Assembly (NCBI GenBank): GCA_045589295.1
Contig: JAZNOU010000005.1
Coordinates: 96,001 to 160,000, forward strand
Length of the DNA: 64,000 nt
Direction of reading: 5' to 3'
Origin: Clostridia bacterium
Lineage (GTDB): Bacteria > Bacillota > Clostridia > RGIG6154
Positions 1 through 64,000 of the stretch are shown here, in pieces. Numbering within the stretch: the first letter of the stretch is position 1; the number at the start of each line of letters is the position of its first letter. The notes beneath the pieces were generated by a model that worked only from the letters and a program-made list of their open reading frames with translations, searched no databases and was not told the origin of the DNA. Position numbers and translations under genes: made by a program.

Positions 1-414
1 AAACACTCCGTCAACACGTTTAACATCTGCAGAAATTACAACACACTGATTGCCGTAAAGCTTTGCGGCTTCGTATATCAAATTAGGATTTTTAATTGCC
101 CCAGAATTTACACTTACCTTGTCTGCACCGCATTTTAACACCCTGTCAAAATCGGTAACTGTGTTTATCCCGCCCCCAACAGTAAGCGGAATAAATATAG
201 TTTTTGCCACATCGGTTAAAATATCAGTAAAAAGCTTTCTACCCTCATGAGACGCTGTAATATCATAAAACACAAGCTCGTCTGCGCCCAAATCACTATA
301 CATTTTTGCAAGTTCTACAGGCGATGAAACATCAGAAAGCCCCTCAAAATTAACACCTTTTACAACTCTTCCGTCTTTAACATCAAGGCACGGAATTATT
401 CTTTTTGTTATCAT
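1..414 (-). CDS. hisF: Imidazole glycerol phosphate synthase cyclase subunit (runs off window start)
   Basis: Minus strand reads [23 protein letters not shown] from ATG at 414; ATGA overlap with hisA stop; absent from ORF track because truncated. Confidence 0.95.
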
Positions 415-1124
415 TTTGCCACCTCGATTGCCTCTTTTAAGCATATAGCATTGGTGTAATATGCCTTTCCTATAATTGCACCATAAAGGTTTAATTTTCT
501 CAATTTTTTAACATCTTCAATTGAGGAAACGCCGCCGGATGCAGTGATATTTACACTTAATTTTTCAGAAAGCAATTTATAAAGTTCGTGGTTTGTCCCC
601 TGCATTGCACCATCTTTTGAAATGTCAGTACAGATAAGGGTTTTAACCCCAGCCTCTACCATTTTTTTGCAAAAGTCCATAAATGAATACTCAGACTTTT
701 CAAGCCATCCTTTAACCGCAACAAACCCGTCTTTTATATCAACACCAACTGCAATTTTTTCGCCGTATTTACAAACCGCTTCTTTCAAAAACTCAGGGTC
801 TTTTACTGCGGCAGTTCCCAAAATAACTCTGTCAACCCCTGCTGAAATATATTTTTCAACAGTTTCAATACTTCGTATTCCGCCGCCTACTTCGGTAAAA
901 AGATTTGTTCCTGAAATAATGGTTTTTATTGTTTCCAAATTAGGTGTTGTACCGTCTTTTGCACCCTCCAAATCAACGATATGTATATACTTTGCTCCCT
1001 GATTTTGAAAATCGAGAGCAATTTCTATTGGGTTATCACTGTAAACAGTCATTTTATCGTAATCGCCTTTTAAAAGGCGCACCGCTTTACCCTCTACCAA
1101 ATCAATAGCAGGAAATATAAACAC
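411..1124 (-). CDS. hisA: ProFAR isomerase
   Basis: IFPAIDL..GKAVRL, VGGGIRS, SGGVSS motifs; his operon context. Confidence 0.96.
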
Positions 1125-1127
1125 TTA

Positions 1128-1742
1128 CTATTCCTCCGTTTCACAAAATGCTTTTAAAATCTTAAGTCCCACTTCACCGCTTTTTTCGGGGTGAAACTGA
1201 CAGCCGTACACATTGTCCTTTCCCACTGCTGCAACCAAATCACTTCCGTACTCTGAAACCGCAATAACATCGTTGCAGTTTTCGGCATGGTAGGAATGTA
1301 CAAAATACACGTGATCTCCCTCATTTAAATATTTGAAAATTTTACTTTTACTGCCTTTGAATTTTAAAGCATTCCAGCCTATATGAGGGATTTTTAAATC
1401 TTTCGGAATCACATCTCCTATATACTTTATTTCGCCTTTTATAAGTCCTAAACCCTCATGCTCACCATACTCGTAGCTTTTTTCGAGTAAAAGTTGCATA
1501 CCAAGGCAAATACCTAAAACAGGCTTTCCTTTTTTAGCCTCTGAAACTATCAAGTCGCCAAGACCTGATTCTTTAAGCTTTTTTGCGGCGTCGGAAAATG
1601 CACCGACACCAGGAAGAATTATTTTGTCTGCATTTATTATGTCCTCGGCATTACCTGTAATTTTAACATCCACACCAATTGCCTCAAAAGAGCTTTTGAG
1701 TGAAAAAAGGTTTCCTACTCCATAATCAACTATTGCTATCAT
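1128..1742 (-). CDS. hisH: Imidazole glycerol phosphate synthase glutaminase subunit
   Basis: IVDYGVGNL, GICLGMQ (catalytic Cys), QFHPEKS. Confidence 0.97.
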   Translation of the reverse strand: MIAIVDYGVGNLFSLKSSFEAIGVDVKITGNAEDIINADKIILPGVGAFSDAAKKLKESGLGDLIVSEAKKGKPVLGICLGMQLLLEKSYEYGEHEGLGLIKGEIKYIGDVIPKDLKIPHIGWNALKFKGSKSKIFKYLNEGDHVYFVHSYHAENCNDVIAVSEYGSDLVAAVGKDNVYGCQFHPEKSGEVGLKILKAFCETEE

Positions 1743-2330
1743 TTAAAGTACTCCTTTGGTTGACGGAATTTCATCTTTGTAATTTTCATCAATTTCAACA
1801 GCCTGTTTCAAGCTTCTTGCAACTGATTTGAATGCTCCCTCAATAATGTGATGAGAGTTAGTTCCGGCAAGACTTTTTATGTGCAAAGTAATATTTGCAT
1901 TTCTTGCAAATGCAATAAAAAATTCCCATACAAGTTCTGTGTCAAATGTTCCTACTTTCTGTGCAGGAATTTCGAGGTTATATTCTAAAGCACCTCTGCC
2001 TGACAAATCAACTGCAGATAAAATCAATGCTTCATCCATAGGAAGAATTGTACTGCCATATCTTTCAACGCCTTTTTTATCACCTGCAGCCTCATTAAAT
2101 GCAGCACCCAAGGCAATACCGATATCTTCTACTGTGTGGTGATCATCAACAAAAGTATCACCTTTGCAATTAACGCTTAAATCAAATCTTGCATGTTTTG
2201 CAAAAAGTGTTAACATGTGATCTAAAAAGCCACAACCTGAATTAATTTCACTTTTCCCAATTCCGTCTAAGTTAAGTTTGAGTAAAATATCAGTTTCTTT
2301 AGTTTTTCTTTTAATCTCTGAAGTTCTCAT
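1743..2330 (-). CDS. hisB: Imidazoleglycerol-phosphate dehydratase
   Basis: RKTKETDI, FLDHML, DDHHTVED, NSHHIIE, PSTKGVL. Confidence 0.97.
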   Translation of the reverse strand: MRTSEIKRKTKETDILLKLNLDGIGKSEINSGCGFLDHMLTLFAKHARFDLSVNCKGDTFVDDHHTVEDIGIALGAAFNEAAGDKKGVERYGSTILPMDEALILSAVDLSGRGALEYNLEIPAQKVGTFDTELVWEFFIAFARNANITLHIKSLAGTNSHHIIEGAFKSVARSLKQAVEIDENYKDEIPSTKGVL

Positions 2331-3391
2331 TTGTTTTCCTCCAAAATCTTTTTTACTGCATTTATTAAAGCTTTCATCTCATCAATATTTCCTACTGTTA
2401 TGCGATTATAATCTGAAATTTCATTTTTGTCAAAGTGACGGACTAAAATTCCATTTTCCTTTAGCTTTAAATAAAGTTCTTTTCCCGATATATCTGGACT
2501 TTTTGCAAATAAAAAGTTAGCTTTTGAGTCAGTCACTATAAACCCTAAATTTTCCAGTTCTTTTTTTGCAAACTCTCTGTTGCTTATGATGGTTTGGCAG
2601 TTGTCTAATACAGCATCATTATCCTCTAATATGCCTATTCCTGCCGCCATTGTCATTTTGTTGATGTTATACGGGTTGGTTGAATACTTAACTGTATTAA
2701 GGTCTTTTATAACCTCTTTTGAGCCAACACCAAAACCAAGCCTTGCCCCCGCCATTGAACGTGATTTTGAAAAAGTCTGCGTCACTAAAAGATTGTCATA
2801 TTTTTTAATAAGCGGAATACTGCTTGTTCCCCCAAAATCCACATATGCCTCATCAATTACAACAATGTTATCAGGGTTATTCTTTAAGATTTCTTCTATT
2901 TCGCTTAAAGTTAATGCTATTCCTGTAGGCGCATTAGGATTGGCTATGATAATAGTCTTTTTAAGTCCAAAATAATCGCTTATATTTATTGTAAAATCAT
3001 CTTTTAACGGAATTTCTTCATATTCTATTCCGTTAAGGGCTGCAAATACTGGATAAAATCCGTATGTAATATTTGGAAAAGCTACTCCTGTTTTGTCATC
3101 ACAAAACGCCATAAATGCAAAATTCAGAATTTCATCCGAACCATTTGTAACCAAAACTTCTTCATATTCCACACCTAAAAGTGCTGCAATTTTTTCTGTA
3201 AGTTCTCTGCACTCAGGATCCGGATATAAATTCAAATCCTGTGCCGCTTTTGCTGCCTTTTCAATCGCCTTTTTAGTTGGTCTAAAAGGAGATTCGTTTG
3301 TATTAAGCTTAATGTACTTCATATCCTTTGGCTGTTCGCCCGGCGTATAGGGAGTAAGCTTATTTAGTTTTTCGCTGAAAAATCTGCTCAA
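2327..3391 (-). CDS. hisC: Histidinol-phosphate aminotransferase
   Basis: KLNTNESP, NPNAPTG, DEAY, TFSKSRSMAGARLG; TTG start at 3391 chosen for AAGGAG spacing (track starts 3400). Confidence 0.95.
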   Translation of the reverse strand: MSRFFSEKLNKLTPYTPGEQPKDMKYIKLNTNESPFRPTKKAIEKAAKAAQDLNLYPDPECRELTEKIAALLGVEYEEVLVTNGSDEILNFAFMAFCDDKTGVAFPNITYGFYPVFAALNGIEYEEIPLKDDFTINISDYFGLKKTIIIANPNAPTGIALTLSEIEEILKNNPDNIVVIDEAYVDFGGTSSIPLIKKYDNLLVTQTFSKSRSMAGARLGFGVGSKEVIKDLNTVKYSTNPYNINKMTMAAGIGILEDNDAVLDNCQTIISNREFAKKELENLGFIVTDSKANFLFAKSPDISGKELYLKLKENGILVRHFDKNEISDYNRITVGNIDEMKALINAVKKILEENK

Positions 3392-3396
3392 TGTTT

Positions 3397-4671
3397 TCAC
3401 TCCTTAATGCGTATAACTGCACTTTTTGCGTGTGCCGTAAGTCCTTCTTTTTTTGCAAAGTACTCTACATCTTCTGCAACTTTTGACAAAGCGTCTTTTG
3501 TGTAGTATGTGTACTGAGTTTTCTTAACAAAATCGTCTACTGAAAGCGGACTCGAAAATTTTGCTGTCCCGCTTGTGGGAAGTGTGTGATTAGGTCCTGC
3601 AAAGTAATCACCTAACGCTTCCGGACAGTTTTTACCCATAAATATTGAGCCTGCATGACGGATTGCATCTAAGTAATCAAACGGATTGTCCACACAAAGT
3701 TCCAAATGTTCAGGAGCAATCTCATTTGCAATTTCTATCGCTATATTAAGGTTATCCGCAACAATGAGTTTTCCATTGTTATCAATAGATGCTCTTGCAA
3801 TTTCTGCACGTTCAAGCTGTGGAATTTGTACTTCTAACTCTTCTGCTACCGCTCTTGCCAAATCAATACTGTCAGTAACCAAAACCGCACTTGCAAGCTT
3901 ATCGTGTTCTGCCTGAGATAAAAGGTCCGCTGCTAAATGCTTTGGATTTGAAGTGCTGTCTGCAACAATTAAAATTTCGCTCGGTCCTGCAATCATATCT
4001 ATCGAAACCATACCAAACACTTGCTTTTTAGCCTCTGCCACAAAAGCATTTCCAGGTCCTACAATTTTGTCAACTTTAGGAACGCTTTGTGTTCCTAAAG
4101 CAAGTGCCGCAATAGCCTGAGCACCACCTATTTTAAAGATTTTATCAACACCTGCAATTTTTGCTGCCGCAAGTATTACAGGGTTGATTTTTCCGTCACA
4201 AGACGGCGGTGTTACCATTACAATCTCTTTTACACCTGCAATTTTTGCAGGAATTGAATCCATTAAAACGGTAGATGGATAAGCTGCGGTTCCCCCGGGT
4301 ACATATAAACCTGCTCTGTCTACAGGAACTACTTTCTGCCCCATTATAATGCCATTTTCATCGTTAATGATAAAGCTGTTTCGCACCTGTTTTTCGTGAA
4401 ATTTTTTTATGTTTGCTGATGCCTTTTTAAGTATTTCAATAAATTCGGGTTCAACTAAAGAAAATGCTTCATCAATTTCCTCTTTTGTTACCAAAAGGGT
4501 ATCTAGCTTTGCTTTATCAAACTTTTCACAGTATTTATAAAGAGCACTGTCGCCATTTTCTTTGACATCTTTTATAATTTCTGTAACTATATCTTCAACA
4601 TTAACTATAGGTTCAACACGGGCAAAAATATCTTGGTTTTTTACCTCACCGTATTTTAAAATCTTAATCAT
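3397..4671 (-). CDS. hisD: Histidinol dehydrogenase
   Basis: GLYVPGG, GPGNAFV, DMIAGPSE, SQAEHD, APEHLEL, GPNHTLPT; ATG 4671 after GGAGG. Confidence 0.97.
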   Translation of the reverse strand: MIKILKYGEVKNQDIFARVEPIVNVEDIVTEIIKDVKENGDSALYKYCEKFDKAKLDTLLVTKEEIDEAFSLVEPEFIEILKKASANIKKFHEKQVRNSFIINDENGIIMGQKVVPVDRAGLYVPGGTAAYPSTVLMDSIPAKIAGVKEIVMVTPPSCDGKINPVILAAAKIAGVDKIFKIGGAQAIAALALGTQSVPKVDKIVGPGNAFVAEAKKQVFGMVSIDMIAGPSEILIVADSTSNPKHLAADLLSQAEHDKLASAVLVTDSIDLARAVAEELEVQIPQLERAEIARASIDNNGKLIVADNLNIAIEIANEIAPEHLELCVDNPFDYLDAIRHAGSIFMGKNCPEALGDYFAGPNHTLPTSGTAKFSSPLSVDDFVKKTQYTYYTKDALSKVAEDVEYFAKKEGLTAHAKSAVIRIKE

Positions 4672-6235
4672 TTTTATCCTCCGCTTTAAAGCCATCTAAA
4701 AGTTTCTCTATCAAATCATTTTTAAACTTAAAGCTTGACTTGTTGGAAATAAGTCTTGCACTTATAGGTACAATTGTTTCTACAACATCTAAATTGTTTT
4801 CTTTTAATGTTGTACCCGTTTCTACAATATCTACTATAACATCTGAAAGTCCTAAAATAGGCGCAATTTCTATTGATCCATTCAAATGAATAATATCAAT
4901 TTCTCTTCCTTGGGATGCATAATAATTTTTTGTAATATTTGTAAATTTTGTAGCAACTCTCAGTGTTTTTTGTGTGTCATCCGTAAAGTCTTTCTTTGCA
5001 GCAACAGCCATCTTACACTTTCCTACATCAAGGTCTAAAAGCTCATAAACATCAGGACAGTATTCGAGCAAAATGTCTTTACCCGCAACACCGATATCTG
5101 CTGCGCCACGTTCTACATAGATTGCAACATCAGACGGTTTTACCCAAAAATATCTTACATTTACTTCTTTATTTTCAAAAATAAGTTTTCTGTTGTTTTC
5201 TTCTATTGAGGGACATGGAAAACCTGCCTCTTTGAACATTTTATAAACTTTTTCACCAAGTCTGCCTTTAGGAAGTGCAATATTAAGATATTTATTATTT
5301 GTATCGGTTTCGTAATTTTCCGTCTGTATATCACTGTTCTCCATACGCTCTAACATATCAAGATATACCGCAAACCCTATAGCCTTTGATTTTTTGCGCA
5401 TTTTGTGCATTAAATTATCGTACTGTCCACCTGACAGAACACCTGTCCAGACCCCATTGATAAATCCTTTAAACACAAACCCGTTGTAATAACTCATATC
5501 GTTGATAACAGAGAAGTCTATTCTTACATTATATCCGTTTTTTGAAAGCTCATCAGTCACTTCTTTAAGTTGATTTAAACTTTCACCTTGAACAAACTCT
5601 TTGAGTTCTTCAATTACTTTTCCGCTTTCTCCGTAAAGGGAAATAAGCTTTTCAAGTTTTTGGGAATCTGCCCCTTCATTTTCGCAGATATTCTTAATTT
5701 CATGAATGTTTCTTTCGCCTATACATTTTATGAGTGCTTTTTCAGACTTGGCAGATACTCCCAAAGACTCAATAACCTCTGATACAATTCCCATGTGCGA
5801 TATATCAAGAACATAATCTTTTGAAATGCTCTTTAAACTTTCACACGCAAGCATAATTACCTCATAAATATTTGAGTTATCTATATTCCCGATACACTCA
5901 AGACCCGCCTGCATAATTTCTTTATAGCTTTCCGTTCCTTTTGAAACCCTGTATACATTTTCATTATAATAAACTTTTTTAACTTTATCTTTATTATCAT
6001 CGGTATTTTTGATTATAGACAAAGTAACGTCAGGTTTTAATGCCATAAGTTTTCCGTCGGTATCAGTAAATGTTATAATATTGTCAGATACTAAAAAATC
6101 TTTATTTCTTACATAAAGGTCGTATTCTTCAAACTTACTCATTTTGTACTGCTTATATCCATATTTTTGATATAAAGTACGAAGTGTAAAAATTGCCTTT
6201 TCGTCATTTTTAAGTACACTTATGTCAATATTCAT
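4664..6235 (-). CDS. hisZ-hisG: Fused ATP phosphoribosyltransferase: N-terminal HisZ regulatory domain plus C-terminal short-form HisG
   Basis: N-part LKPDVT, QAGLE, YYNGFVF, GGQYD (HisZ); C-part IALPKGRL, ADIGVAGKD, VATKF, DIVETGTTL (HisG); single 523-aa ORF. Confidence 0.9.
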   Translation of the reverse strand: MNIDISVLKNDEKAIFTLRTLYQKYGYKQYKMSKFEEYDLYVRNKDFLVSDNIITFTDTDGKLMALKPDVTLSIIKNTDDNKDKVKKVYYNENVYRVSKGTESYKEIMQAGLECIGNIDNSNIYEVIMLACESLKSISKDYVLDISHMGIVSEVIESLGVSAKSEKALIKCIGERNIHEIKNICENEGADSQKLEKLISLYGESGKVIEELKEFVQGESLNQLKEVTDELSKNGYNVRIDFSVINDMSYYNGFVFKGFINGVWTGVLSGGQYDNLMHKMRKKSKAIGFAVYLDMLERMENSDIQTENYETDTNNKYLNIALPKGRLGEKVYKMFKEAGFPCPSIEENNRKLIFENKEVNVRYFWVKPSDVAIYVERGAADIGVAGKDILLEYCPDVYELLDLDVGKCKMAVAAKKDFTDDTQKTLRVATKFTNITKNYYASQGREIDIIHLNGSIEIAPILGLSDVIVDIVETGTTLKENNLDVVETIVPISARLISNKSSFKFKNDLIEKLLDGFKAEDKND

Positions 6236-6525
6236 TTTGTTCCTCCCGTAAGTTTATCAAGAATTTCCCTGTAACCACCGTTTCCGTAAACAAGACATCT
6301 GTTTACTCTGCTGATGGTTGTTGTGCTGGCACCCGTATTTTTTGATATTTCCTGATAACTTTTGCCCTCTTTTAGCTGACAAGCAACATCAAGACGCTGA
6401 GATATATCCTGAAGTTCCTTGATAGTACAAACGTCTTCAAAAAACTTTTTGCAATCCTCTTTTGACTTTAGAAGAAGTATTGCATCAAATAATTTTTCAA
6501 CTGATTTGGTGTTAAAAATATCCAT
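6232..6525 (-). CDS. TrpR-like YerC/YecD family repressor (probable his regulator)
   Basis: FFEDVCTIKE..QRL, GASTTTISRVNRCL.YG.GGY; first gene of his operon. Confidence 0.88.
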   Translation of the reverse strand: MDIFNTKSVEKLFDAILLLKSKEDCKKFFEDVCTIKELQDISQRLDVACQLKEGKSYQEISKNTGASTTTISRVNRCLVYGNGGYREILDKLTGGTK

Positions 6526-6542
6526 AAAAAAATCACCTTTCG

Positions 6543-6586
6543 CTTTATTACTTTACCATATTAACACATTAAAGTGATAAAGTCAA
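6543..6586 (-). promoter_or_regulatory. his operon sigma-A promoter overlapped by a palindromic operator
   Basis: TTGACT (6586-6581), 17 bp, TGnTAATAT (-10 at 6563-6558); inverted repeat CTTTATTACTTTA-N14-TAAAGTGATAAAG at 6543-6582. Confidence 0.7.
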
Positions 6587-6620
6587 TAGCAAAAGGTGAT
6601 AAATTTTAAATTTTTTCGCT

Positions 6621-8906
6621 TTACAGCTTATTTCTCTGAATTTTTCCGCTTACAGTTTTAGGTAAGCTGTCACGGAACTCAACAATTCTGGGATATTTAT
6701 AAGGAGCAGTTCTTTCCTTAACATAGTTTTGAATTTCCTTTTTAAGTTCTTCGGTTGCATTTGTTCCGTCAACAAGCACAATACTTGCTTTAACAATCTG
6801 TCCCCTAACTTCATCAGGAACAGCGGAAACGCCACATTCCAAAACATAAGGAAGTTCCATAATAACACTTTCAATTTCAAATGGTCCGATTCTGTAACCT
6901 GAAGATTTGATAACGTCGTCCGCACGACCTACATACCAGAAGAATCCATCTTCATCGCGCCAAGCAACGTCACCTGTATGATAGTAGCCATCATACCAAA
7001 CCTCATCGGTTTTTTCCTGATCGCGATAGTACCCTGTAAACAATCCGCATGGTGCGCCATTTGATACATTGATACAAATTTCGCCTGATTCTGAAGTTTT
7101 TACTTCATTTCCGTCTGAATCCAAAAGTTTAACATCATATATCGGCGCAGGCTTGCCCATTGAACCGATTTTATGCGGTGCTCCTGTCATATTTCCGATA
7201 ATCATTGTACTTTCTGTTTGTCCAAAACCTTCAACAATCTGAAGTCCTGTTGCCTTTTCAAACTGGCGATAAACTTCAGGATTTAATGCCTCACCCGCTG
7301 TTGTCATATGCTGAACAGATGAAAAATCATACTTTGAAATATCCTGCTTTATAAGCATTCTAAGCATTGTAGGCGGTGCACAGAATGTAGTAATCTTATA
7401 TTTAGCAAACATAGGCAGTATATCAGATGCGTCAAATCTGTCAAAATCATATACAAAAAGTGCTCCCTCGCAAAGCCACTGACCATAGAGTTTACCCCAC
7501 ATTGCTTTTGCCCAGCCTGTATCTGAAATAGTAAAGTGAAGTCCGTCAGGGTCTACATTATGCCAATATTTTGCAGTGTGAAAATGACCTAACGGGTACT
7601 TGTAATTATGTGCCGCAATTTTTGGATAACCTGATGTTCCCGATGTAAAATACATAAGCATTAAATCATTTCCGCAAGGTGACTCTTCACTTCTGTTAAA
7701 GTGAGTTGAAAATCTTTGATATTCTTCATCAAAGGTTCTCCAACCCTCACGAGTTCCATTAACAATAATCTTATTTACAAGTTCAGGACATTTTTCTGCA
7801 GCCATCTCAACCTGATGTGAAACATCTCCATCTGCTGTACAGATAATTGTACTTACTCCCGCAGATTTGAATCTGTATTCAATATCCTTTTCAAGAAGCT
7901 GATTTACAGCAGGAATTGCAATAGCACCAAGCTTATTTAAGCCAATCATAGCAAACCAGAACTGATAGTGACGCTTTAAAATAAGCATAACTCTGTCGCC
8001 TTTTTTAATACCAAGTGATGCAAAATAGTTTGCACACTGGTTTGATGCTTTTTTAATATCTTTAAATGTAAATCTTCTTTCTGTCTTATCTCCTGCGATA
8101 TGAAGAAGTGCCAACTTTTCAGGTTCGCGGTCAGCTAAAGCGTCAATAAGATCAAATCCAAAATTAAACTTGTCCTCATTTTTGAATTTAATTGAAAGCG
8201 GTGTTCCTTTTTCATTTTCTTCAATATCTATATAGCTATTATAAATTCTTTCTTTATCATCTCTATGAATACGACCTATAATTCTTTCAGGTGATGCCTG
8301 TTTTTTATCCTCTTCTGCATCTTCGCCCTTTAATACAATAGCATAGAAAAGGCAGTCTTTTCCGTTAACCGCAATCATACCATGAGGTGTGCTGCTCTTA
8401 TAATAAATGCTGTCGCCAGGGCCTAAAACTTCTTTATGGTCGCCAATTTGCACCATTAAGTTACCTTCAATAACAATGTCACATTCCTGACCTTCGTGAG
8501 TTGTAAGCTCAATGTCTTTATTTTCTGCATTTTCATCATAAACACTTCTTACAAAAAGCGGTTCAGCAACACGGTCTCTGAAAGAATATGCCATATTGTA
8601 ATATGTCATACCATGAGCTTTTGCAATCTGCTGACCTGCACCTGCACGTGTTAATGTGTAAGACTTAAGATTAGGACTGTAACCTTCAATAATATCGGTG
8701 ACATTAACCTTAAGAGCCTGTGCACAAAGGTAGATAAACGCAAAGTTCAAGTCTTTTTCACCGTTTTCACATGCTGCATATTCCTCTGCTGTAACGCCTG
8801 TTTTTTCGGCCATAAATTCTACTGTGTAATTTTCAATTTCACGAAGCTCTCTTATACGCTCCGCCATTTCCTTGATTTTTAAATCGAGTGCGTTAAAATT
8901 ATCCAT
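6621..8906 (-). CDS. XRE-HTH/cupin regulator fused to medium/branched-chain acyl-CoA synthetase
   Basis: N-terminal HTH and cupin (HEGQE..PHG); C-terminal YFTSGTSGYPK, EGFGQTE, YHTGD, GYRIGPFEIE, PKTVSGK. Confidence 0.88.
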   Translation of the reverse strand: MDNFNALDLKIKEMAERIRELREIENYTVEFMAEKTGVTAEEYAACENGEKDLNFAFIYLCAQALKVNVTDIIEGYSPNLKSYTLTRAGAGQQIAKAHGMTYYNMAYSFRDRVAEPLFVRSVYDENAENKDIELTTHEGQECDIVIEGNLMVQIGDHKEVLGPGDSIYYKSSTPHGMIAVNGKDCLFYAIVLKGEDAEEDKKQASPERIIGRIHRDDKERIYNSYIDIEENEKGTPLSIKFKNEDKFNFGFDLIDALADREPEKLALLHIAGDKTERRFTFKDIKKASNQCANYFASLGIKKGDRVMLILKRHYQFWFAMIGLNKLGAIAIPAVNQLLEKDIEYRFKSAGVSTIICTADGDVSHQVEMAAEKCPELVNKIIVNGTREGWRTFDEEYQRFSTHFNRSEESPCGNDLMLMYFTSGTSGYPKIAAHNYKYPLGHFHTAKYWHNVDPDGLHFTISDTGWAKAMWGKLYGQWLCEGALFVYDFDRFDASDILPMFAKYKITTFCAPPTMLRMLIKQDISKYDFSSVQHMTTAGEALNPEVYRQFEKATGLQIVEGFGQTESTMIIGNMTGAPHKIGSMGKPAPIYDVKLLDSDGNEVKTSESGEICINVSNGAPCGLFTGYYRDQEKTDEVWYDGYYHTGDVAWRDEDGFFWYVGRADDVIKSSGYRIGPFEIESVIMELPYVLECGVSAVPDEVRGQIVKASIVLVDGTNATEELKKEIQNYVKERTAPYKYPRIVEFRDSLPKTVSGKIQRNKL

Positions 8907-8927
8907 TAAAATCCTCCTGTAAGGGAC

Positions 8928-9190
8928 AAAAAAACCCGTCCCAAAGTAATTTCTTTGAGACGAGTAAAGTCAACCCGCGGTACCACTCAAATTGCGTAAT
9001 CACGCCACTCTCGGAATCCAACAATCCCTATGCCTTAACGCAGCAATCACGGAGAGGTTCTACTTGCAAAGCGCTTTCTTCCTCCCGGCTCAGAAGCTAC
9101 AAACAAAACAGCCTTTCCTATGGCTTGCACCAACCGCCACTTCTCTTAAAAGGACCAACTGTAATGCACTCTTCGTCCATGCCTTTTGTT
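8928..9190 (-). ncRNA. T-box riboswitch (specifier tentatively GUA/Val)
   Basis: Minus strand AGAGA and GGTGCAA stem-I motifs, T-box TGAGTGGTACCGCG, terminator CTCGTCTCAAAG/CTTTGGGACGGG plus T-run. Confidence 0.88.
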
Positions 9191-9202
9191 CAATTTGATG
9201 AT

Positions 9203-9358
9203 ATTATAACATTTAATTTAATTACAGTCAAGAAAATATACATTTTTGTAGTGTGTAGCTACCAAAATGTACAACGCATTAGATATTTTTACATTTTGGT
9301 ATATATAAGTTACAAAAACGTATGTTTTCTTGACAAAAATGTCGCATTATGCTATCAT
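9203..9358. promoter_or_regulatory. Back-to-back sigma-A promoters flanking two copies of a palindromic operator
   Basis: Minus TTGACT(9231-9226)-17-TATAAT(9208-9203); plus TTGACA(9330-35)-17-TATCAT(9353-58); TACATTTTKGTA-N9-TACMAAAAYGTA at 9239-9271 and 9290-9322. Confidence 0.75.
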
Positions 9359-9401
9359 ATCTTTATTATTTATTTTAATGTAACAAAAGGAGTCAAGGTA
9401 A

Positions 9402-9635
9402 ATGTTGTTTTCAAGCTTTACAACTAAAAACAACACCAAAGATGCAAACAGTTTTGCACCTTCTTGTTCTTCTGCCGATAAAAATTCTAATATTGTTATT
9501 TTAGCAGGCATTGCTTTTGCAGTGTCTGTTTTTTTGTCACTTATATGCTTTGACATTATATGCATTATTATTGCGCTAAGCGCACTAATTATTAAGGCTT
9601 CGGCCGTTAAACGAAAAAAGCATTTTGTTTGTTGA
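9402..9635 (+). CDS. Small hydrophobic Ile/Leu/Val-rich ORF (membrane peptide or attenuator leader)
   Basis: AAGGAG upstream; directly after plus-strand promoter; hydrophobic core. Confidence 0.5.
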   Translation: MLFSSFTTKNNTKDANSFAPSCSSADKNSNIVILAGIAFAVSVFLSLICFDIICIIIALSALIIKASAVKRKKHFVC

Positions 9636-9664
9636 ATTTCAATCTAAGTAGTTGGTAATTTGGC

Positions 9665-9693
9665 GGCTTTGCTTTTTTCAGCAAAGCCTTTTT
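9665..9693 (+). terminator. Intrinsic terminator within the operon leader
   Basis: GGCTTTGCT-N6-AGCAAAGCC followed by TTTTT, just before the RBS of the next gene. Confidence 0.65.
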
Positions 9694-9707
9694 CTATGGA
9701 GGTAAAA

Positions 9708-10508
9708 ATGGACATCATTGACTTTCACGTGCACATATATCCTGAAAAAATTGCTGAAAAAGCAGTACAGAGTGTTGGTGATTTTTACAACTTAAAAATG
9801 AGCGGCAGCGGAACCTGTGAAACAATCTTAGATACTGGCAAAAAGATTGGTATTACATCTTACGTTGTTCATTCTGTTGCAGTTTCAGCATCTCGCGTTG
9901 AAACTATAAATGATTATATTGCATCTGAATGTAAAAAGCACAGTGAATTTTATGGATTTGGTACAATGCATGCTGACTATGATAATAAAATAGAAGAAAC
10001 CAAACGTTTTTTAAATCTTGGCTTAAAAGGTGTAAAAATTCACCCCGATACTCAGCTTTTTGATATGGATGATAAAAGAATGTTTGAACTTTATGATTTC
10101 CTGCAGCAAACCAAAACCCCCATTTTAATACACACAGGCGACTACAGATACGACTTTTCTCATCCAAGACGACTTAAAAATCTGTTGAAACTTTTTCCAG
10201 ATTTAATCGCAATAGGTGCCCACTTCGGCGGATGGTCTGTTTATGATCTTGCCCTTGAATACCTAAAAGATGAAAAATGTTACCTTGACACCTCTAGTTC
10301 ACTTCCTATGATTGGTCTTAAAAGAGCTAAAGAGCTTATAAGGCTCTATGGTGCTGAACGAATGGTTTATGGTACCGACTTCCCTATGTGGAATCCCGAA
10401 AAATCTTTAGAGGATTTCTTTAACATAGGTCTTACCGATGAAGAAAACGAACTTATTTTAAATAAAAATGCTAAGGGAATATTAAATATTAAGGAGTGTA
10501 AAAAATGA
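9708..10508 (+). CDS. Amidohydrolase_2 family metallohydrolase
   Basis: IIDFHVH, GVKIHP, HTGD, AHFGG, YGTDFP; ATG 9708 after GGAGG. Confidence 0.85.
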   Translation: MDIIDFHVHIYPEKIAEKAVQSVGDFYNLKMSGSGTCETILDTGKKIGITSYVVHSVAVSASRVETINDYIASECKKHSEFYGFGTMHADYDNKIEETKRFLNLGLKGVKIHPDTQLFDMDDKRMFELYDFLQQTKTPILIHTGDYRYDFSHPRRLKNLLKLFPDLIAIGAHFGGWSVYDLALEYLKDEKCYLDTSSSLPMIGLKRAKELIRLYGAERMVYGTDFPMWNPEKSLEDFFNIGLTDEENELILNKNAKGILNIKECKK

Positions 10509-11893
10509 GAAAAATTAACACAACAGACATTACTCTTAAAAAACTTTCGGAAGAACGTGAAGTTTTGCTACTATTCCGTGAGAAAACAGCCATTGCCACT
10601 TGTGCAGATTCACTTGGAGCTGATGCTGTTGAACTCGCTCCTGTAAAAAATCTTCGTGAAGATACAATAATTTACAAAACCATCTCACAGAAAGTGCAAA
10701 ATGCAGTTGTTGCCATTCCCGTTGGCTTTTCTGTTGAAGATTTAGAAAATGCTTGGGAATGCATTAAAGATGCTAAAAATCCACGTCTTCAGATTGAAGT
10801 TCCCGTTTCTACTGTTCAGATGGAATACACATATCATATCAAATCAGACAAAATGCTTATGAAAATTGCAGAACTTATTAATGCAGCCAAAAACCTTTGC
10901 TCTGATGTTGAATTTTGCGCACTTGATGCAACAAGAGCCGATAAAGATTTTGTTATCAGTGCAATAAAAGAGGCTGAAAGTTGCGGCGCAAACATTATCA
11001 CAATCTGTGACGATGCTGGTGTATCACTTCCAGAGGCAATTGCGTCTTTAACTAAAAAAGTAAAAGATTCGGTAAAAGTTCCTGTATTCGTTCAGGTTTC
11101 TGACAAAATCAGCATGGGTGTTGCATCGGCAATAGCAGCTGTTCAAGCAGGTGCCGATGGTCTTAAATGCGCTATGGCAGGCAAAGATGCCCTTTTAACC
11201 GGCAAACTTTCTGATGCATTAAAAGCTTGTTCATCCGAAACAATGGTAGAAACTAATCTTAATGATACAAAAATCCATACAAGCATTGAAGATATGTTAG
11301 AAAGTATAAATCACCAGGAATACAGCGACGCTTCTTCTGTAAGTGAAAAAAACAAAATTCTCCTTGACAGCGACAGCTCTATTTCTCAGGTTGCACAGGC
11401 TGCTGAAGTATTAGGTTATGACCTTTCTGATTCTGATCTTGGTAATGTTCACAAAGCACTTATAGGAATTTGTGAGAAAAAAGATGATGTAGGTGCTAAA
11501 GAATTTGAGGCACTTATTGCAAGCACTGCTATGCAGGCACCATCTACCTATCATCTTGAAAGCTACACCACAACAAGTTCTAATGTATCAAGCTCAATGA
11601 GTCAGGTTACACTCAAATGCGGTGATGAAATTATGAGCGGTGTTGCAAACGGAGATGGTCCTATCGACTCTGCTTTCCGTGCAATAGAGCAGTGCATTGG
11701 TCACCACTACGAGCTTGATGATTTCCAGGTTCAGTCCGTAACTGAAGGAAAGGAAGCATTAGGTTCTGCCGTTGTAAAACTTAGAAATAACGGAAAACTC
11801 TACTCAGGTAACGGAATTTCAACTGACATTGTTGCCGCAAGCATAAGAGCATATATAAACGCTCTTAACAAAATCATATTCGAGGAGGCATAA
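10505..11893 (+). CDS. 2-isopropylmalate synthase-like protein with degenerate active site and intact C-terminal regulatory domain
   Basis: DITLKK instead of DTTLRDG; QVSD instead of HxHND; C-terminal GDGPIDSAF and STDIVAASIRAYINALN retained. Confidence 0.8.
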   Translation: MRKINTTDITLKKLSEEREVLLLFREKTAIATCADSLGADAVELAPVKNLREDTIIYKTISQKVQNAVVAIPVGFSVEDLENAWECIKDAKNPRLQIEVPVSTVQMEYTYHIKSDKMLMKIAELINAAKNLCSDVEFCALDATRADKDFVISAIKEAESCGANIITICDDAGVSLPEAIASLTKKVKDSVKVPVFVQVSDKISMGVASAIAAVQAGADGLKCAMAGKDALLTGKLSDALKACSSETMVETNLNDTKIHTSIEDMLESINHQEYSDASSVSEKNKILLDSDSSISQVAQAAEVLGYDLSDSDLGNVHKALIGICEKKDDVGAKEFEALIASTAMQAPSTYHLESYTTTSSNVSSSMSQVTLKCGDEIMSGVANGDGPIDSAFRAIEQCIGHHYELDDFQVQSVTEGKEALGSAVVKLRNNGKLYSGNGISTDIVAASIRAYINALNKIIFEEA

Positions 11894-11894
11894 A

Positions 11895-14354
11895 ATGAAA
11901 ATTGTATTTTCAACTAAAAACGTAAATCGTGGTTCCTTCCTTGATGTTTGTCGTTATACTTATGACTACGGTTTTGCAGGGTTTGAAATTTACGATGCTA
12001 TTAAAGAACGCAAAGCTCACCACGACAGTATTTTACGTCGTGACCGTGTAGCTGATGCAAAAAGAAAACTTGTTAATCGCAATATTGCCGTTGCTGCTCT
12101 TCGTATGCCATCTCCTGTTGAAAGTGATGACACTACAGCAGAAATATTGATTAAATATGTAGATATGGCAGCAAACGCAGGTATTGAAAACGTTATTGTT
12201 CGTGTTGAAGAAAAAACGCCTTTTTATATTTTAAGCGAAAAACTTTCAGATGCAGTAAAACGTGCTGAAAAAGCTGATGTTAACATTCTTTTTGAAACTG
12301 TAGGATATCTTTCAGAAACCGAAAATGTTTTAGATATTATAAACTTCTTTTCATCTGCGGCAATCGGCGCAGCTTGGAATGTAAGAGGAACATATTTCGG
12401 TGCTGGAGAAAGTGCAGAAGCAACTATTAAAACACTCGGCGCTTACATTAAATATGTAAGACTTGGTGATATGGCCGATGGCAAAACTGTTTTGATCGGC
12501 GAAGGTACACTTCCTGTTGAAAACTTAATCAACGCGCTTTCATCACTTAATTTTGACGGTTTTATCTGTGCCGCTTGGAATGACGAAATCAACGATGCTG
12601 ATATCGTTTTAACTCATTTTGCAAACTACATTTCATCTCTTAAAAGAGAAAAGAAAAGTTATGATAAAGCATACTACAACAGAGCTAAAACAGGTACTTT
12701 TGTATGGAAAAAATATGACGTAATTGATTATACTTTCCCTGAAGTGCTTGACACAATGGCAGAAAAGTATCCTGACCAGTATGCATTTAAATACCCTACT
12801 CTTGATTACACAAGAACATATCAGCAATTCAGAAAAGATGTTGATGAATGTGCGGCAGCACTTATATCGCTTGGTGTAAAAGCAGGAGATCATGTTGCAG
12901 TTTGGGCAACAAATGTGCCTGAATGGTTTATCACATTTTGGGCTACAACGAAAATCGGTGCAGTTTTAGTTACTGTAAACACTGCCTACAAAATTCATGA
13001 AATCGAATATCTTTTAAGGCAGTCTGACACACATACTCTCGTTATGATTGAGTACTGCAAGGAAATAAATTACAAAGAAATCATTGAAGAGCTTTGTCCC
13101 GAACTTAAAAATCTTGCTCCGGGCGAACCTTTATACTCTAAAAACCTTCCGTTTTTAAGAAATGTTGTAACGGTAGGATTTTCAATGGATGGATGTCTCA
13201 CATGGGAGCAGATGCTTTCACGTTCTTCACTTGTTCCCCGCGAAGAAGTAAGAAGAAGAGCGTCACTTGTTAAACCCGACGATGTTTGTAATATGCAGTA
13301 TACATCAGGTACAACAGGATTTCCAAAGGGTGTTATGCTCACCCACAGAAACATTGTTAACAACGGCAAAACAATTGGTGACAGAATGGATTTATCAACA
13401 GCAGACCGTATGATGATCCAAGTTCCTATGTTCCATTGCTTTGGCATGGTACTTTCAATGACATCAATGATGACTCATGGTGGAACGCTCTGCCCTATTC
13501 CTTATTTTTCACCCAAATCATCACTTGCATGTGTAAATGATGAAAGAATAACCTGTTTTAACGGTGTGCCAACAATGTTTATTGCAATGTTCAATCATCC
13601 AGATTTTGCAAAAACAGATTTCTCATACATGAGAACAGGCATTATGGCAGGTGCTAACTGTCCTGCCGACCTTATGAGACGTGCAGCAGAGGAAATGAAT
13701 ATGAAAGAAATCATTTCTGTTTATGGTCAAACCGAAGCATCACCGGGTTGTACAATGGGTGAAGTTAATGAAGATCTTGACCACAGAGTTGAAACTGTAG
13801 GTAGTGCCTTCCCTGGTGTTGAATGTAAAATCATCGACCCTGAAACTGGCGAAGAACTTCCAGATGGTGAAAGCGGCGAATTTGTTGCAAGAGGATTTAA
13901 CATTATGAAGGGGTATTACAAAATGCCTGAGGCAACTGCTCAGGCAATTGACGAAGACGGATGGCTTCATTCAGGTGACATCTGTTGCAAAACCCCTGAT
14001 GGATATTACAAGGTAACCGGCAGACTTAAAGATATGATTATCCGCGGAGGCGAAAATCTTTATCCCCGTGAAATTGAAGAGTTTTATCTTACCAACCCGA
14101 AACTTCGTGATGTTCAGGTGGTTGGTGTCCCTGATGAAAGATATGGCGAAGAATGTTGTGCATGGATTATTCTTCACAAAGGTGAAACCGCTGACGAAAA
14201 TGAAATGAAAGAATTTGGTAATGCCTCTATTGCAAGACATAAAGTACCAAGATACTTTATGTTTGTAGATGAATTTCCAATGAATGCGGCAGGAAAAATT
14301 CTTAAATACAAAATGCGTGACATTTCCGCAGAAAAATTAGGCTTAAAAAAATAA
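11895..14354 (+). CDS. Xylose-isomerase-like TIM-barrel domain fused to acyl-CoA synthetase
   Basis: N-terminal ~250 aa (GFAGFEI, ILFET, IGEGTLP, NFDGFI); C-terminal QYTSGTTGFPKG, YGQTE, WLHSGD, RGGEN, AAGKILK. Confidence 0.82.
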   Translation: MKIVFSTKNVNRGSFLDVCRYTYDYGFAGFEIYDAIKERKAHHDSILRRDRVADAKRKLVNRNIAVAALRMPSPVESDDTTAEILIKYVDMAANAGIENVIVRVEEKTPFYILSEKLSDAVKRAEKADVNILFETVGYLSETENVLDIINFFSSAAIGAAWNVRGTYFGAGESAEATIKTLGAYIKYVRLGDMADGKTVLIGEGTLPVENLINALSSLNFDGFICAAWNDEINDADIVLTHFANYISSLKREKKSYDKAYYNRAKTGTFVWKKYDVIDYTFPEVLDTMAEKYPDQYAFKYPTLDYTRTYQQFRKDVDECAAALISLGVKAGDHVAVWATNVPEWFITFWATTKIGAVLVTVNTAYKIHEIEYLLRQSDTHTLVMIEYCKEINYKEIIEELCPELKNLAPGEPLYSKNLPFLRNVVTVGFSMDGCLTWEQMLSRSSLVPREEVRRRASLVKPDDVCNMQYTSGTTGFPKGVMLTHRNIVNNGKTIGDRMDLSTADRMMIQVPMFHCFGMVLSMTSMMTHGGTLCPIPYFSPKSSLACVNDERITCFNGVPTMFIAMFNHPDFAKTDFSYMRTGIMAGANCPADLMRRAAEEMNMKEIISVYGQTEASPGCTMGEVNEDLDHRVETVGSAFPGVECKIIDPETGEELPDGESGEFVARGFNIMKGYYKMPEATAQAIDEDGWLHSGDICCKTPDGYYKVTGRLKDMIIRGGENLYPREIEEFYLTNPKLRDVQVVGVPDERYGEECCAWIILHKGETADENEMKEFGNASIARHKVPRYFMFVDEFPMNAAGKILKYKMRDISAEKLGLKK

Positions 14355-14390
14355 TTAAAATATATTTATCAACAGAAAGGAAGATAAATT

Positions 14391-15449
14391 ATGAATATCT
14401 CTATTGAAAAAACAACAGCTCCAAAAGCTATTCCTACAGAAAACTTAGGCTTTGGAAAACATTTTACAGACCATATGTTCTTAATGGACTATGACAAAGA
14501 AACAGGTTGGGAAAATGCAAGAATTGTTCCGTTCGGCAGACTTTCAATGCACCCTGCTGCAACCGTTTTCCATTATGGTTCTGAAATTTTTGAAGGTCTT
14601 AAAGCATACAGAACAGAAAGTGGTAAAGTTCAGCTTTTCAGACCTTACGAAAATGCAAAGAGAATGAATTCTTCTGCTGAAAGATTAAGACTTCCTATAA
14701 TCCCTGAAGATGACTTTGTTGAAGCAATCAAAGCGCTTGTTAAAATCGACGAAGCTTGGATTCCTAAAAACTTTGGTGAATCACTTTACATCAGACCATT
14801 CCTCTTTGGAAATGATGAATCACTCGGTGTTCACTCAATCAAAAGAGCAACATTTGTAATTATTCTTTCACCAAGCGGAAGCTACTATCCGGAAGGAATT
14901 AACCCTGTTAAAATTATGATTGAAAAAGACGATGTTCGTGCAGTTAAAGGCGGAACAGGTTATGCTAAATGCGGCGGTAACTACGCAGCATCAATCAGAG
15001 CAGGTGAAAATGCTGAACTCAAAGGCTACACACAGGTTCTCTGGCTTGACGGTGTTCACAGAAAGTACATCGAAGAAGTTGGTGCTATGAACGTTATGTT
15101 CAAAATTGATGGCGAAATTGTTACTCCTGAACTTTCAGGTTCAATTCTCCCTGGTATTACAAGAAAATCTTGCATCGAAGTTTTAAAAGACAAAGGATAC
15201 AAAGTTTCAGAAAGACTTCTTTCAATCGACGAATTGGTTGCTGCTATGGAAGCAGGTAAACTTGAGGAAGCTTGGGGTTGCGGTACTGCAGCTGTTGTAT
15301 CTCCTATCGGCAAGCTTTTCTATGACGGCAAAGAATACATTGTTAACAATAGTGAAATCGGCGAAGTTACTCAGGCTCTTTATGATGAACTTACAGGAAT
15401 TCAGTGGGGTAAAGTTGAGGACAAATATCAATGGACAGTAGAAATCTAA
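14391..15449 (+). CDS. ilvE: Branched-chain amino acid aminotransferase
   Basis: FGKHFTDHM, HYGSEIFEGLKAY, AKCGGNYA, EEVGAMN, ILPGITR. Confidence 0.96.
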   Translation: MNISIEKTTAPKAIPTENLGFGKHFTDHMFLMDYDKETGWENARIVPFGRLSMHPAATVFHYGSEIFEGLKAYRTESGKVQLFRPYENAKRMNSSAERLRLPIIPEDDFVEAIKALVKIDEAWIPKNFGESLYIRPFLFGNDESLGVHSIKRATFVIILSPSGSYYPEGINPVKIMIEKDDVRAVKGGTGYAKCGGNYAASIRAGENAELKGYTQVLWLDGVHRKYIEEVGAMNVMFKIDGEIVTPELSGSILPGITRKSCIEVLKDKGYKVSERLLSIDELVAAMEAGKLEEAWGCGTAAVVSPIGKLFYDGKEYIVNNSEIGEVTQALYDELTGIQWGKVEDKYQWTVEI

Positions 15450-16129
15450 GCTACAAACGAACAACTGTATTTGCAGGTCATTACGGAAGTGGGAAAACAA
15501 ATGTTGCAGTAAACTATGCACTTTGGCTTAAAAATTTCGAAAAAAATGTTTCTGTCGCGGATTTGGATATTGTAAATCCTTACTTCAGAACAAAAGATTC
15601 TGCTAAAGTTTTAGAAAAAAGCGGCATAAAACTTATCTCTTCCGAGTTTGCAAATTCAAATGTTGACACCCCTGCCCTTCCCGGCGAGATATACTCTGTT
15701 TTCGATGACAAAACCGTTTATTCTGTTTTAGATATTGGCGGAGATGACAGAGGGGCTTTAGCACTTGGCAGATATGTCCCACATTTGCTTGAAGAAAACA
15801 ATTACGAGTTTTTATTCGTAATAAACAAGTTCAGATTTTTAACAAAAGATGCTAAAGATACAGTTGAAGTTATGAGAGAAATCGAAGAAGCTTCAAAGTT
15901 GAAATTCACAGCTATCGTTAACAATTCAAATATTGGCGAAGAAACTACAAAAGAAGATGTTTTATCATCTGTTGCTTATGCAAACGAAGTTTCTGCTATT
16001 ACGGGTCTTGAAATAAAAATGACTACAATTAAAAGTGATCTTTATGACTTACTAAAAAATGATATTTTAAACTTACAGCCTATTGACCTTTATGTAAGAC
16101 AATCCTGGCTGAGAGAGGAGCAAAAATAA
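15431..16129 (+). CDS. P-loop ATP-binding protein associated with 2-oxoacid oxidoreductase genes
   Basis: GHYGSGKT Walker A, DLDIVNPYFR, DIGGD. Confidence 0.75.
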   Translation: MDSRNLSYKRTTVFAGHYGSGKTNVAVNYALWLKNFEKNVSVADLDIVNPYFRTKDSAKVLEKSGIKLISSEFANSNVDTPALPGEIYSVFDDKTVYSVLDIGGDDRGALALGRYVPHLLEENNYEFLFVINKFRFLTKDAKDTVEVMREIEEASKLKFTAIVNNSNIGEETTKEDVLSSVAYANEVSAITGLEIKMTTIKSDLYDLLKNDILNLQPIDLYVRQSWLREEQK

Positions 16130-16332
16130 TGGCAAAAGTTACATTCAATGAAAATTTGTGTAAAGGTTGCGGACTTTGCGTTACAGCTTGTCCTAAAAAA
16201 ATCGTTGCACTTAAAAACACTTTAAACGCAAAAGGTTATCACCCTGCAGGCGTTGAAAAACAGGAGGACTGCATTGGTTGTGCATTCTGTGCTACAATGT
16301 GCCCTGACTGTGTAATTACAGTAGAAAGATAA
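16129..16332 (+). CDS. 2[4Fe-4S] ferredoxin (oxidoreductase delta subunit)
   Basis: CKGCGLCVTACP and CIGCAFCATMCP. Confidence 0.93.
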   Translation: MAKVTFNENLCKGCGLCVTACPKKIVALKNTLNAKGYHPAGVEKQEDCIGCAFCATMCPDCVITVER

Positions 16333-16344
16333 GGAGGCAAAAAA

Positions 16345-17415
16345 ATGAGCGAAAAAGTATTAATGAAAGGTAACGAAGCATTAGCTGAAGCTGCTATTAT
16401 GGCAGGTTGTAAGCACTACTTGGGTTACCCAATTACCCCGCAGACAGAAATTGCGGCATATATGTCAAAAAGACTTCCAAAAATTGATGGTGGAGTATTT
16501 TTACAGGCAGAAAGCGAAGTTGCTGCTATCAATATGCTTATTGGTGTTGCATCTACCGGCAAAAGAGCTATGACATCTTCATCAAGCCCTGGAATATCCT
16601 TAAAGAGCGAAGGTATTTCATACCTTGCAGGCTGCGACCTTCCAGCACTCATCGTAAACGTTCAGCGTGGTGGCCCTGGTCTTGGTGGTATTCAACCATC
16701 ACAGTCAGACTATTTCCAGGCTACACGTGGTTTAGGTCATGGTGACTTTCATTTAATGGTTTTAGCACCTGCCTCAGTTCAGGAAATGGTTGACCTTGTA
16801 TTTAAGGGTTTTGATTTGGCTGAAAAATACAGAGTTCCTGCAATGCTTTTATCAGATGGTACAATGGGTCAGATGATGGAACCTGTATCATTGGACGCAG
16901 GCGTTATCAATAACTATGACAAATCTTGGGCAGTTACAGGTACAAACGGAGAAAGAAAACCTAACATCGTTAACTCACTTTATCTTAAACCTGAAGAACT
17001 CGAAGACAAAAACATTGAAAGATTTGAAAGATATGCTCAGATTGAAAAGAACGAAGTTATGTATGAAGAATACAAAATGGAAGATGCTGAAATCTGTATC
17101 GTAGCTTTTGGTGTTGCAGCAAGAGTTTCACAGAACGCTATTGATATCGCAAGAGAAAAAGGTATCAAAGTTGGTATGATAAGACCTATCACACTCTGGC
17201 CGTTCCCTAAAGATGCTTTAAACAAAGCAGCAGATAAAGTTAACACATTCATTTCAGTTGAACTTAACATGGGTCAGATGATTGAAGATATTCAGCTTGC
17301 TACAAAATGCAGAAGAGACGTTCTTCTTTGCAGCCGTACAGGCGGTATGATTCCTACAACTGAAAACGTTTTAGACAAGATTGAAGAAGCAGTTAAATTG
17401 GGAGGTGCAAAATAA
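16345..17415 (+). CDS. vorB: 2-oxoacid (2-oxoisovalerate-type):ferredoxin oxidoreductase alpha-type subunit
   Basis: GNEALAEAA, GYPITPQ, QAESE, TSSSSPGISL, QRGGPGLG. Confidence 0.88.
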   Translation: MSEKVLMKGNEALAEAAIMAGCKHYLGYPITPQTEIAAYMSKRLPKIDGGVFLQAESEVAAINMLIGVASTGKRAMTSSSSPGISLKSEGISYLAGCDLPALIVNVQRGGPGLGGIQPSQSDYFQATRGLGHGDFHLMVLAPASVQEMVDLVFKGFDLAEKYRVPAMLLSDGTMGQMMEPVSLDAGVINNYDKSWAVTGTNGERKPNIVNSLYLKPEELEDKNIERFERYAQIEKNEVMYEEYKMEDAEICIVAFGVAARVSQNAIDIAREKGIKVGMIRPITLWPFPKDALNKAADKVNTFISVELNMGQMIEDIQLATKCRRDVLLCSRTGGMIPTTENVLDKIEEAVKLGGAK

Positions 17416-18158
17416 TGGCAGTAGTATTTGAAAAACCAAAGGCACTTACAGATGCAGTTTTGCATTATTGCCCAGGTTGTACTCACGGTATTATCCACAG
17501 ACTCGTTGCTGAAGTTATGGACGAACTTGGTATCACAGGTAAAACAATCGGTGTTGCTCCTGTTGGTTGCTCAGTTATGGCATACAACTATTTCAATTGT
17601 GATATGGTTCAGGCGGCTCACGGTAGAGCTCCTGCTGTTGCAACAGGCGTAAAAAGAGCAGACGCAGATAAAATTGTATTCACATATCAGGGCGATGGTG
17701 ACTTGGCTGCTATCGGTACTGCAGAAACAGTTCACTCTGCAGCTCGTGGTGAAAACATCACAGTTATTTTCGTTAACAATGCAATTTATGGTATGACAGG
17801 CGGTCAGATGGCTCCTACAACCCTCCCAGGTCAGGTTACACAGACATCACCTTACGGCAGAGATGTTGAAAAAGTAGGTTACCCATTAAAAGTTTGCGAA
17901 CTTTTGTCAAACGTAGACGGTGCAACATACTTAGAAAGAGTTGCAGTTAACAACGTTAAAAACATTAAAGCGGCTAAAGCTGCTATCAAAAAAGCTTTCC
18001 AGAATCAGGTTGAAGGTAAAGGTTTCTCATTAGTTGAAGTTTTATCTACTTGCCCAACAAACTGGGGCTTAGCACCTGATAAAGCTATCGCATGGCTTGA
18101 AGAAAATATGATGCCTTATTACCCACTCGGCGTATATAAGGACAAATTTGCAGAATAA
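17415..18158 (+). CDS. 2-oxoacid:ferredoxin oxidoreductase TPP-binding beta subunit
   Basis: HYCPGC, PVGC, HGRA, QGDGD...NN, CPTNWG. Confidence 0.9.
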   Translation: MAVVFEKPKALTDAVLHYCPGCTHGIIHRLVAEVMDELGITGKTIGVAPVGCSVMAYNYFNCDMVQAAHGRAPAVATGVKRADADKIVFTYQGDGDLAAIGTAETVHSAARGENITVIFVNNAIYGMTGGQMAPTTLPGQVTQTSPYGRDVEKVGYPLKVCELLSNVDGATYLERVAVNNVKNIKAAKAAIKKAFQNQVEGKGFSLVEVLSTCPTNWGLAPDKAIAWLEENMMPYYPLGVYKDKFAE

Positions 18159-18171
18159 GGAGGAAATAGCA

Positions 18172-18705
18172 ATGAATAAACAAGTTTTAATCGCAGGCTT
18201 CGGCGGTCAGGGTATTTTGTTCTCAGGTAAATTCCTTGCATACGAAGGCTTAATTGACGGAAAAGAAGTTTCATGGCTTCCTTCATACGGTCCTGAAATG
18301 AGAGGCGGTACTGCAAACTGCAGTATCATCGTAAGCGATACAAAAATCGGCTCACCTATCGTAGATAAGCCTGATGTATTGATTGCAATGAACACACCAT
18401 CATTTGATAAGTATATAGATGCAGTAGTACCTGGCGGTCAGGTGTTTATTGACAGCGCTTTAATTGACAGAAAAGTTGAAAGAACTGATATTGAAGCCTA
18501 CTATATTCCAGCTACTAAAATCGCATCTGACGAAAATTTACCAGGACTTGCGAATATGATTATTTTAGGTATGATGATTAAAAAGTCGGGTATTATGCCT
18601 TTTGAAAATATTGAAAAAGCTTTAAATAAGGTTGTATCAGCCAAAAAAGCAAACCTTTTAGAGCTTAATAAAAAAGCAATTCAAATTGGATACGATTATG
18701 AATAA
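18172..18705 (+). CDS. 2-oxoacid:ferredoxin oxidoreductase gamma subunit
   Basis: AGFGGQG, PSYGPEMRGGTANC; ATG 18172 after AGGAGG. Confidence 0.92.
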   Translation: MNKQVLIAGFGGQGILFSGKFLAYEGLIDGKEVSWLPSYGPEMRGGTANCSIIVSDTKIGSPIVDKPDVLIAMNTPSFDKYIDAVVPGGQVFIDSALIDRKVERTDIEAYYIPATKIASDENLPGLANMIILGMMIKKSGIMPFENIEKALNKVVSAKKANLLELNKKAIQIGYDYE

Positions 18706-18721
18706 TTGAGGAGGATTTCCT

Positions 18722-19273
18722 ATGAACGACCAGATTAAAGATATTGGTATGCGTCTTGCAGGTCTGCGTGACGATATGGAAATTTCTACAGCCGAAATGG
18801 CAGAAAAACTTGGTGTTGACCAGGCGACTTACGAGGCATACGAAAGCGGAGAAAAAGATTTTTCATTCAGCTTTATGTATAATGCAGCCGAAATTTTGGG
18901 CGTTGATGTTTTGGATATTATAAGCGGTGATGCACCAAAGCTTTCTATGTGCTGCATGGTTAAAAAAGGAAAAGGTTACTCTGTAAAACGCGGTCACGAA
19001 TATGACTACAAGCACTTAGCTTATACTTTCCGCGGCAAAAAAGGTGAGCCTTTCTTGGTAACAATTACTCCCGATGGTAAACCTCCCGTTATGCACGGAC
19101 ATGAAGGGCAGGAATTCAATTATGTTATTTCGGGAAAAATGATGCTCTATATCGGTGATATTTCATACGAGCTTTCTGAAGGAGACAGTGTTTATTTTGA
19201 TTCAAGTGTGCCTCACGCAGAGGTTGCACTCGGCGATAAGGAAGCTCAATTTATCGCCGTTGTAATTAAATAA
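18722..19273 (+). CDS. XRE-HTH/cupin transcriptional regulator
   Basis: HTH (MAEKLGV..YEAYESG), cupin HEGQEF..PH; paralog of the N-terminus of 6621-8906. Confidence 0.9.
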   Translation: MNDQIKDIGMRLAGLRDDMEISTAEMAEKLGVDQATYEAYESGEKDFSFSFMYNAAEILGVDVLDIISGDAPKLSMCCMVKKGKGYSVKRGHEYDYKHLAYTFRGKKGEPFLVTITPDGKPPVMHGHEGQEFNYVISGKMMLYIGDISYELSEGDSVYFDSSVPHAEVALGDKEAQFIAVVIK

Positions 19274-19304
19274 TAAGACACATAAACTCTAAAGGAGAAT
19301 TATT

Positions 19305-20999
19305 ATGCCAATATACGAAAAGTACGTCGGTGCTCACCGAGATGATTTCATCTCTCTCGCCGACGCACAGAAAAACTATACACTTACATATCCTGAGGAC
19401 TTTAACTTTGCATATGATGTAATTGATGAACTTGGCACAAACAAGCCTGATAAGCTTGCTATGATTTGGGTTTCCAAAGATGGTGAAGAAAAACGCTTTA
19501 CTTTCCGCGATATGATGATTTATTCAAATAAAGCGGCAAATTATCTTCACTATATGGGAATCAGAAAAGGTGACAAAGTTTTACTAACTCTTAAAAGAAG
19601 CTACTATTTCTGGTTTATAATTTTAGCTCTTCATAAAATTGGTGCTGTTGCAGTTCAGGCAACAAACATGCTTAAAGCAAAGGACTATGTTTACCGCTGT
19701 AATGCCGGCAAAATCAAAGCAGTTGTTATAACCGGCGATGGTCCTGAAACCGAGTATTTTGACGAAGGCGAACCAAATTACGAAACTGTAGAGCTTAAGT
19801 TTGTAACAGGTCACAAAAATGCAGGCGAAAGTTGGATTGACTTTGAAGCAGGCTTTGAAATGGCAAGCGACTCCTGGCAGCGTCCTACCGGTGATGCGGC
19901 TGTTATGGCTGATGATATGATGCTTATGGCATTTTCATCAGGCACATCAGGATATCCTAAAATTATAACCCACAATTTCAAATATCCGCTCGGACACATT
20001 ATGACAGGTGTTTTCTGGCACAGAGTTGTAGATGGTGGTCTTCACTTTACAATTTCTGATACAGGATGGCTTAAATCACTTTGGGGAAAAATTTACGGTC
20101 AATGGTTTGGCGAATCTGCAGTTTTTGTTTATGATTTTGAAAAATTTGATGGTGCTGATATCTTAGAAAAACTTGAAAAATACAAAGTTACAACTTTCTG
20201 TGTTCCGCCTACAATGTATCGAATGATTTTACAAAACGACGTAGAAAAATATGACCTTTCTTCCCTTGCCCATTGTTGTACTGCGGGTGAAGCGTTAAAC
20301 CCTGAAATTTATAACAAGTGGCTTAAAGCGACAGGTCATAAAATTTATGAGGGTTTTGGACAGACCGAAACAACACTTTGCGTTGCTACAATATATCCGT
20401 GGTCAGAACCTGTTCCGGGTGCTATCGGCTACCCTGTTCCAGGCTATGACGTCCACATTTTAGGTGATGATGGTGAATCACTTCCACGTGGTGCTACCGG
20501 TGAAATCAGCATCCGAGTATTAAGCAAAATGAGAAAATCCTGTGGTCTATTAGACTCATACAATTTCAGCAAAGAAGATACATTTAAAGCTCTTCACGAC
20601 GGATTTTACCATACAGGTGATACTGCTTATCGCGATGAAAAAGGAATGTTTAGATATGTCGGCAGAAATGATGATGTCATTAAATCATCAGGATACCGCA
20701 TAGGTCCCTTTGAGATTGAAAGTGTGCTTTTAGAACATCCTTCCGTATCAGAGGTTGCTGTAACAGGTGTTCCTGATAAAATAAGAGGGTTTGCAGTAAA
20801 GGCTACCATTGTTTTATCTAAAGGATACGAAGGTACTGACGAGCTTACAAAGGAACTTCAAAAATATGTTAAGGACAACACTGCTCCTTACAAATACCCA
20901 AGAGTTATTGAATATGTTGAAGCACTTCCAAAAACCTTTAATGGTAAAATAAGAAGAGCTGAAATACGAGATAACGATTCTGAAAAAACTTCGGAGTAA
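19305..20999 (+). CDS. Medium/branched-chain acyl-CoA synthetase
   Basis: FSSGTSGYPK, EGFGQTE, YHTGD, GYRIGPFEIES, PKTFNGK. Confidence 0.9.
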   Translation: MPIYEKYVGAHRDDFISLADAQKNYTLTYPEDFNFAYDVIDELGTNKPDKLAMIWVSKDGEEKRFTFRDMMIYSNKAANYLHYMGIRKGDKVLLTLKRSYYFWFIILALHKIGAVAVQATNMLKAKDYVYRCNAGKIKAVVITGDGPETEYFDEGEPNYETVELKFVTGHKNAGESWIDFEAGFEMASDSWQRPTGDAAVMADDMMLMAFSSGTSGYPKIITHNFKYPLGHIMTGVFWHRVVDGGLHFTISDTGWLKSLWGKIYGQWFGESAVFVYDFEKFDGADILEKLEKYKVTTFCVPPTMYRMILQNDVEKYDLSSLAHCCTAGEALNPEIYNKWLKATGHKIYEGFGQTETTLCVATIYPWSEPVPGAIGYPVPGYDVHILGDDGESLPRGATGEISIRVLSKMRKSCGLLDSYNFSKEDTFKALHDGFYHTGDTAYRDEKGMFRYVGRNDDVIKSSGYRIGPFEIESVLLEHPSVSEVAVTGVPDKIRGFAVKATIVLSKGYEGTDELTKELQKYVKDNTAPYKYPRVIEYVEALPKTFNGKIRRAEIRDNDSEKTSE

Positions 21000-21002
21000 A
21001 TT

Positions 21003-21698
21003 ATGATAAGTAATGAAAATTTTTATGACCGACTTGTAAAATCATTATTCCTGCTTGCAGGAGAGATAATTTTAGACAAAGAGAATACAAGCGTGCGTTT
21101 TTATGATGCCAGAAGCGATTTAAAGCCCGAAGTTTTAAGTCTTGAGGGCTTAAGAAAATTGCTTTCAGAAAAAATCATAACCGACCTTAACGGCATATTA
21201 AAATTGACATACGATGATTTCCATGCGATAAAACGTGCAACCACCTTTGCTTTCAGCGCTCAGACGCGCCCAAGAATTGTGCGACGTTATACCGCGGTAA
21301 TTTACCCCTCGGAAGATAATAACAGATTATACTTTACAGTACGTGAAACTGAAAACACCGAAAATATTATAACATTCCAGCTTAAAAAAAGTTCTGCTAA
21401 CTTTAATATTAATGATATTTTATATATTGGATACGGCAACCACTGTGTGCAGATTCACAAGGCTGATGAATGTATAAATATGTTCAGTATTTCTTTTTCT
21501 GATGCGGCTGACGTTTTCTTAAAACACAAGAATTTTGTAAGAAGCTACAAAAACTGTCTTGTAAATATGGATAAAGTCAAATGCATCGAAAACGATTTGT
21601 TTGTTATGACAAACGGTGAAGTTATTTCAATTCCGAAAAGAAGACTTAAAGAAATCAAAAACATTTACAAAGAATATGTAATATTAAACAATCAATAA
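21003..21698 (+). CDS. LytTR DNA-binding domain protein
   Basis: C-terminal INDILYI, FVRSYKNCLVNMDKV, ISIPKR; no receiver domain. Confidence 0.75.
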   Translation: MISNENFYDRLVKSLFLLAGEIILDKENTSVRFYDARSDLKPEVLSLEGLRKLLSEKIITDLNGILKLTYDDFHAIKRATTFAFSAQTRPRIVRRYTAVIYPSEDNNRLYFTVRETENTENIITFQLKKSSANFNINDILYIGYGNHCVQIHKADECINMFSISFSDAADVFLKHKNFVRSYKNCLVNMDKVKCIENDLFVMTNGEVISIPKRRLKEIKNIYKEYVILNNQ

Positions 21699-21725
21699 AA
21701 AAAGAGAGCATCAGCTCTCTTTTTT
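21697..21725. terminator. Bidirectional intrinsic terminator
   Basis: A-run AGAGAGC-ATCA-GCTCTCT T-run between convergent genes. Confidence 0.8.
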
Positions 21726-23214
21726 ATTGCACTTTTCCGTCTGCATAACCTTCATATTCTTTCATAAAGTCTTCTGCTACTTTACTCATAGAAAGAGCAA
21801 TTGTATTTTCGTCTTTGAAAGCAAATTTTATATAAAGTCTGCCAAAATACTTGTCTATAACCTGAACAAAAACAGCCAGCTGGTTTTCGTGTGTCCAAGC
21901 TCCGCTCGCAGCACAATCGTAATAATTGCCCGGGGCTTCTTGTCCCCCTACCAAGTCCGAATATCCTTCTTGAGGGAACTTTCCAAAAACATTTTCGTTT
22001 ATTCCAAACTTTATCTGCTTTTCTCCTTGTTCGTTTTTATACTCAAAAATTCCTTCTTTTTCATCAAATGTAAGCTTTACATACTCAATTCCCATCGGGT
22101 TTTTGTTAAGAATATAAGTTTTTCCATTGATTTTTTCCTGCATTATTGTTTGTTTGCTGTTCTTCAATGAAAAAAGCTTCAAATTATTACTGTACTCTAA
22201 AAGGTCATTATGTGCTTTCTCATTTTCTTCCAATTCATCATCTTCTACGTTATGTACTAACAGTTCATAAAACAAATCAATGATTGTAGATTTAGCAGTT
22301 TCAATGCCCTGATTATCTGAGTTTATAACAAACACCATATCTTTATCAGGAATCGCAATACCAAACTGGCATCCCAATCCGTTAAAGAAGAAGCTATTTT
22401 CTCTTGTTCTCCATATCAAATAACCATAACCGTAGCTGCCATAGTGAATTGCAACCGAGCTTGTACTTACAAGGTCGCTTGTTGCTGCTTTAACATATTC
22501 TTTGTTTAAAATCTGCTCACCTTGGAAATTCCCCATATTCATTGTAAACTGAACAACTTTTGCAAGGTCAAGCGATGTACATATAACTGCGGAATCTCCC
22601 CATGCATTTCCCCCGGGGCAGTCTAAACAGTAAGCTTCTTTTGACACCCCGATTTTATCAAACATTTTTTCTCTCAAATAGTCCATAAGCTTTTTGCCGG
22701 TCTTTTTCTCAACCAAAGCACCTAATACAAATGAACCCGTGCTGTCATATTCAAATATTGTGCCTGGAATTTTATGAGTTTCTTCATTTTCATTTGAAGA
22801 GTCAAAATACCACTTTACTCTGTCGGGTGCTTTTGCTTCAAACCAGTTCCATGGCACAAGAGGTTTTCCTGTACTCATCATAAGCATATCTCTTATGGTT
22901 TGCATTTTTATTTTTTCATTTGCATTCTTCGTTGTTTCTTTATCAAGACAATCAATAATTTTATCGTCAAGACTGATAAGACCATCTTGCTCCAAAAATC
23001 CTATTGCAAGTCCTACAAAGCTTTTGCTTACTGAATACATTCTGTGAAGAAAGTTTTTGTTAAAAGGTTTCCAATAGGCTTCATAAAACACTTTTCCATG
23101 TCTTAACATAACTATACTATGGGTTGAAAGATTAGCATTTTCAAGTGCTTTTACATATTTTTTTATATCTTCAGACCTTACCCCAACCTTTTCGGGAGTC
23201 ACTTTTTCAAACAT
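21724..23214 (-). CDS. Serine hydrolase, beta-lactamase/penicillin-binding fold
   Basis: YSVSKS (SxxK), FEYDS, YGYGYLIW; ATG 23214 after GAGGGG. Confidence 0.85.
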   Translation of the reverse strand: MFEKVTPEKVGVRSEDIKKYVKALENANLSTHSIVMLRHGKVFYEAYWKPFNKNFLHRMYSVSKSFVGLAIGFLEQDGLISLDDKIIDCLDKETTKNANEKIKMQTIRDMLMMSTGKPLVPWNWFEAKAPDRVKWYFDSSNENEETHKIPGTIFEYDSTGSFVLGALVEKKTGKKLMDYLREKMFDKIGVSKEAYCLDCPGGNAWGDSAVICTSLDLAKVVQFTMNMGNFQGEQILNKEYVKAATSDLVSTSSVAIHYGSYGYGYLIWRTRENSFFFNGLGCQFGIAIPDKDMVFVINSDNQGIETAKSTIIDLFYELLVHNVEDDELEENEKAHNDLLEYSNNLKLFSLKNSKQTIMQEKINGKTYILNKNPMGIEYVKLTFDEKEGIFEYKNEQGEKQIKFGINENVFGKFPQEGYSDLVGGQEAPGNYYDCAASGAWTHENQLAVFVQVIDKYFGRLYIKFAFKDENTIALSMSKVAEDFMKEYEGYADGKVQ

Positions 23215-23299
23215 AATTATCCCCTCTTTCTCTGTCTTTTTGTATTCTAGCATACAAAGTATCTATTGTCAAATATAAATTTTCAATAATTCCTACAAA

Positions 23300-23393
23300 A
23301 ATGCATAATTATTCTATGCAAAACACTTGACAAATGGTAAGTTTTGGTGTATAATATGCAAATATATGAAATATTTTTGCATATTTATTCACA
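23300..23393 (+). promoter_or_regulatory. arg operon promoter with ARG boxes (ArgR/AhrC)
   Basis: TTGACA(23327-32)-17-TATAAT(23350-55); 18-bp boxes at 23355-72 and 23376-93 separated by 3 bp, third box at 23300-17. Confidence 0.85.
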
Positions 23394-23411
23394 ATGAAAG
23401 GGTTTTTATAC

Positions 23412-24344
23412 ATGGCTAAGGTTTTTATTGACGGAAGTGCCGGAACAACGGGCTTAAGAATATACGACAGACTGTCATTAAGAGATGATATTTCTCTTAT
23501 AATTCTCCCCGACGAAATTAGAAAAGATACTTCCGCAAGAAAAGAAGCAATTAACAGTGCAGACATAGTTTTTTTATGTCTTCCAGATGATGCAGCAAGA
23601 GAAGCTGTAACCCTTCTTGAAAACAAAAACACTGTTATAATTGATACTTCTACTGCTCACCGAACAAATCCCGATTGGACGTATGGGTTCCCCGAGCTTA
23701 CCGCAATGAAAGAAAAAATAAAAAACTCAAAGCTTATTGCAAATCCGGGTTGTCACGCAAGCGGATTCATTGCTCTTGTTAAACCTTTGATAGAAAATGG
23801 GGCTTTAGATAAAGATGCTCTTCTTACATGTTTTTCAATCACAGGATACTCAGGTGGCGGCAAGAAAATGATAGCTGAATACGAAACGCCAAATAAAGAC
23901 AAGCTTTTTATGGCTCCAAGACAGTATGGACTTTCACAGATGCATAAACACCTGAAAGAAATGAAAGCAATTACAGGTATTTTAAACGACGCTGCATTTT
24001 GCCCAATTGTTGCTGACTTTTATAGCGGAATGGAAGTTACAATCCCGCTTTTTGCAAAAAACTTAAATGTAGACCTTGCACAAATCAAGGAAATATATAA
24101 AAACTGCTACCACTCAAAAATTGTTCACTATAACGAAGGTGTAGACGAAAACGGATTTTTATCTGCCGCAGCACTATCAGGCAGGGACGATATGCAGATT
24201 TCAGTTTTTGGGAATGATGAACGAATTACTGTTACTGCACGTTATGACAACCTTGGAAAAGGTGCATCAGGATCTGCAATTCAGAATATGAATATTGTTT
24301 TAGGTGTAGATGAAACAACAGGTCTTATTACGGAGGAATATTAA
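23412..24344 (+). CDS. argC: N-acetyl-gamma-glutamyl-phosphate reductase (type 2)
   Basis: FIDGSAGTTG, STAHR, ANPGC, DNLGKGASG. Confidence 0.95.
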   Translation: MAKVFIDGSAGTTGLRIYDRLSLRDDISLIILPDEIRKDTSARKEAINSADIVFLCLPDDAAREAVTLLENKNTVIIDTSTAHRTNPDWTYGFPELTAMKEKIKNSKLIANPGCHASGFIALVKPLIENGALDKDALLTCFSITGYSGGGKKMIAEYETPNKDKLFMAPRQYGLSQMHKHLKEMKAITGILNDAAFCPIVADFYSGMEVTIPLFAKNLNVDLAQIKEIYKNCYHSKIVHYNEGVDENGFLSAAALSGRDDMQISVFGNDERITVTARYDNLGKGASGSAIQNMNIVLGVDETTGLITEEY

Positions 24345-24345
24345 A

Positions 24346-25560
24346 ATGAAAATCATAAACGGCGGTGTTACTGCTGCAAAAGGTTTTACTGCAGGCGGTG
24401 TACATTGCGGAATAAGGAAAAATAAAACAAAAAGAGATTTAGCTCTCATTTTAAGTGAAACAAGAGCTGCAGCTGCAGGGGTTTACACCACAAATCTCGT
24501 AAAGGGAGCTCCGCTTACAGTTACAAAAAATCATTTAGCCGACGGGTACGCTCAGGCAATAATCTGCAATAGCGGTAATGCAAACACTTGTAATGCTGAT
24601 GGTATCGAAGTTGCCGAAAACATGTCCACTCTTATCGCAAATGCGCTCGGCATTTCTGAAAATGATGTAATTGTAGCTTCAACAGGCGTAATCGGACAGC
24701 CTCTCGATATAACTCCTATTAAAGACGGAATTGGTGATTTAGTTTCATCACTTTCTAAAGACGGCTCTGAAAATGCTGCTGAAGGAATTATGACAACAGA
24801 TACTGTAAAAAAAGAAGTTGCAGTAGAGTTTGAAATTGGCGGAAAAGTATGCAAAATTGGCGGCATTGCAAAAGGCAGCGGTATGATACACCCAAATATG
24901 GCAACTATGCTTGTTTTTATCACAACTGACGTTAATATCTCTCCAAAAATGCTTCAGAATGCACTTTCAAATGATATAAAAAGCACTTTTAATATGGTCA
25001 GTGTTGATGGTGATACTTCAACAAACGATATGGTTACAGTTTTAGCTAATGGTATGGCAGAAAACCAGGAAATTGTATCAGAAGGAAAAGATTTTGACGT
25101 ATTTATGGAAGCATTAAATACTGTAACAGTTACGCTCTGCAGAATGATTGCAGGTGATGGCGAGGGTGCTACTAAGCTCTTAGAATGTAATGTTTTTAAT
25201 GCAAACAATGAACAAAACGCAAAAATTGTTGCAAAAAGTGTAATCTGTTCAAGCCTTTTAAAAGCAGCTATGTTTGGGGCTGACGCTAACTGGGGCCGCA
25301 TACTTTGTGCAATAGGTTACAGCGGTGCTGATGTTGACGTTAACAAAATTGATGTTTCATTCAAATCCTTAAAAGGTGAAATTTTAGTTTGCAAAAACGG
25401 AGCAGGCGTTGATTTTTCAGAAGAAAAAGCAAAAGAAATTCTTTTGGAAAAAGAAATCGAAATCAATATTAACTTAAATTCAGGCAATATCAACACTTCT
25501 GCCTGGGGTTGCGATTTAACTTATGACTATGTAAGAATCAACGGTGACTACCGCACCTGA
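24346..25560 (+). CDS. argJ: Ornithine acetyltransferase/N-acetylglutamate synthase
   Basis: NSGNAN, STGVIG, KGSGMIHPNMATML, DGDTSTND, DGEGATK. Confidence 0.96.
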   Translation: MKIINGGVTAAKGFTAGGVHCGIRKNKTKRDLALILSETRAAAAGVYTTNLVKGAPLTVTKNHLADGYAQAIICNSGNANTCNADGIEVAENMSTLIANALGISENDVIVASTGVIGQPLDITPIKDGIGDLVSSLSKDGSENAAEGIMTTDTVKKEVAVEFEIGGKVCKIGGIAKGSGMIHPNMATMLVFITTDVNISPKMLQNALSNDIKSTFNMVSVDGDTSTNDMVTVLANGMAENQEIVSEGKDFDVFMEALNTVTVTLCRMIAGDGEGATKLLECNVFNANNEQNAKIVAKSVICSSLLKAAMFGADANWGRILCAIGYSGADVDVNKIDVSFKSLKGEILVCKNGAGVDFSEEKAKEILLEKEIEININLNSGNINTSAWGCDLTYDYVRINGDYRT

Positions 25561-25575
25561 TATTAGGAGGAAATT

Positions 25576-26451
25576 ATGCTTAAAAATTTTTCTAATGCTC
25601 AAAGAGCAGAAGTTTTAACCCAGGCTCTACCCTACATAAAACGTTACAATGGTAAAGTTGTTGTTGTAAAATACGGCGGAAACGCAATGGTAAATGAACA
25701 GCTAAAGCAACAAGTTATGGAAGATATTGTTCTTTTGTGGCTTATCGGCGTTAAAATTGTTCTTGTTCACGGTGGTGGACCTGAAATCAGCGAAACAATG
25801 GAAAAGCTGGGTAAAAAAGCCGAATTTGTGGACGGGCTGAGAGTTACAGATAAAGAAACCGTTGACATAGTTCAAATGGTGCTTGCCGGCAAGGTTAACA
25901 AAACTTTAGTTAATCTTTTGGAAATGTATGGCGGTAAAGCTATGGGTATTTCAGGTATGGACGGACGTCTTATTGAAGCTAAAGCCAAAAATGAAAAATT
26001 AGGATTTGTCGGCTCTATTACAAACATAAATATCAAGCCTGTTACAGACCTTTTGGAAAAAGGATACATTCCTGTTATCTCAACACTTGGCTGTGACAAA
26101 GATGGAAATACATATAATATTAACGGTGACACCGCAGCAGCTTATATTGCAGGTGCATTAAATGCAAAAAGACTTATTATGATGACCGACATCGCAGGTC
26201 TTTTAAAAGACAAAGACGACCCTTCAACTTTAATTCCAGAAATCACAATCAAAGAATGTGAAAATCTAAAAGAAACCGGTGTGATTTCAGGTGGTATGAT
26301 TCCAAAAATTGATTGCTGTATTGAAGCAATCAACGAAGGTGTTAAAAATGTAATTATTATGGACGGAAGAGTCCCCCACTCTATTTTAATGGAACTTTTA
26401 ACCGATGAGGGTGCGGGAACTATGGTTATAGGAGACCATGAAAATGAGTAA
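25576..26451 (+). CDS. argB: Acetylglutamate kinase
   Basis: VKYGGNAM, VHGGGP, NINGD, GGMIPK. Confidence 0.96.
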   Translation: MLKNFSNAQRAEVLTQALPYIKRYNGKVVVVKYGGNAMVNEQLKQQVMEDIVLLWLIGVKIVLVHGGGPEISETMEKLGKKAEFVDGLRVTDKETVDIVQMVLAGKVNKTLVNLLEMYGGKAMGISGMDGRLIEAKAKNEKLGFVGSITNINIKPVTDLLEKGYIPVISTLGCDKDGNTYNINGDTAAAYIAGALNAKRLIMMTDIAGLLKDKDDPSTLIPEITIKECENLKETGVISGGMIPKIDCCIEAINEGVKNVIIMDGRVPHSILMELLTDEGAGTMVIGDHENE

Positions 26452-27613
26452 CATCACAAACATTGATAAAACTTATGTTGCATCAACCTACGCACGTTTT
26501 CCTGTTGAAATTGTATCGGGAAAAGGTTCAATGGTTTATGACACTTCAGGCAAAGAATATATTGATATGGGTACCGGAATCGGCGTAACAGCTTTCGGTA
26601 TAGCAGATGAAATCTGGGTCAATGCAGTAACTAATCAACTTGGCAAACTTCAACACATGTCAAACCTTTATTATACCGAGCCTTGCGCACTTTTAGCCAA
26701 AGCTCTATGTGAAAAAACAGGAATGAAAAAAGTATTTTTCGGAAACTCAGGCGCTGAAGCAAACGAATGTGCCATTAAAGTTGCAAGAAAGTACGCTCAG
26801 GATAAAAAAGGCAGTGATTATTACACGATTATCACTTTGGAAAAAAGCTTTCACGGAAGAACTTTAACCACCCTTGCCGCAACAGGTCAGGATAATTTTC
26901 ATCAGCTTTTCAACCCTCTTACACCCGGATTTGTCCACACTCCTGCAAATGATATTGAGGCATTAAAAAGCACTGTCAAAAACAATAAAACTGCCGCAAT
27001 TATGATTGAATGCATTCAGGGTGAAGGCGGCGTTGTAGCACTTAATGAAGACTTTATTAAAGGTGTTTATGAAATTTGTCAGAAAGAAGACATTATTTTA
27101 ATAGTCGATGAAGTGCAAACAGGCAACGGCAGATGCGGCAAGCTTTATTCATATATGAATTTTGGCATTACTCCTGATGTTGTTACAACCGCAAAGGGAT
27201 TAGGCGGTGGTCTTCCTCTTGGTGCTTCAATATTAGGTGATAAAGTAAAAGATGTTTTAGGTTTTGGCGACCACGGCTCAACATTTGGCGGAAACCCTGT
27301 CGCTTGTGCAGGTGCACTCAGCATTATAGACCGAATTGATGACACTCTTTTAAACGAAGTCAGTGAAAAAAGCAAATTTATATTTGACAGTTTTAAAAAC
27401 GCCGACGGTGTTGAAAGTGTAAGTGGTATGGGACTTATGATTGGCATAAAAACAAAAAAAGCTGCCAAAGACATTGTAAATAAATGTATCGAAAATGGGG
27501 TTTTGTGTCTTACCGCAAAAGACAAAGTGCGTCTTTTACCTGCGCTTAACATTCCAATGGATGTTTTAAAGCGTGCAGTAGAGGTTATAAAAGACGCTTG
27601 CAAGGAGAACTGA
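26438..27613 (+). CDS. argD: Acetylornithine aminotransferase
   Basis: [38 protein letters not shown]. Confidence 0.95.
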
Positions 27614-27615
27614 TT

Positions 27616-28599
27616 ATGAATTTAAAAGAAAAAAACTTTTTAAAACTTTTGGATTTTACTCCGGAAGAAATTAATTATTTAATTGACTATGCAGCACAGC
27701 TCAAAAAACAGAAAAAAGAGAATGTATCACACAAATTATTCCCAGATAAAAATATTGCTCTTATCTTTGAAAAAACTTCTACAAGAACACGTTGTGCTTT
27801 TGAGGTTGCAGCCTCAGACCTTGGTATGCACCCTGTTTACTTAGACCCTCAAGGCTCTCAAATCGGCAAAAAGGAAAGCATTGCAGACACAGCAAGAGTT
27901 TTAGGCAGAATGTTTGACGGAATTGAGTACCGAGGCTTTGGTCAGGAAATCGTAGAAGAGCTTGCTGAGTTTGCTGGGGTACCTGTGTGGAATGGCCTTA
28001 CGAACGAGTTTCACCCAACTCAGATTTTGGCGGACTTTTTAACGATAAAAGAACATTTTGGTTCTTTAAAAGGCAAAAAACTTGTTTATATGGGCGATGC
28101 AAGATACAATATGGGAAATTCTTTAATGGTTGGATGTGCAAAGATGGGTATGAACTTTGTTGCCTGTGCACCAAAAAAATATTTCCCCGATGATGCGCTT
28201 ATTAACGAATGCCTTGAAGTTGCAAAACAAACAGGTGCAGTCTTAGAATTTATCGAAGACCCAATTGAAGCTACAAAAAATGCAGATGTGATTTACACAG
28301 ATGTGTGGGTTTCAATGGGTGAACCTGCTGAGGTTTGGGAAGAACGTATAAAAGAGCTTTCACCTTACAGAGTAACTATGCAGCTTTTAGAAAATGCAGG
28401 CGAAAACTGCAAGTTTATGCACTGTCTGCCTGCTTTCCATGACTTAAAAACAACTGTTGGTAAAGAAATTTATGAAAAATTCGGTTTGACTTGTATGGAA
28501 GTTACTGATGAAGTGTTTGAAAGTGACAGTTCAATCGTATTTGACGAAGCCGAAAACCGTATGCACACAATAAAAGCTGTTATGGCAGCAACACTTTAA
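27616..28599 (+). CDS. argF: Ornithine carbamoyltransferase
   Basis: [23 protein letters not shown]. Confidence 0.96.
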
Positions 28600-28604
28600 A
28601 ATTA

Positions 28605-28638
28605 AATGCAGAAACTTATTGGGTTTCTGCATTTTTTA
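28605..28638 (+). terminator. Intrinsic terminator after arg operon
   Basis: AATGCAGAAAC...GTTTCTGCATT followed by T-run. Confidence 0.8.
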
Positions 28639-28701
28639 TTGATTTTTTTAACGATAAGTGATAAAATATTTTAAAGTTAGTCTTATATAACGGAGGTATT
28701 T

Positions 28702-31122
28702 ATGAAGCAGTATACAATTACGGGCATGAGTTGTGCCGCTTGCAGCAGTCGTGTTGAAAAAGCAGTCTGTACTGTTGATGGTGTTGAACAATGTTCGGTT
28801 AATCTTTTAACAAACACATTATCAGTAGAAGGTACTGCCAAAGATGATGATATAATTGTAGCTGTCATTCACGCAGGATATGGGGCATATCAAAAAGAAG
28901 AAAATATTAAAACAACCCAAAGTGGATCTGATATTTTTTCTTCTTTAAAAGCGCGACTTATTTCATCTTCAATTTTTTTGCTTGTGCTTATGTACATTTC
29001 GATGGGTCATACTATGTGGCATTTCCCGCTTCCCGAATTTCTTGAAAATAACCATTTCCTCCTGGGGTTTTCACAATTGATTTTATCAGCAATTGTCCTT
29101 ATTATAAACAAAAGCTTTTTTATAAATGGTATAAAAGGATTTTGGAATAAATCGCCTAATATGGATAGTTTAGTCGCTTTAGGTGCAGGCGTTTCTTTCG
29201 TCTACAGTGTCGCCGTTTTGTTCTTTGCCAACAATATTCACGACCTTTACTTTGAATCGGCAGCTATGATTTTGGTTTTAATAACAGTAGGAAAATTGCT
29301 TGAAGCCTACTCAAAAGGAAAAACAACTAATGCAATAAACTCCCTTATTAATCTTGCACCACAAACTGCAGTTGTTTTAAAAGACAATAATGAAATTGTT
29401 GTTCCAATTAACGAGCTTAAAGTTAGTGATATATTTGTTGTAAAACCAGGAGAAAGTATTCCTGCAGATGGGATAATAATTGAAGGTTTAACCACAGTTG
29501 ACGAGTCGATGCTAACAGGTGAGAGTATCCCTGTTGATAAAAATATCGGTGACAGCATTTCTGCTGCAACAGTAAATCAGACAGGTTATATAAAAGTTAA
29601 AACTACAGGTGTTGGTAATGATACTTTTTTAGCTCAAATAATAAAAATGGTAAGTGATGCATCAAGCACAAAAGCACCTATTGCTAAAACGGCAGATAAA
29701 GTATCAGGTATTTTTGTTCCAATTATAATTTTAATTGCAATTATAACGGTTATAGGTTGGATGATATTTGGGCAAACATTCGAATTTGCTCTTACAAGAG
29801 GTATTGGCGTTTTAGTGATCAGTTGCCCATGTGCATTGGGACTTGCAACACCGGTCGCTATTATGGTTGGCGGCGGCAAAGGCGCCCAAAACGGGATTCT
29901 TTTTAAAAACGCATCCTCACTCGAATACGCAGGTAAAATTACCGCCGTTGTACTGGACAAAACAGGAACTTTAACCAAAGGAACTCCCTGTGTTACTGAT
30001 ATAATTCCTCACGAATGTGAAGAAAAAGAACTTTTGACACTCGCATACTCACTTGAAAAACAAAGCGAGCACCCACTCGCCCGTGCAATAGTAAGTCACG
30101 CACAAGAAAAGAACGTTACAAGTATTGCGTGCGAAAATTTCAAAACCCTGCCCGGCAACGGACTTGAATGCTATATAAACCAAAAATTAATTCGTGGAGG
30201 AAACTTAAATTTTGTAAGTAAATTCACCTCCATTCCTCCAAATCTGATTACAGAAGCCGAATTTTTAGCTCTAAATGGCAAAACTCCTATGTTTTTCTGT
30301 TCAGATGACAAGTGCATTGGTATCATTGCTGTTGCAGATACATTAAAGGATGACTCCGCGCAGGATATAAAAACATTAAAACAGATGGGACTTTATGTTG
30401 TTATGCTCACAGGTGATAACAAAAAAACTGCTTCTGCTATTGCAAAATCCTTAGATATTGATGATGTTATCGCAGAAGTTTTGCCTGACGGAAAAGCTGA
30501 TGCAATCAAAATTCTTCAAAATAAACACAAAGTTATGATGGTAGGTGATGGAATTAACGACTCACCCGCTCTCACACAAGCAGACATTGGGATTGCAATA
30601 GGAACCGGAACGGATATTGCCATAAATTCTGCTGATGTAGTTTTAATGAGCGGAAGTCTTAAAAATGTGCCTGCAGCAATAACCTTGAGCAGAAAAACTC
30701 TCAAAAATATAAAAGAGAATCTCTTCTGGGCGTTTATTTATAATATAATTTCAATTCCGCTTGCAGCTGGACTTTTTATCATTCCCTTTGGTATAAAATT
30801 AAGTCCAATGATAGGCGCTGCAGCAATGAGTTTGTCCAGTTTTTGTGTTGTCACAAACGCACTTAGATTAAATTTTGTAAAACTATATAAAGAAGATAAG
30901 GAGAAAAAAGCTATGAAAAAAACATTAACAATTCAAGGTATGATGTGCCCTCACTGTGAGGCTGCAGTAAAAAAATGCTTAGAAGCACTCCCCGAAGTTA
31001 TTTCAGCGCACCCTAGCCATGAAACAAAAACAGCAATAGTTGAATTAAACACAGAAGTTGATACAAACTACTTAAAAAAAGCAGTCGAAGATGCAGGCTA
31101 TACCGTTTTGGATGTGAAATAA
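28702..31122 (+). CDS. copA: Copper-translocating P1B-type ATPase with N- and C-terminal HMA domains
   Basis: GMSCAAC, TGES, CPC, DKTGT, HP, GDGIND, YN, MSLSS; C-terminal GMMCPHC. Confidence 0.92.
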
Positions 31123-31135
31123 TAATTGCAATATA

Positions 31136-31164
31136 AAAAGGGCGAAATCAAATCGCCCTTTTTA
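31136..31164 (+). terminator. Intrinsic terminator after copA
   Basis: AAAAAGGGCGA...TCGCCCTTTTT. Confidence 0.8.
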
Positions 31165-31182
31165 TTATTTTTTAAAAAACTC

Positions 31183-31211
31183 TTTACTTAACAACAAATT
31201 TATGGTATTAT
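31183..31211 (+). promoter_or_regulatory. Host tRNA-Pro promoter upstream of attL
   Basis: TTTACT-17-TATTAT with TGn extension, 25 bp upstream of the tRNA 5' fragment. Confidence 0.6.
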
Positions 31212-31236
31212 ATTACTTGTTTGATAAATCATATTT

Positions 31237-31284
31237 CGAGGTGTGGCTCAGTTTGGTAGTACACCTTGGACACAGAGTATACTC
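31237..31284 (+). other. attL: 5' 23 nt of tRNA-Pro(CGG) joined to the element P' arm
   Basis: CGAGGTGTGGCTCAGTTTGGTAG identical to the tRNA at 31515, then TACACCTTGGACACAGAGTATACTC. Confidence 0.85.
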
Positions 31285-31333
31285 AATAAAATTTAATAAT
31301 TATCCATTCATTAACCAAAATGAATGGTATTAT

Positions 31334-31382
31334 CGGGAATTAGCGCAGTTTGGTAGTACACCTTGGACACAGAGTATACTCA
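31334..31382 (+). repeat. Second attL-like unit: 5' end of a different tRNA-Pro plus the same P' arm
   Basis: CGGGAATTAGCGCAGTTTGGTAG then identical arm; 37-bp exact repeat at 31249-31285 and 31346-31382. Confidence 0.8.
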
Positions 31383-31514
31383 TTATATTTTTGTCACTAC
31401 AAAAAAATTCGCCGTTTTTTGACCTTTCGTTCAAAATCGGAGTAGTCATTAAAATGCCTTGCCGTATTTGGCCGACTACAATTTATATTTTGAAAATTGA
31501 ATAAATAATAATAT

Positions 31515-31591
31515 CGAGGTGTGGCTCAGTTTGGTAGAGTACTTCGTTCGGGACGAAGGGGCCGCAGGTTCAAATCCTGTCACCTCGACCA
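31515..31591 (+). tRNA. tRNA-Pro (anticodon CGG), intact with encoded CCA
   Basis: Acceptor CGAGGTG/CACCTCG, anticodon arm CTTCG-TTCGGGA-CGAAG, T-loop GTTCAAATC, ACCA end. Confidence 0.97.
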
Positions 31592-31592
31592 T

Positions 31593-31634
31593 AAAAAGGG
31601 ATTGCTATTCAAAAGACGAATAGTAATCCTTTTT
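31593..31634. terminator. Bidirectional terminator between tRNA and recombinase
   Basis: AAAAAGGGATTGCTATTC...GAATAGTAATCCTTTTT. Confidence 0.8.
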
Positions 31635-31663
31635 TATTATATCAACCACTAATATTGATTTAT

Positions 31664-33316
31664 TTAAGAAGATAATGCTTGAAACCCTAATCCGTTTTCA
31701 AACTGTTCTAAGTTAATTTTGAAATTAACTGTTAATTCATACCCTTTCTTTACTGATATACTATCTATAAGATGTGCAACAATAATTTGTTTTGTTTGTA
31801 AATCAGCATTTTCATAAACATCAGCCCATTTGATAATGTTGTTATATTCTTGTTCTATTTCATAACAGTTTTTCTGTAGCTCCTCAAAGTCTGTTTCACA
31901 TCTTTGTACTTGTTCTAATAAAGGCTGTACTTCATTTTTCAATCTCTTTAGAATTTGAAGTAATTCTTTGACAACTTCATCAAATTGAGATGCACTTACA
32001 ATCTTACTTTCTATTGAACGAATTTCATCTTGCTTTTTTCTATACAAATTCTTTGCTTGATTAAGACTACCTTGTATCCGTTTCCATTCTGTTTGATATT
32101 TGTAATTGATAAACTCACCGCTTTGCAAGGCTTTTGTACGTCTTAAAAGTTGTTTTATCATATCATCAATTACATCATCAATTTTATATGCTCTATATTG
32201 TGTTTGAGCTTCATCACTTACACAGATTTTTTCTTTCTTTCCTTCATACAAGCGATTTTCACAAACATATGTCGGTATACGTGGATTATCTTCGCTGATT
32301 GGTTTATGACCATTTAACCTTGTTGATTTTGTTCGCAATTTAGCTCCGCAACAATCACAATGTATAATTCCTGACACAAGACCTTTTCCAAAAGTGGGAA
32401 CATCTGATACATCATTACAAGACATAGATATTTTTTCCTTTATCTCGGTATCTTTTGAACGTCGTTCGCATCTCAATTTTTGCACAAATTCAAAAACAGA
32501 TGGTTTAATTATTTGCAAGTGTGGATGAATTTTAGATACTGTTTCACCACTTTTCAGTACACCTGTATATGAAATATTATCAAGAATACTGTTAATTGTA
32601 GATTGCCCGAATAGTTTTCCTTTTTTATTTTTTATACATCTTCTTGCTAATTCATTGGAAATCTTTCTTGCTCCCCAAAAATTCTCATATGCTAATTGAA
32701 ATATCAGTTTGACAACTTCTGCTTCATATGAGTCAATTTCCAAATCGTAGACCTCTCTGTTTTTATGATTAATAGTTCCTTTCTTAACAATCTTATAACC
32801 ATAAGGAATATACCCACCTGCATATAATCCATCTTCAACCATTTGTCCTCGTTTCTTGCGTACTCTTGTACTTGTCTTAGCTGATTCACCAGAGCTTTGC
32901 CAGAAACGGATATAATTTATTAGGTTATCAACATGATTTTCAAACTTTTGTTGTCCTTCGACTACACTCCAAACCTCAACCCCTTGTTCAACAAACCATT
33001 TTAAGACAAAAGGAGTTTCACTTTCTATACGTCCCAACCTGTCAAACATAAAGACAAGGAGGATATCAAATTCTTTGCGTAGAGCCTCATCTTTTAATTC
33101 TGTGATTTTATCTCTGTCTTTAGCCGACACCTTGTATCCTGATATGCCTGTCTCAACCTTTTCATCAATTAAAATCCAATCGGGGTGCAATGAAATAAAT
33201 TTACGACATTCTCGGCTCTGTAAAGGTATGTCATATTTATTATTTTCTTCATCAACTAATGTTGCACATTGTTTTAATGTACTGTTACGATACAAAGTCT
33301 TTACTCGTTTTTTCAT
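31664..33316 (-). CDS. Large serine recombinase (integrase)
   Basis: LYRNST catalytic Ser motif, DRLGR, GGYIPYGY, zinc ribbon CDCCG..YVC, coiled coil; ATG 33316 after GGAGGGG. Confidence 0.93.
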   Translation of the reverse strand: MKKRVKTLYRNSTLKQCATLVDEENNKYDIPLQSRECRKFISLHPDWILIDEKVETGISGYKVSAKDRDKITELKDEALRKEFDILLVFMFDRLGRIESETPFVLKWFVEQGVEVWSVVEGQQKFENHVDNLINYIRFWQSSGESAKTSTRVRKKRGQMVEDGLYAGGYIPYGYKIVKKGTINHKNREVYDLEIDSYEAEVVKLIFQLAYENFWGARKISNELARRCIKNKKGKLFGQSTINSILDNISYTGVLKSGETVSKIHPHLQIIKPSVFEFVQKLRCERRSKDTEIKEKISMSCNDVSDVPTFGKGLVSGIIHCDCCGAKLRTKSTRLNGHKPISEDNPRIPTYVCENRLYEGKKEKICVSDEAQTQYRAYKIDDVIDDMIKQLLRRTKALQSGEFINYKYQTEWKRIQGSLNQAKNLYRKKQDEIRSIESKIVSASQFDEVVKELLQILKRLKNEVQPLLEQVQRCETDFEELQKNCYEIEQEYNNIIKWADVYENADLQTKQIIVAHLIDSISVKKGYELTVNFKINLEQFENGLGFQALSS

Positions 33317-33464
33317 TGCTCCCCTCCATGAACATTTTTTCCAATAGTAGTTTTCCAACAGAGTTTTCTGCACTAATATTTCTATCTTCTGAAAAATTTA
33401 CTGTGATTGTTAATCCGTTGATAGTCATTTTTGTAGTGTTATCTGATTGAACATTCTTAATCAT
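33285..33464 (-). CDS. 59-aa TnpW-like small protein (candidate recombination directionality factor)
   Basis: Manually translated MIKNVQSDNTTKMTINGLTITVNFSEDRNISAENSVGKLLLEKMFMEGSNEKTSKDFVS; GAGGTG RBS; overlaps recombinase start. Confidence 0.6.
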   Translation of the reverse strand: MIKNVQSDNTTKMTINGLTITVNFSEDRNISAENSVGKLLLEKMFMEGSNEKTSKDFVS

Positions 33465-33762
33465 CTAACACCTCACCCCCTACACTATCAGACAGAGGGA
33501 GTGAAACTTTTTTATTATATACTGAATCATAAAGAAAGTACACCGTTTTTTTATGATTTATAAACTTTATATTTTGTTTCATAACAAACGCTCCTTATCC
33601 GTTATAAAGCGTTTGGAATGTATTTTGTATGATTATTTATTATTGTTGAGTAAATACATACCTCAACGTGCTTTAATGTGTATTTAAACATTCAAATTTA
33701 TATTGTTAATAGTTGATTTAGGTTATATGGGCGGTTTTTATACCGCCCATATTTTCAGAATT

Positions 33763-34203
33763 CTAAATCAACAATCCGTTCTCATCAAAAAGTTTCCATG
33801 CATTTTCCGAATTTTCTGCTTCGTAATACTCAACAATCGCAGTAATCGGAAAAATGGTTTTTCCATCCTGATATATTTGCACAACTCTTTGTGTCTCAAT
33901 TTCAGAGGTAGTCATATAATCAATATCAGAAAAAAACTTCTTACATTTGGCATGTGAACTTACAAACCCAACACCGCTTGGAATATCAAGAGAAAAAGAA
34001 TCTACTTCTTGCTCTTTGACATCTCCAACATATGTGATTAGACACGCTCCACCATTGAAAATACATATTTCTGATATGTTTGTATCTTTAATATCGGAGT
34101 TTGTGTCACTTGTTACAACGACATATTCTTTTAAAATTTCGTTATTTAGTTTGTTTTCTTTATCATCAATCAAACTAATTCTTTTTACTTTACTTATATC
34201 CAT
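33763..34203 (-). CDS. Hypothetical protein
   Basis: 146-aa ORF, AAGGAG RBS, third gene of rep operon. Confidence 0.7.
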   Translation of the reverse strand: MDISKVKRISLIDDKENKLNNEILKEYVVVTSDTNSDIKDTNISEICIFNGGACLITYVGDVKEQEVDSFSLDIPSGVGFVSSHAKCKKFFSDIDYMTTSEIETQRVVQIYQDGKTIFPITAIVEYYEAENSENAWKLFDENGLLI

Positions 34204-34205
34204 AC

Positions 34206-34565
34206 TTATTTATCTCCTTTATTACTTTTTGTTTTAAATATATTTTGATTTTCCCATTCCTCTTTGTGAACATATTCATTTTCAAATCCGATACAATTTG
34301 ATAGAATATGTTCTTCGTCAATGACAGGTTCATAACCAATCATCATTAAGAATTGTTTAATGAACCAATACGGAGCTTTTATTTCAAATCCTTGTATCAT
34401 TCCGTTTTTAACATTCGGTTTGACTTTATATTTCTTCCTCGATTTTGGAACAAATAAATTTTTCTTTACCATTATTCCAGCATAAAAATCATCAATATTG
34501 GCGGTTGCCATATCATCATAATTTAATCTGAAAAAATTGCAAAAATTATAATTGAAATTTTTCAT
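34206..34565 (-). CDS. Hypothetical protein
   Basis: 119-aa ORF overlapping the rep stop. Confidence 0.65.
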   Translation of the reverse strand: MKNFNYNFCNFFRLNYDDMATANIDDFYAGIMVKKNLFVPKSRKKYKVKPNVKNGMIQGFEIKAPYWFIKQFLMMIGYEPVIDEEHILSNCIGFENEYVHKEEWENQNIFKTKSNKGDK

Positions 34566-35406
34566 AATCTCTATAACCTTTCTTATTATTAAAATATTTT
34601 TTTGTAATGATATTTACAATGTTATCATCTCTTGAAACCTCATAAGAATCATTTTTGTATTCTATAAGGTTATTTGATTCAGCTAATTTCAAAGCTGAAT
34701 CATAAGACATTTGGGACTTTTGAGGGCGGTTTATTTTCCCTCTGCACCTAAACACTTTTTCATATTGCTTATAACAACTTAATCTCATCATTTTTTTATT
34801 GTTGTGAAATGGATTTAGGTAGTCTATTAATCCGTCAATATCATAAATTGGTCGAAAATCGACTTGTCCATTTTTCCACAATGATTTAATTTCAAGTTCA
34901 GACAAGGTCATTTTTTGGTTGTCACATCTTTTCAATAGCAGATGGATGTGAGGATTATAATTTGTTTTAAATCCTTGATATTCAACGACAAACATAGCTT
35001 TGTATAATTTGTGATTATCAACAAACCGACAAAACCTCCCCCAAAAGTTTTTTATGTCTTTTGTAACAGAATTATCTTCTGCTACTTTTCTGTTGTAAGT
35101 CAGAGTGATAAGCCCCTCTGAACTATCACCATTGAAATTAAGTGATATTAACAATGACAAGTCAAGAAAAGTATTTCGTAATGAATTAATATTCCGCTTA
35201 TCATTTAATGATTTGTCAATGGTTTTTATCTCTCCTGTGGTAGTGTTTAAATACTGATTATTAGATATTTTTCTATATCCCACATCCTCACCACTTCGTT
35301 TATGAGATATTAACATATATTTCTCAGAAAAATATACTGTTACAATATCATCTTTATCCAATGGTTTATCCGTTGTTCTTACAACTGAAATTTGATTATG
35401 GTTCAT
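34546..35406 (-). CDS. HUH-family rolling-circle replication initiator-like protein
   Basis: Motif I LITLTY, motif II HIHLLL preceded by VVEYQ, LW..GQVD then candidate catalytic Tyr in LIDYL. Confidence 0.7.
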   Translation of the reverse strand: MNHNQISVVRTTDKPLDKDDIVTVYFSEKYMLISHKRSGEDVGYRKISNNQYLNTTTGEIKTIDKSLNDKRNINSLRNTFLDLSLLISLNFNGDSSEGLITLTYNRKVAEDNSVTKDIKNFWGRFCRFVDNHKLYKAMFVVEYQGFKTNYNPHIHLLLKRCDNQKMTLSELEIKSLWKNGQVDFRPIYDIDGLIDYLNPFHNNKKMMRLSCYKQYEKVFRCRGKINRPQKSQMSYDSALKLAESNNLIEYKNDSYEVSRDDNIVNIITKKYFNNKKGYRDYEKFQL

Positions 35407-35577
35407 ATCAATACAATCACCCTCTAAATTTATTTTCTGTCAGTTTAACGCGTCCGTTAAATTGTTCAGAATGTTATGTGGTAATTACCCTGTCTTTATA
35501 ATAGCATAGAATGAAAAATAATAATATTGACAAATTTTCCTTTAAATTATATAATGTAAATGCAGGAAAAATAAGAG

Positions 35578-36564
35578 GTGAAATATATGAATGAAACAGA
35601 GTTTAAAGGACTATATTATGTTTTTGAATATGATATTGATGCGGGATATATGATTGAATATGTTTCCCCTTGTAATTTGGTTGAATCAAATGGAAACTAT
35701 ATTTATGAAGATACTTGTATTGCAGCTAATTTTACAACTTTATTTTTATGTAGCTATGGTTATTTATCGAAAAAATTCAACAATATAGACACCAAAATCT
35801 TTGACAAGAACTTAAAACAATCACCTCAATTATTAATTATGTTAAAAGACTCTTGTAAAGAAAGTAATATTAAAAGAACAAAAATTGATTTTGAGAACAT
35901 AGAAAAATTTTTAAAAAATACAGATTGTCATAACTTATCAGCTCTAAATTATTTTTGTAGGTTTGCAAACAAAAAAATACCTTCAGCCATTGAAGATGTT
36001 TATAGAGATATACCTTTATTAAAATCTGACAATAAAGCATTCAACTATTTGAAAGACAATATCAAATATCAAAAGAGTAACGATTTAATAGTTGAAGCTG
36101 AAAACAGATTGGGAACCCAATCCTTTCAAAGAATTTACAAAATACTAGATCCAATGGATTTATTTTTAGTAACTTTAGATATTCTATATCAATTAAACTG
36201 GACTATAAAGTTTTGTAAAAATTGTGGACTTCCATTTCTAGTTACCAAAAGGAAGAAAACATTATATTGTTCATATAACAACAACTCTTGTAAAATAGAG
36301 GGCAGAAAAGAAAAAGAAAGAAATCGTTATATAAATAATGAGAGAAACAGACTTTACAGAAATATTAATGGAAAATTTAGTTATAGAGCAATACATTGTA
36401 GAGGACATGAAGATGAATGGGAATCTCTTCATTCTATTTTTCTTAATACAATTTATGATAACAAGAAAAACAAAAATATTATTATATGGTTGAGAAATAT
36501 CGATTCACTATTTAATCTTCATAAAACCGAACTTTTTGAATTACCTGACATCAACTCAATATGA
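35578..36564 (+). CDS. Hypothetical protein with C-terminal zinc-finger (DUF6076-like)
   Basis: CKNCGLPF...YC...SC motif; TTGACA/TATAAT promoter upstream, divergent from rep. Confidence 0.65.
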   Translation: MKYMNETEFKGLYYVFEYDIDAGYMIEYVSPCNLVESNGNYIYEDTCIAANFTTLFLCSYGYLSKKFNNIDTKIFDKNLKQSPQLLIMLKDSCKESNIKRTKIDFENIEKFLKNTDCHNLSALNYFCRFANKKIPSAIEDVYRDIPLLKSDNKAFNYLKDNIKYQKSNDLIVEAENRLGTQSFQRIYKILDPMDLFLVTLDILYQLNWTIKFCKNCGLPFLVTKRKKTLYCSYNNNSCKIEGRKEKERNRYINNERNRLYRNINGKFSYRAIHCRGHEDEWESLHSIFLNTIYDNKKNKNIIIWLRNIDSLFNLHKTELFELPDINSI

Positions 36565-36852
36565 GTTTATGGTTGTGTATTAATAAAACATTGTGAATTT
36601 TTATGAAATTAAAGAAATATATATATTTCTTACTATCAGTCTGTGATGTTTTGATGATGAATTTATGTGTTATATACATGGTATATAACATTCATTTTGT
36701 TATACATATTTATATATTTTTAATATAACAATGAGTCACTTGTATCCATATAATAATTAAAGAGATTTTTTAAAGGGTTGCAGTATTTCTGTAATCCTTT
36801 ATTATTTTTCATTAAAATAAAATTATAAAATTTATATTTTGGAGATGATATT

Positions 36853-37065
36853 ATGATAAAAGTTATTGAAGATTTACAGAATGACAAAATGAAAAACATT
36901 AACAAGAATATTAACACAGTTATTTGCAGATTAAAAACAATACAAGAGAACTTACAATTCACCGCTAAGAAATATGATTTGGAAACATTGTATGACATTT
37001 TATCCCAGATATACGATGACCTTGGTGATTTTAACATTTCAGTATATGATGAAGACAACGTGTAA
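36853..37065 (+). CDS. Small hypothetical protein
   Basis: 70-aa ORF, GGAG RBS. Confidence 0.5.
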   Translation: MIKVIEDLQNDKMKNINKNINTVICRLKTIQENLQFTAKKYDLETLYDILSQIYDDLGDFNISVYDEDNV

Positions 37066-37081
37066 ATTGGAGGTGGTAGTT

Positions 37082-37264
37082 ATGAATAATGAAAAAAGAA
37101 TAAACAATTCATTTATAAATGATATAATGTTCGCAAAAGAAGCAATAAAGACTCTACAAGACTCAATATATCGATATTACCCTGAAAACTGTTTTGAAGT
37201 CCTCCCATTACTTCACAAATCTTATGATAATCTTGCATTAACAATTTATCGTTTAACAAAATAA
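37082..37264 (+). CDS. Small hypothetical protein
   Basis: ATG 37082 after GGAGGTG; in frame with track ORF 36974-37264. Confidence 0.5.
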   Translation: MNNEKRINNSFINDIMFAKEAIKTLQDSIYRYYPENCFEVLPLLHKSYDNLALTIYRLTK

Positions 37265-37400
37265 ATTAATATGTTCAAAGTGCATAAACTCACCTTACAA
37301 ACGACTTTATTAACCTTTTTATATAAACCTTATTATTAAAATATTAAGTTTGTTTTAAATGGGTTTGAGTGATTAAAGCATAATTTAAGTATAACCACAA

Positions 37401-37438
37401 AAAAGACAGGTTGCCTATCATTGACAACCTGTCTTTTT
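37401..37438. terminator. Bidirectional terminator
   Basis: AAAAGACAGGTTG...CAACCTGTCTTTTT. Confidence 0.75.
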
Positions 37439-37556
37439 CCTATTTCGATTATGCCAAATTATTCTTCTTTATTATTCCCCACTTTTATTAAAAAGGTTTC
37501 TATTCCCATAATAGTCAGCCCCAACCAGCAAAAGCTCTAATATCCCTGTATAAACA

Positions 37557-38108
37557 TCATCTGTACATTTGAGTTGCAATATCTGTAATCAAAACACAAG
37601 CAGTCATACTATCCTGAATACTTACAGAATCTGTGCAAATCTCTTGATAATCAAATGTGCTACCATAATACTTTGCAGAAGCCTCAGGGACAATTGTTTT
37701 ATCAGCATTTATTGAAAACAGATATACATATGTAAAATCTTCTTTTGTGGAATAATCCTTTGCTGAAGCGATACATACATTAACACTTAATTCTCCATAA
37801 TATTTATCATTATCATAAACGAACTCACTATCTTGAATTATTTTTTCTATAAAACTACTATCTTCTTTTATTTTCTCTTCACTCCATGATGTTGAAACCA
37901 TCGTCATTATTTTGTCATTTTCGTCATTATAAGAGTCCATTTTCTTTACAAAATCAGATACCGTTTTCATTTCATATGAATTATCTTCAGCAAAAATTTG
38001 ATAATCTTCGACCGATGTTATAAATTCTTCATTTGTTACCCCACATCCAGTTACATTAATCAACACCAGCAAACATAGTAACAAAATGCTTATTTTTTTT
38101 GAATACAT
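37557..38108 (-). CDS. Putative lipoprotein
   Basis: MYSKKISILLLCLLVLINVTGC lipobox; GGAGGG RBS before ATG 38108. Confidence 0.7.
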   Translation of the reverse strand: MYSKKISILLLCLLVLINVTGCGVTNEEFITSVEDYQIFAEDNSYEMKTVSDFVKKMDSYNDENDKIMTMVSTSWSEEKIKEDSSFIEKIIQDSEFVYDNDKYYGELSVNVCIASAKDYSTKEDFTYVYLFSINADKTIVPEASAKYYGSTFDYQEICTDSVSIQDSMTACVLITDIATQMYR

Positions 38109-38124
38109 CCGTAATCCCTCCCTA

Positions 38125-38355
38125 TTATTGTGCACGTCTAACACACTCTTCACAATATGATAAGGTGTTTATTAATGAGCCTCTATTTTTACAACTATTA
38201 TTTGCACACTTATGCAAAGTACAGTAATTAGACCCCAATGGACTTCTTTCAGATGGGCATCCCGAGACGGAACAATATTTTACTCCGCAGCCTGAAAGCA
38301 AAATCAACAGTATTGATAATAATACCATAGTTAAAATAAACGATGTTTTTTTCAT
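38125..38355 (-). CDS. Small cysteine-rich lipoprotein
   Basis: LLSGC lipobox then CxxxxC/YCxxHxC/YCxxC repeats; AAGGAGG RBS. Confidence 0.7.
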   Translation of the reverse strand: MKKTSFILTMVLLSILLILLSGCGVKYCSVSGCPSERSPLGSNYCTLHKCANNSCKNRGSLINTLSYCEECVRRAQ

Positions 38356-38396
38356 ATGTAGTTCCTCCTTAGCTAATAAAATAATTTTATTAAAAA

Positions 38397-39596
38397 TTAT
38401 TCGACTTTCTTCATAGTTGCTTGTGTTTTCCCTACAGATTCTATTTCATACTTAAACCCATTTTCTATTCTTACATGATTATCGTATTGAACATTCCCCA
38501 TTTTGAATATAATCTTGTCTCCATTCACTCTGTATGGAATTACTATTATATCCTGTCCACGTAGAATATCTGCCTCTTTCGATGTGTCTTCGGGTCTATA
38601 TGTAGAAAAGTCAATAGTAAATGTTCCGTTGGTTTTATATTCCCATATTGAGCCGTCAGGATTTTGCCATTTACCTATAATAGCTTTTTCTAAAGGCAAT
38701 TTCGTTTCAGTAGGTTGATATGTTAAATCTTTTTTAGGATATATATAGATGTATCGTTTATTATCATCAGAACTATATGTATAGAAACAAACATTTCCTA
38801 CAACAGCAATAGCTTTTTCTTCATTATCAATTATGGATTCTTTTAATACAGACCAAATCTTGTTTTCATAAAGACTTTCATCCAATTCAGGAAGCAAAGC
38901 CATAGAGATAAACTTGGTTTGTTCTCTTATGACATCTTTTTCGCTTGTCGACATATTATTGTATACATCATTATCAATTTTCCAAATTACACTGCTAATA
39001 TGATTTGAAAACTCATCTACGTAAACTCGTTGTTCGCTTATTACTGACGGAAAAAAGTTACGTGTTATCTTTGTACCATTATCATTTGTATAAAATCCTT
39101 CTATAGTTGAACTATAAAACGATGGAATAGTATATTTTGAGCTATTTGTATAATGTTCAGCTTCGACATAATAATTGTAATTGTCAATAAAATCCTCATA
39201 ATCAATATCAAAATACCTTTCACCATTTTCATCAACATTTATGTTAGCAAATCTATCAATACTTTTTGAGGCAGTTTCCAACTTATTGTTTTGTTGCGAC
39301 ATAGTTGCACCATTGTTATAATTATTCTGACCCACTTCTTTATTAGATTTGTTATTCAATGGTGTATTTAACCTCCACGCAACCAAAGCACATATTATCA
39401 AAATGCATGTAGTTATTATAGTGTTTATAATCACTCTTTCTTTCTTTTTCCTCAATGCTGACTGCTTATCCTCATTTTTTTCGAGGGTGTTTGTGTAAGC
39501 ATACACTTTGCCACATTCCGAACAGATATATCGTCCGTTGTAATTTACTATTTTCCCTTCACACTTAGTACAGATTAAAGATTTAATTTCTTGCAT
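38397..39596 (-). CDS. Zinc-ribbon, single-TM membrane-anchored protein
   Basis: CTKC..CSEC, one TM helix, C-terminal IIGKW lipocalin-like motif. Confidence 0.7.
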   Translation of the reverse strand: MQEIKSLICTKCEGKIVNYNGRYICSECGKVYAYTNTLEKNEDKQSALRKKKERVIINTIITTCILIICALVAWRLNTPLNNKSNKEVGQNNYNNGATMSQQNNKLETASKSIDRFANINVDENGERYFDIDYEDFIDNYNYYVEAEHYTNSSKYTIPSFYSSTIEGFYTNDNGTKITRNFFPSVISEQRVYVDEFSNHISSVIWKIDNDVYNNMSTSEKDVIREQTKFISMALLPELDESLYENKIWSVLKESIIDNEEKAIAVVGNVCFYTYSSDDNKRYIYIYPKKDLTYQPTETKLPLEKAIIGKWQNPDGSIWEYKTNGTFTIDFSTYRPEDTSKEADILRGQDIIVIPYRVNGDKIIFKMGNVQYDNHVRIENGFKYEIESVGKTQATMKKVE

Positions 39597-39744
39597 TACT
39601 TCTCCTCCTTAAACTTTATTCTTAAAAACCTTTCTCATATTATATCACACACTTTTTCGACATGCAACTATTTTTTAGTTCATATTTTGACTATATCGTT
39701 AAATAATAATATCAGTTAAAATTATATTATATGGAGGTGTTAGT

Positions 39745-39918
39745 ATGGATTTTATAATAAAAAAACCTACAAGTTCAAACCGAACAGTCAGAATGCCTGA
39801 TGAGTTGATTGACAAAATTGGCAAACTCGCAAATGACAAGGGTATTTCCTTTAATCAGTTAGTTATTCAATGTTGCGAATTTGCATTGGAACACTTAAAC
39901 GATAAGGAAAGCAAGTAA
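39745..39918 (+). CDS. 57-aa ribbon-helix-helix DNA-binding protein
   Basis: Manually translated MDFIIKKPTSSNRTVRMPDELIDKIGKLANDKGISFNQLVIQCCEFALEHLNDKESK; GGAGGTG RBS; below track cut-off. Confidence 0.75.
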   Translation: MDFIIKKPTSSNRTVRMPDELIDKIGKLANDKGISFNQLVIQCCEFALEHLNDKESK

Positions 39919-39943
39919 TATAACCAGCTCCTTCTATGTGTGG

Positions 39944-40738
39944 TTATATCCAATCTTCAAGTTCAGATACCATCCCTTTTTCAAAGGATTCCTTTTGAAA
40001 AGGGATGGTTTTTTGTTCTGTCTCATTTTCTTTGATTGCTGTAACCTTTAACTCTACTTTTACAGAATCATATTTATTTTCCATAATGACATTTCCATAG
40101 GAGTCAATTATACCAATCCCATTTTCCCCCTCTGTGATATTGCAAACATTTTGACGGTTAATAACAATCGGATGGTTAAATATTTCCTTATACACCTTAT
40201 ATTCACCCTCTTGTGGATACAGATATGTACTATATCTTGCATCATAAAATACAGGTCCTTTTTCCGTATTTCCACAAAAGCAAAAACAAGACTCACTATA
40301 TGAGGTATATTCCTTTTTATAAATCTCTTTGCCCAATTCTCCGTATAAGATATACTGATACTTTTCATCTTTGCAATATAAAAACGGAGTTTCAACAACA
40401 ATGTCAACAAAATCCCGTGCTGTGTTTGTTGCTGAATTATAGTATCTTACTTTTTGGTCGTTACTGAAAATCAAATCATGACCGAATGTATCCAGCGTGT
40501 CATACTCACTTTCAGCAATAAAACATACTTTGTCTGTTTCTATTCTGACCGCTCCGATTTTACCTTTTTTATGTATAACAAATACGTTCTTTCCATACAT
40601 AAAAATATTATCATACTCAATTGGTAAAATACATAAGTTGTCAGTAAGGTTTTTAATTCCCATCATCCCGTTATCAGATATAACTTTAATACTGTTTAAA
40701 ACTGATTTTTCAAACACATTCCTTCTGCTAAATAACAT
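39944..40738 (-). CDS. WG-repeat-like protein
   Basis: Repeats such as MMGIKN..ILPIEYD, KIGAV..SEYD, GIGIIDSYGNVIMENKYD. Confidence 0.6.
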   Translation of the reverse strand: MLFSRRNVFEKSVLNSIKVISDNGMMGIKNLTDNLCILPIEYDNIFMYGKNVFVIHKKGKIGAVRIETDKVCFIAESEYDTLDTFGHDLIFSNDQKVRYYNSATNTARDFVDIVVETPFLYCKDEKYQYILYGELGKEIYKKEYTSYSESCFCFCGNTEKGPVFYDARYSTYLYPQEGEYKVYKEIFNHPIVINRQNVCNITEGENGIGIIDSYGNVIMENKYDSVKVELKVTAIKENETEQKTIPFQKESFEKGMVSELEDWI

Positions 40739-40889
40739 AATATCCTCCCATTTTTATAATTGTAACTGCCATTTTTATAAATATAAACCAAGAGCACATA
40801 AATGTACATAGCCAAGTTACAAAAAAGACCGCCTATGTAATTATACTTTTAACTACATAGAAAGTCTTGGACATTTTGTCCACTTTTGT

Positions 40890-42434
40890 TTAATTAGGAA
40901 TTATTCTGTTATCTTTTAATAAATACCCTGTGATATCACCTACATCTTCCCAAGTCACGTTTAGTTTTCTTATATTATTATTTATCCAAAATGCATACCC
41001 TTTAGAGAACATCTCTCCTTCGCATAAGACAAATCCTGTTTTTTCATCATAGCTGATACACCAGGCTATACAATAATTAAAATTATTATAAATCTGTTCT
41101 CCTGCTACACCGATTACACCTTCATTAAGTCCTATTAAAAGTTCTGTTCCACCATCACCATCAAAGTCATAACAGATTATGTCAGCATTTTTTCTTAAAT
41201 CATCCGAATAATCCTTAGAATATTCGTATTGGTTGTTAAAACTAAATTTATTACTGTATTTATGACCTTTGCTGTCATCTAACGATACAGATAAAATCCC
41301 ACCATTCAAAGTTATATCTGCATCTACAATAGTATTATTCTTTCCTATTTTTATTTTTCCGTTTTTATTTATATCTTCTAAAAGCAAAATATGTTCCCAA
41401 GGTTGTTGCATTGAGAAAACACAAACATTGGACAACAAGTTGTATTTTTTATACTCAGACTCTTTCTGTCCTTCTAAAAATCCGTAAAATGTTCCTTCGA
41501 AATCCAACTCCTTGTTTTCCTGATTCGTTACCTCTTTTTCCTCAGTTTTTTCAATAACTATATTATTTTTCTCAACCTCTGTTTCAGGCTCGTTTGTAAC
41601 CTCAGATTCAGGCACATCTGTTTTAGTTTTCTGTTCTGTCTTTTTATCGTTGCCCTGTTGTGTTTTAACTTCTATTCCATTTTCATAATTCAAAAGGTTA
41701 ATTATAATCAATGCTAATACAATTACTGAGAGTGCAAAAATGAAGAGATATTTTAACGAGTTAAGTGTTATCGCTCTTTTTACCGCTTTCACACTTTGAT
41801 ATCTTTCAGACGGGTCAAGCCTTTTACACTTTTCTGCTACCTTATATAAAAAGCCTTTTATATTTATGTAATCAAGAAGTGTTTTTAAAGTTACACCAAA
41901 CGCATATATATCTGTTTTAAAATCAGTAGGAAGCATACCATATTGTTCAATAGGTGCATATCCAAATGTACCTATTGTTTCGGTATCACGTCGTACTTCT
42001 TTTCGGTAAATTCGTGCAATATCATAATCTGTCAACCATATGTGGTCTGATTCATCAATCAGAATATTGTCAGGTTTAATATCTCTATGTATTATGTCGT
42101 ATTCGTGGAGTTTATCAAGAGCTGATAAAAGTTGATTAGATATAGAATATATCTGCTTTTTACTTAACTTTTTGCCCTGTGCCATATAATCACTTAAAGA
42201 CATACCTTTAACATATTCTTCAATAACTATAGTGTCTGTATCAAATCCGACATAATAAATCTTTGGAATACTTTCGTGATTTATCTTTTTAAGTAATTTA
42301 TATATTTCTCTTTTGTCACCGCTTATTACTCGTTTTAAATATCTCTTTTTGTCAGAGCCTTCCATCAATAAAATTTTTTGACGTTCACTCTGCCTTATTA
42401 TTTCTATTTCCCTTATGGAGTCTATATCGAACAT
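40890..42434 (-). CDS. Membrane-anchored Hanks-type Ser/Thr protein kinase
   Basis: IEEYV, HRDIKPDN, DYD, GTFGYAPIE, DIYAFG, TM helix, extracellular domain; ATG 42434 after AAGGAG. Confidence 0.88.
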   Translation of the reverse strand: MFDIDSIREIEIIRQSERQKILLMEGSDKKRYLKRVISGDKREIYKLLKKINHESIPKIYYVGFDTDTIVIEEYVKGMSLSDYMAQGKKLSKKQIYSISNQLLSALDKLHEYDIIHRDIKPDNILIDESDHIWLTDYDIARIYRKEVRRDTETIGTFGYAPIEQYGMLPTDFKTDIYAFGVTLKTLLDYINIKGFLYKVAEKCKRLDPSERYQSVKAVKRAITLNSLKYLFIFALSVIVLALIIINLLNYENGIEVKTQQGNDKKTEQKTKTDVPESEVTNEPETEVEKNNIVIEKTEEKEVTNQENKELDFEGTFYGFLEGQKESEYKKYNLLSNVCVFSMQQPWEHILLLEDINKNGKIKIGKNNTIVDADITLNGGILSVSLDDSKGHKYSNKFSFNNQYEYSKDYSDDLRKNADIICYDFDGDGGTELLIGLNEGVIGVAGEQIYNNFNYCIAWCISYDEKTGFVLCEGEMFSKGYAFWINNNIRKLNVTWEDVGDITGYLLKDNRIIPN

Positions 42435-42505
42435 TTTAGACAACTCCTTGCATATTTCGACAATGTATACTATAATAATTATAGTAAATTCAGGGAGGAT
42501 TGTCA

Positions 42506-42925
42506 ATGTATACAATAACAGATGAATTACTAAAAGAACTCAAAAACGCATCAGATATAGAATCGTTTTTCAAATCTCATGAGAATCAGTTTATAAACGA
42601 AACAACATCAAGTTATCTAAATAAAATGCTCGAATTAAGAAATATAAATATTTCTGCTATTGCAAAAAATTCAGGTACAGGTGAGTATGTATATAAGATA
42701 TTCAGAGGTGACAGAACCGCTTCCCGTGATATTTTAATTTCTATCGCTTTTAGTATGAAATTATCTTTAGAAGAAACTCAGTTGCTACTTCGAATTTCTA
42801 AATTCGCCATACTTGATTCACGTAACAAAAGAGATAGTATTATAATATATGGTCTAACTCACAATTTAACTGTTTTTCAAGCAGATGATTTGTTAGAAGA
42901 ACAAAATATGACAACATTAAATTGA
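42506..42925 (+). CDS. Putative XRE-like helix-turn-helix regulator
   Basis: ISAIAKNSGT..YVYKIFRG, RDILISIAF..LSLEETQLLL; divergent from kinase. Confidence 0.6.
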   Translation: MYTITDELLKELKNASDIESFFKSHENQFINETTSSYLNKMLELRNINISAIAKNSGTGEYVYKIFRGDRTASRDILISIAFSMKLSLEETQLLLRISKFAILDSRNKRDSIIIYGLTHNLTVFQADDLLEEQNMTTLN

Positions 42926-42938
42926 TTTATACAAATGC

Positions 42939-43514
42939 TCATAAATTTACCGCATTGTAACAATCTATAATCACTTTTTGAGTAATACCTATATATCTTA
43001 ATGTAATTGCACTCGATGAATGATTTAGGAGTTTTTGAAGTGTTTCTAATGGTACATTATTAATGTATCTGTGATATGCCATAGTCTTTCTTAATGTATG
43101 TGTACCGAAATTACCTTTAATCCCTAAATCCTTTGTAAGTGTTTTAATGATATGATGCAGAGGTCTTACTCCTAAATGACTACCCTTTCGACTTTTAAAT
43201 AAAAAATCCTCCATATCATAGTTTGCTAAAGAGTTAAGATATACCTGTATCGCACCTTTAGCATTTTTATTTAATGCGAAATTCCTTGTTTTTCCTGTTT
43301 TCTGTTCTTTAATAGTTACTGTATCAAATATTATATTTCCATCTGTAACATCATTAATTTTTAATGATAATAAATCTCCTGCTCTTAATCCAACATTGAT
43401 TCCAACAACAAATATACAGTAATCTCTCTTATTTTCTTTTCCGTATAAATATTGCTTGATTTTGTTAATATCTCTTGTGTTTTTAATTGGTTCAACCTCT
43501 TTTGGTAATGTCAT
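42939..43514 (-). CDS. Small tyrosine recombinase (catalytic domain only)
   Basis: GLRAGDLL, EQKT, HTLRKT, LNHSS, LRYIG (R-K-H-R-H-Y); 191 aa. Confidence 0.9.
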   Translation of the reverse strand: MTLPKEVEPIKNTRDINKIKQYLYGKENKRDYCIFVVGINVGLRAGDLLSLKINDVTDGNIIFDTVTIKEQKTGKTRNFALNKNAKGAIQVYLNSLANYDMEDFLFKSRKGSHLGVRPLHHIIKTLTKDLGIKGNFGTHTLRKTMAYHRYINNVPLETLQKLLNHSSSAITLRYIGITQKVIIDCYNAVNL

Positions 43515-43826
43515 ATGTTTAATCTCCTTTTTCAGTTGTAACTTAATTTTTTACAATTATATATCGCGTGTGTGAAAAAGTACACCGTTTTTCACATAAA
43601 GAAAAATATTACCTTTTGCCCATTTAATGAACATAAGGTAATATTCAAAACTTGTTTTTATTAAATTTTAAACCTCACATTTCCCGAAACCATTACAAGA
43701 GTTAAGTTTGAGATGTTTGTGTGAATGATACCTTTTGTTAAAAGGTATTATTCGTTGACAATTAAACATTGAAAGAATCTAAAATTTTTGATATACTTTA
43801 TACATAAATGTATAGGAGGAATTTGC

Positions 43827-44744
43827 TTGAATCTTTTCATAATTGGAAACGGATTTGATTTGGCTCACAACTTGCCAACACAATATATGAACTTTAGAGA
43901 ATATTTAGAGGAAAGAGATTGGAACTTTCTTATGATGTTAGAAGAAACATATGGATTTTGTTCAGATAGCAACATAGAATATCTAAAAGAATATTTATGG
44001 CAGAATTTTGAAACCAATTTGTCCTACATCAATGAAACAGAAATAATAGAACTCGGCTCACATATTGACTTAGGATTAGAAGGTGGTGATTTTGGAGTAG
44101 AAGAAACGTTAGATTATTATTGGGAAAACCAATATGGCTACATAAAAAAATTAAATGAATATTTATATTCTTGGATAAATCAAATTGATATTAATGTTGA
44201 TAGAAAGACAAATTTTATTAACGAAGAAAACTATGATTTATTCATAAATTTTAATTATACACTATTGTTAGAAGAACTATATAATATAGATTCATATGAT
44301 ATTCTCCATATTCACGGCTCCGTATATCCTCACGACACACCGCCGATTATAGGACACGGAGATTATAAGAAAATAGAAGAAATGTCATCAAAAGTTTCTG
44401 AATATTCAAATGTAAATATGGAAAAGGAAACGAGCATATATAATGCTGTTCGTAATTTTTATGAAAGAACTTTTAAGGATGTAAAACACTACATACGGTG
44501 GAACGAGAATTTTTTTGTTAGATTAAAGGAAATTGAACAAGTGTTTATTGTAGGTCATTCCTTTGGTGATGTGGATTTACCCTACTTTAAAGAGATATTG
44601 TCTTATGTTCCTAAAAACGCACAATGGAATGTATATTATTATAAACCTGAAGAAGAATTATTTTTTAAAGATAAACTGATTGAAATTGGAATTAATGAAG
44701 AGAATATAAAGATGTATCATACATCAACATTTTTTAATATGTAA
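43827..44744 (+). CDS. AbiH-family abortive infection protein (SIR2-like fold)
   Basis: LFIIGNGFDLAHNLPTQY, NFNYT, HIHG, GHSFGDVDLPYF; TTG 43827 after GGAGGA. Confidence 0.85.
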   Translation: MNLFIIGNGFDLAHNLPTQYMNFREYLEERDWNFLMMLEETYGFCSDSNIEYLKEYLWQNFETNLSYINETEIIELGSHIDLGLEGGDFGVEETLDYYWENQYGYIKKLNEYLYSWINQIDINVDRKTNFINEENYDLFINFNYTLLLEELYNIDSYDILHIHGSVYPHDTPPIIGHGDYKKIEEMSSKVSEYSNVNMEKETSIYNAVRNFYERTFKDVKHYIRWNENFFVRLKEIEQVFIVGHSFGDVDLPYFKEILSYVPKNAQWNVYYYKPEEELFFKDKLIEIGINEENIKMYHTSTFFNM

Positions 44745-44833
44745 ACTATTATTATATGCAGCTAACGGATTATTACATTTGGAATTATATAACTAAAGAT
44801 ATGAATAAAAACTCTATCAAGGAGGGAGTACAT

Positions 44834-46462
44834 ATGAATAAAATTGAAAACACATATTATCAAAAATCTAATATCGAATATCTTAAAAATATATACGGAA
44901 AAGAACTTTGGGTTCAAGTCTCTGGACGCAGAGATTTAAATGGAGCCGTTGCAAGCTTTTGGACAGGATTAGTTTATTTGGATGATTTAGATAAAATTAC
45001 TCAAAAATCAGATTGGGAGGCTCATATTGGAACACAGGCTCCTGGTTTTGTCGAATATGGTAATGGTGATATAGAGTATGAGAAAATCTCAGCTTCGAAT
45101 ATTTATTGTGAACACATTGTAAACTATAGAGATTTTTATGGCATAAAGCCTGAATATGTTGAAGTTGTCGATGAATTTAGACTCCTTAACAATTTATATC
45201 ATGATTTCCAATCTAACACACTTTACGCAATTAAGGATAATGGAATTTGTGATGAAGTAGTTAAAATTGAAAATAATACGAATGTTTTTATAAAGCTAAA
45301 GTATTTAATCAATTATGCAACGGCTAAACAAATGGCTTTACTACTGTTTTTTGATATTGACCAGCAAATTTCTGGAACATTGGAAAAAAATCAATTAAAA
45401 AAATTTTCTGATAGTCATATTGGTAAAGATATTGTATACAGCATTTGGGGAGATGAAATGGGAGGGAGTAATTATGTATATAGTATCTTAATGGGTAAAA
45501 AGATAATTATGCCTAAACCAATTAATGAATGTGGTTATTGGCCATATGAGAAAGAATATGAATATTTAGACTTTATTATTGGAAATGATGAATACGGTGA
45601 AAACAAAACATTTACATCTAATCCTAACAAATTAGCCAACTACTTCGGTGCAAATCCAGATGCCCCTCACTATTTAACACCTGTTTTCTTTAATAAAGAA
45701 GTATTGCAAAAATACTTATCTTCTGATATTTATAGCATAGAAGATGGTTACTTAAGATGTCGCGGACTTTGGGGCTTAAGAATGGATAACCATCATAAAG
45801 ACTATGTAGTTGTTTACTTGGGAGATTTAGGCAAAGAATTACCTTATGAAGAACAACACCATTGGAAAAATTATAATATTGTTTCTGACGATACGATTAG
45901 TAATGCAAAATTCAAAAGAGATTTCTTAGGAATTCCAAGCAACGCTGAAATTTCTGATTTAAAATTCAAAGCAGATTTTTCATGTTTTCAAAAACAATGG
46001 TACAATAAATTTGGATGGTATTTATTTTTACCGCTTACCTCTGATGATGAATATAATTTTAGTAAAATACATATTCCAATCGTGAATACACAAGATGAAT
46101 TTGACCATTTAGTATTGTCATTAGTAAAAACAATTATTGATTCACTTAACGAAAAAGAAATAAAAAAATTAGTGAAAGACACATTGGATAAAAAGAGTGG
46201 TCAAGAATTAAAAGGAAGTATATCTAAACTTGAAAGATGGTTTGAAGAAAGTAATCTTACAGACTATATTGAACACATAGAATTTTTAAGGAATTTGCAA
46301 AATCTACGTTCTGCCGGAACAGGACATCGAAAAGGAAGCAACTATGATAAAATTTCAAAAGAGTTTGATTTAGATACTGAAAGTTACACAAATGTATTTG
46401 ATTCGATATTAGAAAAGACAAATATGTTTTTAAGTTACTTAACCAATACCTTTTTAGCATAA
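44834..46462 (+). CDS. Hypothetical protein with C-terminal helical region carrying an R-x5-H (HEPN-like) motif
   Basis: LQNLRSAGTGHRKG near C-terminus; ATG 44834 after GGAGGGAG; follows the AbiH gene. Confidence 0.6.
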   Translation: MNKIENTYYQKSNIEYLKNIYGKELWVQVSGRRDLNGAVASFWTGLVYLDDLDKITQKSDWEAHIGTQAPGFVEYGNGDIEYEKISASNIYCEHIVNYRDFYGIKPEYVEVVDEFRLLNNLYHDFQSNTLYAIKDNGICDEVVKIENNTNVFIKLKYLINYATAKQMALLLFFDIDQQISGTLEKNQLKKFSDSHIGKDIVYSIWGDEMGGSNYVYSILMGKKIIMPKPINECGYWPYEKEYEYLDFIIGNDEYGENKTFTSNPNKLANYFGANPDAPHYLTPVFFNKEVLQKYLSSDIYSIEDGYLRCRGLWGLRMDNHHKDYVVVYLGDLGKELPYEEQHHWKNYNIVSDDTISNAKFKRDFLGIPSNAEISDLKFKADFSCFQKQWYNKFGWYLFLPLTSDDEYNFSKIHIPIVNTQDEFDHLVLSLVKTIIDSLNEKEIKKLVKDTLDKKSGQELKGSISKLERWFEESNLTDYIEHIEFLRNLQNLRSAGTGHRKGSNYDKISKEFDLDTESYTNVFDSILEKTNMFLSYLTNTFLA

Positions 46463-46480
46463 ATTTTAAAGGAGATACAA

Positions 46481-47053
46481 ATGGAATTTTATGAAATTAT
46501 GATTAACCTATCTATAGGAATAACGGGCGGTATATTTTCTAGTATTATTGTTTCACGTATCTTTTTAATACATTCTTCGCATTCAGAACAATTAGCAAGA
46601 GTGCAAGAGCATTTTGAAAATACTTACAGATTGAGTGGAACATTACTTTTTTATATGTATGCATTTCAAAAAGATGAGAATAATTTTGACGATGATACTA
46701 TTAATCGCTTTAACGACGCATTGCTAAAAGATATACACGAAGTATCAAAACAAGAATGCGAAAAATTTCGGTATATGATTTTCGATGACTTAGAAATAGA
46801 ATTATATAAAATCGCTGTTAATTTAAACGATTTAATGGAAGGAACACTATCATTAAATAAAGTCGATATATCTATAGTAAGAAAACTTCATAAAGACTTA
46901 TTTGATATACAAGATAGATTTAAAAAGTATAAGATAACTAACAACAAGCATTTTGTGACAAAAATAAAAAAGGACAAAATATTACGAATACTCATTCTTG
47001 CTTTGGTTATAATACTCATTTCAACAATAATATCTTGTATATGTGCTAAATAG
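46481..47053 (+). CDS. Hypothetical membrane protein (N- and C-terminal TM helices)
   Basis: Hydrophobic LSIGITGGIFSSIIV and ILILALVIILISTIISCI; AAGGAG RBS. Confidence 0.7.
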   Translation: MEFYEIMINLSIGITGGIFSSIIVSRIFLIHSSHSEQLARVQEHFENTYRLSGTLLFYMYAFQKDENNFDDDTINRFNDALLKDIHEVSKQECEKFRYMIFDDLEIELYKIAVNLNDLMEGTLSLNKVDISIVRKLHKDLFDIQDRFKKYKITNNKHFVTKIKKDKILRILILALVIILISTIISCICAK

Positions 47054-47134
47054 AAGTTTATCAATGCAATCAAATATTACAGCTGTATTTTGCTATTAAA
47101 ACGCAAAATTATTCATAATAAGAATAATTTACAA

Positions 47135-47215
47135 GAGTTTACTCTATATCCAACGTGGTAGAGTACTTCGTTCGGGACGAAGGGGCCGCAGGTTCAAATC
47201 CTGTCACCTCGACCA
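47135..47215 (+). pseudogene. attR: element P arm joined to the 3' 60 nt of tRNA-Pro(CGG)
   Basis: 47156-47215 identical to 31532-31591; preceded by GAGTTTACTCTATATCCAACG, the inverted partner of the attL arm. Confidence 0.9.
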
Positions 47216-47376
47216 GTCGAGAGCCTCGACACGCATTATCGCGTACCGAGGTTCTTTTTAATTTTATATTTTCGTTCACGCGTTCAAGCTTGACACGTTA
47301 TGAACACTCGCACCACGTCGGAACAAGTTTTGCTTGTTCCAATTTTTTTATGCGTATTATGTATAAACTGTTTTTC

Positions 47377-48078
47377 TTATATAAGTTTTGATACAATATT
47401 TACAATGTGATAAATAATAGGTGCAAATATAATCGCAGGCAATAAATCTGCCACCTTGATTTTTGTGATACCCATTAAATTTGTTCCTATCATGATAATC
47501 AGAATCGAACCTACACATGTCATTTCGTTAATTGCTCCTGCACTCATAAAAGGTGATATAAGTCCCGCAAGAACAACAAGCCCGCCTTGTATAGTAAAGA
47601 CGGACACAGACGCTAAAAGCACGCCAACTCCAAGACTTGATGCAAGCATCATTGAAGATACAAAGTCAAGCATTGCCTTTGTAATAAGTACTGAGTTATC
47701 TCCTGTAAGTCCCGCTTGAATTGAGCCTGTAACTGTCATTGAGCCAACACAGAATAGAAGTGTTGAAGTTACAAACCCCTCCGCGATTGAAATAATTTGA
47801 CCTTCTTTTTTGAATTTTGTTTCTACACCCTTTGCAAGCCGGTTTATTGCGCCGTCAATATTTAAAAGTGTTCCCGAAATTGCACCTAAAACGATTGATG
47901 AAATCACAATAAGGACATTATTGCCACATAAACTGCCCGATATTCCTATATACAAGGTACATGCCCCCAAGCCAGTCATAACTGCTGAGTTCACTTTTTC
48001 AGGTATTCCCTTTTTAAACAATAATCCTATACATGAACCGAGTATTACGGTTATAATATTTACAATAACTCCCAACAT
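47377..48078 (-). CDS. DUF554 family membrane protein
   Basis: EGFVTSTLLFCVGSM, KAMLD, multiple TM helices. Confidence 0.85.
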   Translation of the reverse strand: MLGVIVNIITVILGSCIGLLFKKGIPEKVNSAVMTGLGACTLYIGISGSLCGNNVLIVISSIVLGAISGTLLNIDGAINRLAKGVETKFKKEGQIISIAEGFVTSTLLFCVGSMTVTGSIQAGLTGDNSVLITKAMLDFVSSMMLASSLGVGVLLASVSVFTIQGGLVVLAGLISPFMSAGAINEMTCVGSILIIMIGTNLMGITKIKVADLLPAIIFAPIIYHIVNIVSKLI

Positions 48079-48092
48079 TTACATCACCTCAA

Positions 48093-49121
48093 TTATAATT
48101 TATCTGCAATGTCATAAATAAGTTTTTCTGTCTTTTCCCATCCCAAACAAGGGTCAGTGATTGACTTACCGTAAATATGCTCACCCATACTCTGTGCACC
48201 ATCTTCAAGATAGCTTTCAATCATCAGTCCTTTTACTAGGCGTTTAATGTCGCTGTTCTGATTTCTGCTATGAACAATATCTTTGGAGATACGGATTTGC
48301 TCAAGATACTTTTTCCCTGAATTGTTATGGTTTGTATCTACAATAACAGACGGATTTGTCAAATTAGACTGTTCATACAGTTCTTCCACCCTCAAAAGGT
48401 CTTCATAATGATAATTCGATATATTTCTTCCTGTATAATCAACATAACCTCTAAGGATTGCGTGGGCATAAGGATTTCCTTCACTTGTAACCTCCCATCC
48501 GCGATATATAAAAGTATGGCTTGATTGTGCAGCAACAATTGAATTCATCATAACACTTAAATCTCCTCCTGTTGGATTTTTCATACCAACAGGTGTTCCA
48601 ATACCACTTGCAGTAAGTCTGTGTTGCTGATTTTCAACAGACCTTGCACCTACTGCGACATACGACAGAAGATCTGAAAGAAATCGATAATTTTCAGGAT
48701 AGAGCATTTCATCCGCACATGAAAAATCATATTCTCTGAGTGCTGCCAAGTGCAATTCGCGGATTGCAACAAGACCTTTATACATATCAGGTTTAGCATC
48801 GGGATCAGGTTGATGAAGCATACCCTTGTACCCCTGCCCGGTCGTTCGCGGTTTGTTAGTATAAATTCTGGGTATAATAATTATTTTATCACAAACCCTA
48901 TCCTCAACCTTACGAAGTCTTGAAATGTATTCAAGCACAGGTTCATTGTGGTCAGCAGAACAAGGACCAATGATGAGAATAAATTTATCAGATGTACCAT
49001 CAAATACTGCTCTGATTTCTTTATCACGTTTTTCTTTTATTTGCATCATCCGATCAGTAACAGGGTACTCTTGCTTCACTTCTTGAGGAATCGGAAGTTT
49101 TCTATGGAAATTCATTTTCAT
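48093..49121 (-). CDS. aroG: Class I-alpha DAHP synthase (AroF/AroG type)
   Basis: IGPCSA, KPRT, GARS, GMKNPTGG, DTNHNNS, SITDPCLGW. Confidence 0.92.
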   Translation of the reverse strand: MKMNFHRKLPIPQEVKQEYPVTDRMMQIKEKRDKEIRAVFDGTSDKFILIIGPCSADHNEPVLEYISRLRKVEDRVCDKIIIIPRIYTNKPRTTGQGYKGMLHQPDPDAKPDMYKGLVAIRELHLAALREYDFSCADEMLYPENYRFLSDLLSYVAVGARSVENQQHRLTASGIGTPVGMKNPTGGDLSVMMNSIVAAQSSHTFIYRGWEVTSEGNPYAHAILRGYVDYTGRNISNYHYEDLLRVEELYEQSNLTNPSVIVDTNHNNSGKKYLEQIRISKDIVHSRNQNSDIKRLVKGLMIESYLEDGAQSMGEHIYGKSITDPCLGWEKTEKLIYDIADKL

Positions 49122-49207
49122 TTTTTGCCACCTCGACTTTTAAATTACATTATACCAAAACAATAATAATCATCTCTCAAATCTGCTTTGGCTCGCATTT
49201 TTTAATG

Positions 49208-49485
49208 AAAAAAACGTCCTCTGCAATCCTTACAGGATACAGAGGACGAAAATATCATTTCCGTGGTACCACCTCAGTTCATCGCTATCTCACGACAGCG
49301 ACCTTATCAGGTACTAACATACCTTAGTTCTGTAACGGGAACTCCCGTTGCCTCCTACTTAAGATTAAACTTGTTCAGTGCACTGCTAACAGAAGGAATT
49401 CGAGAAGGACGCCCCATTTGCCTCGCACCAACCGGCAACTCTCTCCATGTTCTTTCCAACCTACTGGTTTCTGCTCTCCGCATTT
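49208..49485 (-). ncRNA. T-box riboswitch, Phe specifier
   Basis: AGTA, AGAGA, GGTGCGA, GAA-TTC specifier (49398-49396), GAGGTGGTACCACGG, terminator CGTCCTCTG/CAGAGGACG plus T-run; promoter TTGACT-17-TACAAT at 49525-49497. Confidence 0.92.
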
Positions 49486-49558
49486 AAATTGTATACATTG
49501 TACCACAGCAGTGTGGTAAAGTCAATAGCTTAAAAAAATTTTTATAATGATAAAAACT

Positions 49559-50302
49559 TTACTTTCTCAATTTTCTGCAATATTGGGTACAAAGTTTATC
49601 GGTGCATTCCGAACATCTAAGTGCAACGTTACTATTTTCCCAAAATCTTTCAGGGTATGTGATTACGCACACTTCCCATACAAGCCATATCAGAAATGAA
49701 AAAACAACAAGAGACCAGGAATAAAAACTGTTGACTGTCACAATCGGCAAAAACATCATAAGGTGATCCCAATTAAATATTCTGCAAGTGGTACAACACT
49801 TGTTTTTCATTATAAGTCTAAACGGACACCATATAAGAACGCATATCAAATCACATACATAAAAGAATGTTGATAACAGTATCATTGCACCCGTGTCTAT
49901 AATTCCGGTCAGGTATAATACACTGATTACTATGGTAAGAAAAATCCATATTAACATAACTTTGTACGCCGATGCAGTTGTGTCCTTAATATATTGTTTC
50001 AGGCTCTTGTAGTTGATTTTCTCTTTTATTGGTTTGAACAATGACTCAAATACTTTTTGCGAACCTATAGATATGTGCGCTTTAACAGGCATCAGTTGTA
50101 CGACCATATCCAACATCCAAATTACCCATAAAAGGTGCAAAGGAGAAAATTCATAAAAGAAATTCCACCCAATCGCTATGTTAAATTCTTCTCTGTTAAA
50201 TATGTATAGCATAATTGCAATAAGAAATACAACAACCCTGCCAATAAGTCGCAAAAAATATATCCCTCTTGTTTTTGATATATAGTTATTTTTTTGTTGC
50301 AT
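49559..50302 (-). CDS. Conserved-looking hypothetical membrane protein with Cys clusters
   Basis: Several TM helices; CPF, CCTTCRIFNWD, CSECTDKLC. Confidence 0.7.
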   Translation of the reverse strand: MQQKNNYISKTRGIYFLRLIGRVVVFLIAIMLYIFNREEFNIAIGWNFFYEFSPLHLLWVIWMLDMVVQLMPVKAHISIGSQKVFESLFKPIKEKINYKSLKQYIKDTTASAYKVMLIWIFLTIVISVLYLTGIIDTGAMILLSTFFYVCDLICVLIWCPFRLIMKNKCCTTCRIFNWDHLMMFLPIVTVNSFYSWSLVVFSFLIWLVWEVCVITYPERFWENSNVALRCSECTDKLCTQYCRKLRK

Positions 50303-50476
50303 TTGATAATATCCTTTTAAATCACTATTAAATAATTTTTTATATTATACTATAAAATTCACTATAATTCAACAGTTTTTAATTTCGGAAAACAGGTTAT
50401 AAAGTAACTTATACTATACTTTTTCATACTATATATCAAAACTTAAAAATATTTTTATTTTATCAAATTCCAAGAG

Positions 50477-50659
50477 GTGAACATAGTGAATTATTGTCAA
50501 TTAACCGCATCTATAACCGCAATTGCCAATACACTTTCAACCAAATTATCGATTGAGGAAACAACTTTACTTGCGGCTGTTCTCGTACAATTAGGTGATA
50601 CATTGGCAACAATTGCAACACAAAGAGCAATACCCGATGCCAAAAATGACAAAAATTAA
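50477..50659 (+). CDS. Small protein, DUF6774-like
   Basis: ITAIANTLS..LLAAVLVQLGDTLATI. Confidence 0.6.
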   Translation: MNIVNYCQLTASITAIANTLSTKLSIEETTLLAAVLVQLGDTLATIATQRAIPDAKNDKN

Positions 50660-51330
50660 TTTTGGGGAAATAAAGTTAAGTTGTTGTTTTTATCACATAT
50701 TCCTAAATATATTTCTTTAGCATCGTGATATTTTTGTTTTTTCAATTGTTTATCAAGCCATGCCAGATCAAGTCCAAGCCTTTTTAAATTTTCGTGTAAA
50801 ATCCGTCCATCCATAATAATTTCTGTGCATATTCCCGTTTCTTGCACATTCAAGTTAACATCTTGTGGGGTAAGAGGTCTTTTTTCACTCTTAGGCAAAA
50901 TTGTTATTCTTCCGTTGTATTCAAAAACTGCTGTTTTTATATCGTTTAGATTGAAATATCCTTCCTGACGGCACAAAACCATAAACTCAGAAAGCTCAAG
51001 TTTTGCTTTTTTCATATTTTTTCGATATATTTTCCCGTCATTCATAATAATGGTTGGTGTTCCGTTAATATATTTACGAGTTTTGGGAAATTTGTGTGCA
51101 AGTATTGTAAGTCCAAGTGCAACAGCACCATAAATCACCATTGCAATAAGTGGTTTTTCCGGTTCTTCCAATTCCGTTGCAAGTTCAGCTGCTATTGAAC
51201 CAATGGTGATGCCTGTAATATAATCAAAAAAATCAAGTTGTGCCATTTGCTTATGTCCCATTATTTTTGCAATTACAAACAACGATATTACTGACAGTAA
51301 AGAGGTTAAAATGACTTTGATAAATTCCAA
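50656..51330 (-). CDS. DUF421 (YetF-like) membrane protein
   Basis: GHKQMAQL.FFD..ITIGS, AVFEYNG.ITILPK, IIMDG. Confidence 0.88.
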   Translation of the reverse strand: MEFIKVILTSLLSVISLFVIAKIMGHKQMAQLDFFDYITGITIGSIAAELATELEEPEKPLIAMVIYGAVALGLTILAHKFPKTRKYINGTPTIIMNDGKIYRKNMKKAKLELSEFMVLCRQEGYFNLNDIKTAVFEYNGRITILPKSEKRPLTPQDVNLNVQETGICTEIIMDGRILHENLKRLGLDLAWLDKQLKKQKYHDAKEIYLGICDKNNNLTLFPQN

Positions 51331-51394
51331 TTATAAATCCCTTCCTTTTTTCTTATTATGCATTATCAGCAAAACATTTATTATAATTTTTAAA

Positions 51395-51434
51395 AACTCC
51401 TCACGAAAGATTAAACAATCTTTCGTGAGGAGTT
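51395..51434 (-). terminator. Intrinsic terminator after the sugar operon
   Basis: AACTCCTCACGAAAGATT...AATCTTTCGTGAGGAGTT perfect stem, T-run on minus strand. Confidence 0.8.
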
Positions 51435-51465
51435 CATATATCATAAAAATAAAATTTAACAGCTT

Positions 51466-52413
51466 TTAATTGCATTCAGCAACAAGTGGACCTTCCAAAT
51501 CGTTAAGATAAAAAAGTTTACCCGGAAGTGTTGGAATATAGCTTGATGTTATCCATCTGCTTGGTCCATATCTCAAAGTCATCCAAAAGCTCATTCCCTG
51601 CCACTGCATTCCTCTGTTAAAAGCACCATCGCATCCGCCTATAGCATAGTCAGCCTTCAAGAACAAGCCAGGACCTATTGTGTTGGCTCTGCATGGAACT
51701 AAAGTTGTGCGTGATTTAAAACTTGTTATAGCATTTTGTTCAATTGTTAACGGATGAAGTTTAGCCCCTATACGATATGGCTGTTTTGCCCATTCCTCAT
51801 CAGTGGCAAACTCTTCACCAAAATGAGGCTCCCAAAAAGCAATATGACACATTCTGCCAATACCATAAACGAGTACAAGCTTTGCACCTTCTTCTTTTAA
51901 TTTAGCAATTTTCTCTGGGTATGTAGGCAGATTTTCCTTTGTTGCAAAGTTTCTCTGGTTTTCAGGAACAGTAAGCTCTCCTAATGGAATAAAAAGTGCG
52001 TTGCACATTGCATTTTGAAATGCTGCAGGATCATTTGATGGCAAGGTATTGCCATCCTTATCAGACCATTCATCCATATTAAAGGTATATACGTGATCAC
52101 ATTTTATGTTCCACTCTTTTAAAAAGTATACAGCCCACTTATACATTCCCATCGGACCTACCGGAAGTATAAATGCAATTTTTTTATTCTCTTCTTTTGC
52201 TTTTTTTATTTCAAGCGCGATTTCGTGTCCCATATATGTGTCAAATTCGCCCAAGCTATCACATTTGATTGGGTTAAAGTTTTTGTTCCAGAAGTTTTGT
52301 CTTTCAGAAACCTTGTTGTTTGGATTACAACATTCATCAATTTTTTTCATATCCCAGCCCTGAGGATAAAATCCTTCAAGCATAGAACCCTTTACAGTAC
52401 TTTGAAAATCCAT
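51466..52413 (-). CDS. Glucosamine-6-phosphate deaminase/isomerase-like (NagB fold)
   Basis: [24 protein letters not shown]. Confidence 0.75.
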
Positions 52414-52427
52414 TTTTATTCTCCTCT

Positions 52428-53372
52428 TTATGAATTAAGTTTTTTGCGGACCTCGTTAACAACAATTTCCACCAACTTGTCAACATCATTTGTAAGTCCT
52501 TCAATTGCTGAATATGGCGCTTTGCCCTCACTTGAAAACAATTTCATTTTTGCAGCAGTTTCCTGTTTTACAGCTTCTACTGCTGCAGGTATCAAGTCAA
52601 TGATACCTTTGTTCATATCAGTAAACTTCGAAAACTCCGCCTTCACTGCTGCAATATTAATGTCTGTAAAAATATTAACCTTGCTGATACCTTCTTTAAT
52701 CGCAGTTTTAAAATCATCATCTGTAAGCCCTGAACCGCCATGTAGTACCAACGGAACACCAACACTATTTGCAATTGTTCGTATTCTGTCAAAGTCAAGC
52801 TTTGGTGGCAATTTATAAGCACCATGTGCATTCCCAACCGCTATCGCTAATGCGTCTACCTTGGTTTTTTCAACATAGTCCTTTGCCATCTTAGGATCAG
52901 TGAAAAACTTACTTGGGTCAGCAAGATGAGAACTGCCCTCAGCAGAACCCTCGTTATCACCAACGTGACCAAGCTCACCTTCAATAGTTGCACCAAATGA
53001 GTGTGCAATTTCTGCCATTTCTTTAACCTTTTTTACATTTGTATCATAATCATCTGTTGAACAATCGTACATAATTGAAGTAAAGCCTAATTCTAATGCT
53101 TTTAGACAAGTTTCTTTCTTCAAACCGTGATCTAAATGGATAACCACAGGTACTTTTGCCTTTTTAGCCATAGGTATCAGATAATATGATACTTCCTCCA
53201 GCGGACCATACGGAAACAAAACCTCAGCAGTACCAATAATTACAGGTGACTGCGTTGCTTCTGCTGCACTTATAATTCCGCGTGCAAGTTCCATATTCAC
53301 AGCGTTAAAAAGACCCACTGCATACTTATTCTTTTTTGCTGGTAAAAGCACATCGTTTAATGTTACTAACAA
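52428..53372 (-). CDS. Class II fructose/tagatose-bisphosphate aldolase with C-terminal extension
   Basis: HLDHG, EGELG, GNAHG, LHGGSG, KVNIFT. Confidence 0.92.
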
Positions 53373-54322
53373 CTTGTATCCACCCCTTTATTCATAAAAC
53401 TTATAATTTCCTGATATGATTTAATGCCCTCGGTAGCACCTTTTGCCATACAACAGTGTGCACCTGTGGCATTTCCGACTTTAGCACAGTCTATGATGTT
53501 CTCACCACGAGCATAAGCTGCCAAAAATCCTGAGCAAAAGCTGTCGCCTGCACCTGTTGTATCAGCTATATTTTCCACCTTATACACAGAAATTACAATA
53601 CCATCACTTTTTACATCAGGTCTGCAATAACAACCTTTTGAGCCGCATTTTATAACAACAGTTTTAACACCTTTTTCAAATAGTACGTCTGAAATATCCT
53701 TTAGATCTTCCTTGTTGGTAAGCATCTTTGCTTCGTCGATACTTGGCATAAATATATCTATGTACGGCATCGCACAATCTAAAATTTTGCTCCATTGACC
53801 GGAAGAATCCCAACATACATCCAAAACGGTTGTTTTGCCCATAGACTTGCATTTTTTCAAAAACTCCATTGTCTGTATACCATCGAAGGTATCCATAAGA
53901 AATGTTCCTGTAACAAAAATAATGTCATTGTTTCTTATTATATCAAAATCAATATCATCTATTGAAAATGCACCATTTGCTCCTCGGCAATGAAAAAATG
54001 ACCTTTCGCCAGTGTTTTTTTCTATCATCAAGACAGACGTTGAAGTCTGTACTTTATCGTAGGTTTTTATTCCATCAGTCTTAACATTAGCTTTTATCAG
54101 GCAATTTTTTAAATAATCACCAAACATATCATTTCCAACGCCACCTATTAGGCTTGACTCCACCCCAAGTTTTCTTAAATTGATTGATGCAGTCATCGCG
54201 TTGCCACCGCTGTGCATTGTTATTGAATTTACTGGCACAAGCAAACCGTGCTCGGGATACGTTTCTACCGGCTCAACAATAACATCTGCCACCATTATTC
54301 CTACGCAAGCAACTTTTTTCAT
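53366..54322 (-). CDS. PfkB family carbohydrate kinase
   Basis: GGNA, GNDMFG, DTTGAGDSF. Confidence 0.92.
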   Translation of the reverse strand: MKKVACVGIMVADVIVEPVETYPEHGLLVPVNSITMHSGGNAMTASINLRKLGVESSLIGGVGNDMFGDYLKNCLIKANVKTDGIKTYDKVQTSTSVLMIEKNTGERSFFHCRGANGAFSIDDIDFDIIRNNDIIFVTGTFLMDTFDGIQTMEFLKKCKSMGKTTVLDVCWDSSGQWSKILDCAMPYIDIFMPSIDEAKMLTNKEDLKDISDVLFEKGVKTVVIKCGSKGCYCRPDVKSDGIVISVYKVENIADTTGAGDSFCSGFLAAYARGENIIDCAKVGNATGAHCCMAKGATEGIKSYQEIISFMNKGVDTSC

Positions 54323-54334
54323 AACAAAACTCCT

Positions 54335-55039
54335 TTAAGGCAACAGTCTTTTTGCCTGCACTTTTCCCCATGCATAGCACTGTGAAAATGCTTCTGCATA
54401 CTCACAATCACACTGATAACCCCTGAACTTTGCACAAGTTACAACACAATCTGTAAGGTCAATGTTATCATGTTCTTTAAGCCATGTATACTGACTTTCG
54501 TGACATTTTAACATTTCGATTTTTGTGTCAATTTCATCTGTTATGTCTACGAATTCTGTGGGAATAAATTCAAAACCTCTCGCGTTTTCCATATAATAAA
54601 TGGGAACGAGTTTTGCAGGATTCATTTCTTTCGATTCATAGTGAGGTACTGTTGCTAAAAAACTAGCATCAAAAACAAGTTTGCTTACAGCAACATGATC
54701 AGGCATATAATCAGTAGGCGCGTGTGTTATAATAAAATCGGGATTTGCCTTTCTTATAACATCTACAACCTTGTCACGTTGTTCCTTGCTGCTTTCATAT
54801 GCCAGACAATCTCCTATGTCACATGTAACGACCTCAATACCCGCAACTTTTCCGGCATTTTGTGCCTCTTGAAGACGTATCTTTCTCAATTCTTCGGGAC
54901 TAATTTCAATATGTCCAAGATTGCCATTGCAAACATGACACAAAGTAACTTTGTCACCACGCTTTACACATTTTGCCAAAGTTCCTGCGCAACAACATTC
55001 GGCATCATCGGGATGACAAATAATTGCCAATACATTCAT
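54335..55039 (-). CDS. PIG-L/LmbE family de-N-acetylase
   Basis: HPDD, R..EA, DYMPDH, HESQ, YAEAF. Confidence 0.9.
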   Translation of the reverse strand: MNVLAIICHPDDAECCCAGTLAKCVKRGDKVTLCHVCNGNLGHIEISPEELRKIRLQEAQNAGKVAGIEVVTCDIGDCLAYESSKEQRDKVVDVIRKANPDFIITHAPTDYMPDHVAVSKLVFDASFLATVPHYESKEMNPAKLVPIYYMENARGFEFIPTEFVDITDEIDTKIEMLKCHESQYTWLKEHDNIDLTDCVVTCAKFRGYQCDCEYAEAFSQCYAWGKVQAKRLLP

Positions 55040-55153
55040 AATTACTCCTCCTTAGTCATCATTGACTTTATGCTATTTATATTGTATAATATTTTTAAAA
55101 AAAAGTCTTTGACAAATCAAACGATTTTTTTATCATTTCTTCCGGAGGTACAT

Positions 55154-56029
55154 ATGTTTAGTACACAATACATATCAGAAAACTTTAAAATCAAAGGTTT
55201 TAATAGCATTTATTATTTTGAATTTGATAATAATTTCAAAAGCAAACCGGAAAAACACAATTTTTGGGAAATGGTTTATGTTGATAGCGGCAGCATTTTT
55301 GCTGTTGCTGATGGAAGCAGATTTGTTCTTAACCAGGGTCAAGCCATCTTCCATCAGCCTAATGAAAAACATTCACATATTTCTAACCCTAAGTCCCACA
55401 ATAATATGTTGATAATTTCGTTTACCTGTAACAGTCCGGCCATGGATTTCTTTTGCAAGAAAATATTCACATTTGACAAGACCTCCAAAACTATTTTAAG
55501 CCTTTTTATAAACGAAACAAAAAACGCCATGGGATACATACCAAACAAATATACTGACAGAAAAAATCTTGATTTCTCAAATGAGAAGTTTGGCTCTACA
55601 CAGCTTTTAATGTGTTATCTTGTAGAATTGCTTATAAACATTTCAAGAACCAACAATGAATTGGATGACAACGTTTCCTTTAAGCAAGTATCACGTTCAA
55701 TGACACATGACTCAATCGCGAAATTAATTGATGACTATTTGAGTGATAATATATACTCGAATATCACTCTTTCAGATATTTGCTCGGTTTTTATGATGGG
55801 CAAATCGCAACTTAGTTATATTTATAAGACAAATTATGGCATCAGTGTTATGGACTCATATAATAAAATGATTATTACCGAATCAAAAAAACTTCTACGC
55901 GAAGACAAATACTCCATCAGCCAAATTTCTGACAAATTAAATTTTTCATCTATACACTGCTTTTCACGAGCATTTAAAAAATCAGTTGGTGTTTCACCAA
56001 CTGATTATAAAAAAAGAATTAACTTATAG
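55154..56029 (+). CDS. AraC family transcriptional regulator
   Basis: Cupin HNFWEMVYV; C-terminal ISQIS..LNFSS..FSRAFKK..GVSP; ATG 55154 after GGAGG. Confidence 0.9.
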   Translation: MFSTQYISENFKIKGFNSIYYFEFDNNFKSKPEKHNFWEMVYVDSGSIFAVADGSRFVLNQGQAIFHQPNEKHSHISNPKSHNNMLIISFTCNSPAMDFFCKKIFTFDKTSKTILSLFINETKNAMGYIPNKYTDRKNLDFSNEKFGSTQLLMCYLVELLINISRTNNELDDNVSFKQVSRSMTHDSIAKLIDDYLSDNIYSNITLSDICSVFMMGKSQLSYIYKTNYGISVMDSYNKMIITESKKLLREDKYSISQISDKLNFSSIHCFSRAFKKSVGVSPTDYKKRINL

Positions 56030-56036
56030 AAAAAAT

Positions 56037-56068
56037 AAAAAGCACTTCTTGTAAAAGAAGTGCTTTTT
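56037..56068. terminator. Bidirectional terminator
   Basis: AAAAAGCACTTCTT-GTAA-AAGAAGTGCTTTTT. Confidence 0.8.
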
Positions 56069-56127
56069 GGTGCTCGAAACCGGAATCGAACCGGTACGGG
56101 GATCACTCCCCACGGGATTTTAAGTCC
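56068..56127 (-). pseudogene. 3' 60-nt fragment of tRNA-Leu(TAA); att boundary of a second integrated element
   Basis: Minus strand GGACTTAAAATCC, variable arm GGGGAGTGATCCCC, GGTTCGATTCC, CACCA; acceptor 5' strand and D-arm missing. Confidence 0.88.
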
Positions 56128-56260
56128 AATAACTCGGTGATTGTGCTATATTAATTGTGATTACAGATTACCATTTAACGTTATATAATTTGGCTTAAAA
56201 TCTACATTTGTAACTGATTTTATGCAAAAGTGAAGTTTTATTATAATAAAAATATTTTCG

Positions 56261-56287
56261 AATTTGGTGGAAATTTGGTGGAAATTT
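56261..56287 (+). repeat. Tandem AATTTGGTGGA repeat (candidate integrase arm-binding sites)
   Basis: AATTTGGTGGA-AATTTGGTGGA-AATTT about 135 bp inside the att core. Confidence 0.55.
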
Positions 56288-56509
56288 TAATTGGTGCTTA
56301 TATAACATATAATGAATAGAATGAATTTGAGACTTAAAACATTCTTTAAATGTTAAGATAAGTCTATTATTGCTTGCTTTAATACAACTAATAGTAGATT
56401 TATTTTAGTATTTAAAGATATTTTTATATTACGATACTAAAACCGCTGCCATACCAACTTAAAATGAGAGTTTTATTGACAATTTGAAAGGAGGAAAAGA
56501 AAAAACATA

Positions 56510-56854
56510 ATGAATGAGAGAATTATTAAGCCGGGTGTAATTCACAGAATATTTGAATTAACCAAAAGCAGAAAACAAAATCATAGTTTAGAAACAATTA
56601 ATGAGATAATAACAGCTTTTCTGGATGTGATTGAAAATTCTATATCAATAGGAAGTGCTGTTGTTCTTAATGGATATATGGTAATTGAACCTCGCCATAG
56701 ACCGCAGAAGAAAGTTTACTGTGCCGGTAAAGGAAAGGAAATAACTATCCCTGAACAGTATAGGGCGTATATAAAACCCGGCTCAAAACTTGCAACCGCA
56801 GCTAAACGATACACGGAAAAGAAAATAGGAGAAATGCATGGACACTATAAATAA
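56510..56854 (+). CDS. HU/IHF-like DNA-binding protein
   Basis: IITAFLDVI..G..VVLNGY..RPQKK...GKEITIP...IKPGSKL. Confidence 0.8.
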   Translation: MNERIIKPGVIHRIFELTKSRKQNHSLETINEIITAFLDVIENSISIGSAVVLNGYMVIEPRHRPQKKVYCAGKGKEITIPEQYRAYIKPGSKLATAAKRYTEKKIGEMHGHYK

Positions 56855-57260
56855 GAATGAATTGATTGATAGAATATCAGCAAAGCTCAACAAAGAGCGT
56901 ATTGTAGTTGGTGGTAATAAATACGCCTACAAGAAAAAATACCACTTGAAATACTCTGAAGCTATTATAAGAAAAGTAGTAGATGCCTTTTGGAGTGTTG
57001 TAGCCGACACTATAGCTGACGGAGATAAAATATCAATTCAAAATTACATAACGATATACCCAAAGTACACAACTAATGGTAACATCAATTCCTTTTGCGT
57101 AAAAACTAAGGCAAAGGAAAAGCTAAAAGAAGCTTGTAGGATATTGAACACCGGTAAAAAAATACCTGATGATCTTCAGCCAATACCACCGTCTGATATT
57201 TTTCATGAAACATTTGCTTTTTGGGATGAGAAAGATGAGGCACAGATAGTAGAATATTAA
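56838..57260 (+). CDS. Second, divergent HU/IHF-like protein
   Basis: INKNELIDRIS, VVDAFWSVVADTIADGDKISI; arm region shortened. Confidence 0.6.
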   Translation: MDTINKNELIDRISAKLNKERIVVGGNKYAYKKKYHLKYSEAIIRKVVDAFWSVVADTIADGDKISIQNYITIYPKYTTNGNINSFCVKTKAKEKLKEACRILNTGKKIPDDLQPIPPSDIFHETFAFWDEKDEAQIVEY

Positions 57261-57431
57261 AAAACATAACAAATCATTAAATGGTGAGACTACAGCCTTA
57301 AAGTGTAGGGACTCCCATCTGCCCGGAGTAAAAAGAAAGTTTGCAGAACCATATTCAGTCATAGATGACTTCACCGCTTCGGTGAGGTCTATTTTTATGC
57401 CTTGATTGTGGGTTGTTATAAAGGAGGACGA

Positions 57432-58757
57432 ATGAATGACAATAAAACATATAAAGAGGGGCAAGATTGGTTAAGTGACATCCTCACAAATGAGGTAACA
57501 AAAATTTGTAACAAGTGTGGCATGATACTACCAATAGATAATTTTAGAATTGTTAAAGGACAATTTCACAACCCCTACTATTTAGGACACTGCAAAAAGT
57601 GTGAATATAAATACCAAAGGGATTATCTAAAAGAAAAGAACAAGATAACACTTTCGGATAATGTAGAAATACTCATAAAAAGAAAGTTCAAAACCATAAA
57701 TCCTTATAGAATATTAGAAATAAACAAGACATCTATAGTGCCTATCGGCACAGACGAAGTTTTTGTTAAGTTAATGGATTATAAGAATGTGTGGCTTTCT
57801 AATTATGGACGTATTATAAGAAGTACGCCAAGTGGTAAATACAAGTTATTACAAGGTAGGCGTGACAAATACGGAGTGCTCTATTACACTTTGCCAAAGT
57901 TAAAACTTATTGACGGCGAATGGGGTTGTGTAAACACAAGCCTACGTGCTGCAAAAGCTGTTGTTGATGAATTTATAGTTAATCCTGACAAAGCAAACAA
58001 TATCTTTATTTGGCACAGTGGCTATAAAAAAGAGGATTGTTATTACCGAAACTTATATCCATTAAACCAAAATCAATATAAGGTCGTGAAGCAAAGCTTT
58101 ACTGAAACGGGAGAAAATTCAGAAGATTTCATTATCAAAGTAATGAACGAGCCTAAATATCAACCTGATAATTGGAGCAAACAATGTTTAGAGCCTGTAT
58201 TGTGCGGCATAGGATATCACGGCACTCTATACGAAAATAGCAATGTCGAATCGTATTTAAGGTGGTCTGATATGATGAATCGTTGTTATAATAAAAAATT
58301 TCATACAAGACAGCCACAATATAAAGAATGTGTTGTATGTGAAGAATGGCATAATTACAGTAATTTCAAGGTGTGGTATGATGAGAATAAAGTTCCCGGA
58401 ATGGCGTTTGATTTAGACAAAGACATCGTATTTAAAGGCAATAAAGAATACAATCCTGCAACGGTTTCTTTTGTTCCGCACATTATTAATACACTATTTT
58501 TAAATGGCAAAAGCAATAGAGGTAGTTTGCCGTTGGGAGTGAATTTCGATAAATCTCATAATGACTATAGGGCACAAATGAACGTTATGGGAAAAATAAA
58601 GAAATTAGGTTATTTTAACAACGCCATAGACGCATTTAACAAATATAAGGAATATAAAGAAACATTTATTAAAAACATGGCTGAGCAATATAAGGCTCAG
58701 ATACCATATAAAACGTACATAGCAATGTTAAATTGGGAAGTGGAAACCACCGACTAA
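57432..58757 (+). CDS. Phage HNH-like endonuclease with N-terminal zinc finger and C-terminal AP2-like domain
   Basis: CNKC..CKKC, WLSNYGR (NUMOD4-like), WSDMMNRCY, VCEEWHNYSNF, LDKDI, LPLGV..YRAQ..LGYF; ATG 57432 after AAGGAGG. Confidence 0.72.
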   Translation: MNDNKTYKEGQDWLSDILTNEVTKICNKCGMILPIDNFRIVKGQFHNPYYLGHCKKCEYKYQRDYLKEKNKITLSDNVEILIKRKFKTINPYRILEINKTSIVPIGTDEVFVKLMDYKNVWLSNYGRIIRSTPSGKYKLLQGRRDKYGVLYYTLPKLKLIDGEWGCVNTSLRAAKAVVDEFIVNPDKANNIFIWHSGYKKEDCYYRNLYPLNQNQYKVVKQSFTETGENSEDFIIKVMNEPKYQPDNWSKQCLEPVLCGIGYHGTLYENSNVESYLRWSDMMNRCYNKKFHTRQPQYKECVVCEEWHNYSNFKVWYDENKVPGMAFDLDKDIVFKGNKEYNPATVSFVPHIINTLFLNGKSNRGSLPLGVNFDKSHNDYRAQMNVMGKIKKLGYFNNAIDAFNKYKEYKETFIKNMAEQYKAQIPYKTYIAMLNWEVETTD

Positions 58758-58838
58758 TTTATTATACCTCTATAAAGGCTATATTGGATATTGATTTATC
58801 TGATATAGCCTTTATCTGTTGTAAAGAAGGGAGGCTAA

Positions 58839-59291
58839 ATGAGCATACAGCAACAGCTACAAAAAATTACAAGCCGGATAGATTTAAAGTTAAACCGAGC
58901 AGCACAAGAAATTATGCTAAAGACTAAAGAACAACTCAAAGAGTCTGTTAATGATATATGGTATTCCACCTACTCACCTACAGATTATATTCGCACATAC
59001 GAAACGATTGATGCGGTTAGTGGTAAGGTGGTAAAAAATAGCAAAGGTAATTACACAATAGAGGTGTATTTTGATGAGAATTTAATGAATTCAAAATCAA
59101 GCACCTATGGCTGGGGTACACACTCAGGCTTTGATGGTGGAGATTTTAGGAAAGGTCTTATTAGCAGTATTATTCACGGCATGGGTGGTTCTAAAAACAA
59201 TCCCAGGTATGGTGAATCCACCAATGTTATTGAGGTGGTTAAACAAGAAGCAGAAAGATATGCAAATAGCATATTAAGAAAATATTTATAA
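58839..59291 (+). CDS. Phage protein, possibly HK97 gp10-like neck/tail-completion family
   Basis: WYSTYSPTDYIRTYE motif, size, position upstream of tape measure. Confidence 0.5.
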   Translation: MSIQQQLQKITSRIDLKLNRAAQEIMLKTKEQLKESVNDIWYSTYSPTDYIRTYETIDAVSGKVVKNSKGNYTIEVYFDENLMNSKSSTYGWGTHSGFDGGDFRKGLISSIIHGMGGSKNNPRYGESTNVIEVVKQEAERYANSILRKYL

Positions 59292-59315
59292 AAAATTTAG
59301 GAGGATTTAATAGTT

Positions 59316-59807
59316 ATGAATAAAAGAATTGATTACAAAGGAACAGATATTACAGAGATTTATAAGTTGGCTCTTATTGGTGCTGAGTTTGTAACAGAAA
59401 AGAATGAAAATGGTATCGCACTTGTTAATTCACTTAATAAAGAGCTTTATACAAAGACCGTTTTGCTTGCAAGGTTTTTAAAAGTCGTTGACATTCCCGA
59501 AGACAGAGTTATGAACTTAGATCAGTACAAAGACAATGACTTTACTGTTACAAGCTTTTCCTGTGGTAGAATGACAAGAAAATTAAGAGCAGATTATGAT
59601 TTGTTCACATCTATGCTTAATGACGAAATAAGAAATTGTCTTGAAAGAGAAAACGATGTTAACATCCGTATTAATGAGATGATGGCAGTAGACTTATCTC
59701 CTGAAAACCTTGAAATTATGCAGAAAAATGCCAAAGAGTTTACATCACATTTAAAGAAGATTACCAAACTTATTGAAAAGGCAGATACTACAAAAGTTAA
59801 AGCGTAA
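59316..59807 (+). CDS. Hypothetical phage protein (possible tail assembly chaperone)
   Basis: 163 aa, AGGAGG RBS, immediately before the tape-measure gene. Confidence 0.55.
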   Translation: MNKRIDYKGTDITEIYKLALIGAEFVTEKNENGIALVNSLNKELYTKTVLLARFLKVVDIPEDRVMNLDQYKDNDFTVTSFSCGRMTRKLRADYDLFTSMLNDEIRNCLERENDVNIRINEMMAVDLSPENLEIMQKNAKEFTSHLKKITKLIEKADTTKVKA

Positions 59808-59818
59808 GGAGGTAGTCT

Positions 59819-62800
59819 ATGGCTAATAGTGATGATAGAATTCTTTTAAATTTAGTCTTAAATGAGGCAACAGTTAGCGCTGTTGAAGGCAGGATTCGTA
59901 ATCTTGTAAATAGACTAAATAATACAAGTATCAGTTTGAATATCAATGGGCGAAATCTTGATAATATCGTAAATCGCCTTAACGATATACAACAGCGAAT
60001 GCAGACGATAAATTCTACGCCTGTAAATATCAATGCTAATCTTACATCTGCGCAACAACAGCACCGCCTTGAGACGGAACGTATGCGTGTTGCACAGCAG
60101 TTAGAGTTATCAAGGCAAAGAACATTACAGACCGAAAACCAGGCTATTTCCGCTCTTGCACAGCAAAATAGAACACTGACTGTTAATAATAATGTTACTC
60201 ACCAAATTGAACAAAACACCCAAAACATAGGTAACAATATGAATGTTGCCGGAGGTCATGCAAGAGATTTTGTTGACTACCTTTCGGACGGCGTTAGATA
60301 CTTGGTTACATACAGAAGTCTTTATGCTATTATGAATCAAATCGGTGAAGCCTTTTCTGAAATGAAATCCGTCGATTCTGCCGCAATTCAGGTACGCAAA
60401 ACAACAGGTATGTCAAAAGACGAAATTGAAGCAATTAAGAAAGCATCTTATGGTGTTGCAACAGAATATGGTAGGTCGGCAAGTGAATATCTTGAATCTG
60501 TATCTGAGTTTGCACGTGCCGGATATAAACAACATAGTACAGAACTTGGAAAATTAAGTTTGCTCACACAAAACGTCGGCGATGTATCAGCAGAATCAGC
60601 CGATAAGCTTTTGATAGCGGTAGATGCTGCTTATCAGTTAGAAGGGAATGTGGCAGAGCTTACAAATGTCATAAATGCCTTAAATAACATTGCAAATAAG
60701 AATCCTACTTCTATGCAAAAGATGGCAGACGGTTTACAGGTGTCAGCATCTATGGCAAAAACCGCAGGTGTGGATATTTCTGAATTAACCGCACTAATTG
60801 GTACAGGTACGGCGGTCACTCAGCGTGAAGGCTCTGAAATTTCGAGAGCTTTAAGAACAATTTTGCTTAATATCAGGCAAGTAAAGGGTGAGCTTGATGA
60901 TGGTACTATTATTGATGAAGAATCTATTGCAAAAGCAGAAGCAGCCTTAAAAGGTGTTGGCATTTCAACAAAAGAAGTCGTTAATGGTGTGCGAGAACTA
61001 AGAAATCCTATGGAAGTTCTTGATGAACTTTCCGATAAGTGGCATACTTTGGGAACTGAAGCAAAAAGTGTTCTTACAGAAAGTATAGCAAATAAGAGAC
61101 AAGCTAATGTTCTTTCTGGTATTCTCGACAATTGGTCTATGGTAGAGAAAATGCAAAGTGAGTATTTTAACTCTGCTAATAGTGCCATTGAAGAAAATAT
61201 CTTATATCTTGAAGGATGGGAAGCGAAAAGCAAGGTAGTAAGTGCAAAGTGGACGGAATACATCTCAAATCTTGCAGATGCGAAAGTCATTACAGGAACA
61301 TTGGATGCTTTGTATGGATTGCTCACGGCACTTGATACCCCTATCGGAAGAATAGCAACTCAAATCGTACTTGTAAATACAGCATTGGCAGTTACGGGTA
61401 GATTATGGCAGCAAATCCGAGCAAGAAGTATTGTTGCAGATATTCTCTCTATGGGTGTAGCTGAAAGAAGTCTTGGAACGGCTATAGGACTTGTAACAGA
61501 ACATTTAGGTAGACAAGCATTGGCTTGGGCTTCATCACCTTTCGGTGTAGCTACAATAGCTATCTCAGGTATATCTCTACTTATTTCAGGTATCTCAAAA
61601 TACAATGAAAAACTTGAAGAATCTCGCCAAGAGATGATTGAGACCGGTAAAGAAGCAGCACAGTTAACTAAAGATCTAGACGGACTTGTTGAAGAATATC
61701 GCAAACTTGGCACAGATGGAAAGTTTGATAATTCTGACAGAGAGCAAGCAAAGAATATACAAGAACAAATAAATGAGTTGCTTGGGGATGAAGTTGGCAA
61801 TATAAACCTTGCCAACGGTAAATATGAAGACCAGTTAAAACTACTTCGTGATATACAATATGAAAAAGCAAAAGAAAAGAATTACGACTTAGAAACAGCA
61901 TATACATCTTCAAAAGAAAGTTTACTTTATAAGGCTGATAATGTAGGTGTTGGTGCTTGGGCTGCTGATTCTGAAGTAGAGGCTATTAAAAACTTAAAGT
62001 CCGAGTTAAAAGATATGGATAAGTATTTCCATGCTTATGAAGCAACTGGAAATGGTGGTGCTAATTCAGCATTCTTTAAAGTTGATACTTCTTCTGCTGA
62101 GGCAGTTGTTGAGTCTTACGAAAAGATGGTTGAGGTAAAAAGAGTTCTTGAAGATTCACACCATGACGAAATACAGGCTGGTGGAGCATTGGAGGACTTT
62201 TACAACAACCTTAAAGACGAGATAAATGATTTATCAGATGCGGTTACGAAATACAAAGATGCTATGAGTAACTACAACGTTAACCAAGCTGTAATAATGT
62301 TTAATGAGCAAACTTTCGAAGGTCTAGCTGAAGAATTTGATGGTTTAACATTTGCTACTGTAAAAACTGAAGATCAGTTGCTTGCTTTAATGACAGCAAT
62401 GATAAATCTTGATGGTGTTTCCGATGATATAAAATACAATATCATTGGTCTTGCAAGAACAAATTATCCAGAAATGTCAAAAGCTATAGATGACGCAACG
62501 GCTAAATTTGTAAGAGGCGAAATTGCAAGTGGAAATTTCAAAGGTAGTTTAGCATCTGTCGCATCTCAGTGCGGAATGGCAACAAAAGACCTTGCCACTA
62601 TGATTCTCAAGATGATAAATCTTAATGAGACCAAACTTAATCTTAGCCAGCAGATTTCTGAGATTCTGAAATTAAGGGCTGCTATGGATATGTCTGATAT
62701 TAAAGGGTCAGACATATATGATGCTGGTGGCAAATGGATTGGGAAAGATAAGTACCTTCTTGACGGCAAAGAATATACCTACAACGAAGCCATACGTAAA

Positions 62801-64000
62801 GTTGCATACGACAAGACGATGGAAGAAATCAACAAACTTGGCAATGGCAATACCAGTGGTAACACTCCTCCATACACTTCTTCTGACGACAAATCCGGCT
62901 CCGACAAAAACGAAGCACTTGACAATTACCTCAAAGACGCAGAAAGTCGTTACAAAATTCATCAAGATGAAGCTAAATACATCAATGACTTACAATGGGC
63001 TTCTGAGAACCTAACCAAGACCGACAAAGAACGTCTTGAAATAGCGGGTAAAATCAACGAAGCATATCGCGACCTTGCAGACAATCGTATTAAAGATTTA
63101 GAGCATCAAAATGAGTTATTACTTGCACAGGGTAAAACCGAGTATGATTTAATATCTAATTATAGACAGATGCAAGATGTTCTTCACGCAGAAGCCGAGA
63201 GACTTCGTGGTCAGGGCTATGATGACAACTCTAATGAAATTCAAGACCTTCAGAGCAAATGGCTTGACTACGATAAAAAGATTCTTGATGCAGACCTTGA
63301 AAACTCTAAGAAATGGATTGAGGCTCGTAAGAATTATGGCGATTGGAGCAGTTGGGGCGACAGCGAAGTTGAGGCTTGGGGACGTGTATTAAAGCGCCTC
63401 AGAGAAGAATACCCCAACGCGGTAAAAGAGATTGCTGAGATAGAAGCCGAATATCGCGACGCTGTTTTAGACGGCATAAGCAGATATTACGACGACCAAA
63501 TTGAGCAACTCGAAAAACAAAACGAGAAAATCAAAGAGAATTGGGAACTTCAGAAATCTCAATGGCAATCACTTCTTACACTTCAAGAAAAATACTTTGA
63601 AAATGCTAACTTTGTAGAAGATACTCAAGCAGACATCAGAAAAGAACTCGATGCTTCTATGACGATGTATAAGTATCTTGATGAAGATACCAGAGTGTTA
63701 TTATTCAACGAAGATGATTATATCGCTTTGAGTAACGCTTTAGAAAAATTAGATGCAGAAAACGAAGCTTTAAAAGATGCATATAAAAGTGATATTTGGT
63801 CTGCAACCGCAGAAACTATTGCAGAGGTTACTCAGCATTATGAACATCAGTTTGAGTTAAAACAAAAAGAGTATGAAATCTTAAGAGCAACGTTAGATGT
63901 TGAGAAGAAACGTACTGAACTTAACAATGTTTTAAATGAACGCAATACTAAGATGTTTATTAATGGTCAGTGGCAATGGGTTGCTAACGCAGAGGATGTT
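59819..64000 (+). CDS. Phage tail tape measure protein (TP901-type core), runs off window end
   Basis: ATG 59819 after AGGAGG; reads MANSDDRILL...VRKTTG..VSEFARAGY..NALNNIAN..VTQREGSEISRALRTI..LRNPMEVLDELSDKW; not in track because no stop is reached (1394 codons). Confidence 0.9.
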   Translation, partial: MANSDDRILLNLVLNEATVSAVEGRIRNLVNRLNNTSISLNINGRNLDNIVNRLNDIQQRMQTINSTPVNINANLTSAQQQHRLETERMRVAQQLELSRQRTLQTENQAISALAQQNRTLTVNNNVTHQIEQNTQNIGNNMNVAGGHARDFVDYLSDGVRYLVTYRSLYAIMNQIGEAFSEMKSVDSAAIQVRKTTGMSKDEIEAIKKASYGVATEYGRSASEYLESVSEFARAGYKQHSTELGKLSLLTQNVGDVSAESADKLLIAVDAAYQLEGNVAELTNVINALNNIANKNPTSMQKMADGLQVSASMAKTAGVDISELTALIGTGTAVTQREGSEISRALRTILLNIRQVKGELDDGTIIDEESIAKAEAALKGVGISTKEVVNGVRELRNPMEVLDELSDKWHTLGTEAKSVLTESIANKRQANVLSGILDNWSMVEKMQSEYFNSANSAIEENILYLEGWEAKSKVVSAKWTEYISNLADAKVITGTLDALYGLLTALDTPIGRIATQIVLVNTALAVTGRLWQQIRARSIVADILSMGVAERSLGTAIGLVTEHLGRQALAWASSPFGVATIAISGISLLISGISKYNEKLEESRQEMIETGKEAAQLTKDLDGLVEEYRKLGTDGKFDNSDREQAKNIQEQINELLGDEVGNINLANGKYEDQLKLLRDIQYEKAKEKNYDLETAYTSSKESLLYKADNVGVGAWAADSEVEAIKNLKSELKDMDKYFHAYEATGNGGANSAFFKVDTSSAEAVVESYEKMVEVKRVLEDSHHDEIQAGGALEDFYNNLKDEINDLSDAVTKYKDAMSNYNVNQAVIMFNEQTFEGLAEEFDGLTFATVKTEDQLLALMTAMINLDGVSDDIKYNIIGLARTNYPEMSKAIDDATAKFVRGEIASGNFKGSLASVASQCGMATKDLATMILKMINLNETKLNLSQQISEILKLRAAMDMSDIKGSDIYDAGGKWIGKDKYLLDGKEYTYNEAIRKVAYDKTMEEINKLGNGNTSGNTPPYTSSDDKSGSDKNEALDNYLKDAESRYKIHQDEAKYINDLQWASENLTKTDKERLEIAGKINEAYRDLADNRIKDLEHQNELLLAQGKTEYDLISNYRQMQDVLHAEAERLRGQGYDDNSNEIQDLQSKWLDYDKKILDADLENSKKWIEARKNYGDWSSWGDSEVEAWGRVLKRLREEYPNAVKEIAEIEAEYRDAVLDGISRYYDDQIEQLEKQNEKIKENWELQKSQWQSLLTLQEKYFENANFVEDTQADIRKELDASMTMYKYLDEDTRVLLFNEDDYIALSNALEKLDAENEALKDAYKSDIWSATAETIAEVTQHYEHQFELKQKEYEILRATLDVEKKRTELNNVLNERNTKMFINGQWQWVANAEDV

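Follow-up and report, generated by a model that had tools for sequence, protein, structure and literature searches.

A low-GC element of 15.9 kb (31260–47161) was found in the window, the whole 64,000-nucleotide stretch of DNA analysed, where it interrupts a chromosomal tRNA-Pro(CGG) gene at the D-loop/D-stem border. The GC content was 0.24–0.33 between 31 and 47 kb, compared with 0.36–0.38 in the flanks. The structure is very probably that of an integrative, non-phage serine-integrase element that splits the tRNA gene and brings a complete replacement, together with a Rep protein and defence-like cargo. A sequence-only reading had proposed a serine-integrase element, a split near the D-loop and a complete replacement tRNA. 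All features it listed were found in place when the coordinates were rechecked within the window, and its core was supported by an empty site in genome G001 and by the tRNA alleles of genome G043.

At the left border, a promoter scan gave a promoter-like site of the host tRNA (31183–31211, forward strand; TTTACT, 17 nt, TATTAT, with TG before the −10). The 5′ 23 nt of the host tRNA-Pro(CGG) (31237–31259, forward) form the B side of the outer attL and end in the crossover AG at 31258–31259. The 3′ 54 nt (47162–47215, forward) form the B′ side of attR. ARAGORN made a single call on the window, at 31515–31591, and no tRNA call at attL or attR. The attR fragment scored 27.5 bits with Rfam, below the gathering score of 29, and is therefore no gene by itself. 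When 31259 was joined to 47162 in silico, a valid tRNA-Pro(CGG) was obtained. In G001, of the same genus, the same promoter lies directly against an uninterrupted, identical tRNA, and an LSR (large serine recombinase) homologue was absent at E ≤ 1e-20. This genome has no counterpart of 31260–31514, as had been predicted for an empty site. In G002, also of the same genus, homology to the left flank ends exactly at 31259. Public runs, in which only contigs of relatives were present, showed neither an excised circle nor an attP junction or repaired attB of the window element.

Another complete element, about 12 kb long, was found in G043, where the host tRNA and the element tRNA differ at 6 of 77 positions. 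The host halves together form 7/7 acceptor-stem pairs, as does the element tRNA, compared with 5/7 in host/element chimeras. Since the host halves match each other and differ from the element tRNA, recombination took place at the hexamer TGGTAG and not across the direct repeat of 60 bp, which in the window has 100% identity (31532–31591 and 47156–47215). Excision between such repeats, named earlier as an outcome that would speak against the reading, was thereby ruled out in G043, whose repeat partners are different alleles. In-silico excision at AG gave a valid tRNA in both G000 and G043. A hybrid host/element tRNA at the junction, of the Islander type, was also tried and was rejected on the acceptor pairs of the G043 chimeras.

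The P half-site occupies 47135–47159 (forward), followed by the crossover AG of attR at 47160–47161; the first copy of the P′ half-site, in the outer attL, lies at 31260–31284 (forward). These 25-nt arms flanking AG are inverted repeats with 19/25 matches. Only 3 of 500,000 random 25-mer pairs drawn from the island attained this value, which confirmed the earlier claim of an imperfect palindrome around AG. Own-pair arm matches in three genomes were 19, 20 and 18 of 25. In G042, whose arms were taken from different contigs, the mirrored positions −17 and −4 were altered in both arms, indicating co-variation. The P′ arm also follows tRNA 5′ fragments in L020, L022 and variants. The attP of about 50 bp consists of two imperfectly matching inverted half-sites with a non-palindromic 2-bp sequence between them and has no long identity with attB, which is the organization expected for an LSR. 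Because attP and attB have just the 6-bp core TGGTAG in common, the tRNA is rebuilt at neither junction.

The recombinase adjoining the att site is encoded at 31664–33316 (reverse strand; ORF open to 33373, likely start MKKRVK, catalytic motif LYRNSTLKQ). It matched Pfam Resolvase PF00239 (42.9 bits, cut-off 23.3) and Recombinase PF07508 (46.3 bits), and Zn_ribbon_recom PF13408 scored 23.4 bits, under the cut-off of 25.3. In the family alignment, S12, C320, C323, C352 and C365 were invariant, and LYRNSTLKQ aligned with LYRVST..Q of relatives. The LSR of L022 has a stop codon upstream of the MKKRVK start. The family profile matched SPbeta integrase (8.4e-19, positions 135–517), TP901-1 (1.2e-12, catalytic domain), A118 (1.2e-9, C-terminal domains) and also PhiC31 integrase. 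With a catalytic domain, a Recombinase domain and a C-terminal part of the zinc-ribbon/coiled-coil type, the protein belongs to the large serine recombinases. It would insert the element at the D-loop/D-stem border of the chromosomal tRNA-Pro(CGG) by strand exchange over 2 bp (AG). A short tyrosine recombinase of 191 aa, with a catalytic domain only, is also encoded (42939–43514, reverse; Pfam Phage_integrase 4.3e-26). It is 94% identical in G043 and 100% identical over the 66–74 aa visible in L019 and L022, and so is better conserved between elements (94–100%) than the LSR (89%). The cutting is probably done by the LSR and not by this protein.

A rolling-circle replication initiator-like protein (34546–35406, reverse; Pfam REP_ORF2-G2P 6.9e-11, PHROG 3419) is 66% identical in L055 and 27% in G043; no relaxase family match was found in the island beside it. 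The cargo includes a defence-like Ser/Thr protein kinase (40890–42515, reverse; Pfam Pkinase 1.8e-28, PADLOC mad6 / PD-T4-6) and an AbiH-like abortive-infection protein (43788–44744, forward; Pfam AbiH 2.6e-49, PADLOC AbiH). Two right-end ORFs of 568 and 190 aa (44756–47053, forward) adjoin the P arm. They had no match in Pfam, PADLOC or PHROG and were recognized by conservation: identity to their counterparts at the right end of the G043 element is 80% and 93%. The PHROG scan of the 10 island proteins lacking a clear Pfam family matched two, the rolling-circle Rep and a member of an unknown-function family, and gave no match to phage structural families. Viral contigs contained no relative.

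The replacement tRNA placed by the sequence-only reading near the recombinase was intact at 31515–31591 (forward; ARAGORN, Rfam tRNA 64.1 bits), beside the LSR gene and convergent with it. It has the same anticodon as the rejoined host halves and is identical to them at 77/77 positions. The genome, 97% complete, has 42 tRNAs, and no other tRNA-Pro(CGG) is among them. The preceding resident-element spacer (31382–31514, forward) contains a weak promoter-like site and a leader that, by eye, resembles native tRNA leaders; the site, at 31482–31509, had 9/12 matches, no better than shuffles. Between the convergent genes, a hairpin with a T-run (31594–31636) was recognized by eye; it is kept in all close relatives and was not listed by the terminator scan. 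The carried tRNA is probably expressed and compensates for the split gene, so that the complete copy just inside attL would stand in for the lost host gene.

A second, inner junction unit at 31334–31381 had been overlooked earlier. It consists of the 5′ 23 nt of a differing tRNA-Pro(CGG) allele (31334–31356, forward; B side of an inner attL scar), identical to the tRNA of the L022 and L036 elements, and of a second copy of the same 25-nt P′ half-site (31357–31381, forward), located by repeat analysis. A genome-wide search gave two exact copies of the P′ arm. The spacer at 31285–31333 (forward) was assigned to an earlier L022-like element by similarity, with 95.5% identity to L022 over the 111 nt of 31246–31356. 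The carried tRNA includes the entire attB and is therefore also a landing site for the next family element. The inner scar suggests that an element-borne tRNA had itself served as attB; in the order of events suggested by the scars, the present element or a forerunner would have entered the tRNA of the L022-like element.

The family comprised the window element and nine close LSR relatives (70–90% amino acid identity in the best segment). The relatives are from metagenome-assembled genomes, and the window's assembly is possibly also one. All ten members have their LSR gene adjacent to the att site. Seven members have at least one junction unit before an intact tRNA-Pro(CGG) adjoining the LSR gene (three with two units, four with one), and in 4 of these 7 the outer 5′ fragment is unlike the element tRNA. 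The two units of L020 are near-identical and have the same allele as the intact tRNA; those of L055 have different P′ arms. Two of the ten members have no junction unit, and in one another element cut the tRNA. The earlier idea that the left end is hard to lose by design was not supported, since two of the ten lost the unit and kept the tRNA. In L032 and L040 the tRNA directly adjoins a promoter and is followed by the LSR gene; in L032 this gene has an internal deletion fitting a stranded remnant. The same layout was found with distant LSRs (about 34–38% identity): L023 has tRNA-Ala(CGC) and three units, all different; L024 has tRNA-Ala(CGC) and one; L090 has Pro(TGG) and one; and L093 has Ala(GGC) and two. 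Looking for tRNAs beside integrase homologues, as proposed earlier, showed that 8 of the 9 close relatives keep an intact tRNA next to the LSR gene, and that these four distant loci have one as well.

The perfect 60-bp repeat would also fit a classical tRNA-targeting island. In such an island the tyrosine recombinase would act across the repeat, the tRNA at 31515 would be the host gene after regeneration, and the 5′ fragments before it would be relics with no connection to the event. The conservation of that recombinase in the G043 element agrees with this explanation, and the layout of L032 and L040, taken alone, fits a 3′-duplication model. However, the repeat partners in G043 are different alleles whose host halves pair with each other only, and the half-site after the 5′ fragments mirrors the far-end half-site and co-varies with it. 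The tyrosine recombinase, reduced to its catalytic domain, lies mid-element, whereas the LSR gene keeps its place at the att site throughout the family, and the L032 deletion is consistent with a stranded remnant. A classical island is therefore highly improbable. A role of the carried tRNA as a passenger or mere attB decoy, acquired via imprecise or mismatched excision in a structure otherwise as proposed, is also unlikely. With tRNA-Pro(UGG) and (GGG) in the genome, the cell may be able to do without tRNA-Pro(CGG), and perhaps does not require the carried copy; U34 tRNAs often read CCG, and the unconvincing promoter match points the same way. Yet the retention of the tRNA in nearly all close relatives, and the fact that the distant clades always carry the tRNA species of their target, argue for selection. 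Transcription from the host tRNA promoter would also run into the carried copy.

Unequal crossing-over between the 23-nt repeats could produce double junction units without successive integrations into element-borne tRNAs. The near-identical L020 units, which share the allele of the intact tRNA, are compatible with it, and the repeats could likewise account for unit loss in L032 and L040. It is improbable as the origin of the double units: those of the window differ in tRNA allele and spacer, with an outer spacer that closely resembles another element type, those of L055 differ in P′ arm, and the three units of L023 are dissimilar.

The domain set, the attP of inverted half-sites of about 50 bp and the 2-bp non-palindromic crossover resemble those of SPbeta SprA/YokA, A118, TP901-1, PhiC31 and Bxb1. 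To our knowledge, the targets of these canonical large serine integrases are protein-coding genes, and none has been described with a copy of its own target on board. The classical tRNA-gene islands of tyrosine integrases, as reportedly described by Williams in 2002, share the tRNA target, have ends marked by tRNA fragments and can form tandem arrays at a single tRNA. In them the tRNA fragment of attP rebuilds the gene, whereas here there is no rebuilding and the site is in the D-arm. Islander places the known tRNA sublocations in the anticodon loop and at the junction of T-loop and acceptor (PMC4383910).

Splitting and replacing a tRNA has been published for tyrosine-integrase phages as tRNA-dependent lysogeny, in the actinobacteriophages Fionnbharth, LeBron and Gaia (Guerrero-Bustamante and Hatfull, mBio 2024, PMC10865867). 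As far as the available text of that paper goes, these phages are temperate, their lambda-like tyrosine integrases act in or near the anticodon loop, and they share with the present element the tRNA-gene target and a common core too short to rebuild the tRNA. In that text, "serine integrase" is absent beyond one introductory mention of Int-S. The present case differs in its serine integrase, the D-loop/D-stem border, the non-phage element, the position of the tRNA about 70–255 nt from attP and its re-use as attB. A serine-integrase, D-loop, non-phage version with stacked scars appears to be new. In size, apparently non-conjugative nature, single serine recombinase, location within a gene and very short flanking repeats, the element resembles serine-recombinase integrative mobilizable elements of Firmicutes; according to the available part of a review, the genes interrupted by these are protein genes that can be spared, such as rumA, with no tRNA target or carried replacement mentioned (PMC5704250).

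Split-and-replace targeting of tRNA genes, published for phages with tyrosine integrases, would gain a serine-integrase form in small non-phage elements of gut Clostridia, and the D-arm would be a fourth tRNA sublocation beside the catalogued anticodon-loop and T-loop/acceptor sites. Short att sites of this serine-integrase clade in conserved tRNA D-arms (Pro-CGG, Pro-TGG, Ala-CGC, Ala-GGC, Asn-GTT) are ready attB/attP pairs, which could be of use in engineering the genomes of anaerobes that are difficult to handle. Island finders that seek a tRNA with a 3′ fragment would pick the 60-bp repeat and misplace the left border by about 270 bp.

In site-specific accretion (streptococcal ICE/CIME, phage-ICE tandems), a resident offers an att site to an incomer and composites arise. 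The present element is similar in that a resident provides the att site. In accretion the incomer recombines with an attL or attR that a tyrosine system has regenerated, whereas here the resident supplies a full spare of the target gene for it to use. Tentatively, the carried tRNA could be a portable attB, with family elements and an unrelated tyrosine-integrase family landing in one another and stacked attL scars recording these events, so that past integration order could be read from scar arrays alone. Scars would then travel with the element when excision joins an outer attL to an inner attR, as in the window; other elements would be stranded with a chimeric tRNA in front of them, as in L032 and L040, and tRNA alleles would be exchanged between chromosomes and elements. 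Seven of the nine inner periods have 93–102 nt between attP and the element's own attB, the exceptions being L036 (114 nt) and the window (181 nt); the usual distance is perhaps short enough to block same-molecule recombination by the integrase.

The sole tRNA in the 64-kb window was tRNA-Pro(CGG) at 31515–31591, as predicted by ARAGORN. Its first 23 nt were repeated at 31237–31259, immediately 3' of a promoter-like site at 31183–31211 (TTTACT, 17 nt, TATTAT, with an upstream TG). Its last 60 nt were repeated at 47156–47215 with 100% identity, and the 5' and 3' fragments overlapped by TGGTAG only. The 25 nt before the final AG at the right end (47135–47159) and the 25 nt after AG at the left end (31260–31284) were inverted repeats with 19/25 matches; 3 of 500,000 random 25-mer pairs drawn from the island reached this score. 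The tRNA halves, the intact tRNA, the TGGTAG overlap and the half-site palindrome, all listed in the sequence-only reading, were thus present in the window. That reading had overlooked a second junction unit at 31334–31381, in which the same 25-nt half-site comes after the 5' 23 nt of another tRNA-Pro allele. The GC content was 0.24–0.33 across 31–47 kb, against 0.36–0.38 in both flanks. A 100-aa ORF at 31202–31504, which gene callers may annotate, is almost certainly spurious, since it runs across the promoter, the two junction units and the spacer alike. The 5-bp shift of the zinc-ribbon motif between attB and attP half-sites, judged by eye only, was hinted at on the left but not on the right, and no weight is put on it.

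The ORF adjoining the intact tRNA (31664–33373, minus strand, convergent with the tRNA) is by its sequence a large serine recombinase (LSR). The Pfam scores were 42.9 bits for Resolvase and 46.3 bits for Recombinase, and 23.4 bits for Zn_ribbon_recom, slightly under the cut-off of 25.3. A single-sequence search of solved structures gave no matches. A profile built from the window LSR and eight relatives matched SPbeta integrase (8.4e-19), the TP901-1 catalytic domain (1.2e-12), A118 integrase (1.2e-9) and PhiC31 integrase (3.8e-7). The catalytic motif was LYRNSTLKQ, and relatives had LYRVST..Q. The start was likely MKKRVK at 33316, because one relative has a stop upstream of it.

Two readings of the recombined sites were compared. 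In a classical exchange across the 60-bp repeat, the intact tRNA would be the rebuilt host gene. In an LSR exchange of 2 bp at AG, the intact tRNA would have been brought by the element. A crossover within the 3' 60 nt would make a chimeric tRNA, and this was examined in G043, a genome in which another element, about 12 kb long, is complete. The amino acid identity between the G043 and window elements was 89% for the LSR, 94% for the tyrosine recombinase, and 80% and 93% for the right-end ORFs. The host and element tRNAs of G043 differed at 6 of 77 positions. The acceptor stem paired at 7/7 positions between the host 5' and host 3' fragments and at 7/7 within the element tRNA, whereas host/element chimeras would pair at 5/7 only. 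No chimera was present in G043, which speaks against the crossover between the 60-bp repeats that the sequence-only reading had named as a refuting outcome. When the host flanks were joined in silico at AG, a valid tRNA-Pro(CGG) resulted in both the window's own genome and G043.

Three further genomes were compared. In G042, both arms, which sit on different contigs, were altered at mirrored positions, with C for T at −17 and A for T at −4. The half-sites of each pair matched at 19 of 25 positions in the window's genome, 20 in G043 and 18 in G042; the two half-sites co-vary. In G001, of the same genus, an identical promoter abutted an uninterrupted tRNA identical in sequence to that of the window, so that this empty site did not retain 31260–31514; a different terminator followed, and the contig stopped 48 nt past the tRNA, with the right flank beyond view. 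No LSR homologue was found in G001 at E ≤ 1e-20. In G002, also of the same genus, homology to the left flank ended exactly at 31259. The comparison decides against the classical exchange and for the LSR exchange at AG with a tRNA brought by the element. The observation was confirmed, and the proposed split by a serine integrase with a carried replacement was supported by the pairing of the G043 host halves with each other, the uninterrupted site of G001 and the co-variation of the G042 arms.

In public sequencing runs, at most 0.19 of the sampled words were present, and the four runs examined consisted of contigs of relatives. One contig had a joint 31258→31511, with 23 nt on one side, which was ambiguous owing to the 23-nt repeat. 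The circle joint 47161→31260 was absent among the joints listed; with only relatives' contigs available, this bears neither way.

The 97%-complete assembly has 42 tRNAs, and none but the carried copy is a tRNA-Pro(CGG). This copy scored 64.1 bits with the Rfam tRNA model, and the 3' fragment alone was under the threshold. Compensation for the split gene by the carried tRNA is therefore plausible. tRNA-Pro(GGG) and tRNA-Pro(UGG) were also in the assembly, and tRNA-Pro(CGG) could be dispensable. Across clades, the carried and the targeted tRNA were always of one species, which argues for retention of the carried tRNA by selection. Since the carried tRNA lies downstream of the host tRNA promoter, it could be expressed by read-through and RNase P processing. 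A promoter-like match just upstream of it was no better than chance.

Scanning gave 22 loci in species-representative genomes and 14 loci in metagenome contigs. Among these, nine encoded close relatives, with a best-segment identity of 70–90%. All but one of the nine had an intact tRNA-Pro(CGG) on the opposite strand, 59–93 nt past the LSR stop; in the ninth, L019, the 5' part of the tRNA was replaced by the arm of another element. Leaving out L019, which could not be scored, two junction units preceded the intact tRNA in the window, L020 and L055; one in L021, L022, L036 and L056; and none in L032 and L040. The outermost 5' fragment differed from the element tRNA in four of the seven members with units. 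Across these sequences, the arrangement of LSR, tRNA and units is a family trait.

The stacked units of the window carried different tRNA alleles. The outer unit had the host allele, and its spacer matched that of the L022-type element with 95.5% identity over 111 nt; the inner unit started with the 5' 23 nt of the exact tRNA allele carried by L022 and L036. In the simplest reading, an L022-like element would have entered the host tRNA, and the present element, or a forerunner, would then have entered the tRNA of that element. The body of the first element was absent from the window, and the P arm occurred only once in the genome. The first body may have been deleted; as the other option, the present element may have left the composite by recombination between its own attR and the outer attL, so that the inner scar went with it into the present site. 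Such an excision would strand an element that lacks attL behind a rebuilt tRNA, and L032 and L040 had this layout. The LSR gene of L032 was internally deleted: only residues 287–436 aligned, and the C-terminal end was recognisable. Unequal crossing-over between the 23-nt repeats, with deletion or duplication, is an alternative for L032, L040 and L020, but it cannot account for the window, L055 and L023, because their units differ from one another.

Distant LSRs of about 34–38% identity had the same design at other tRNAs, cut at the same place (...GG-N-AG). Three units preceded tRNA-Ala(CGC) in L023, one preceded tRNA-Ala(CGC) in L024, one preceded tRNA-Pro(UGG) in L090, and two preceded tRNA-Ala(GGC) in L093. 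When the class was sampled evenly, an LSR of the window's clade was present at E ≤ 1e-60 in 14 of the 399 genomes scored, the window's own included. Outside that genome, a tRNA gene or tRNA 3' part lay within about 260 nt of the LSR C-terminus at 10 of 15 places, where L081 is the same contig as L020 and inspection by eye left out L086. Viral contigs gave no matches to the P' arm and no LSR relatives. The best LSR matches in plasmids and phages were 34–37% identical; the three records inspected (L070–L072) were without a tRNA, but in two of them the LSR C-terminus was at the record end.

Some further features were observed at distant loci. In L093 (genome G098), the spacers of the two tRNA-Ala(GGC) units each contained 18 additional nt similar to the D-stem/anticodon-arm region of the tRNA itself. 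Junctions composed of a P-like arm, AG and a 3' fragment of tRNA-Asn(GUU), with the same D-arm cut position, adjoined LSRs with about 35% identity to that of the window in L097 (~4250–4450), L098 (~3370–3480) and L099 (~12100–12200), of G314, and in L066, L058, L084, L085 and L096. Several of these junctions were miscalled as tRNA-Asn by ARAGORN. In L097, one copy of the same arm and AG was followed by non-tRNA sequence, with a complete tRNA-Asn 82 nt further, which may be an unintegrated attP-plus-tRNA arrangement; the inverted symmetry there was weak (9/25 without a shift).

The window element also encoded a rolling-circle Rep-like protein (34546–35406), a Ser/Thr kinase matching defence families (40890–42515; PADLOC mad6 and PD-T4-6 models), a 191-aa tyrosine recombinase with the catalytic domain only (42939–43514), AbiH (43788–44744) and two right-end ORFs without family matches. 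None of the 10 island proteins scanned against PHROGs matched phage structural families. The tyrosine recombinase was better conserved between elements than the LSR, with 94% identity in G043 and 100% over the 66–74 residues visible in L019 and L022; one possible role is multimer resolution of a rolling-circle replicon. In the G043 element the backbone genes were the same but the cargo between them differed from the kinase and AbiH, so that the family looks like small carriers of defence genes.

Serine-recombinase mobilizable elements are described in a review as disrupting dispensable protein genes (PMC5704250), and the word "tRNA" does not occur in the main text of the LSR catalogue preprint of Durrant et al. 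Literature searches found no paper on a serine integrase with a tRNA D-arm as target or with a carried copy of the targeted tRNA; supplements of large LSR and island catalogues may list such sites. Guerrero-Bustamante and Hatfull (2024, PMC10865867) showed by experiment that certain tyrosine-integrase actinobacteriophages have about 10 bp in common with the tRNA attB, leave the tRNA unrebuilt and depend on a tRNA of matching isotype carried by the phage. The split-and-replace principle is therefore already known for tyrosine-integrase phages. The window element is new in having a serine integrase, a D-arm site and a non-phage character, and in the placement of the tRNA next to attP and the re-use of that tRNA as attB.

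Another type of element, unrelated to the first, targeted the same tRNA-Pro(CGG) at its anticodon loop, where the common core was about 8–9 bp (TTCGGGAC). This second type was found in L013 (2130–2690; genome G003), L002 (1–250, minus strand) and L016 (880–1110), both of G002, L050 (1290–1540, minus strand; G042) and L019 (7780–7960). The gene was likewise not rebuilt, a complete tRNA-Pro(CGG) of the element's own lay about 150 nt inside, and 5'-fragment units were stacked with a period of about 190 nt. A repeated motif flanked the core on both sides and resembles arm-type sites. The next genes in G003 encoded a tyrosine integrase of 475 aa and TetR, and the far end was not assembled. This element looks like a non-phage analogue of tRNA-dependent lysogeny. 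The two types were also found together: in G042 the host 3' half remaining from the LSR insertion contained the anticodon-loop element, and in L019 it cut the LSR element's own tRNA. In G045, where the LSR and tyrosine elements may be nested, the attL of the element was looked for and not found. In G002 (L002 and L016), the anticodon-loop element occupied the syntenic locus. Synteny was judged from the copper ATPase in the left flank and from a terminator in the right flank that by eye resembled 47216–47260 of the window. There, the promoter-proximal 5' fragment (acceptor CGGGAAT) was unpaired with the far-junction 3' half (CATCCCG), and CGGGATG of the second unit paired with it, which hints at allele swapping by mismatched excision.

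Follow-up and report, generated by a model that had tools for sequence, protein, structure and literature searches.

The locus

The window, that is, the whole stretch of 64,000 nucleotides that was analyzed, belongs to a draft genome of 1.54 Mb (22 contigs, 35.5% GC) and contains a mobile island of 15,902 bp (31260-47161) that includes a whole tRNA gene; the features are collected in Table 1. ARAGORN calls a single tRNA in the entire window, the tRNA-Pro(CGG) inside the island. The GC content of the interior is 0.26-0.32, compared with 0.34-0.39 in the flanks, where a copper ATPase with HMA domains lies to the left and DUF554 and DAHP synthase lie to the right. Among the open reading frames of the island we detected no phage structural genes and recognized no recombination directionality factor. 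We consider it highly probable that the island is an integrative element that was moved by a large serine recombinase (LSR) into the tRNA-Pro(CGG) gene of the host, with an earlier insertion into the replacement tRNA carried by a relative. In what follows, the present element is referred to as B-type and the earlier one as A-type.

Table 1. Features predicted at the locus, numbered from the first letter of the window.
Feature	Position	Strand	Remarks
Promoter-like site 5' of the host tRNA-Pro 5' half	31183-31211	+	TTTACT-17-TATTAT, TG before second hexamer; weak, a consensus match only (3 sites vs 2.5 expected in shuffles)
Host tRNA-Pro(CGG), 5' 23 nt; putative B half-site of attL	31237-31259	+	Crossover AG at 31258-31259
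P' arm copy 1, putative outer attL	31260-31284	+	Inverted repeat of P arm 47134-47159, 19/26 positions
49-nt A-type spacer; probable leader of the earlier element's replacement tRNA	31285-31333	+	Arm, spacer, and 5' half match G061 at 93/97 and G063 at 91/97
5' half of A-type replacement tRNA-Pro(CGG); putative B half-site of inner attL scar	31334-31356	+	Exactly matches the beginning of the complete element-borne tRNA of G061 and of G063
P' arm copy 2, putative inner attL scar	31357-31381	+	
133-nt B-type spacer	31382-31514	+	Promoter-like site at 31482-31509
Whole replacement tRNA-Pro(CGG), element-carried	31515-31591	+	ARAGORN; 3' 54 nt identical to 47162-47215
Large serine recombinase, 569-aa ORF	31664-33373	-	Resolvase 42.9 bits, Recombinase 46.3 bits
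Element cargo/backbone	33763-47053	.	Genes listed below and unknown ORFs
Rolling-circle Rep-like protein	34546-35406	-	
Ser/Thr kinase like PD-T4-6	40890-42515	-	
Short tyrosine recombinase, 191 aa	42939-43514	-	Catalytic domain only
AbiH	43788-44744	+	
P arm and crossover AG (47160-47161) of putative attR	47134-47161	+	
Host tRNA-Pro(CGG), 3' 54 nt; putative B' half-site of attR	47162-47215	+	Host genes DUF554 and DAHP synthase then follow

The gene for the LSR ends 72 nt beyond the whole tRNA, on the opposite strand; its true start is probably ~20 codons further in because the close homologues have 549-550 residues. The Pfam scores for Resolvase and Recombinase exceed their cut-offs (23.3 and 21.1 bits, respectively). 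Zn_ribbon_recom scores 23.4 bits, below its cut-off of 25.3, and the cysteines C339, C342, C371, and C384 are invariant in the alignment; the motif Y28-R29-x-S31-T32, and also Q35, is invariant in 10 aligned sequences. The LSR has 18 close full-length protein clusters at 74-91% identity; a gap then separates these from more than 2,000 relatives at about 36-41%.

Element ends and the reconstructed attP

A repeat search found that the last 60 nt of the whole tRNA recur exactly at 47156-47215, 15.6 kb away. From their arrangement, the outer unit at the left end and the tRNA 3' part at the right end are read as the attL/attR pair of an LSR that crosses over in the tRNA D-loop. The only sequence common to attL and attR is TGGTAG; 23 nt of the tRNA remain at attL and 54 nt at attR, and neither junction is recognized as a tRNA by ARAGORN. 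Immediately behind the AG, the attR 3' part is already of the host type and, when it is paired on paper with the outer 5' half, 7/7 pairs of the acceptor stem and 4/4 pairs of the D-stem form. This anatomy and the perfect pairing of the separated halves indicate that the host tRNA-Pro(CGG) was split at A21-G22 (our own numbering, taken from the sequence), that is, with the predicted crossover AG at the border of D-loop and D-stem.

The arms provide a second line of evidence. In a fixed register, the 26 nt to the left of the AG in attR and the reverse complement of the 26 nt to its right in attL agree at 19/26 positions; among 200,000 random pairs drawn from the window, one reached this value. 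Joining the arms on paper gives an attP of ~54 bp with imperfect symmetric arms around a non-palindromic AG, a layout that is the hallmark of large serine recombinases. Host-type promoters occupy the position equivalent to that of the leftmost promoter-like site in the relatives described below.

Contigs of the same species from two other sequencing runs fit the window up to 31259 and resume at 47222; these breaks fit a junction, and the contigs show neither the empty nor the filled site. Among the sequencing runs searched for the host genome, the best contains 0.18 of the sampled words, and comparison of runs X1-X4 with the window gave nothing but short contigs of relatives, host-species contigs with the breaks just described, and sequences that match other tRNA-Pro genes. 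In three genomes of the same genus the empty site was not found; their flanking genes are 70-72% identical, no tRNA-Pro(CGG) lies beside them, and these genomes, at only about 72% identity, have not kept the synteny.

Two stacked units and a carried tRNA

The original prediction had described a second unit 97 nt after attL in which the 5' end of a different tRNA-Pro meets a 25-nt arm, identical to the first, at the same AG, with the intact tRNA next; this description is confirmed. The arm, TACACCTTGGACACAGAGTATACTC, has exactly two copies in the window, each on the + strand, at 31260-31284 and at 31357-31381; no match was obtained in 100 shuffles, and no further copy occurs in the 1.54-Mb genome when up to five mismatches are allowed. 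Each copy directly follows a 23-nt tRNA 5' half that ends in GGTAG, that is, CGAGGTGTGGCTCAGTTTGGTAG at 31237-31259 and CGGGAATTAGCGCAGTTTGGTAG at 31334-31356. The two units thus span 31237-31284 and 31334-31381, with starts 97 nt apart, and share a 37-nt repeat that consists of CAGTTTGGTAG and the arm. In a 27-nt register the two 5' halves are 70% alike; the spacers that follow the units are unlike in both length (49 vs 133 nt) and sequence.

The whole tRNA behind the second unit begins with the outer 5' half, CGAGGTGTGGCTCAGTTTGGTAG; it is the only tRNA-Pro(CGG) of the genome and, at the same time, a perfect copy of attB. No tRNA of the host genome, whose three tRNA-Pro genes are those for GGG, CGG, and UGG, starts with CGGGAAT. 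When the inner unit is paired on paper with the attR 3' part, three mispairs in the acceptor stem and one in the D-stem result, as anticipated for the chimeric tRNA that excision via the inner scar would yield. The proposal that such an element can exchange its complementing tRNA agrees with the window as well, in that the working tRNA (host type) of the element differs from the one that is logged in the scar.

Two contigs of sequencing run X4 touch this region. One, of 152 nt, matches 31361-31512 with two differences. The other, with a depth of 2.5 and a shorter side of 44 letters, joins 31526 back to 31346; it would represent a B-in-B scar, for which we take it as a weak hint.

The source of the inner scar

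A pattern containing both arms was scanned over one genome per species (185,579 species) and returned 11 loci, three of which are true relatives (G061, G062, and G063). The other eight are not att sites: L002-L008 share one conserved, possibly RhuM-like coding context, and L011 is unrelated.

The most informative relative is G061, in which a host promoter is followed by the host 5' half (CGGGATA...), the arm, a 49-nt spacer, a whole tRNA-Pro(CGG), and an LSR that is 89% identical to that of the window. The whole tRNA begins with exactly the inner 5' half of the window, and its differences from the split host tRNA are compensated changes in the acceptor and anticodon stems. The attR of this element, 11.9 kb away, has the same kind of P arm, and the 3' part of the host tRNA found there is complementary to the 5' half of the host tRNA, not to the element tRNA; the pattern of symmetric arms around the core is present here also. 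Two further segments of the window (42935-43747 and 44830-47216) are common to the G061 element at 84-89% identity. The LSR of G061 has an in-frame TAA, so some copies of these elements are decaying.

The segment of the window that comprises arm, spacer, and inner 5' half (31260-31356) agrees with the left end of the G061 element at 93/97 positions, a match which argues that one element inserted into the spare tRNA of another. The comparison supports the reading of the inner unit as the left end of an A-type element whose carried tRNA was severed at the AG and fused there to a second P' arm, which is the signature of attP × attB recombination with the carried tRNA in the role of attB. The idea that a carried replacement tRNA may itself serve as attB for a relative is thereby strengthened, since the spare tRNA of G061 starts with the 5' half found in the scar, and the source that had been sought for the inner-scar tRNA would be an element-borne tRNA-Pro(CGG) of the G061 type.

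The CGGGAAT allele was also located among 67 genomes of the G061 family. G456 has it as an ordinary gene of the chromosome; the 3-kb locus contains no match to the LSR, and no scar was seen over the 220 nt that precede the tRNA. Two changes, one on each strand of the anticodon stem, set this copy apart, and the gene is possibly the native source of the A-type allele. In G412 the allele lies behind a lone scar with a related arm and has no recombinase beside it.

Unit number across relatives

Invariance of unit number between relatives had been named beforehand as a possible refutation; the number of units was found to vary from zero to three. Among the genomes of this arm family, a single unit is present in G061 and a near-identical pair (97/98) in G062, ahead of its tRNA and LSR; G063 combines one unit with an A-type tRNA, and the LSR query found no match in its genome.

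The layout extends beyond this arm family. An LSR relative at E <= 1e-60 is present in 12 of 399 scored genomes sampled from the class (the window's own included), and at 7 of these 12 loci a tRNA is called beside the LSR gene. One of the relatives (G340) is located at tRNA-Pro(UGG), where the host 5' half is followed by an unrelated arm, ~150 nt, a whole tRNA, and a convergent LSR; both ends of this 38.5-kb element were found, and its attR arm mirrors the P' arm at 17/20 positions by eye. The tRNA-carrying layout recurs, here and at the viral loci below, with LSRs that are only 30-43% identical and with unrelated arms.

Alignment of the LSR to viral contigs gave 80 loci, of which 67 were evaluable (at least 400 nt beyond the gene); these are partly non-independent, L071 being a close copy of L077, and L107 of L116. 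Within 700 nt of the LSR, 12 of the 67 loci have a convergent tRNA-Ala or tRNA-Val; a co-directional tRNA call was obtained at 6, and the remaining 49 have no tRNA call, so targeting of tRNAs is the habit of only part of this LSR group. One unit is present at six viral loci (L070, L071, L074, L077, L079, and L081) and at L142, a further alpha-type locus. At L092 the script recognized two units, and a third, degenerate unit with another arm was recognized by eye. The script counted three units at L090, where the spacers alternate (alpha-beta-alpha) and the 5' halves are of two kinds; arrays in which more than one tRNA allele is logged, as originally proposed, therefore exist. Four loci have no units. 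Two of these (L107 and L116) have an intact attP-like palindrome ~60 nt before the whole tRNA and are read, from this arrangement, as the free form. The others are L132 and L097; L097 is 96.7% identical to L090 over 5.9 kb, and in it the host 5' half is located directly on the 3' part of the element tRNA.

A model for formation of the array

In the model that we propose, attP would recombine with the host tRNA-Pro(CGG) at the AG, and a complete tRNA-Pro(CGG) with its own leader would be supplied behind the P' arm. Because a serine integrase binds specific arms to the left and right of a 2-bp crossover, and because its attP is unlike attB, tRNA sequence could not double as an attP arm; the tRNA would not be rebuilt at the junction, in contrast to islands with tyrosine integrases, and the element would therefore have to carry the whole gene. 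The probable cost is that every element offers its relatives a new landing site. At some earlier time the present, B-type element would have entered the carried tRNA of an A-type element, producing the junction of tRNA_A 5' half, AG, and P' arm. A nested insertion of this kind would set a second attL beside the first, with the element bodies accumulating at the far side; the pile-up of scars at the left end alone would follow from the position of the tRNA within 49-133 nt of the P' arm. The order of these events, the activity of the recombinase, and the need for a carried tRNA are what we infer from the arrangements; as a UGG tRNA may read CCG codons and the genome has a tRNA-Pro(UGG), the tRNA-Pro(CGG) may even be dispensable.

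The body of the outer element is absent from the window, and two routes may account for this; they differ in route only, the nested insertion being common to both. In the first, recombination between the outer attL and the inner attR would have released a circle that contained the B element and the 97-nt scar unit, and this circle was later integrated here. In the second, the A element was located here first, B entered its tRNA, and the remainder of A was lost in place by homologous recombination between the two right-hand junctions, so that the scar would be a record of the history of this chromosome. This second route we regard as a serious alternative, albeit one with less than even odds. 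Deletion products do exist, that is, G063 and G412, in which a unit and a whole tRNA have no recombinase beside them, and such lone scars without an element indicate that deletions also occur; moreover, no free form with a scar was found in viral or metagenome contigs. Against it, the attR 3' part is purely of the host type, which would confine the deletion crossover to the ~27 nt of P arm and core. The zero-unit locus L097 also argues against it, since composites made by the recombinase are expected to yield a reciprocal product in which the host 5' half is located directly on the 3' part of the element tRNA, and L097 matches; homologous recombination between 5' halves could also yield L097, so this locus is not decisive. 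On balance we slightly favor the first route, that is, excision and reintegration of the composite.

Extending the excision route, we tentatively suggest, with rather less than even confidence, that the scars can travel with the element. By recombining, the outer left and the inner right site would pack a 97-nt record of an earlier tRNA allele into the circle; the zero-unit arrangement of the L097 type would be the reciprocal, in which the left junction is lost and the element is locked in the chromosome. Past partners would then be logged in an array that moves with the element, the number of units would be set by the recombinase and not by decay, and the LSR group would shift between isotypes (Pro, Ala, Val, and perhaps Asn) via the nearly universal GG-N-AG of the D-loop.

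Searches for the excised attP form or for further arm copies gave no match in viral contigs; metagenome contigs gave one arm match with no tRNA half beside it, which we take as chance. DNA searches of plasmid and phage collections gave matches only at the level of the tRNA, and a search of the phage collection with the LSR protein gave three unannotated faecal records with 33-37% identity and no tRNA call.

Other explanations of the stacked units

The second unit might be an assembly chimera in which two populations were threaded through the shared 37-nt repeat. We judge this very unlikely. The genome is a metagenome-type draft in 22 contigs; even so, the junction between the tRNA_A 5' half and the arm could not have been assembled unless it exists in real DNA, ordinary reads span a repeat as short as this one, with its copies 97 nt apart, and stacked units are also present in three independent assemblies (G062, L090, and L092).

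A different recombinase might have made the junctions, e.g., the short tyrosine recombinase of the element, with the LSR as a passenger; the gene for the tyrosine recombinase is kept at 89% between the window element and the G061 element. The ends are of the serine-integrase type, with symmetric arms, a 2-bp core, and only TGGTAG in common, and the same layout tracks LSR relatives that have other arms and cargo (G340 and the viral loci); the 191-residue protein, moreover, consists of the catalytic domain only. We give this explanation marginally less credence than an assembly error.

Least credible of all is a tandem duplication of one unit by replication slippage or by unequal crossing-over between 5' halves, for although it could account for the near-identical units of G062 and for the single low-depth X4 contig (31526 to 31346), the 5' halves of the window are only 70% alike and its spacers are unrelated, the inner 5' half and the outer spacer match a different element type, and the spacers of L090 alternate, so that the unlike halves and spacers exclude such an origin for the window (G062 aside). 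For the identical units of G062, unequal crossing-over between repeated 5' halves could be an origin that needs no second insertion.

Discussion

Phage-type large serine integrases include those of phiC31, Bxb1, and A118. The LSR of the window resembles these in its Resolvase and Recombinase domains, followed by a putative zinc ribbon, its attP of ~50 bp with imperfect inverted repeats around a non-palindromic dinucleotide, and its lack of a long repeat at the junctions. It differs in its target: the described targets of phage-type LSRs are protein-coding genes, whereas the element enters a tRNA D-loop and has a whole replacement gene beside its attP. In the main text of a survey of LSRs (Durrant et al., 2022; PMC10083194), the word tRNA occurs zero times. 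Full-text searches of openly readable main texts found no paper on a serine integrase at a tRNA D-loop or with a replacement tRNA.

The classical islands and prophages that tyrosine integrases insert into tRNA and tmRNA genes (Reiter, 1989; Williams, 2002; Islander/TIGER) likewise use tRNAs as landing sites and leave fragments as fossils. Such elements duplicate the 3' part of the gene, so that the junction works as a tRNA, and their known sites are the anticodon loop, the T-loop, and the 3' end, not the D-loop.

A serine recombinase at the gene of a small structured RNA is known from the Dehalococcoides ssrA islands, which are moved by DsiB and form rows of partial copies of the target gene by accretion (McMurdie et al., 2011; PMC3146451). 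This feature of tandem accretion is present in the window, with its two units. In the Dehalococcoides islands, crossover is in the T-loop of the tmRNA, the gene is restored by a 3' repeat of 20 bp, and entire islands separate the repeats; in the window, by contrast, the stacked 5' halves are spaced by 97 nt that contain no island, and the gene is not restored but replaced.

Practical consequences may also be drawn. Rows of half-tRNAs, and junctions miscalled as tRNAs, can mislead annotation. The integrases may serve as tools where the target organism already has the tRNA site and, if the scars are indeed portable and the group shifts between isotypes, they would constitute a natural set of integrases with ready landing sites in many bacteria.

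The closest known system is the tRNA-dependent lysogeny of actinobacteriophages (Fionnbharth and other K4 phages, cluster L; Guerrero-Bustamante and Hatfull, 2024, mBio; PMC10865867). As there, the target tRNA is not rebuilt, and its loss is offset by a tRNA of that kind on the element; a whole tRNA of the same kind is also carried in G061, G062, G340, and the viral loci. The phages use lambda-like tyrosine integrases with a core of ~10 bp in the anticodon loop, and their hosts are Actinobacteria; the window element differs in its large serine recombinase, its AG in the D-loop, its low-GC Clostridia host, its lack of detected phage structural genes, and its natural stacked scars, which would record nested insertions. 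The strategy of breaking a tRNA and bringing one's own, described in 2024 for phages with tyrosine integrases, would thus extend to LSRs, to the D-loop, and to phages and small defense-gene islands of Clostridia. The same authors speculate that a second plasmid may integrate via a plasmid-borne tRNA that acts as attB; such use had only been speculated on in print, for plasmids, and the stacked scars indicate that a carried tRNA has itself been used as a landing site.

Backbone and cargo of the element

A comparison of the window element with the element of G061, a relative genome that carries a single scar unit (tRNA 5′ half plus P′ arm), shows that the middle cargo is unlike, despite 84–89% conservation of the tyrosine recombinase and the right-end ORFs. 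The 191-aa tyrosine recombinase and the 568-aa and 190-aa right-end ORFs look like backbone genes; their candidate roles include resolution or directionality. The Ser/Thr kinase and AbiH are, as judged from their matches, defence-type cargo.

Genes of the window element and RNA motifs in elements that carry relatives of its large serine recombinase (LSR)
Feature	Position	Strand	Remark
Tyrosine recombinase, 191 aa, catalytic domain only	window 42939–43514	-	84–89% conserved with G061 element
Two ORFs of no known function, 568 and 190 aa, right end of element	window 44756–47053	+	84–89% conserved with G061 element
Ser/Thr kinase	window 40890–42515	-	matches PADLOC models PD-T4-6 and mad6
AbiH, then 568-aa protein of no known family	window 43788–44744 (AbiH)	+	defence-type cargo
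pemK RNA (Rfam)	L033:3609–3688		59.8 bits, within element carrying LSR relative
abiF RNA (Rfam)	L042:4138–4174		37.1 bits, within element carrying LSR relative

A 100-aa ORF (window 31202–31504, +) spans both scar units and their spacers without a break; it is very likely spurious, and gene callers may annotate it as a gene.

A possibly decaying copy, a lone scar and probable chance matches

The LSR gene of the one-unit relative (L025, G061:C48:23410–25116) contains one in-frame TAA, so this copy may be decaying. In G412, a genome of the same family, a lone scar lies upstream of tRNA-Pro(CGG) (L137, contig C3), just 13 nt ahead of the whole tRNA; it joins the 5′ half CGGAAATTAGCGCAGTTTGGTAG to an arm that is related yet different (CGCGTATTGGATACGCAGTATACTC), and there is no LSR within 1.5 kb. 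At L142, a one-unit locus of the alpha type seen among viral loci, a sequence similar to the alpha P′ arm (GGCAAGCGCATCGCTTTTATGCCCC, L142:797–838) is located past the tRNA and terminator; the LSR match at this site is only 24% identical, and the sequence may represent a further insertion or rearrangement.

When read as its reverse complement, the P arm (21 nt) also has matches within a conserved coding region, putatively RhuM-like in context, found in genomes from several phyla (L002–L008); these matches probably arose by chance, aided by the degenerate search pattern.

A probable second layout at tRNA-Asn

In three loci with LSR relatives (L036, L037 and L038, from G137, G362 and G076, respectively), ARAGORN calls a ‘tRNA-Asn’ ~125 nt past the LSR gene, which is on the same strand. 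The 5′ part is not tRNA-like, and the Rfam score (28.7 bits) is below the threshold (29 bits); each call looks like an attR junction, with a P arm followed by the 3′ part of tRNA-Asn. L042 seems to contain an attP with a whole tRNA-Asn behind it. These loci would represent a second layout of the replacement-tRNA idea.
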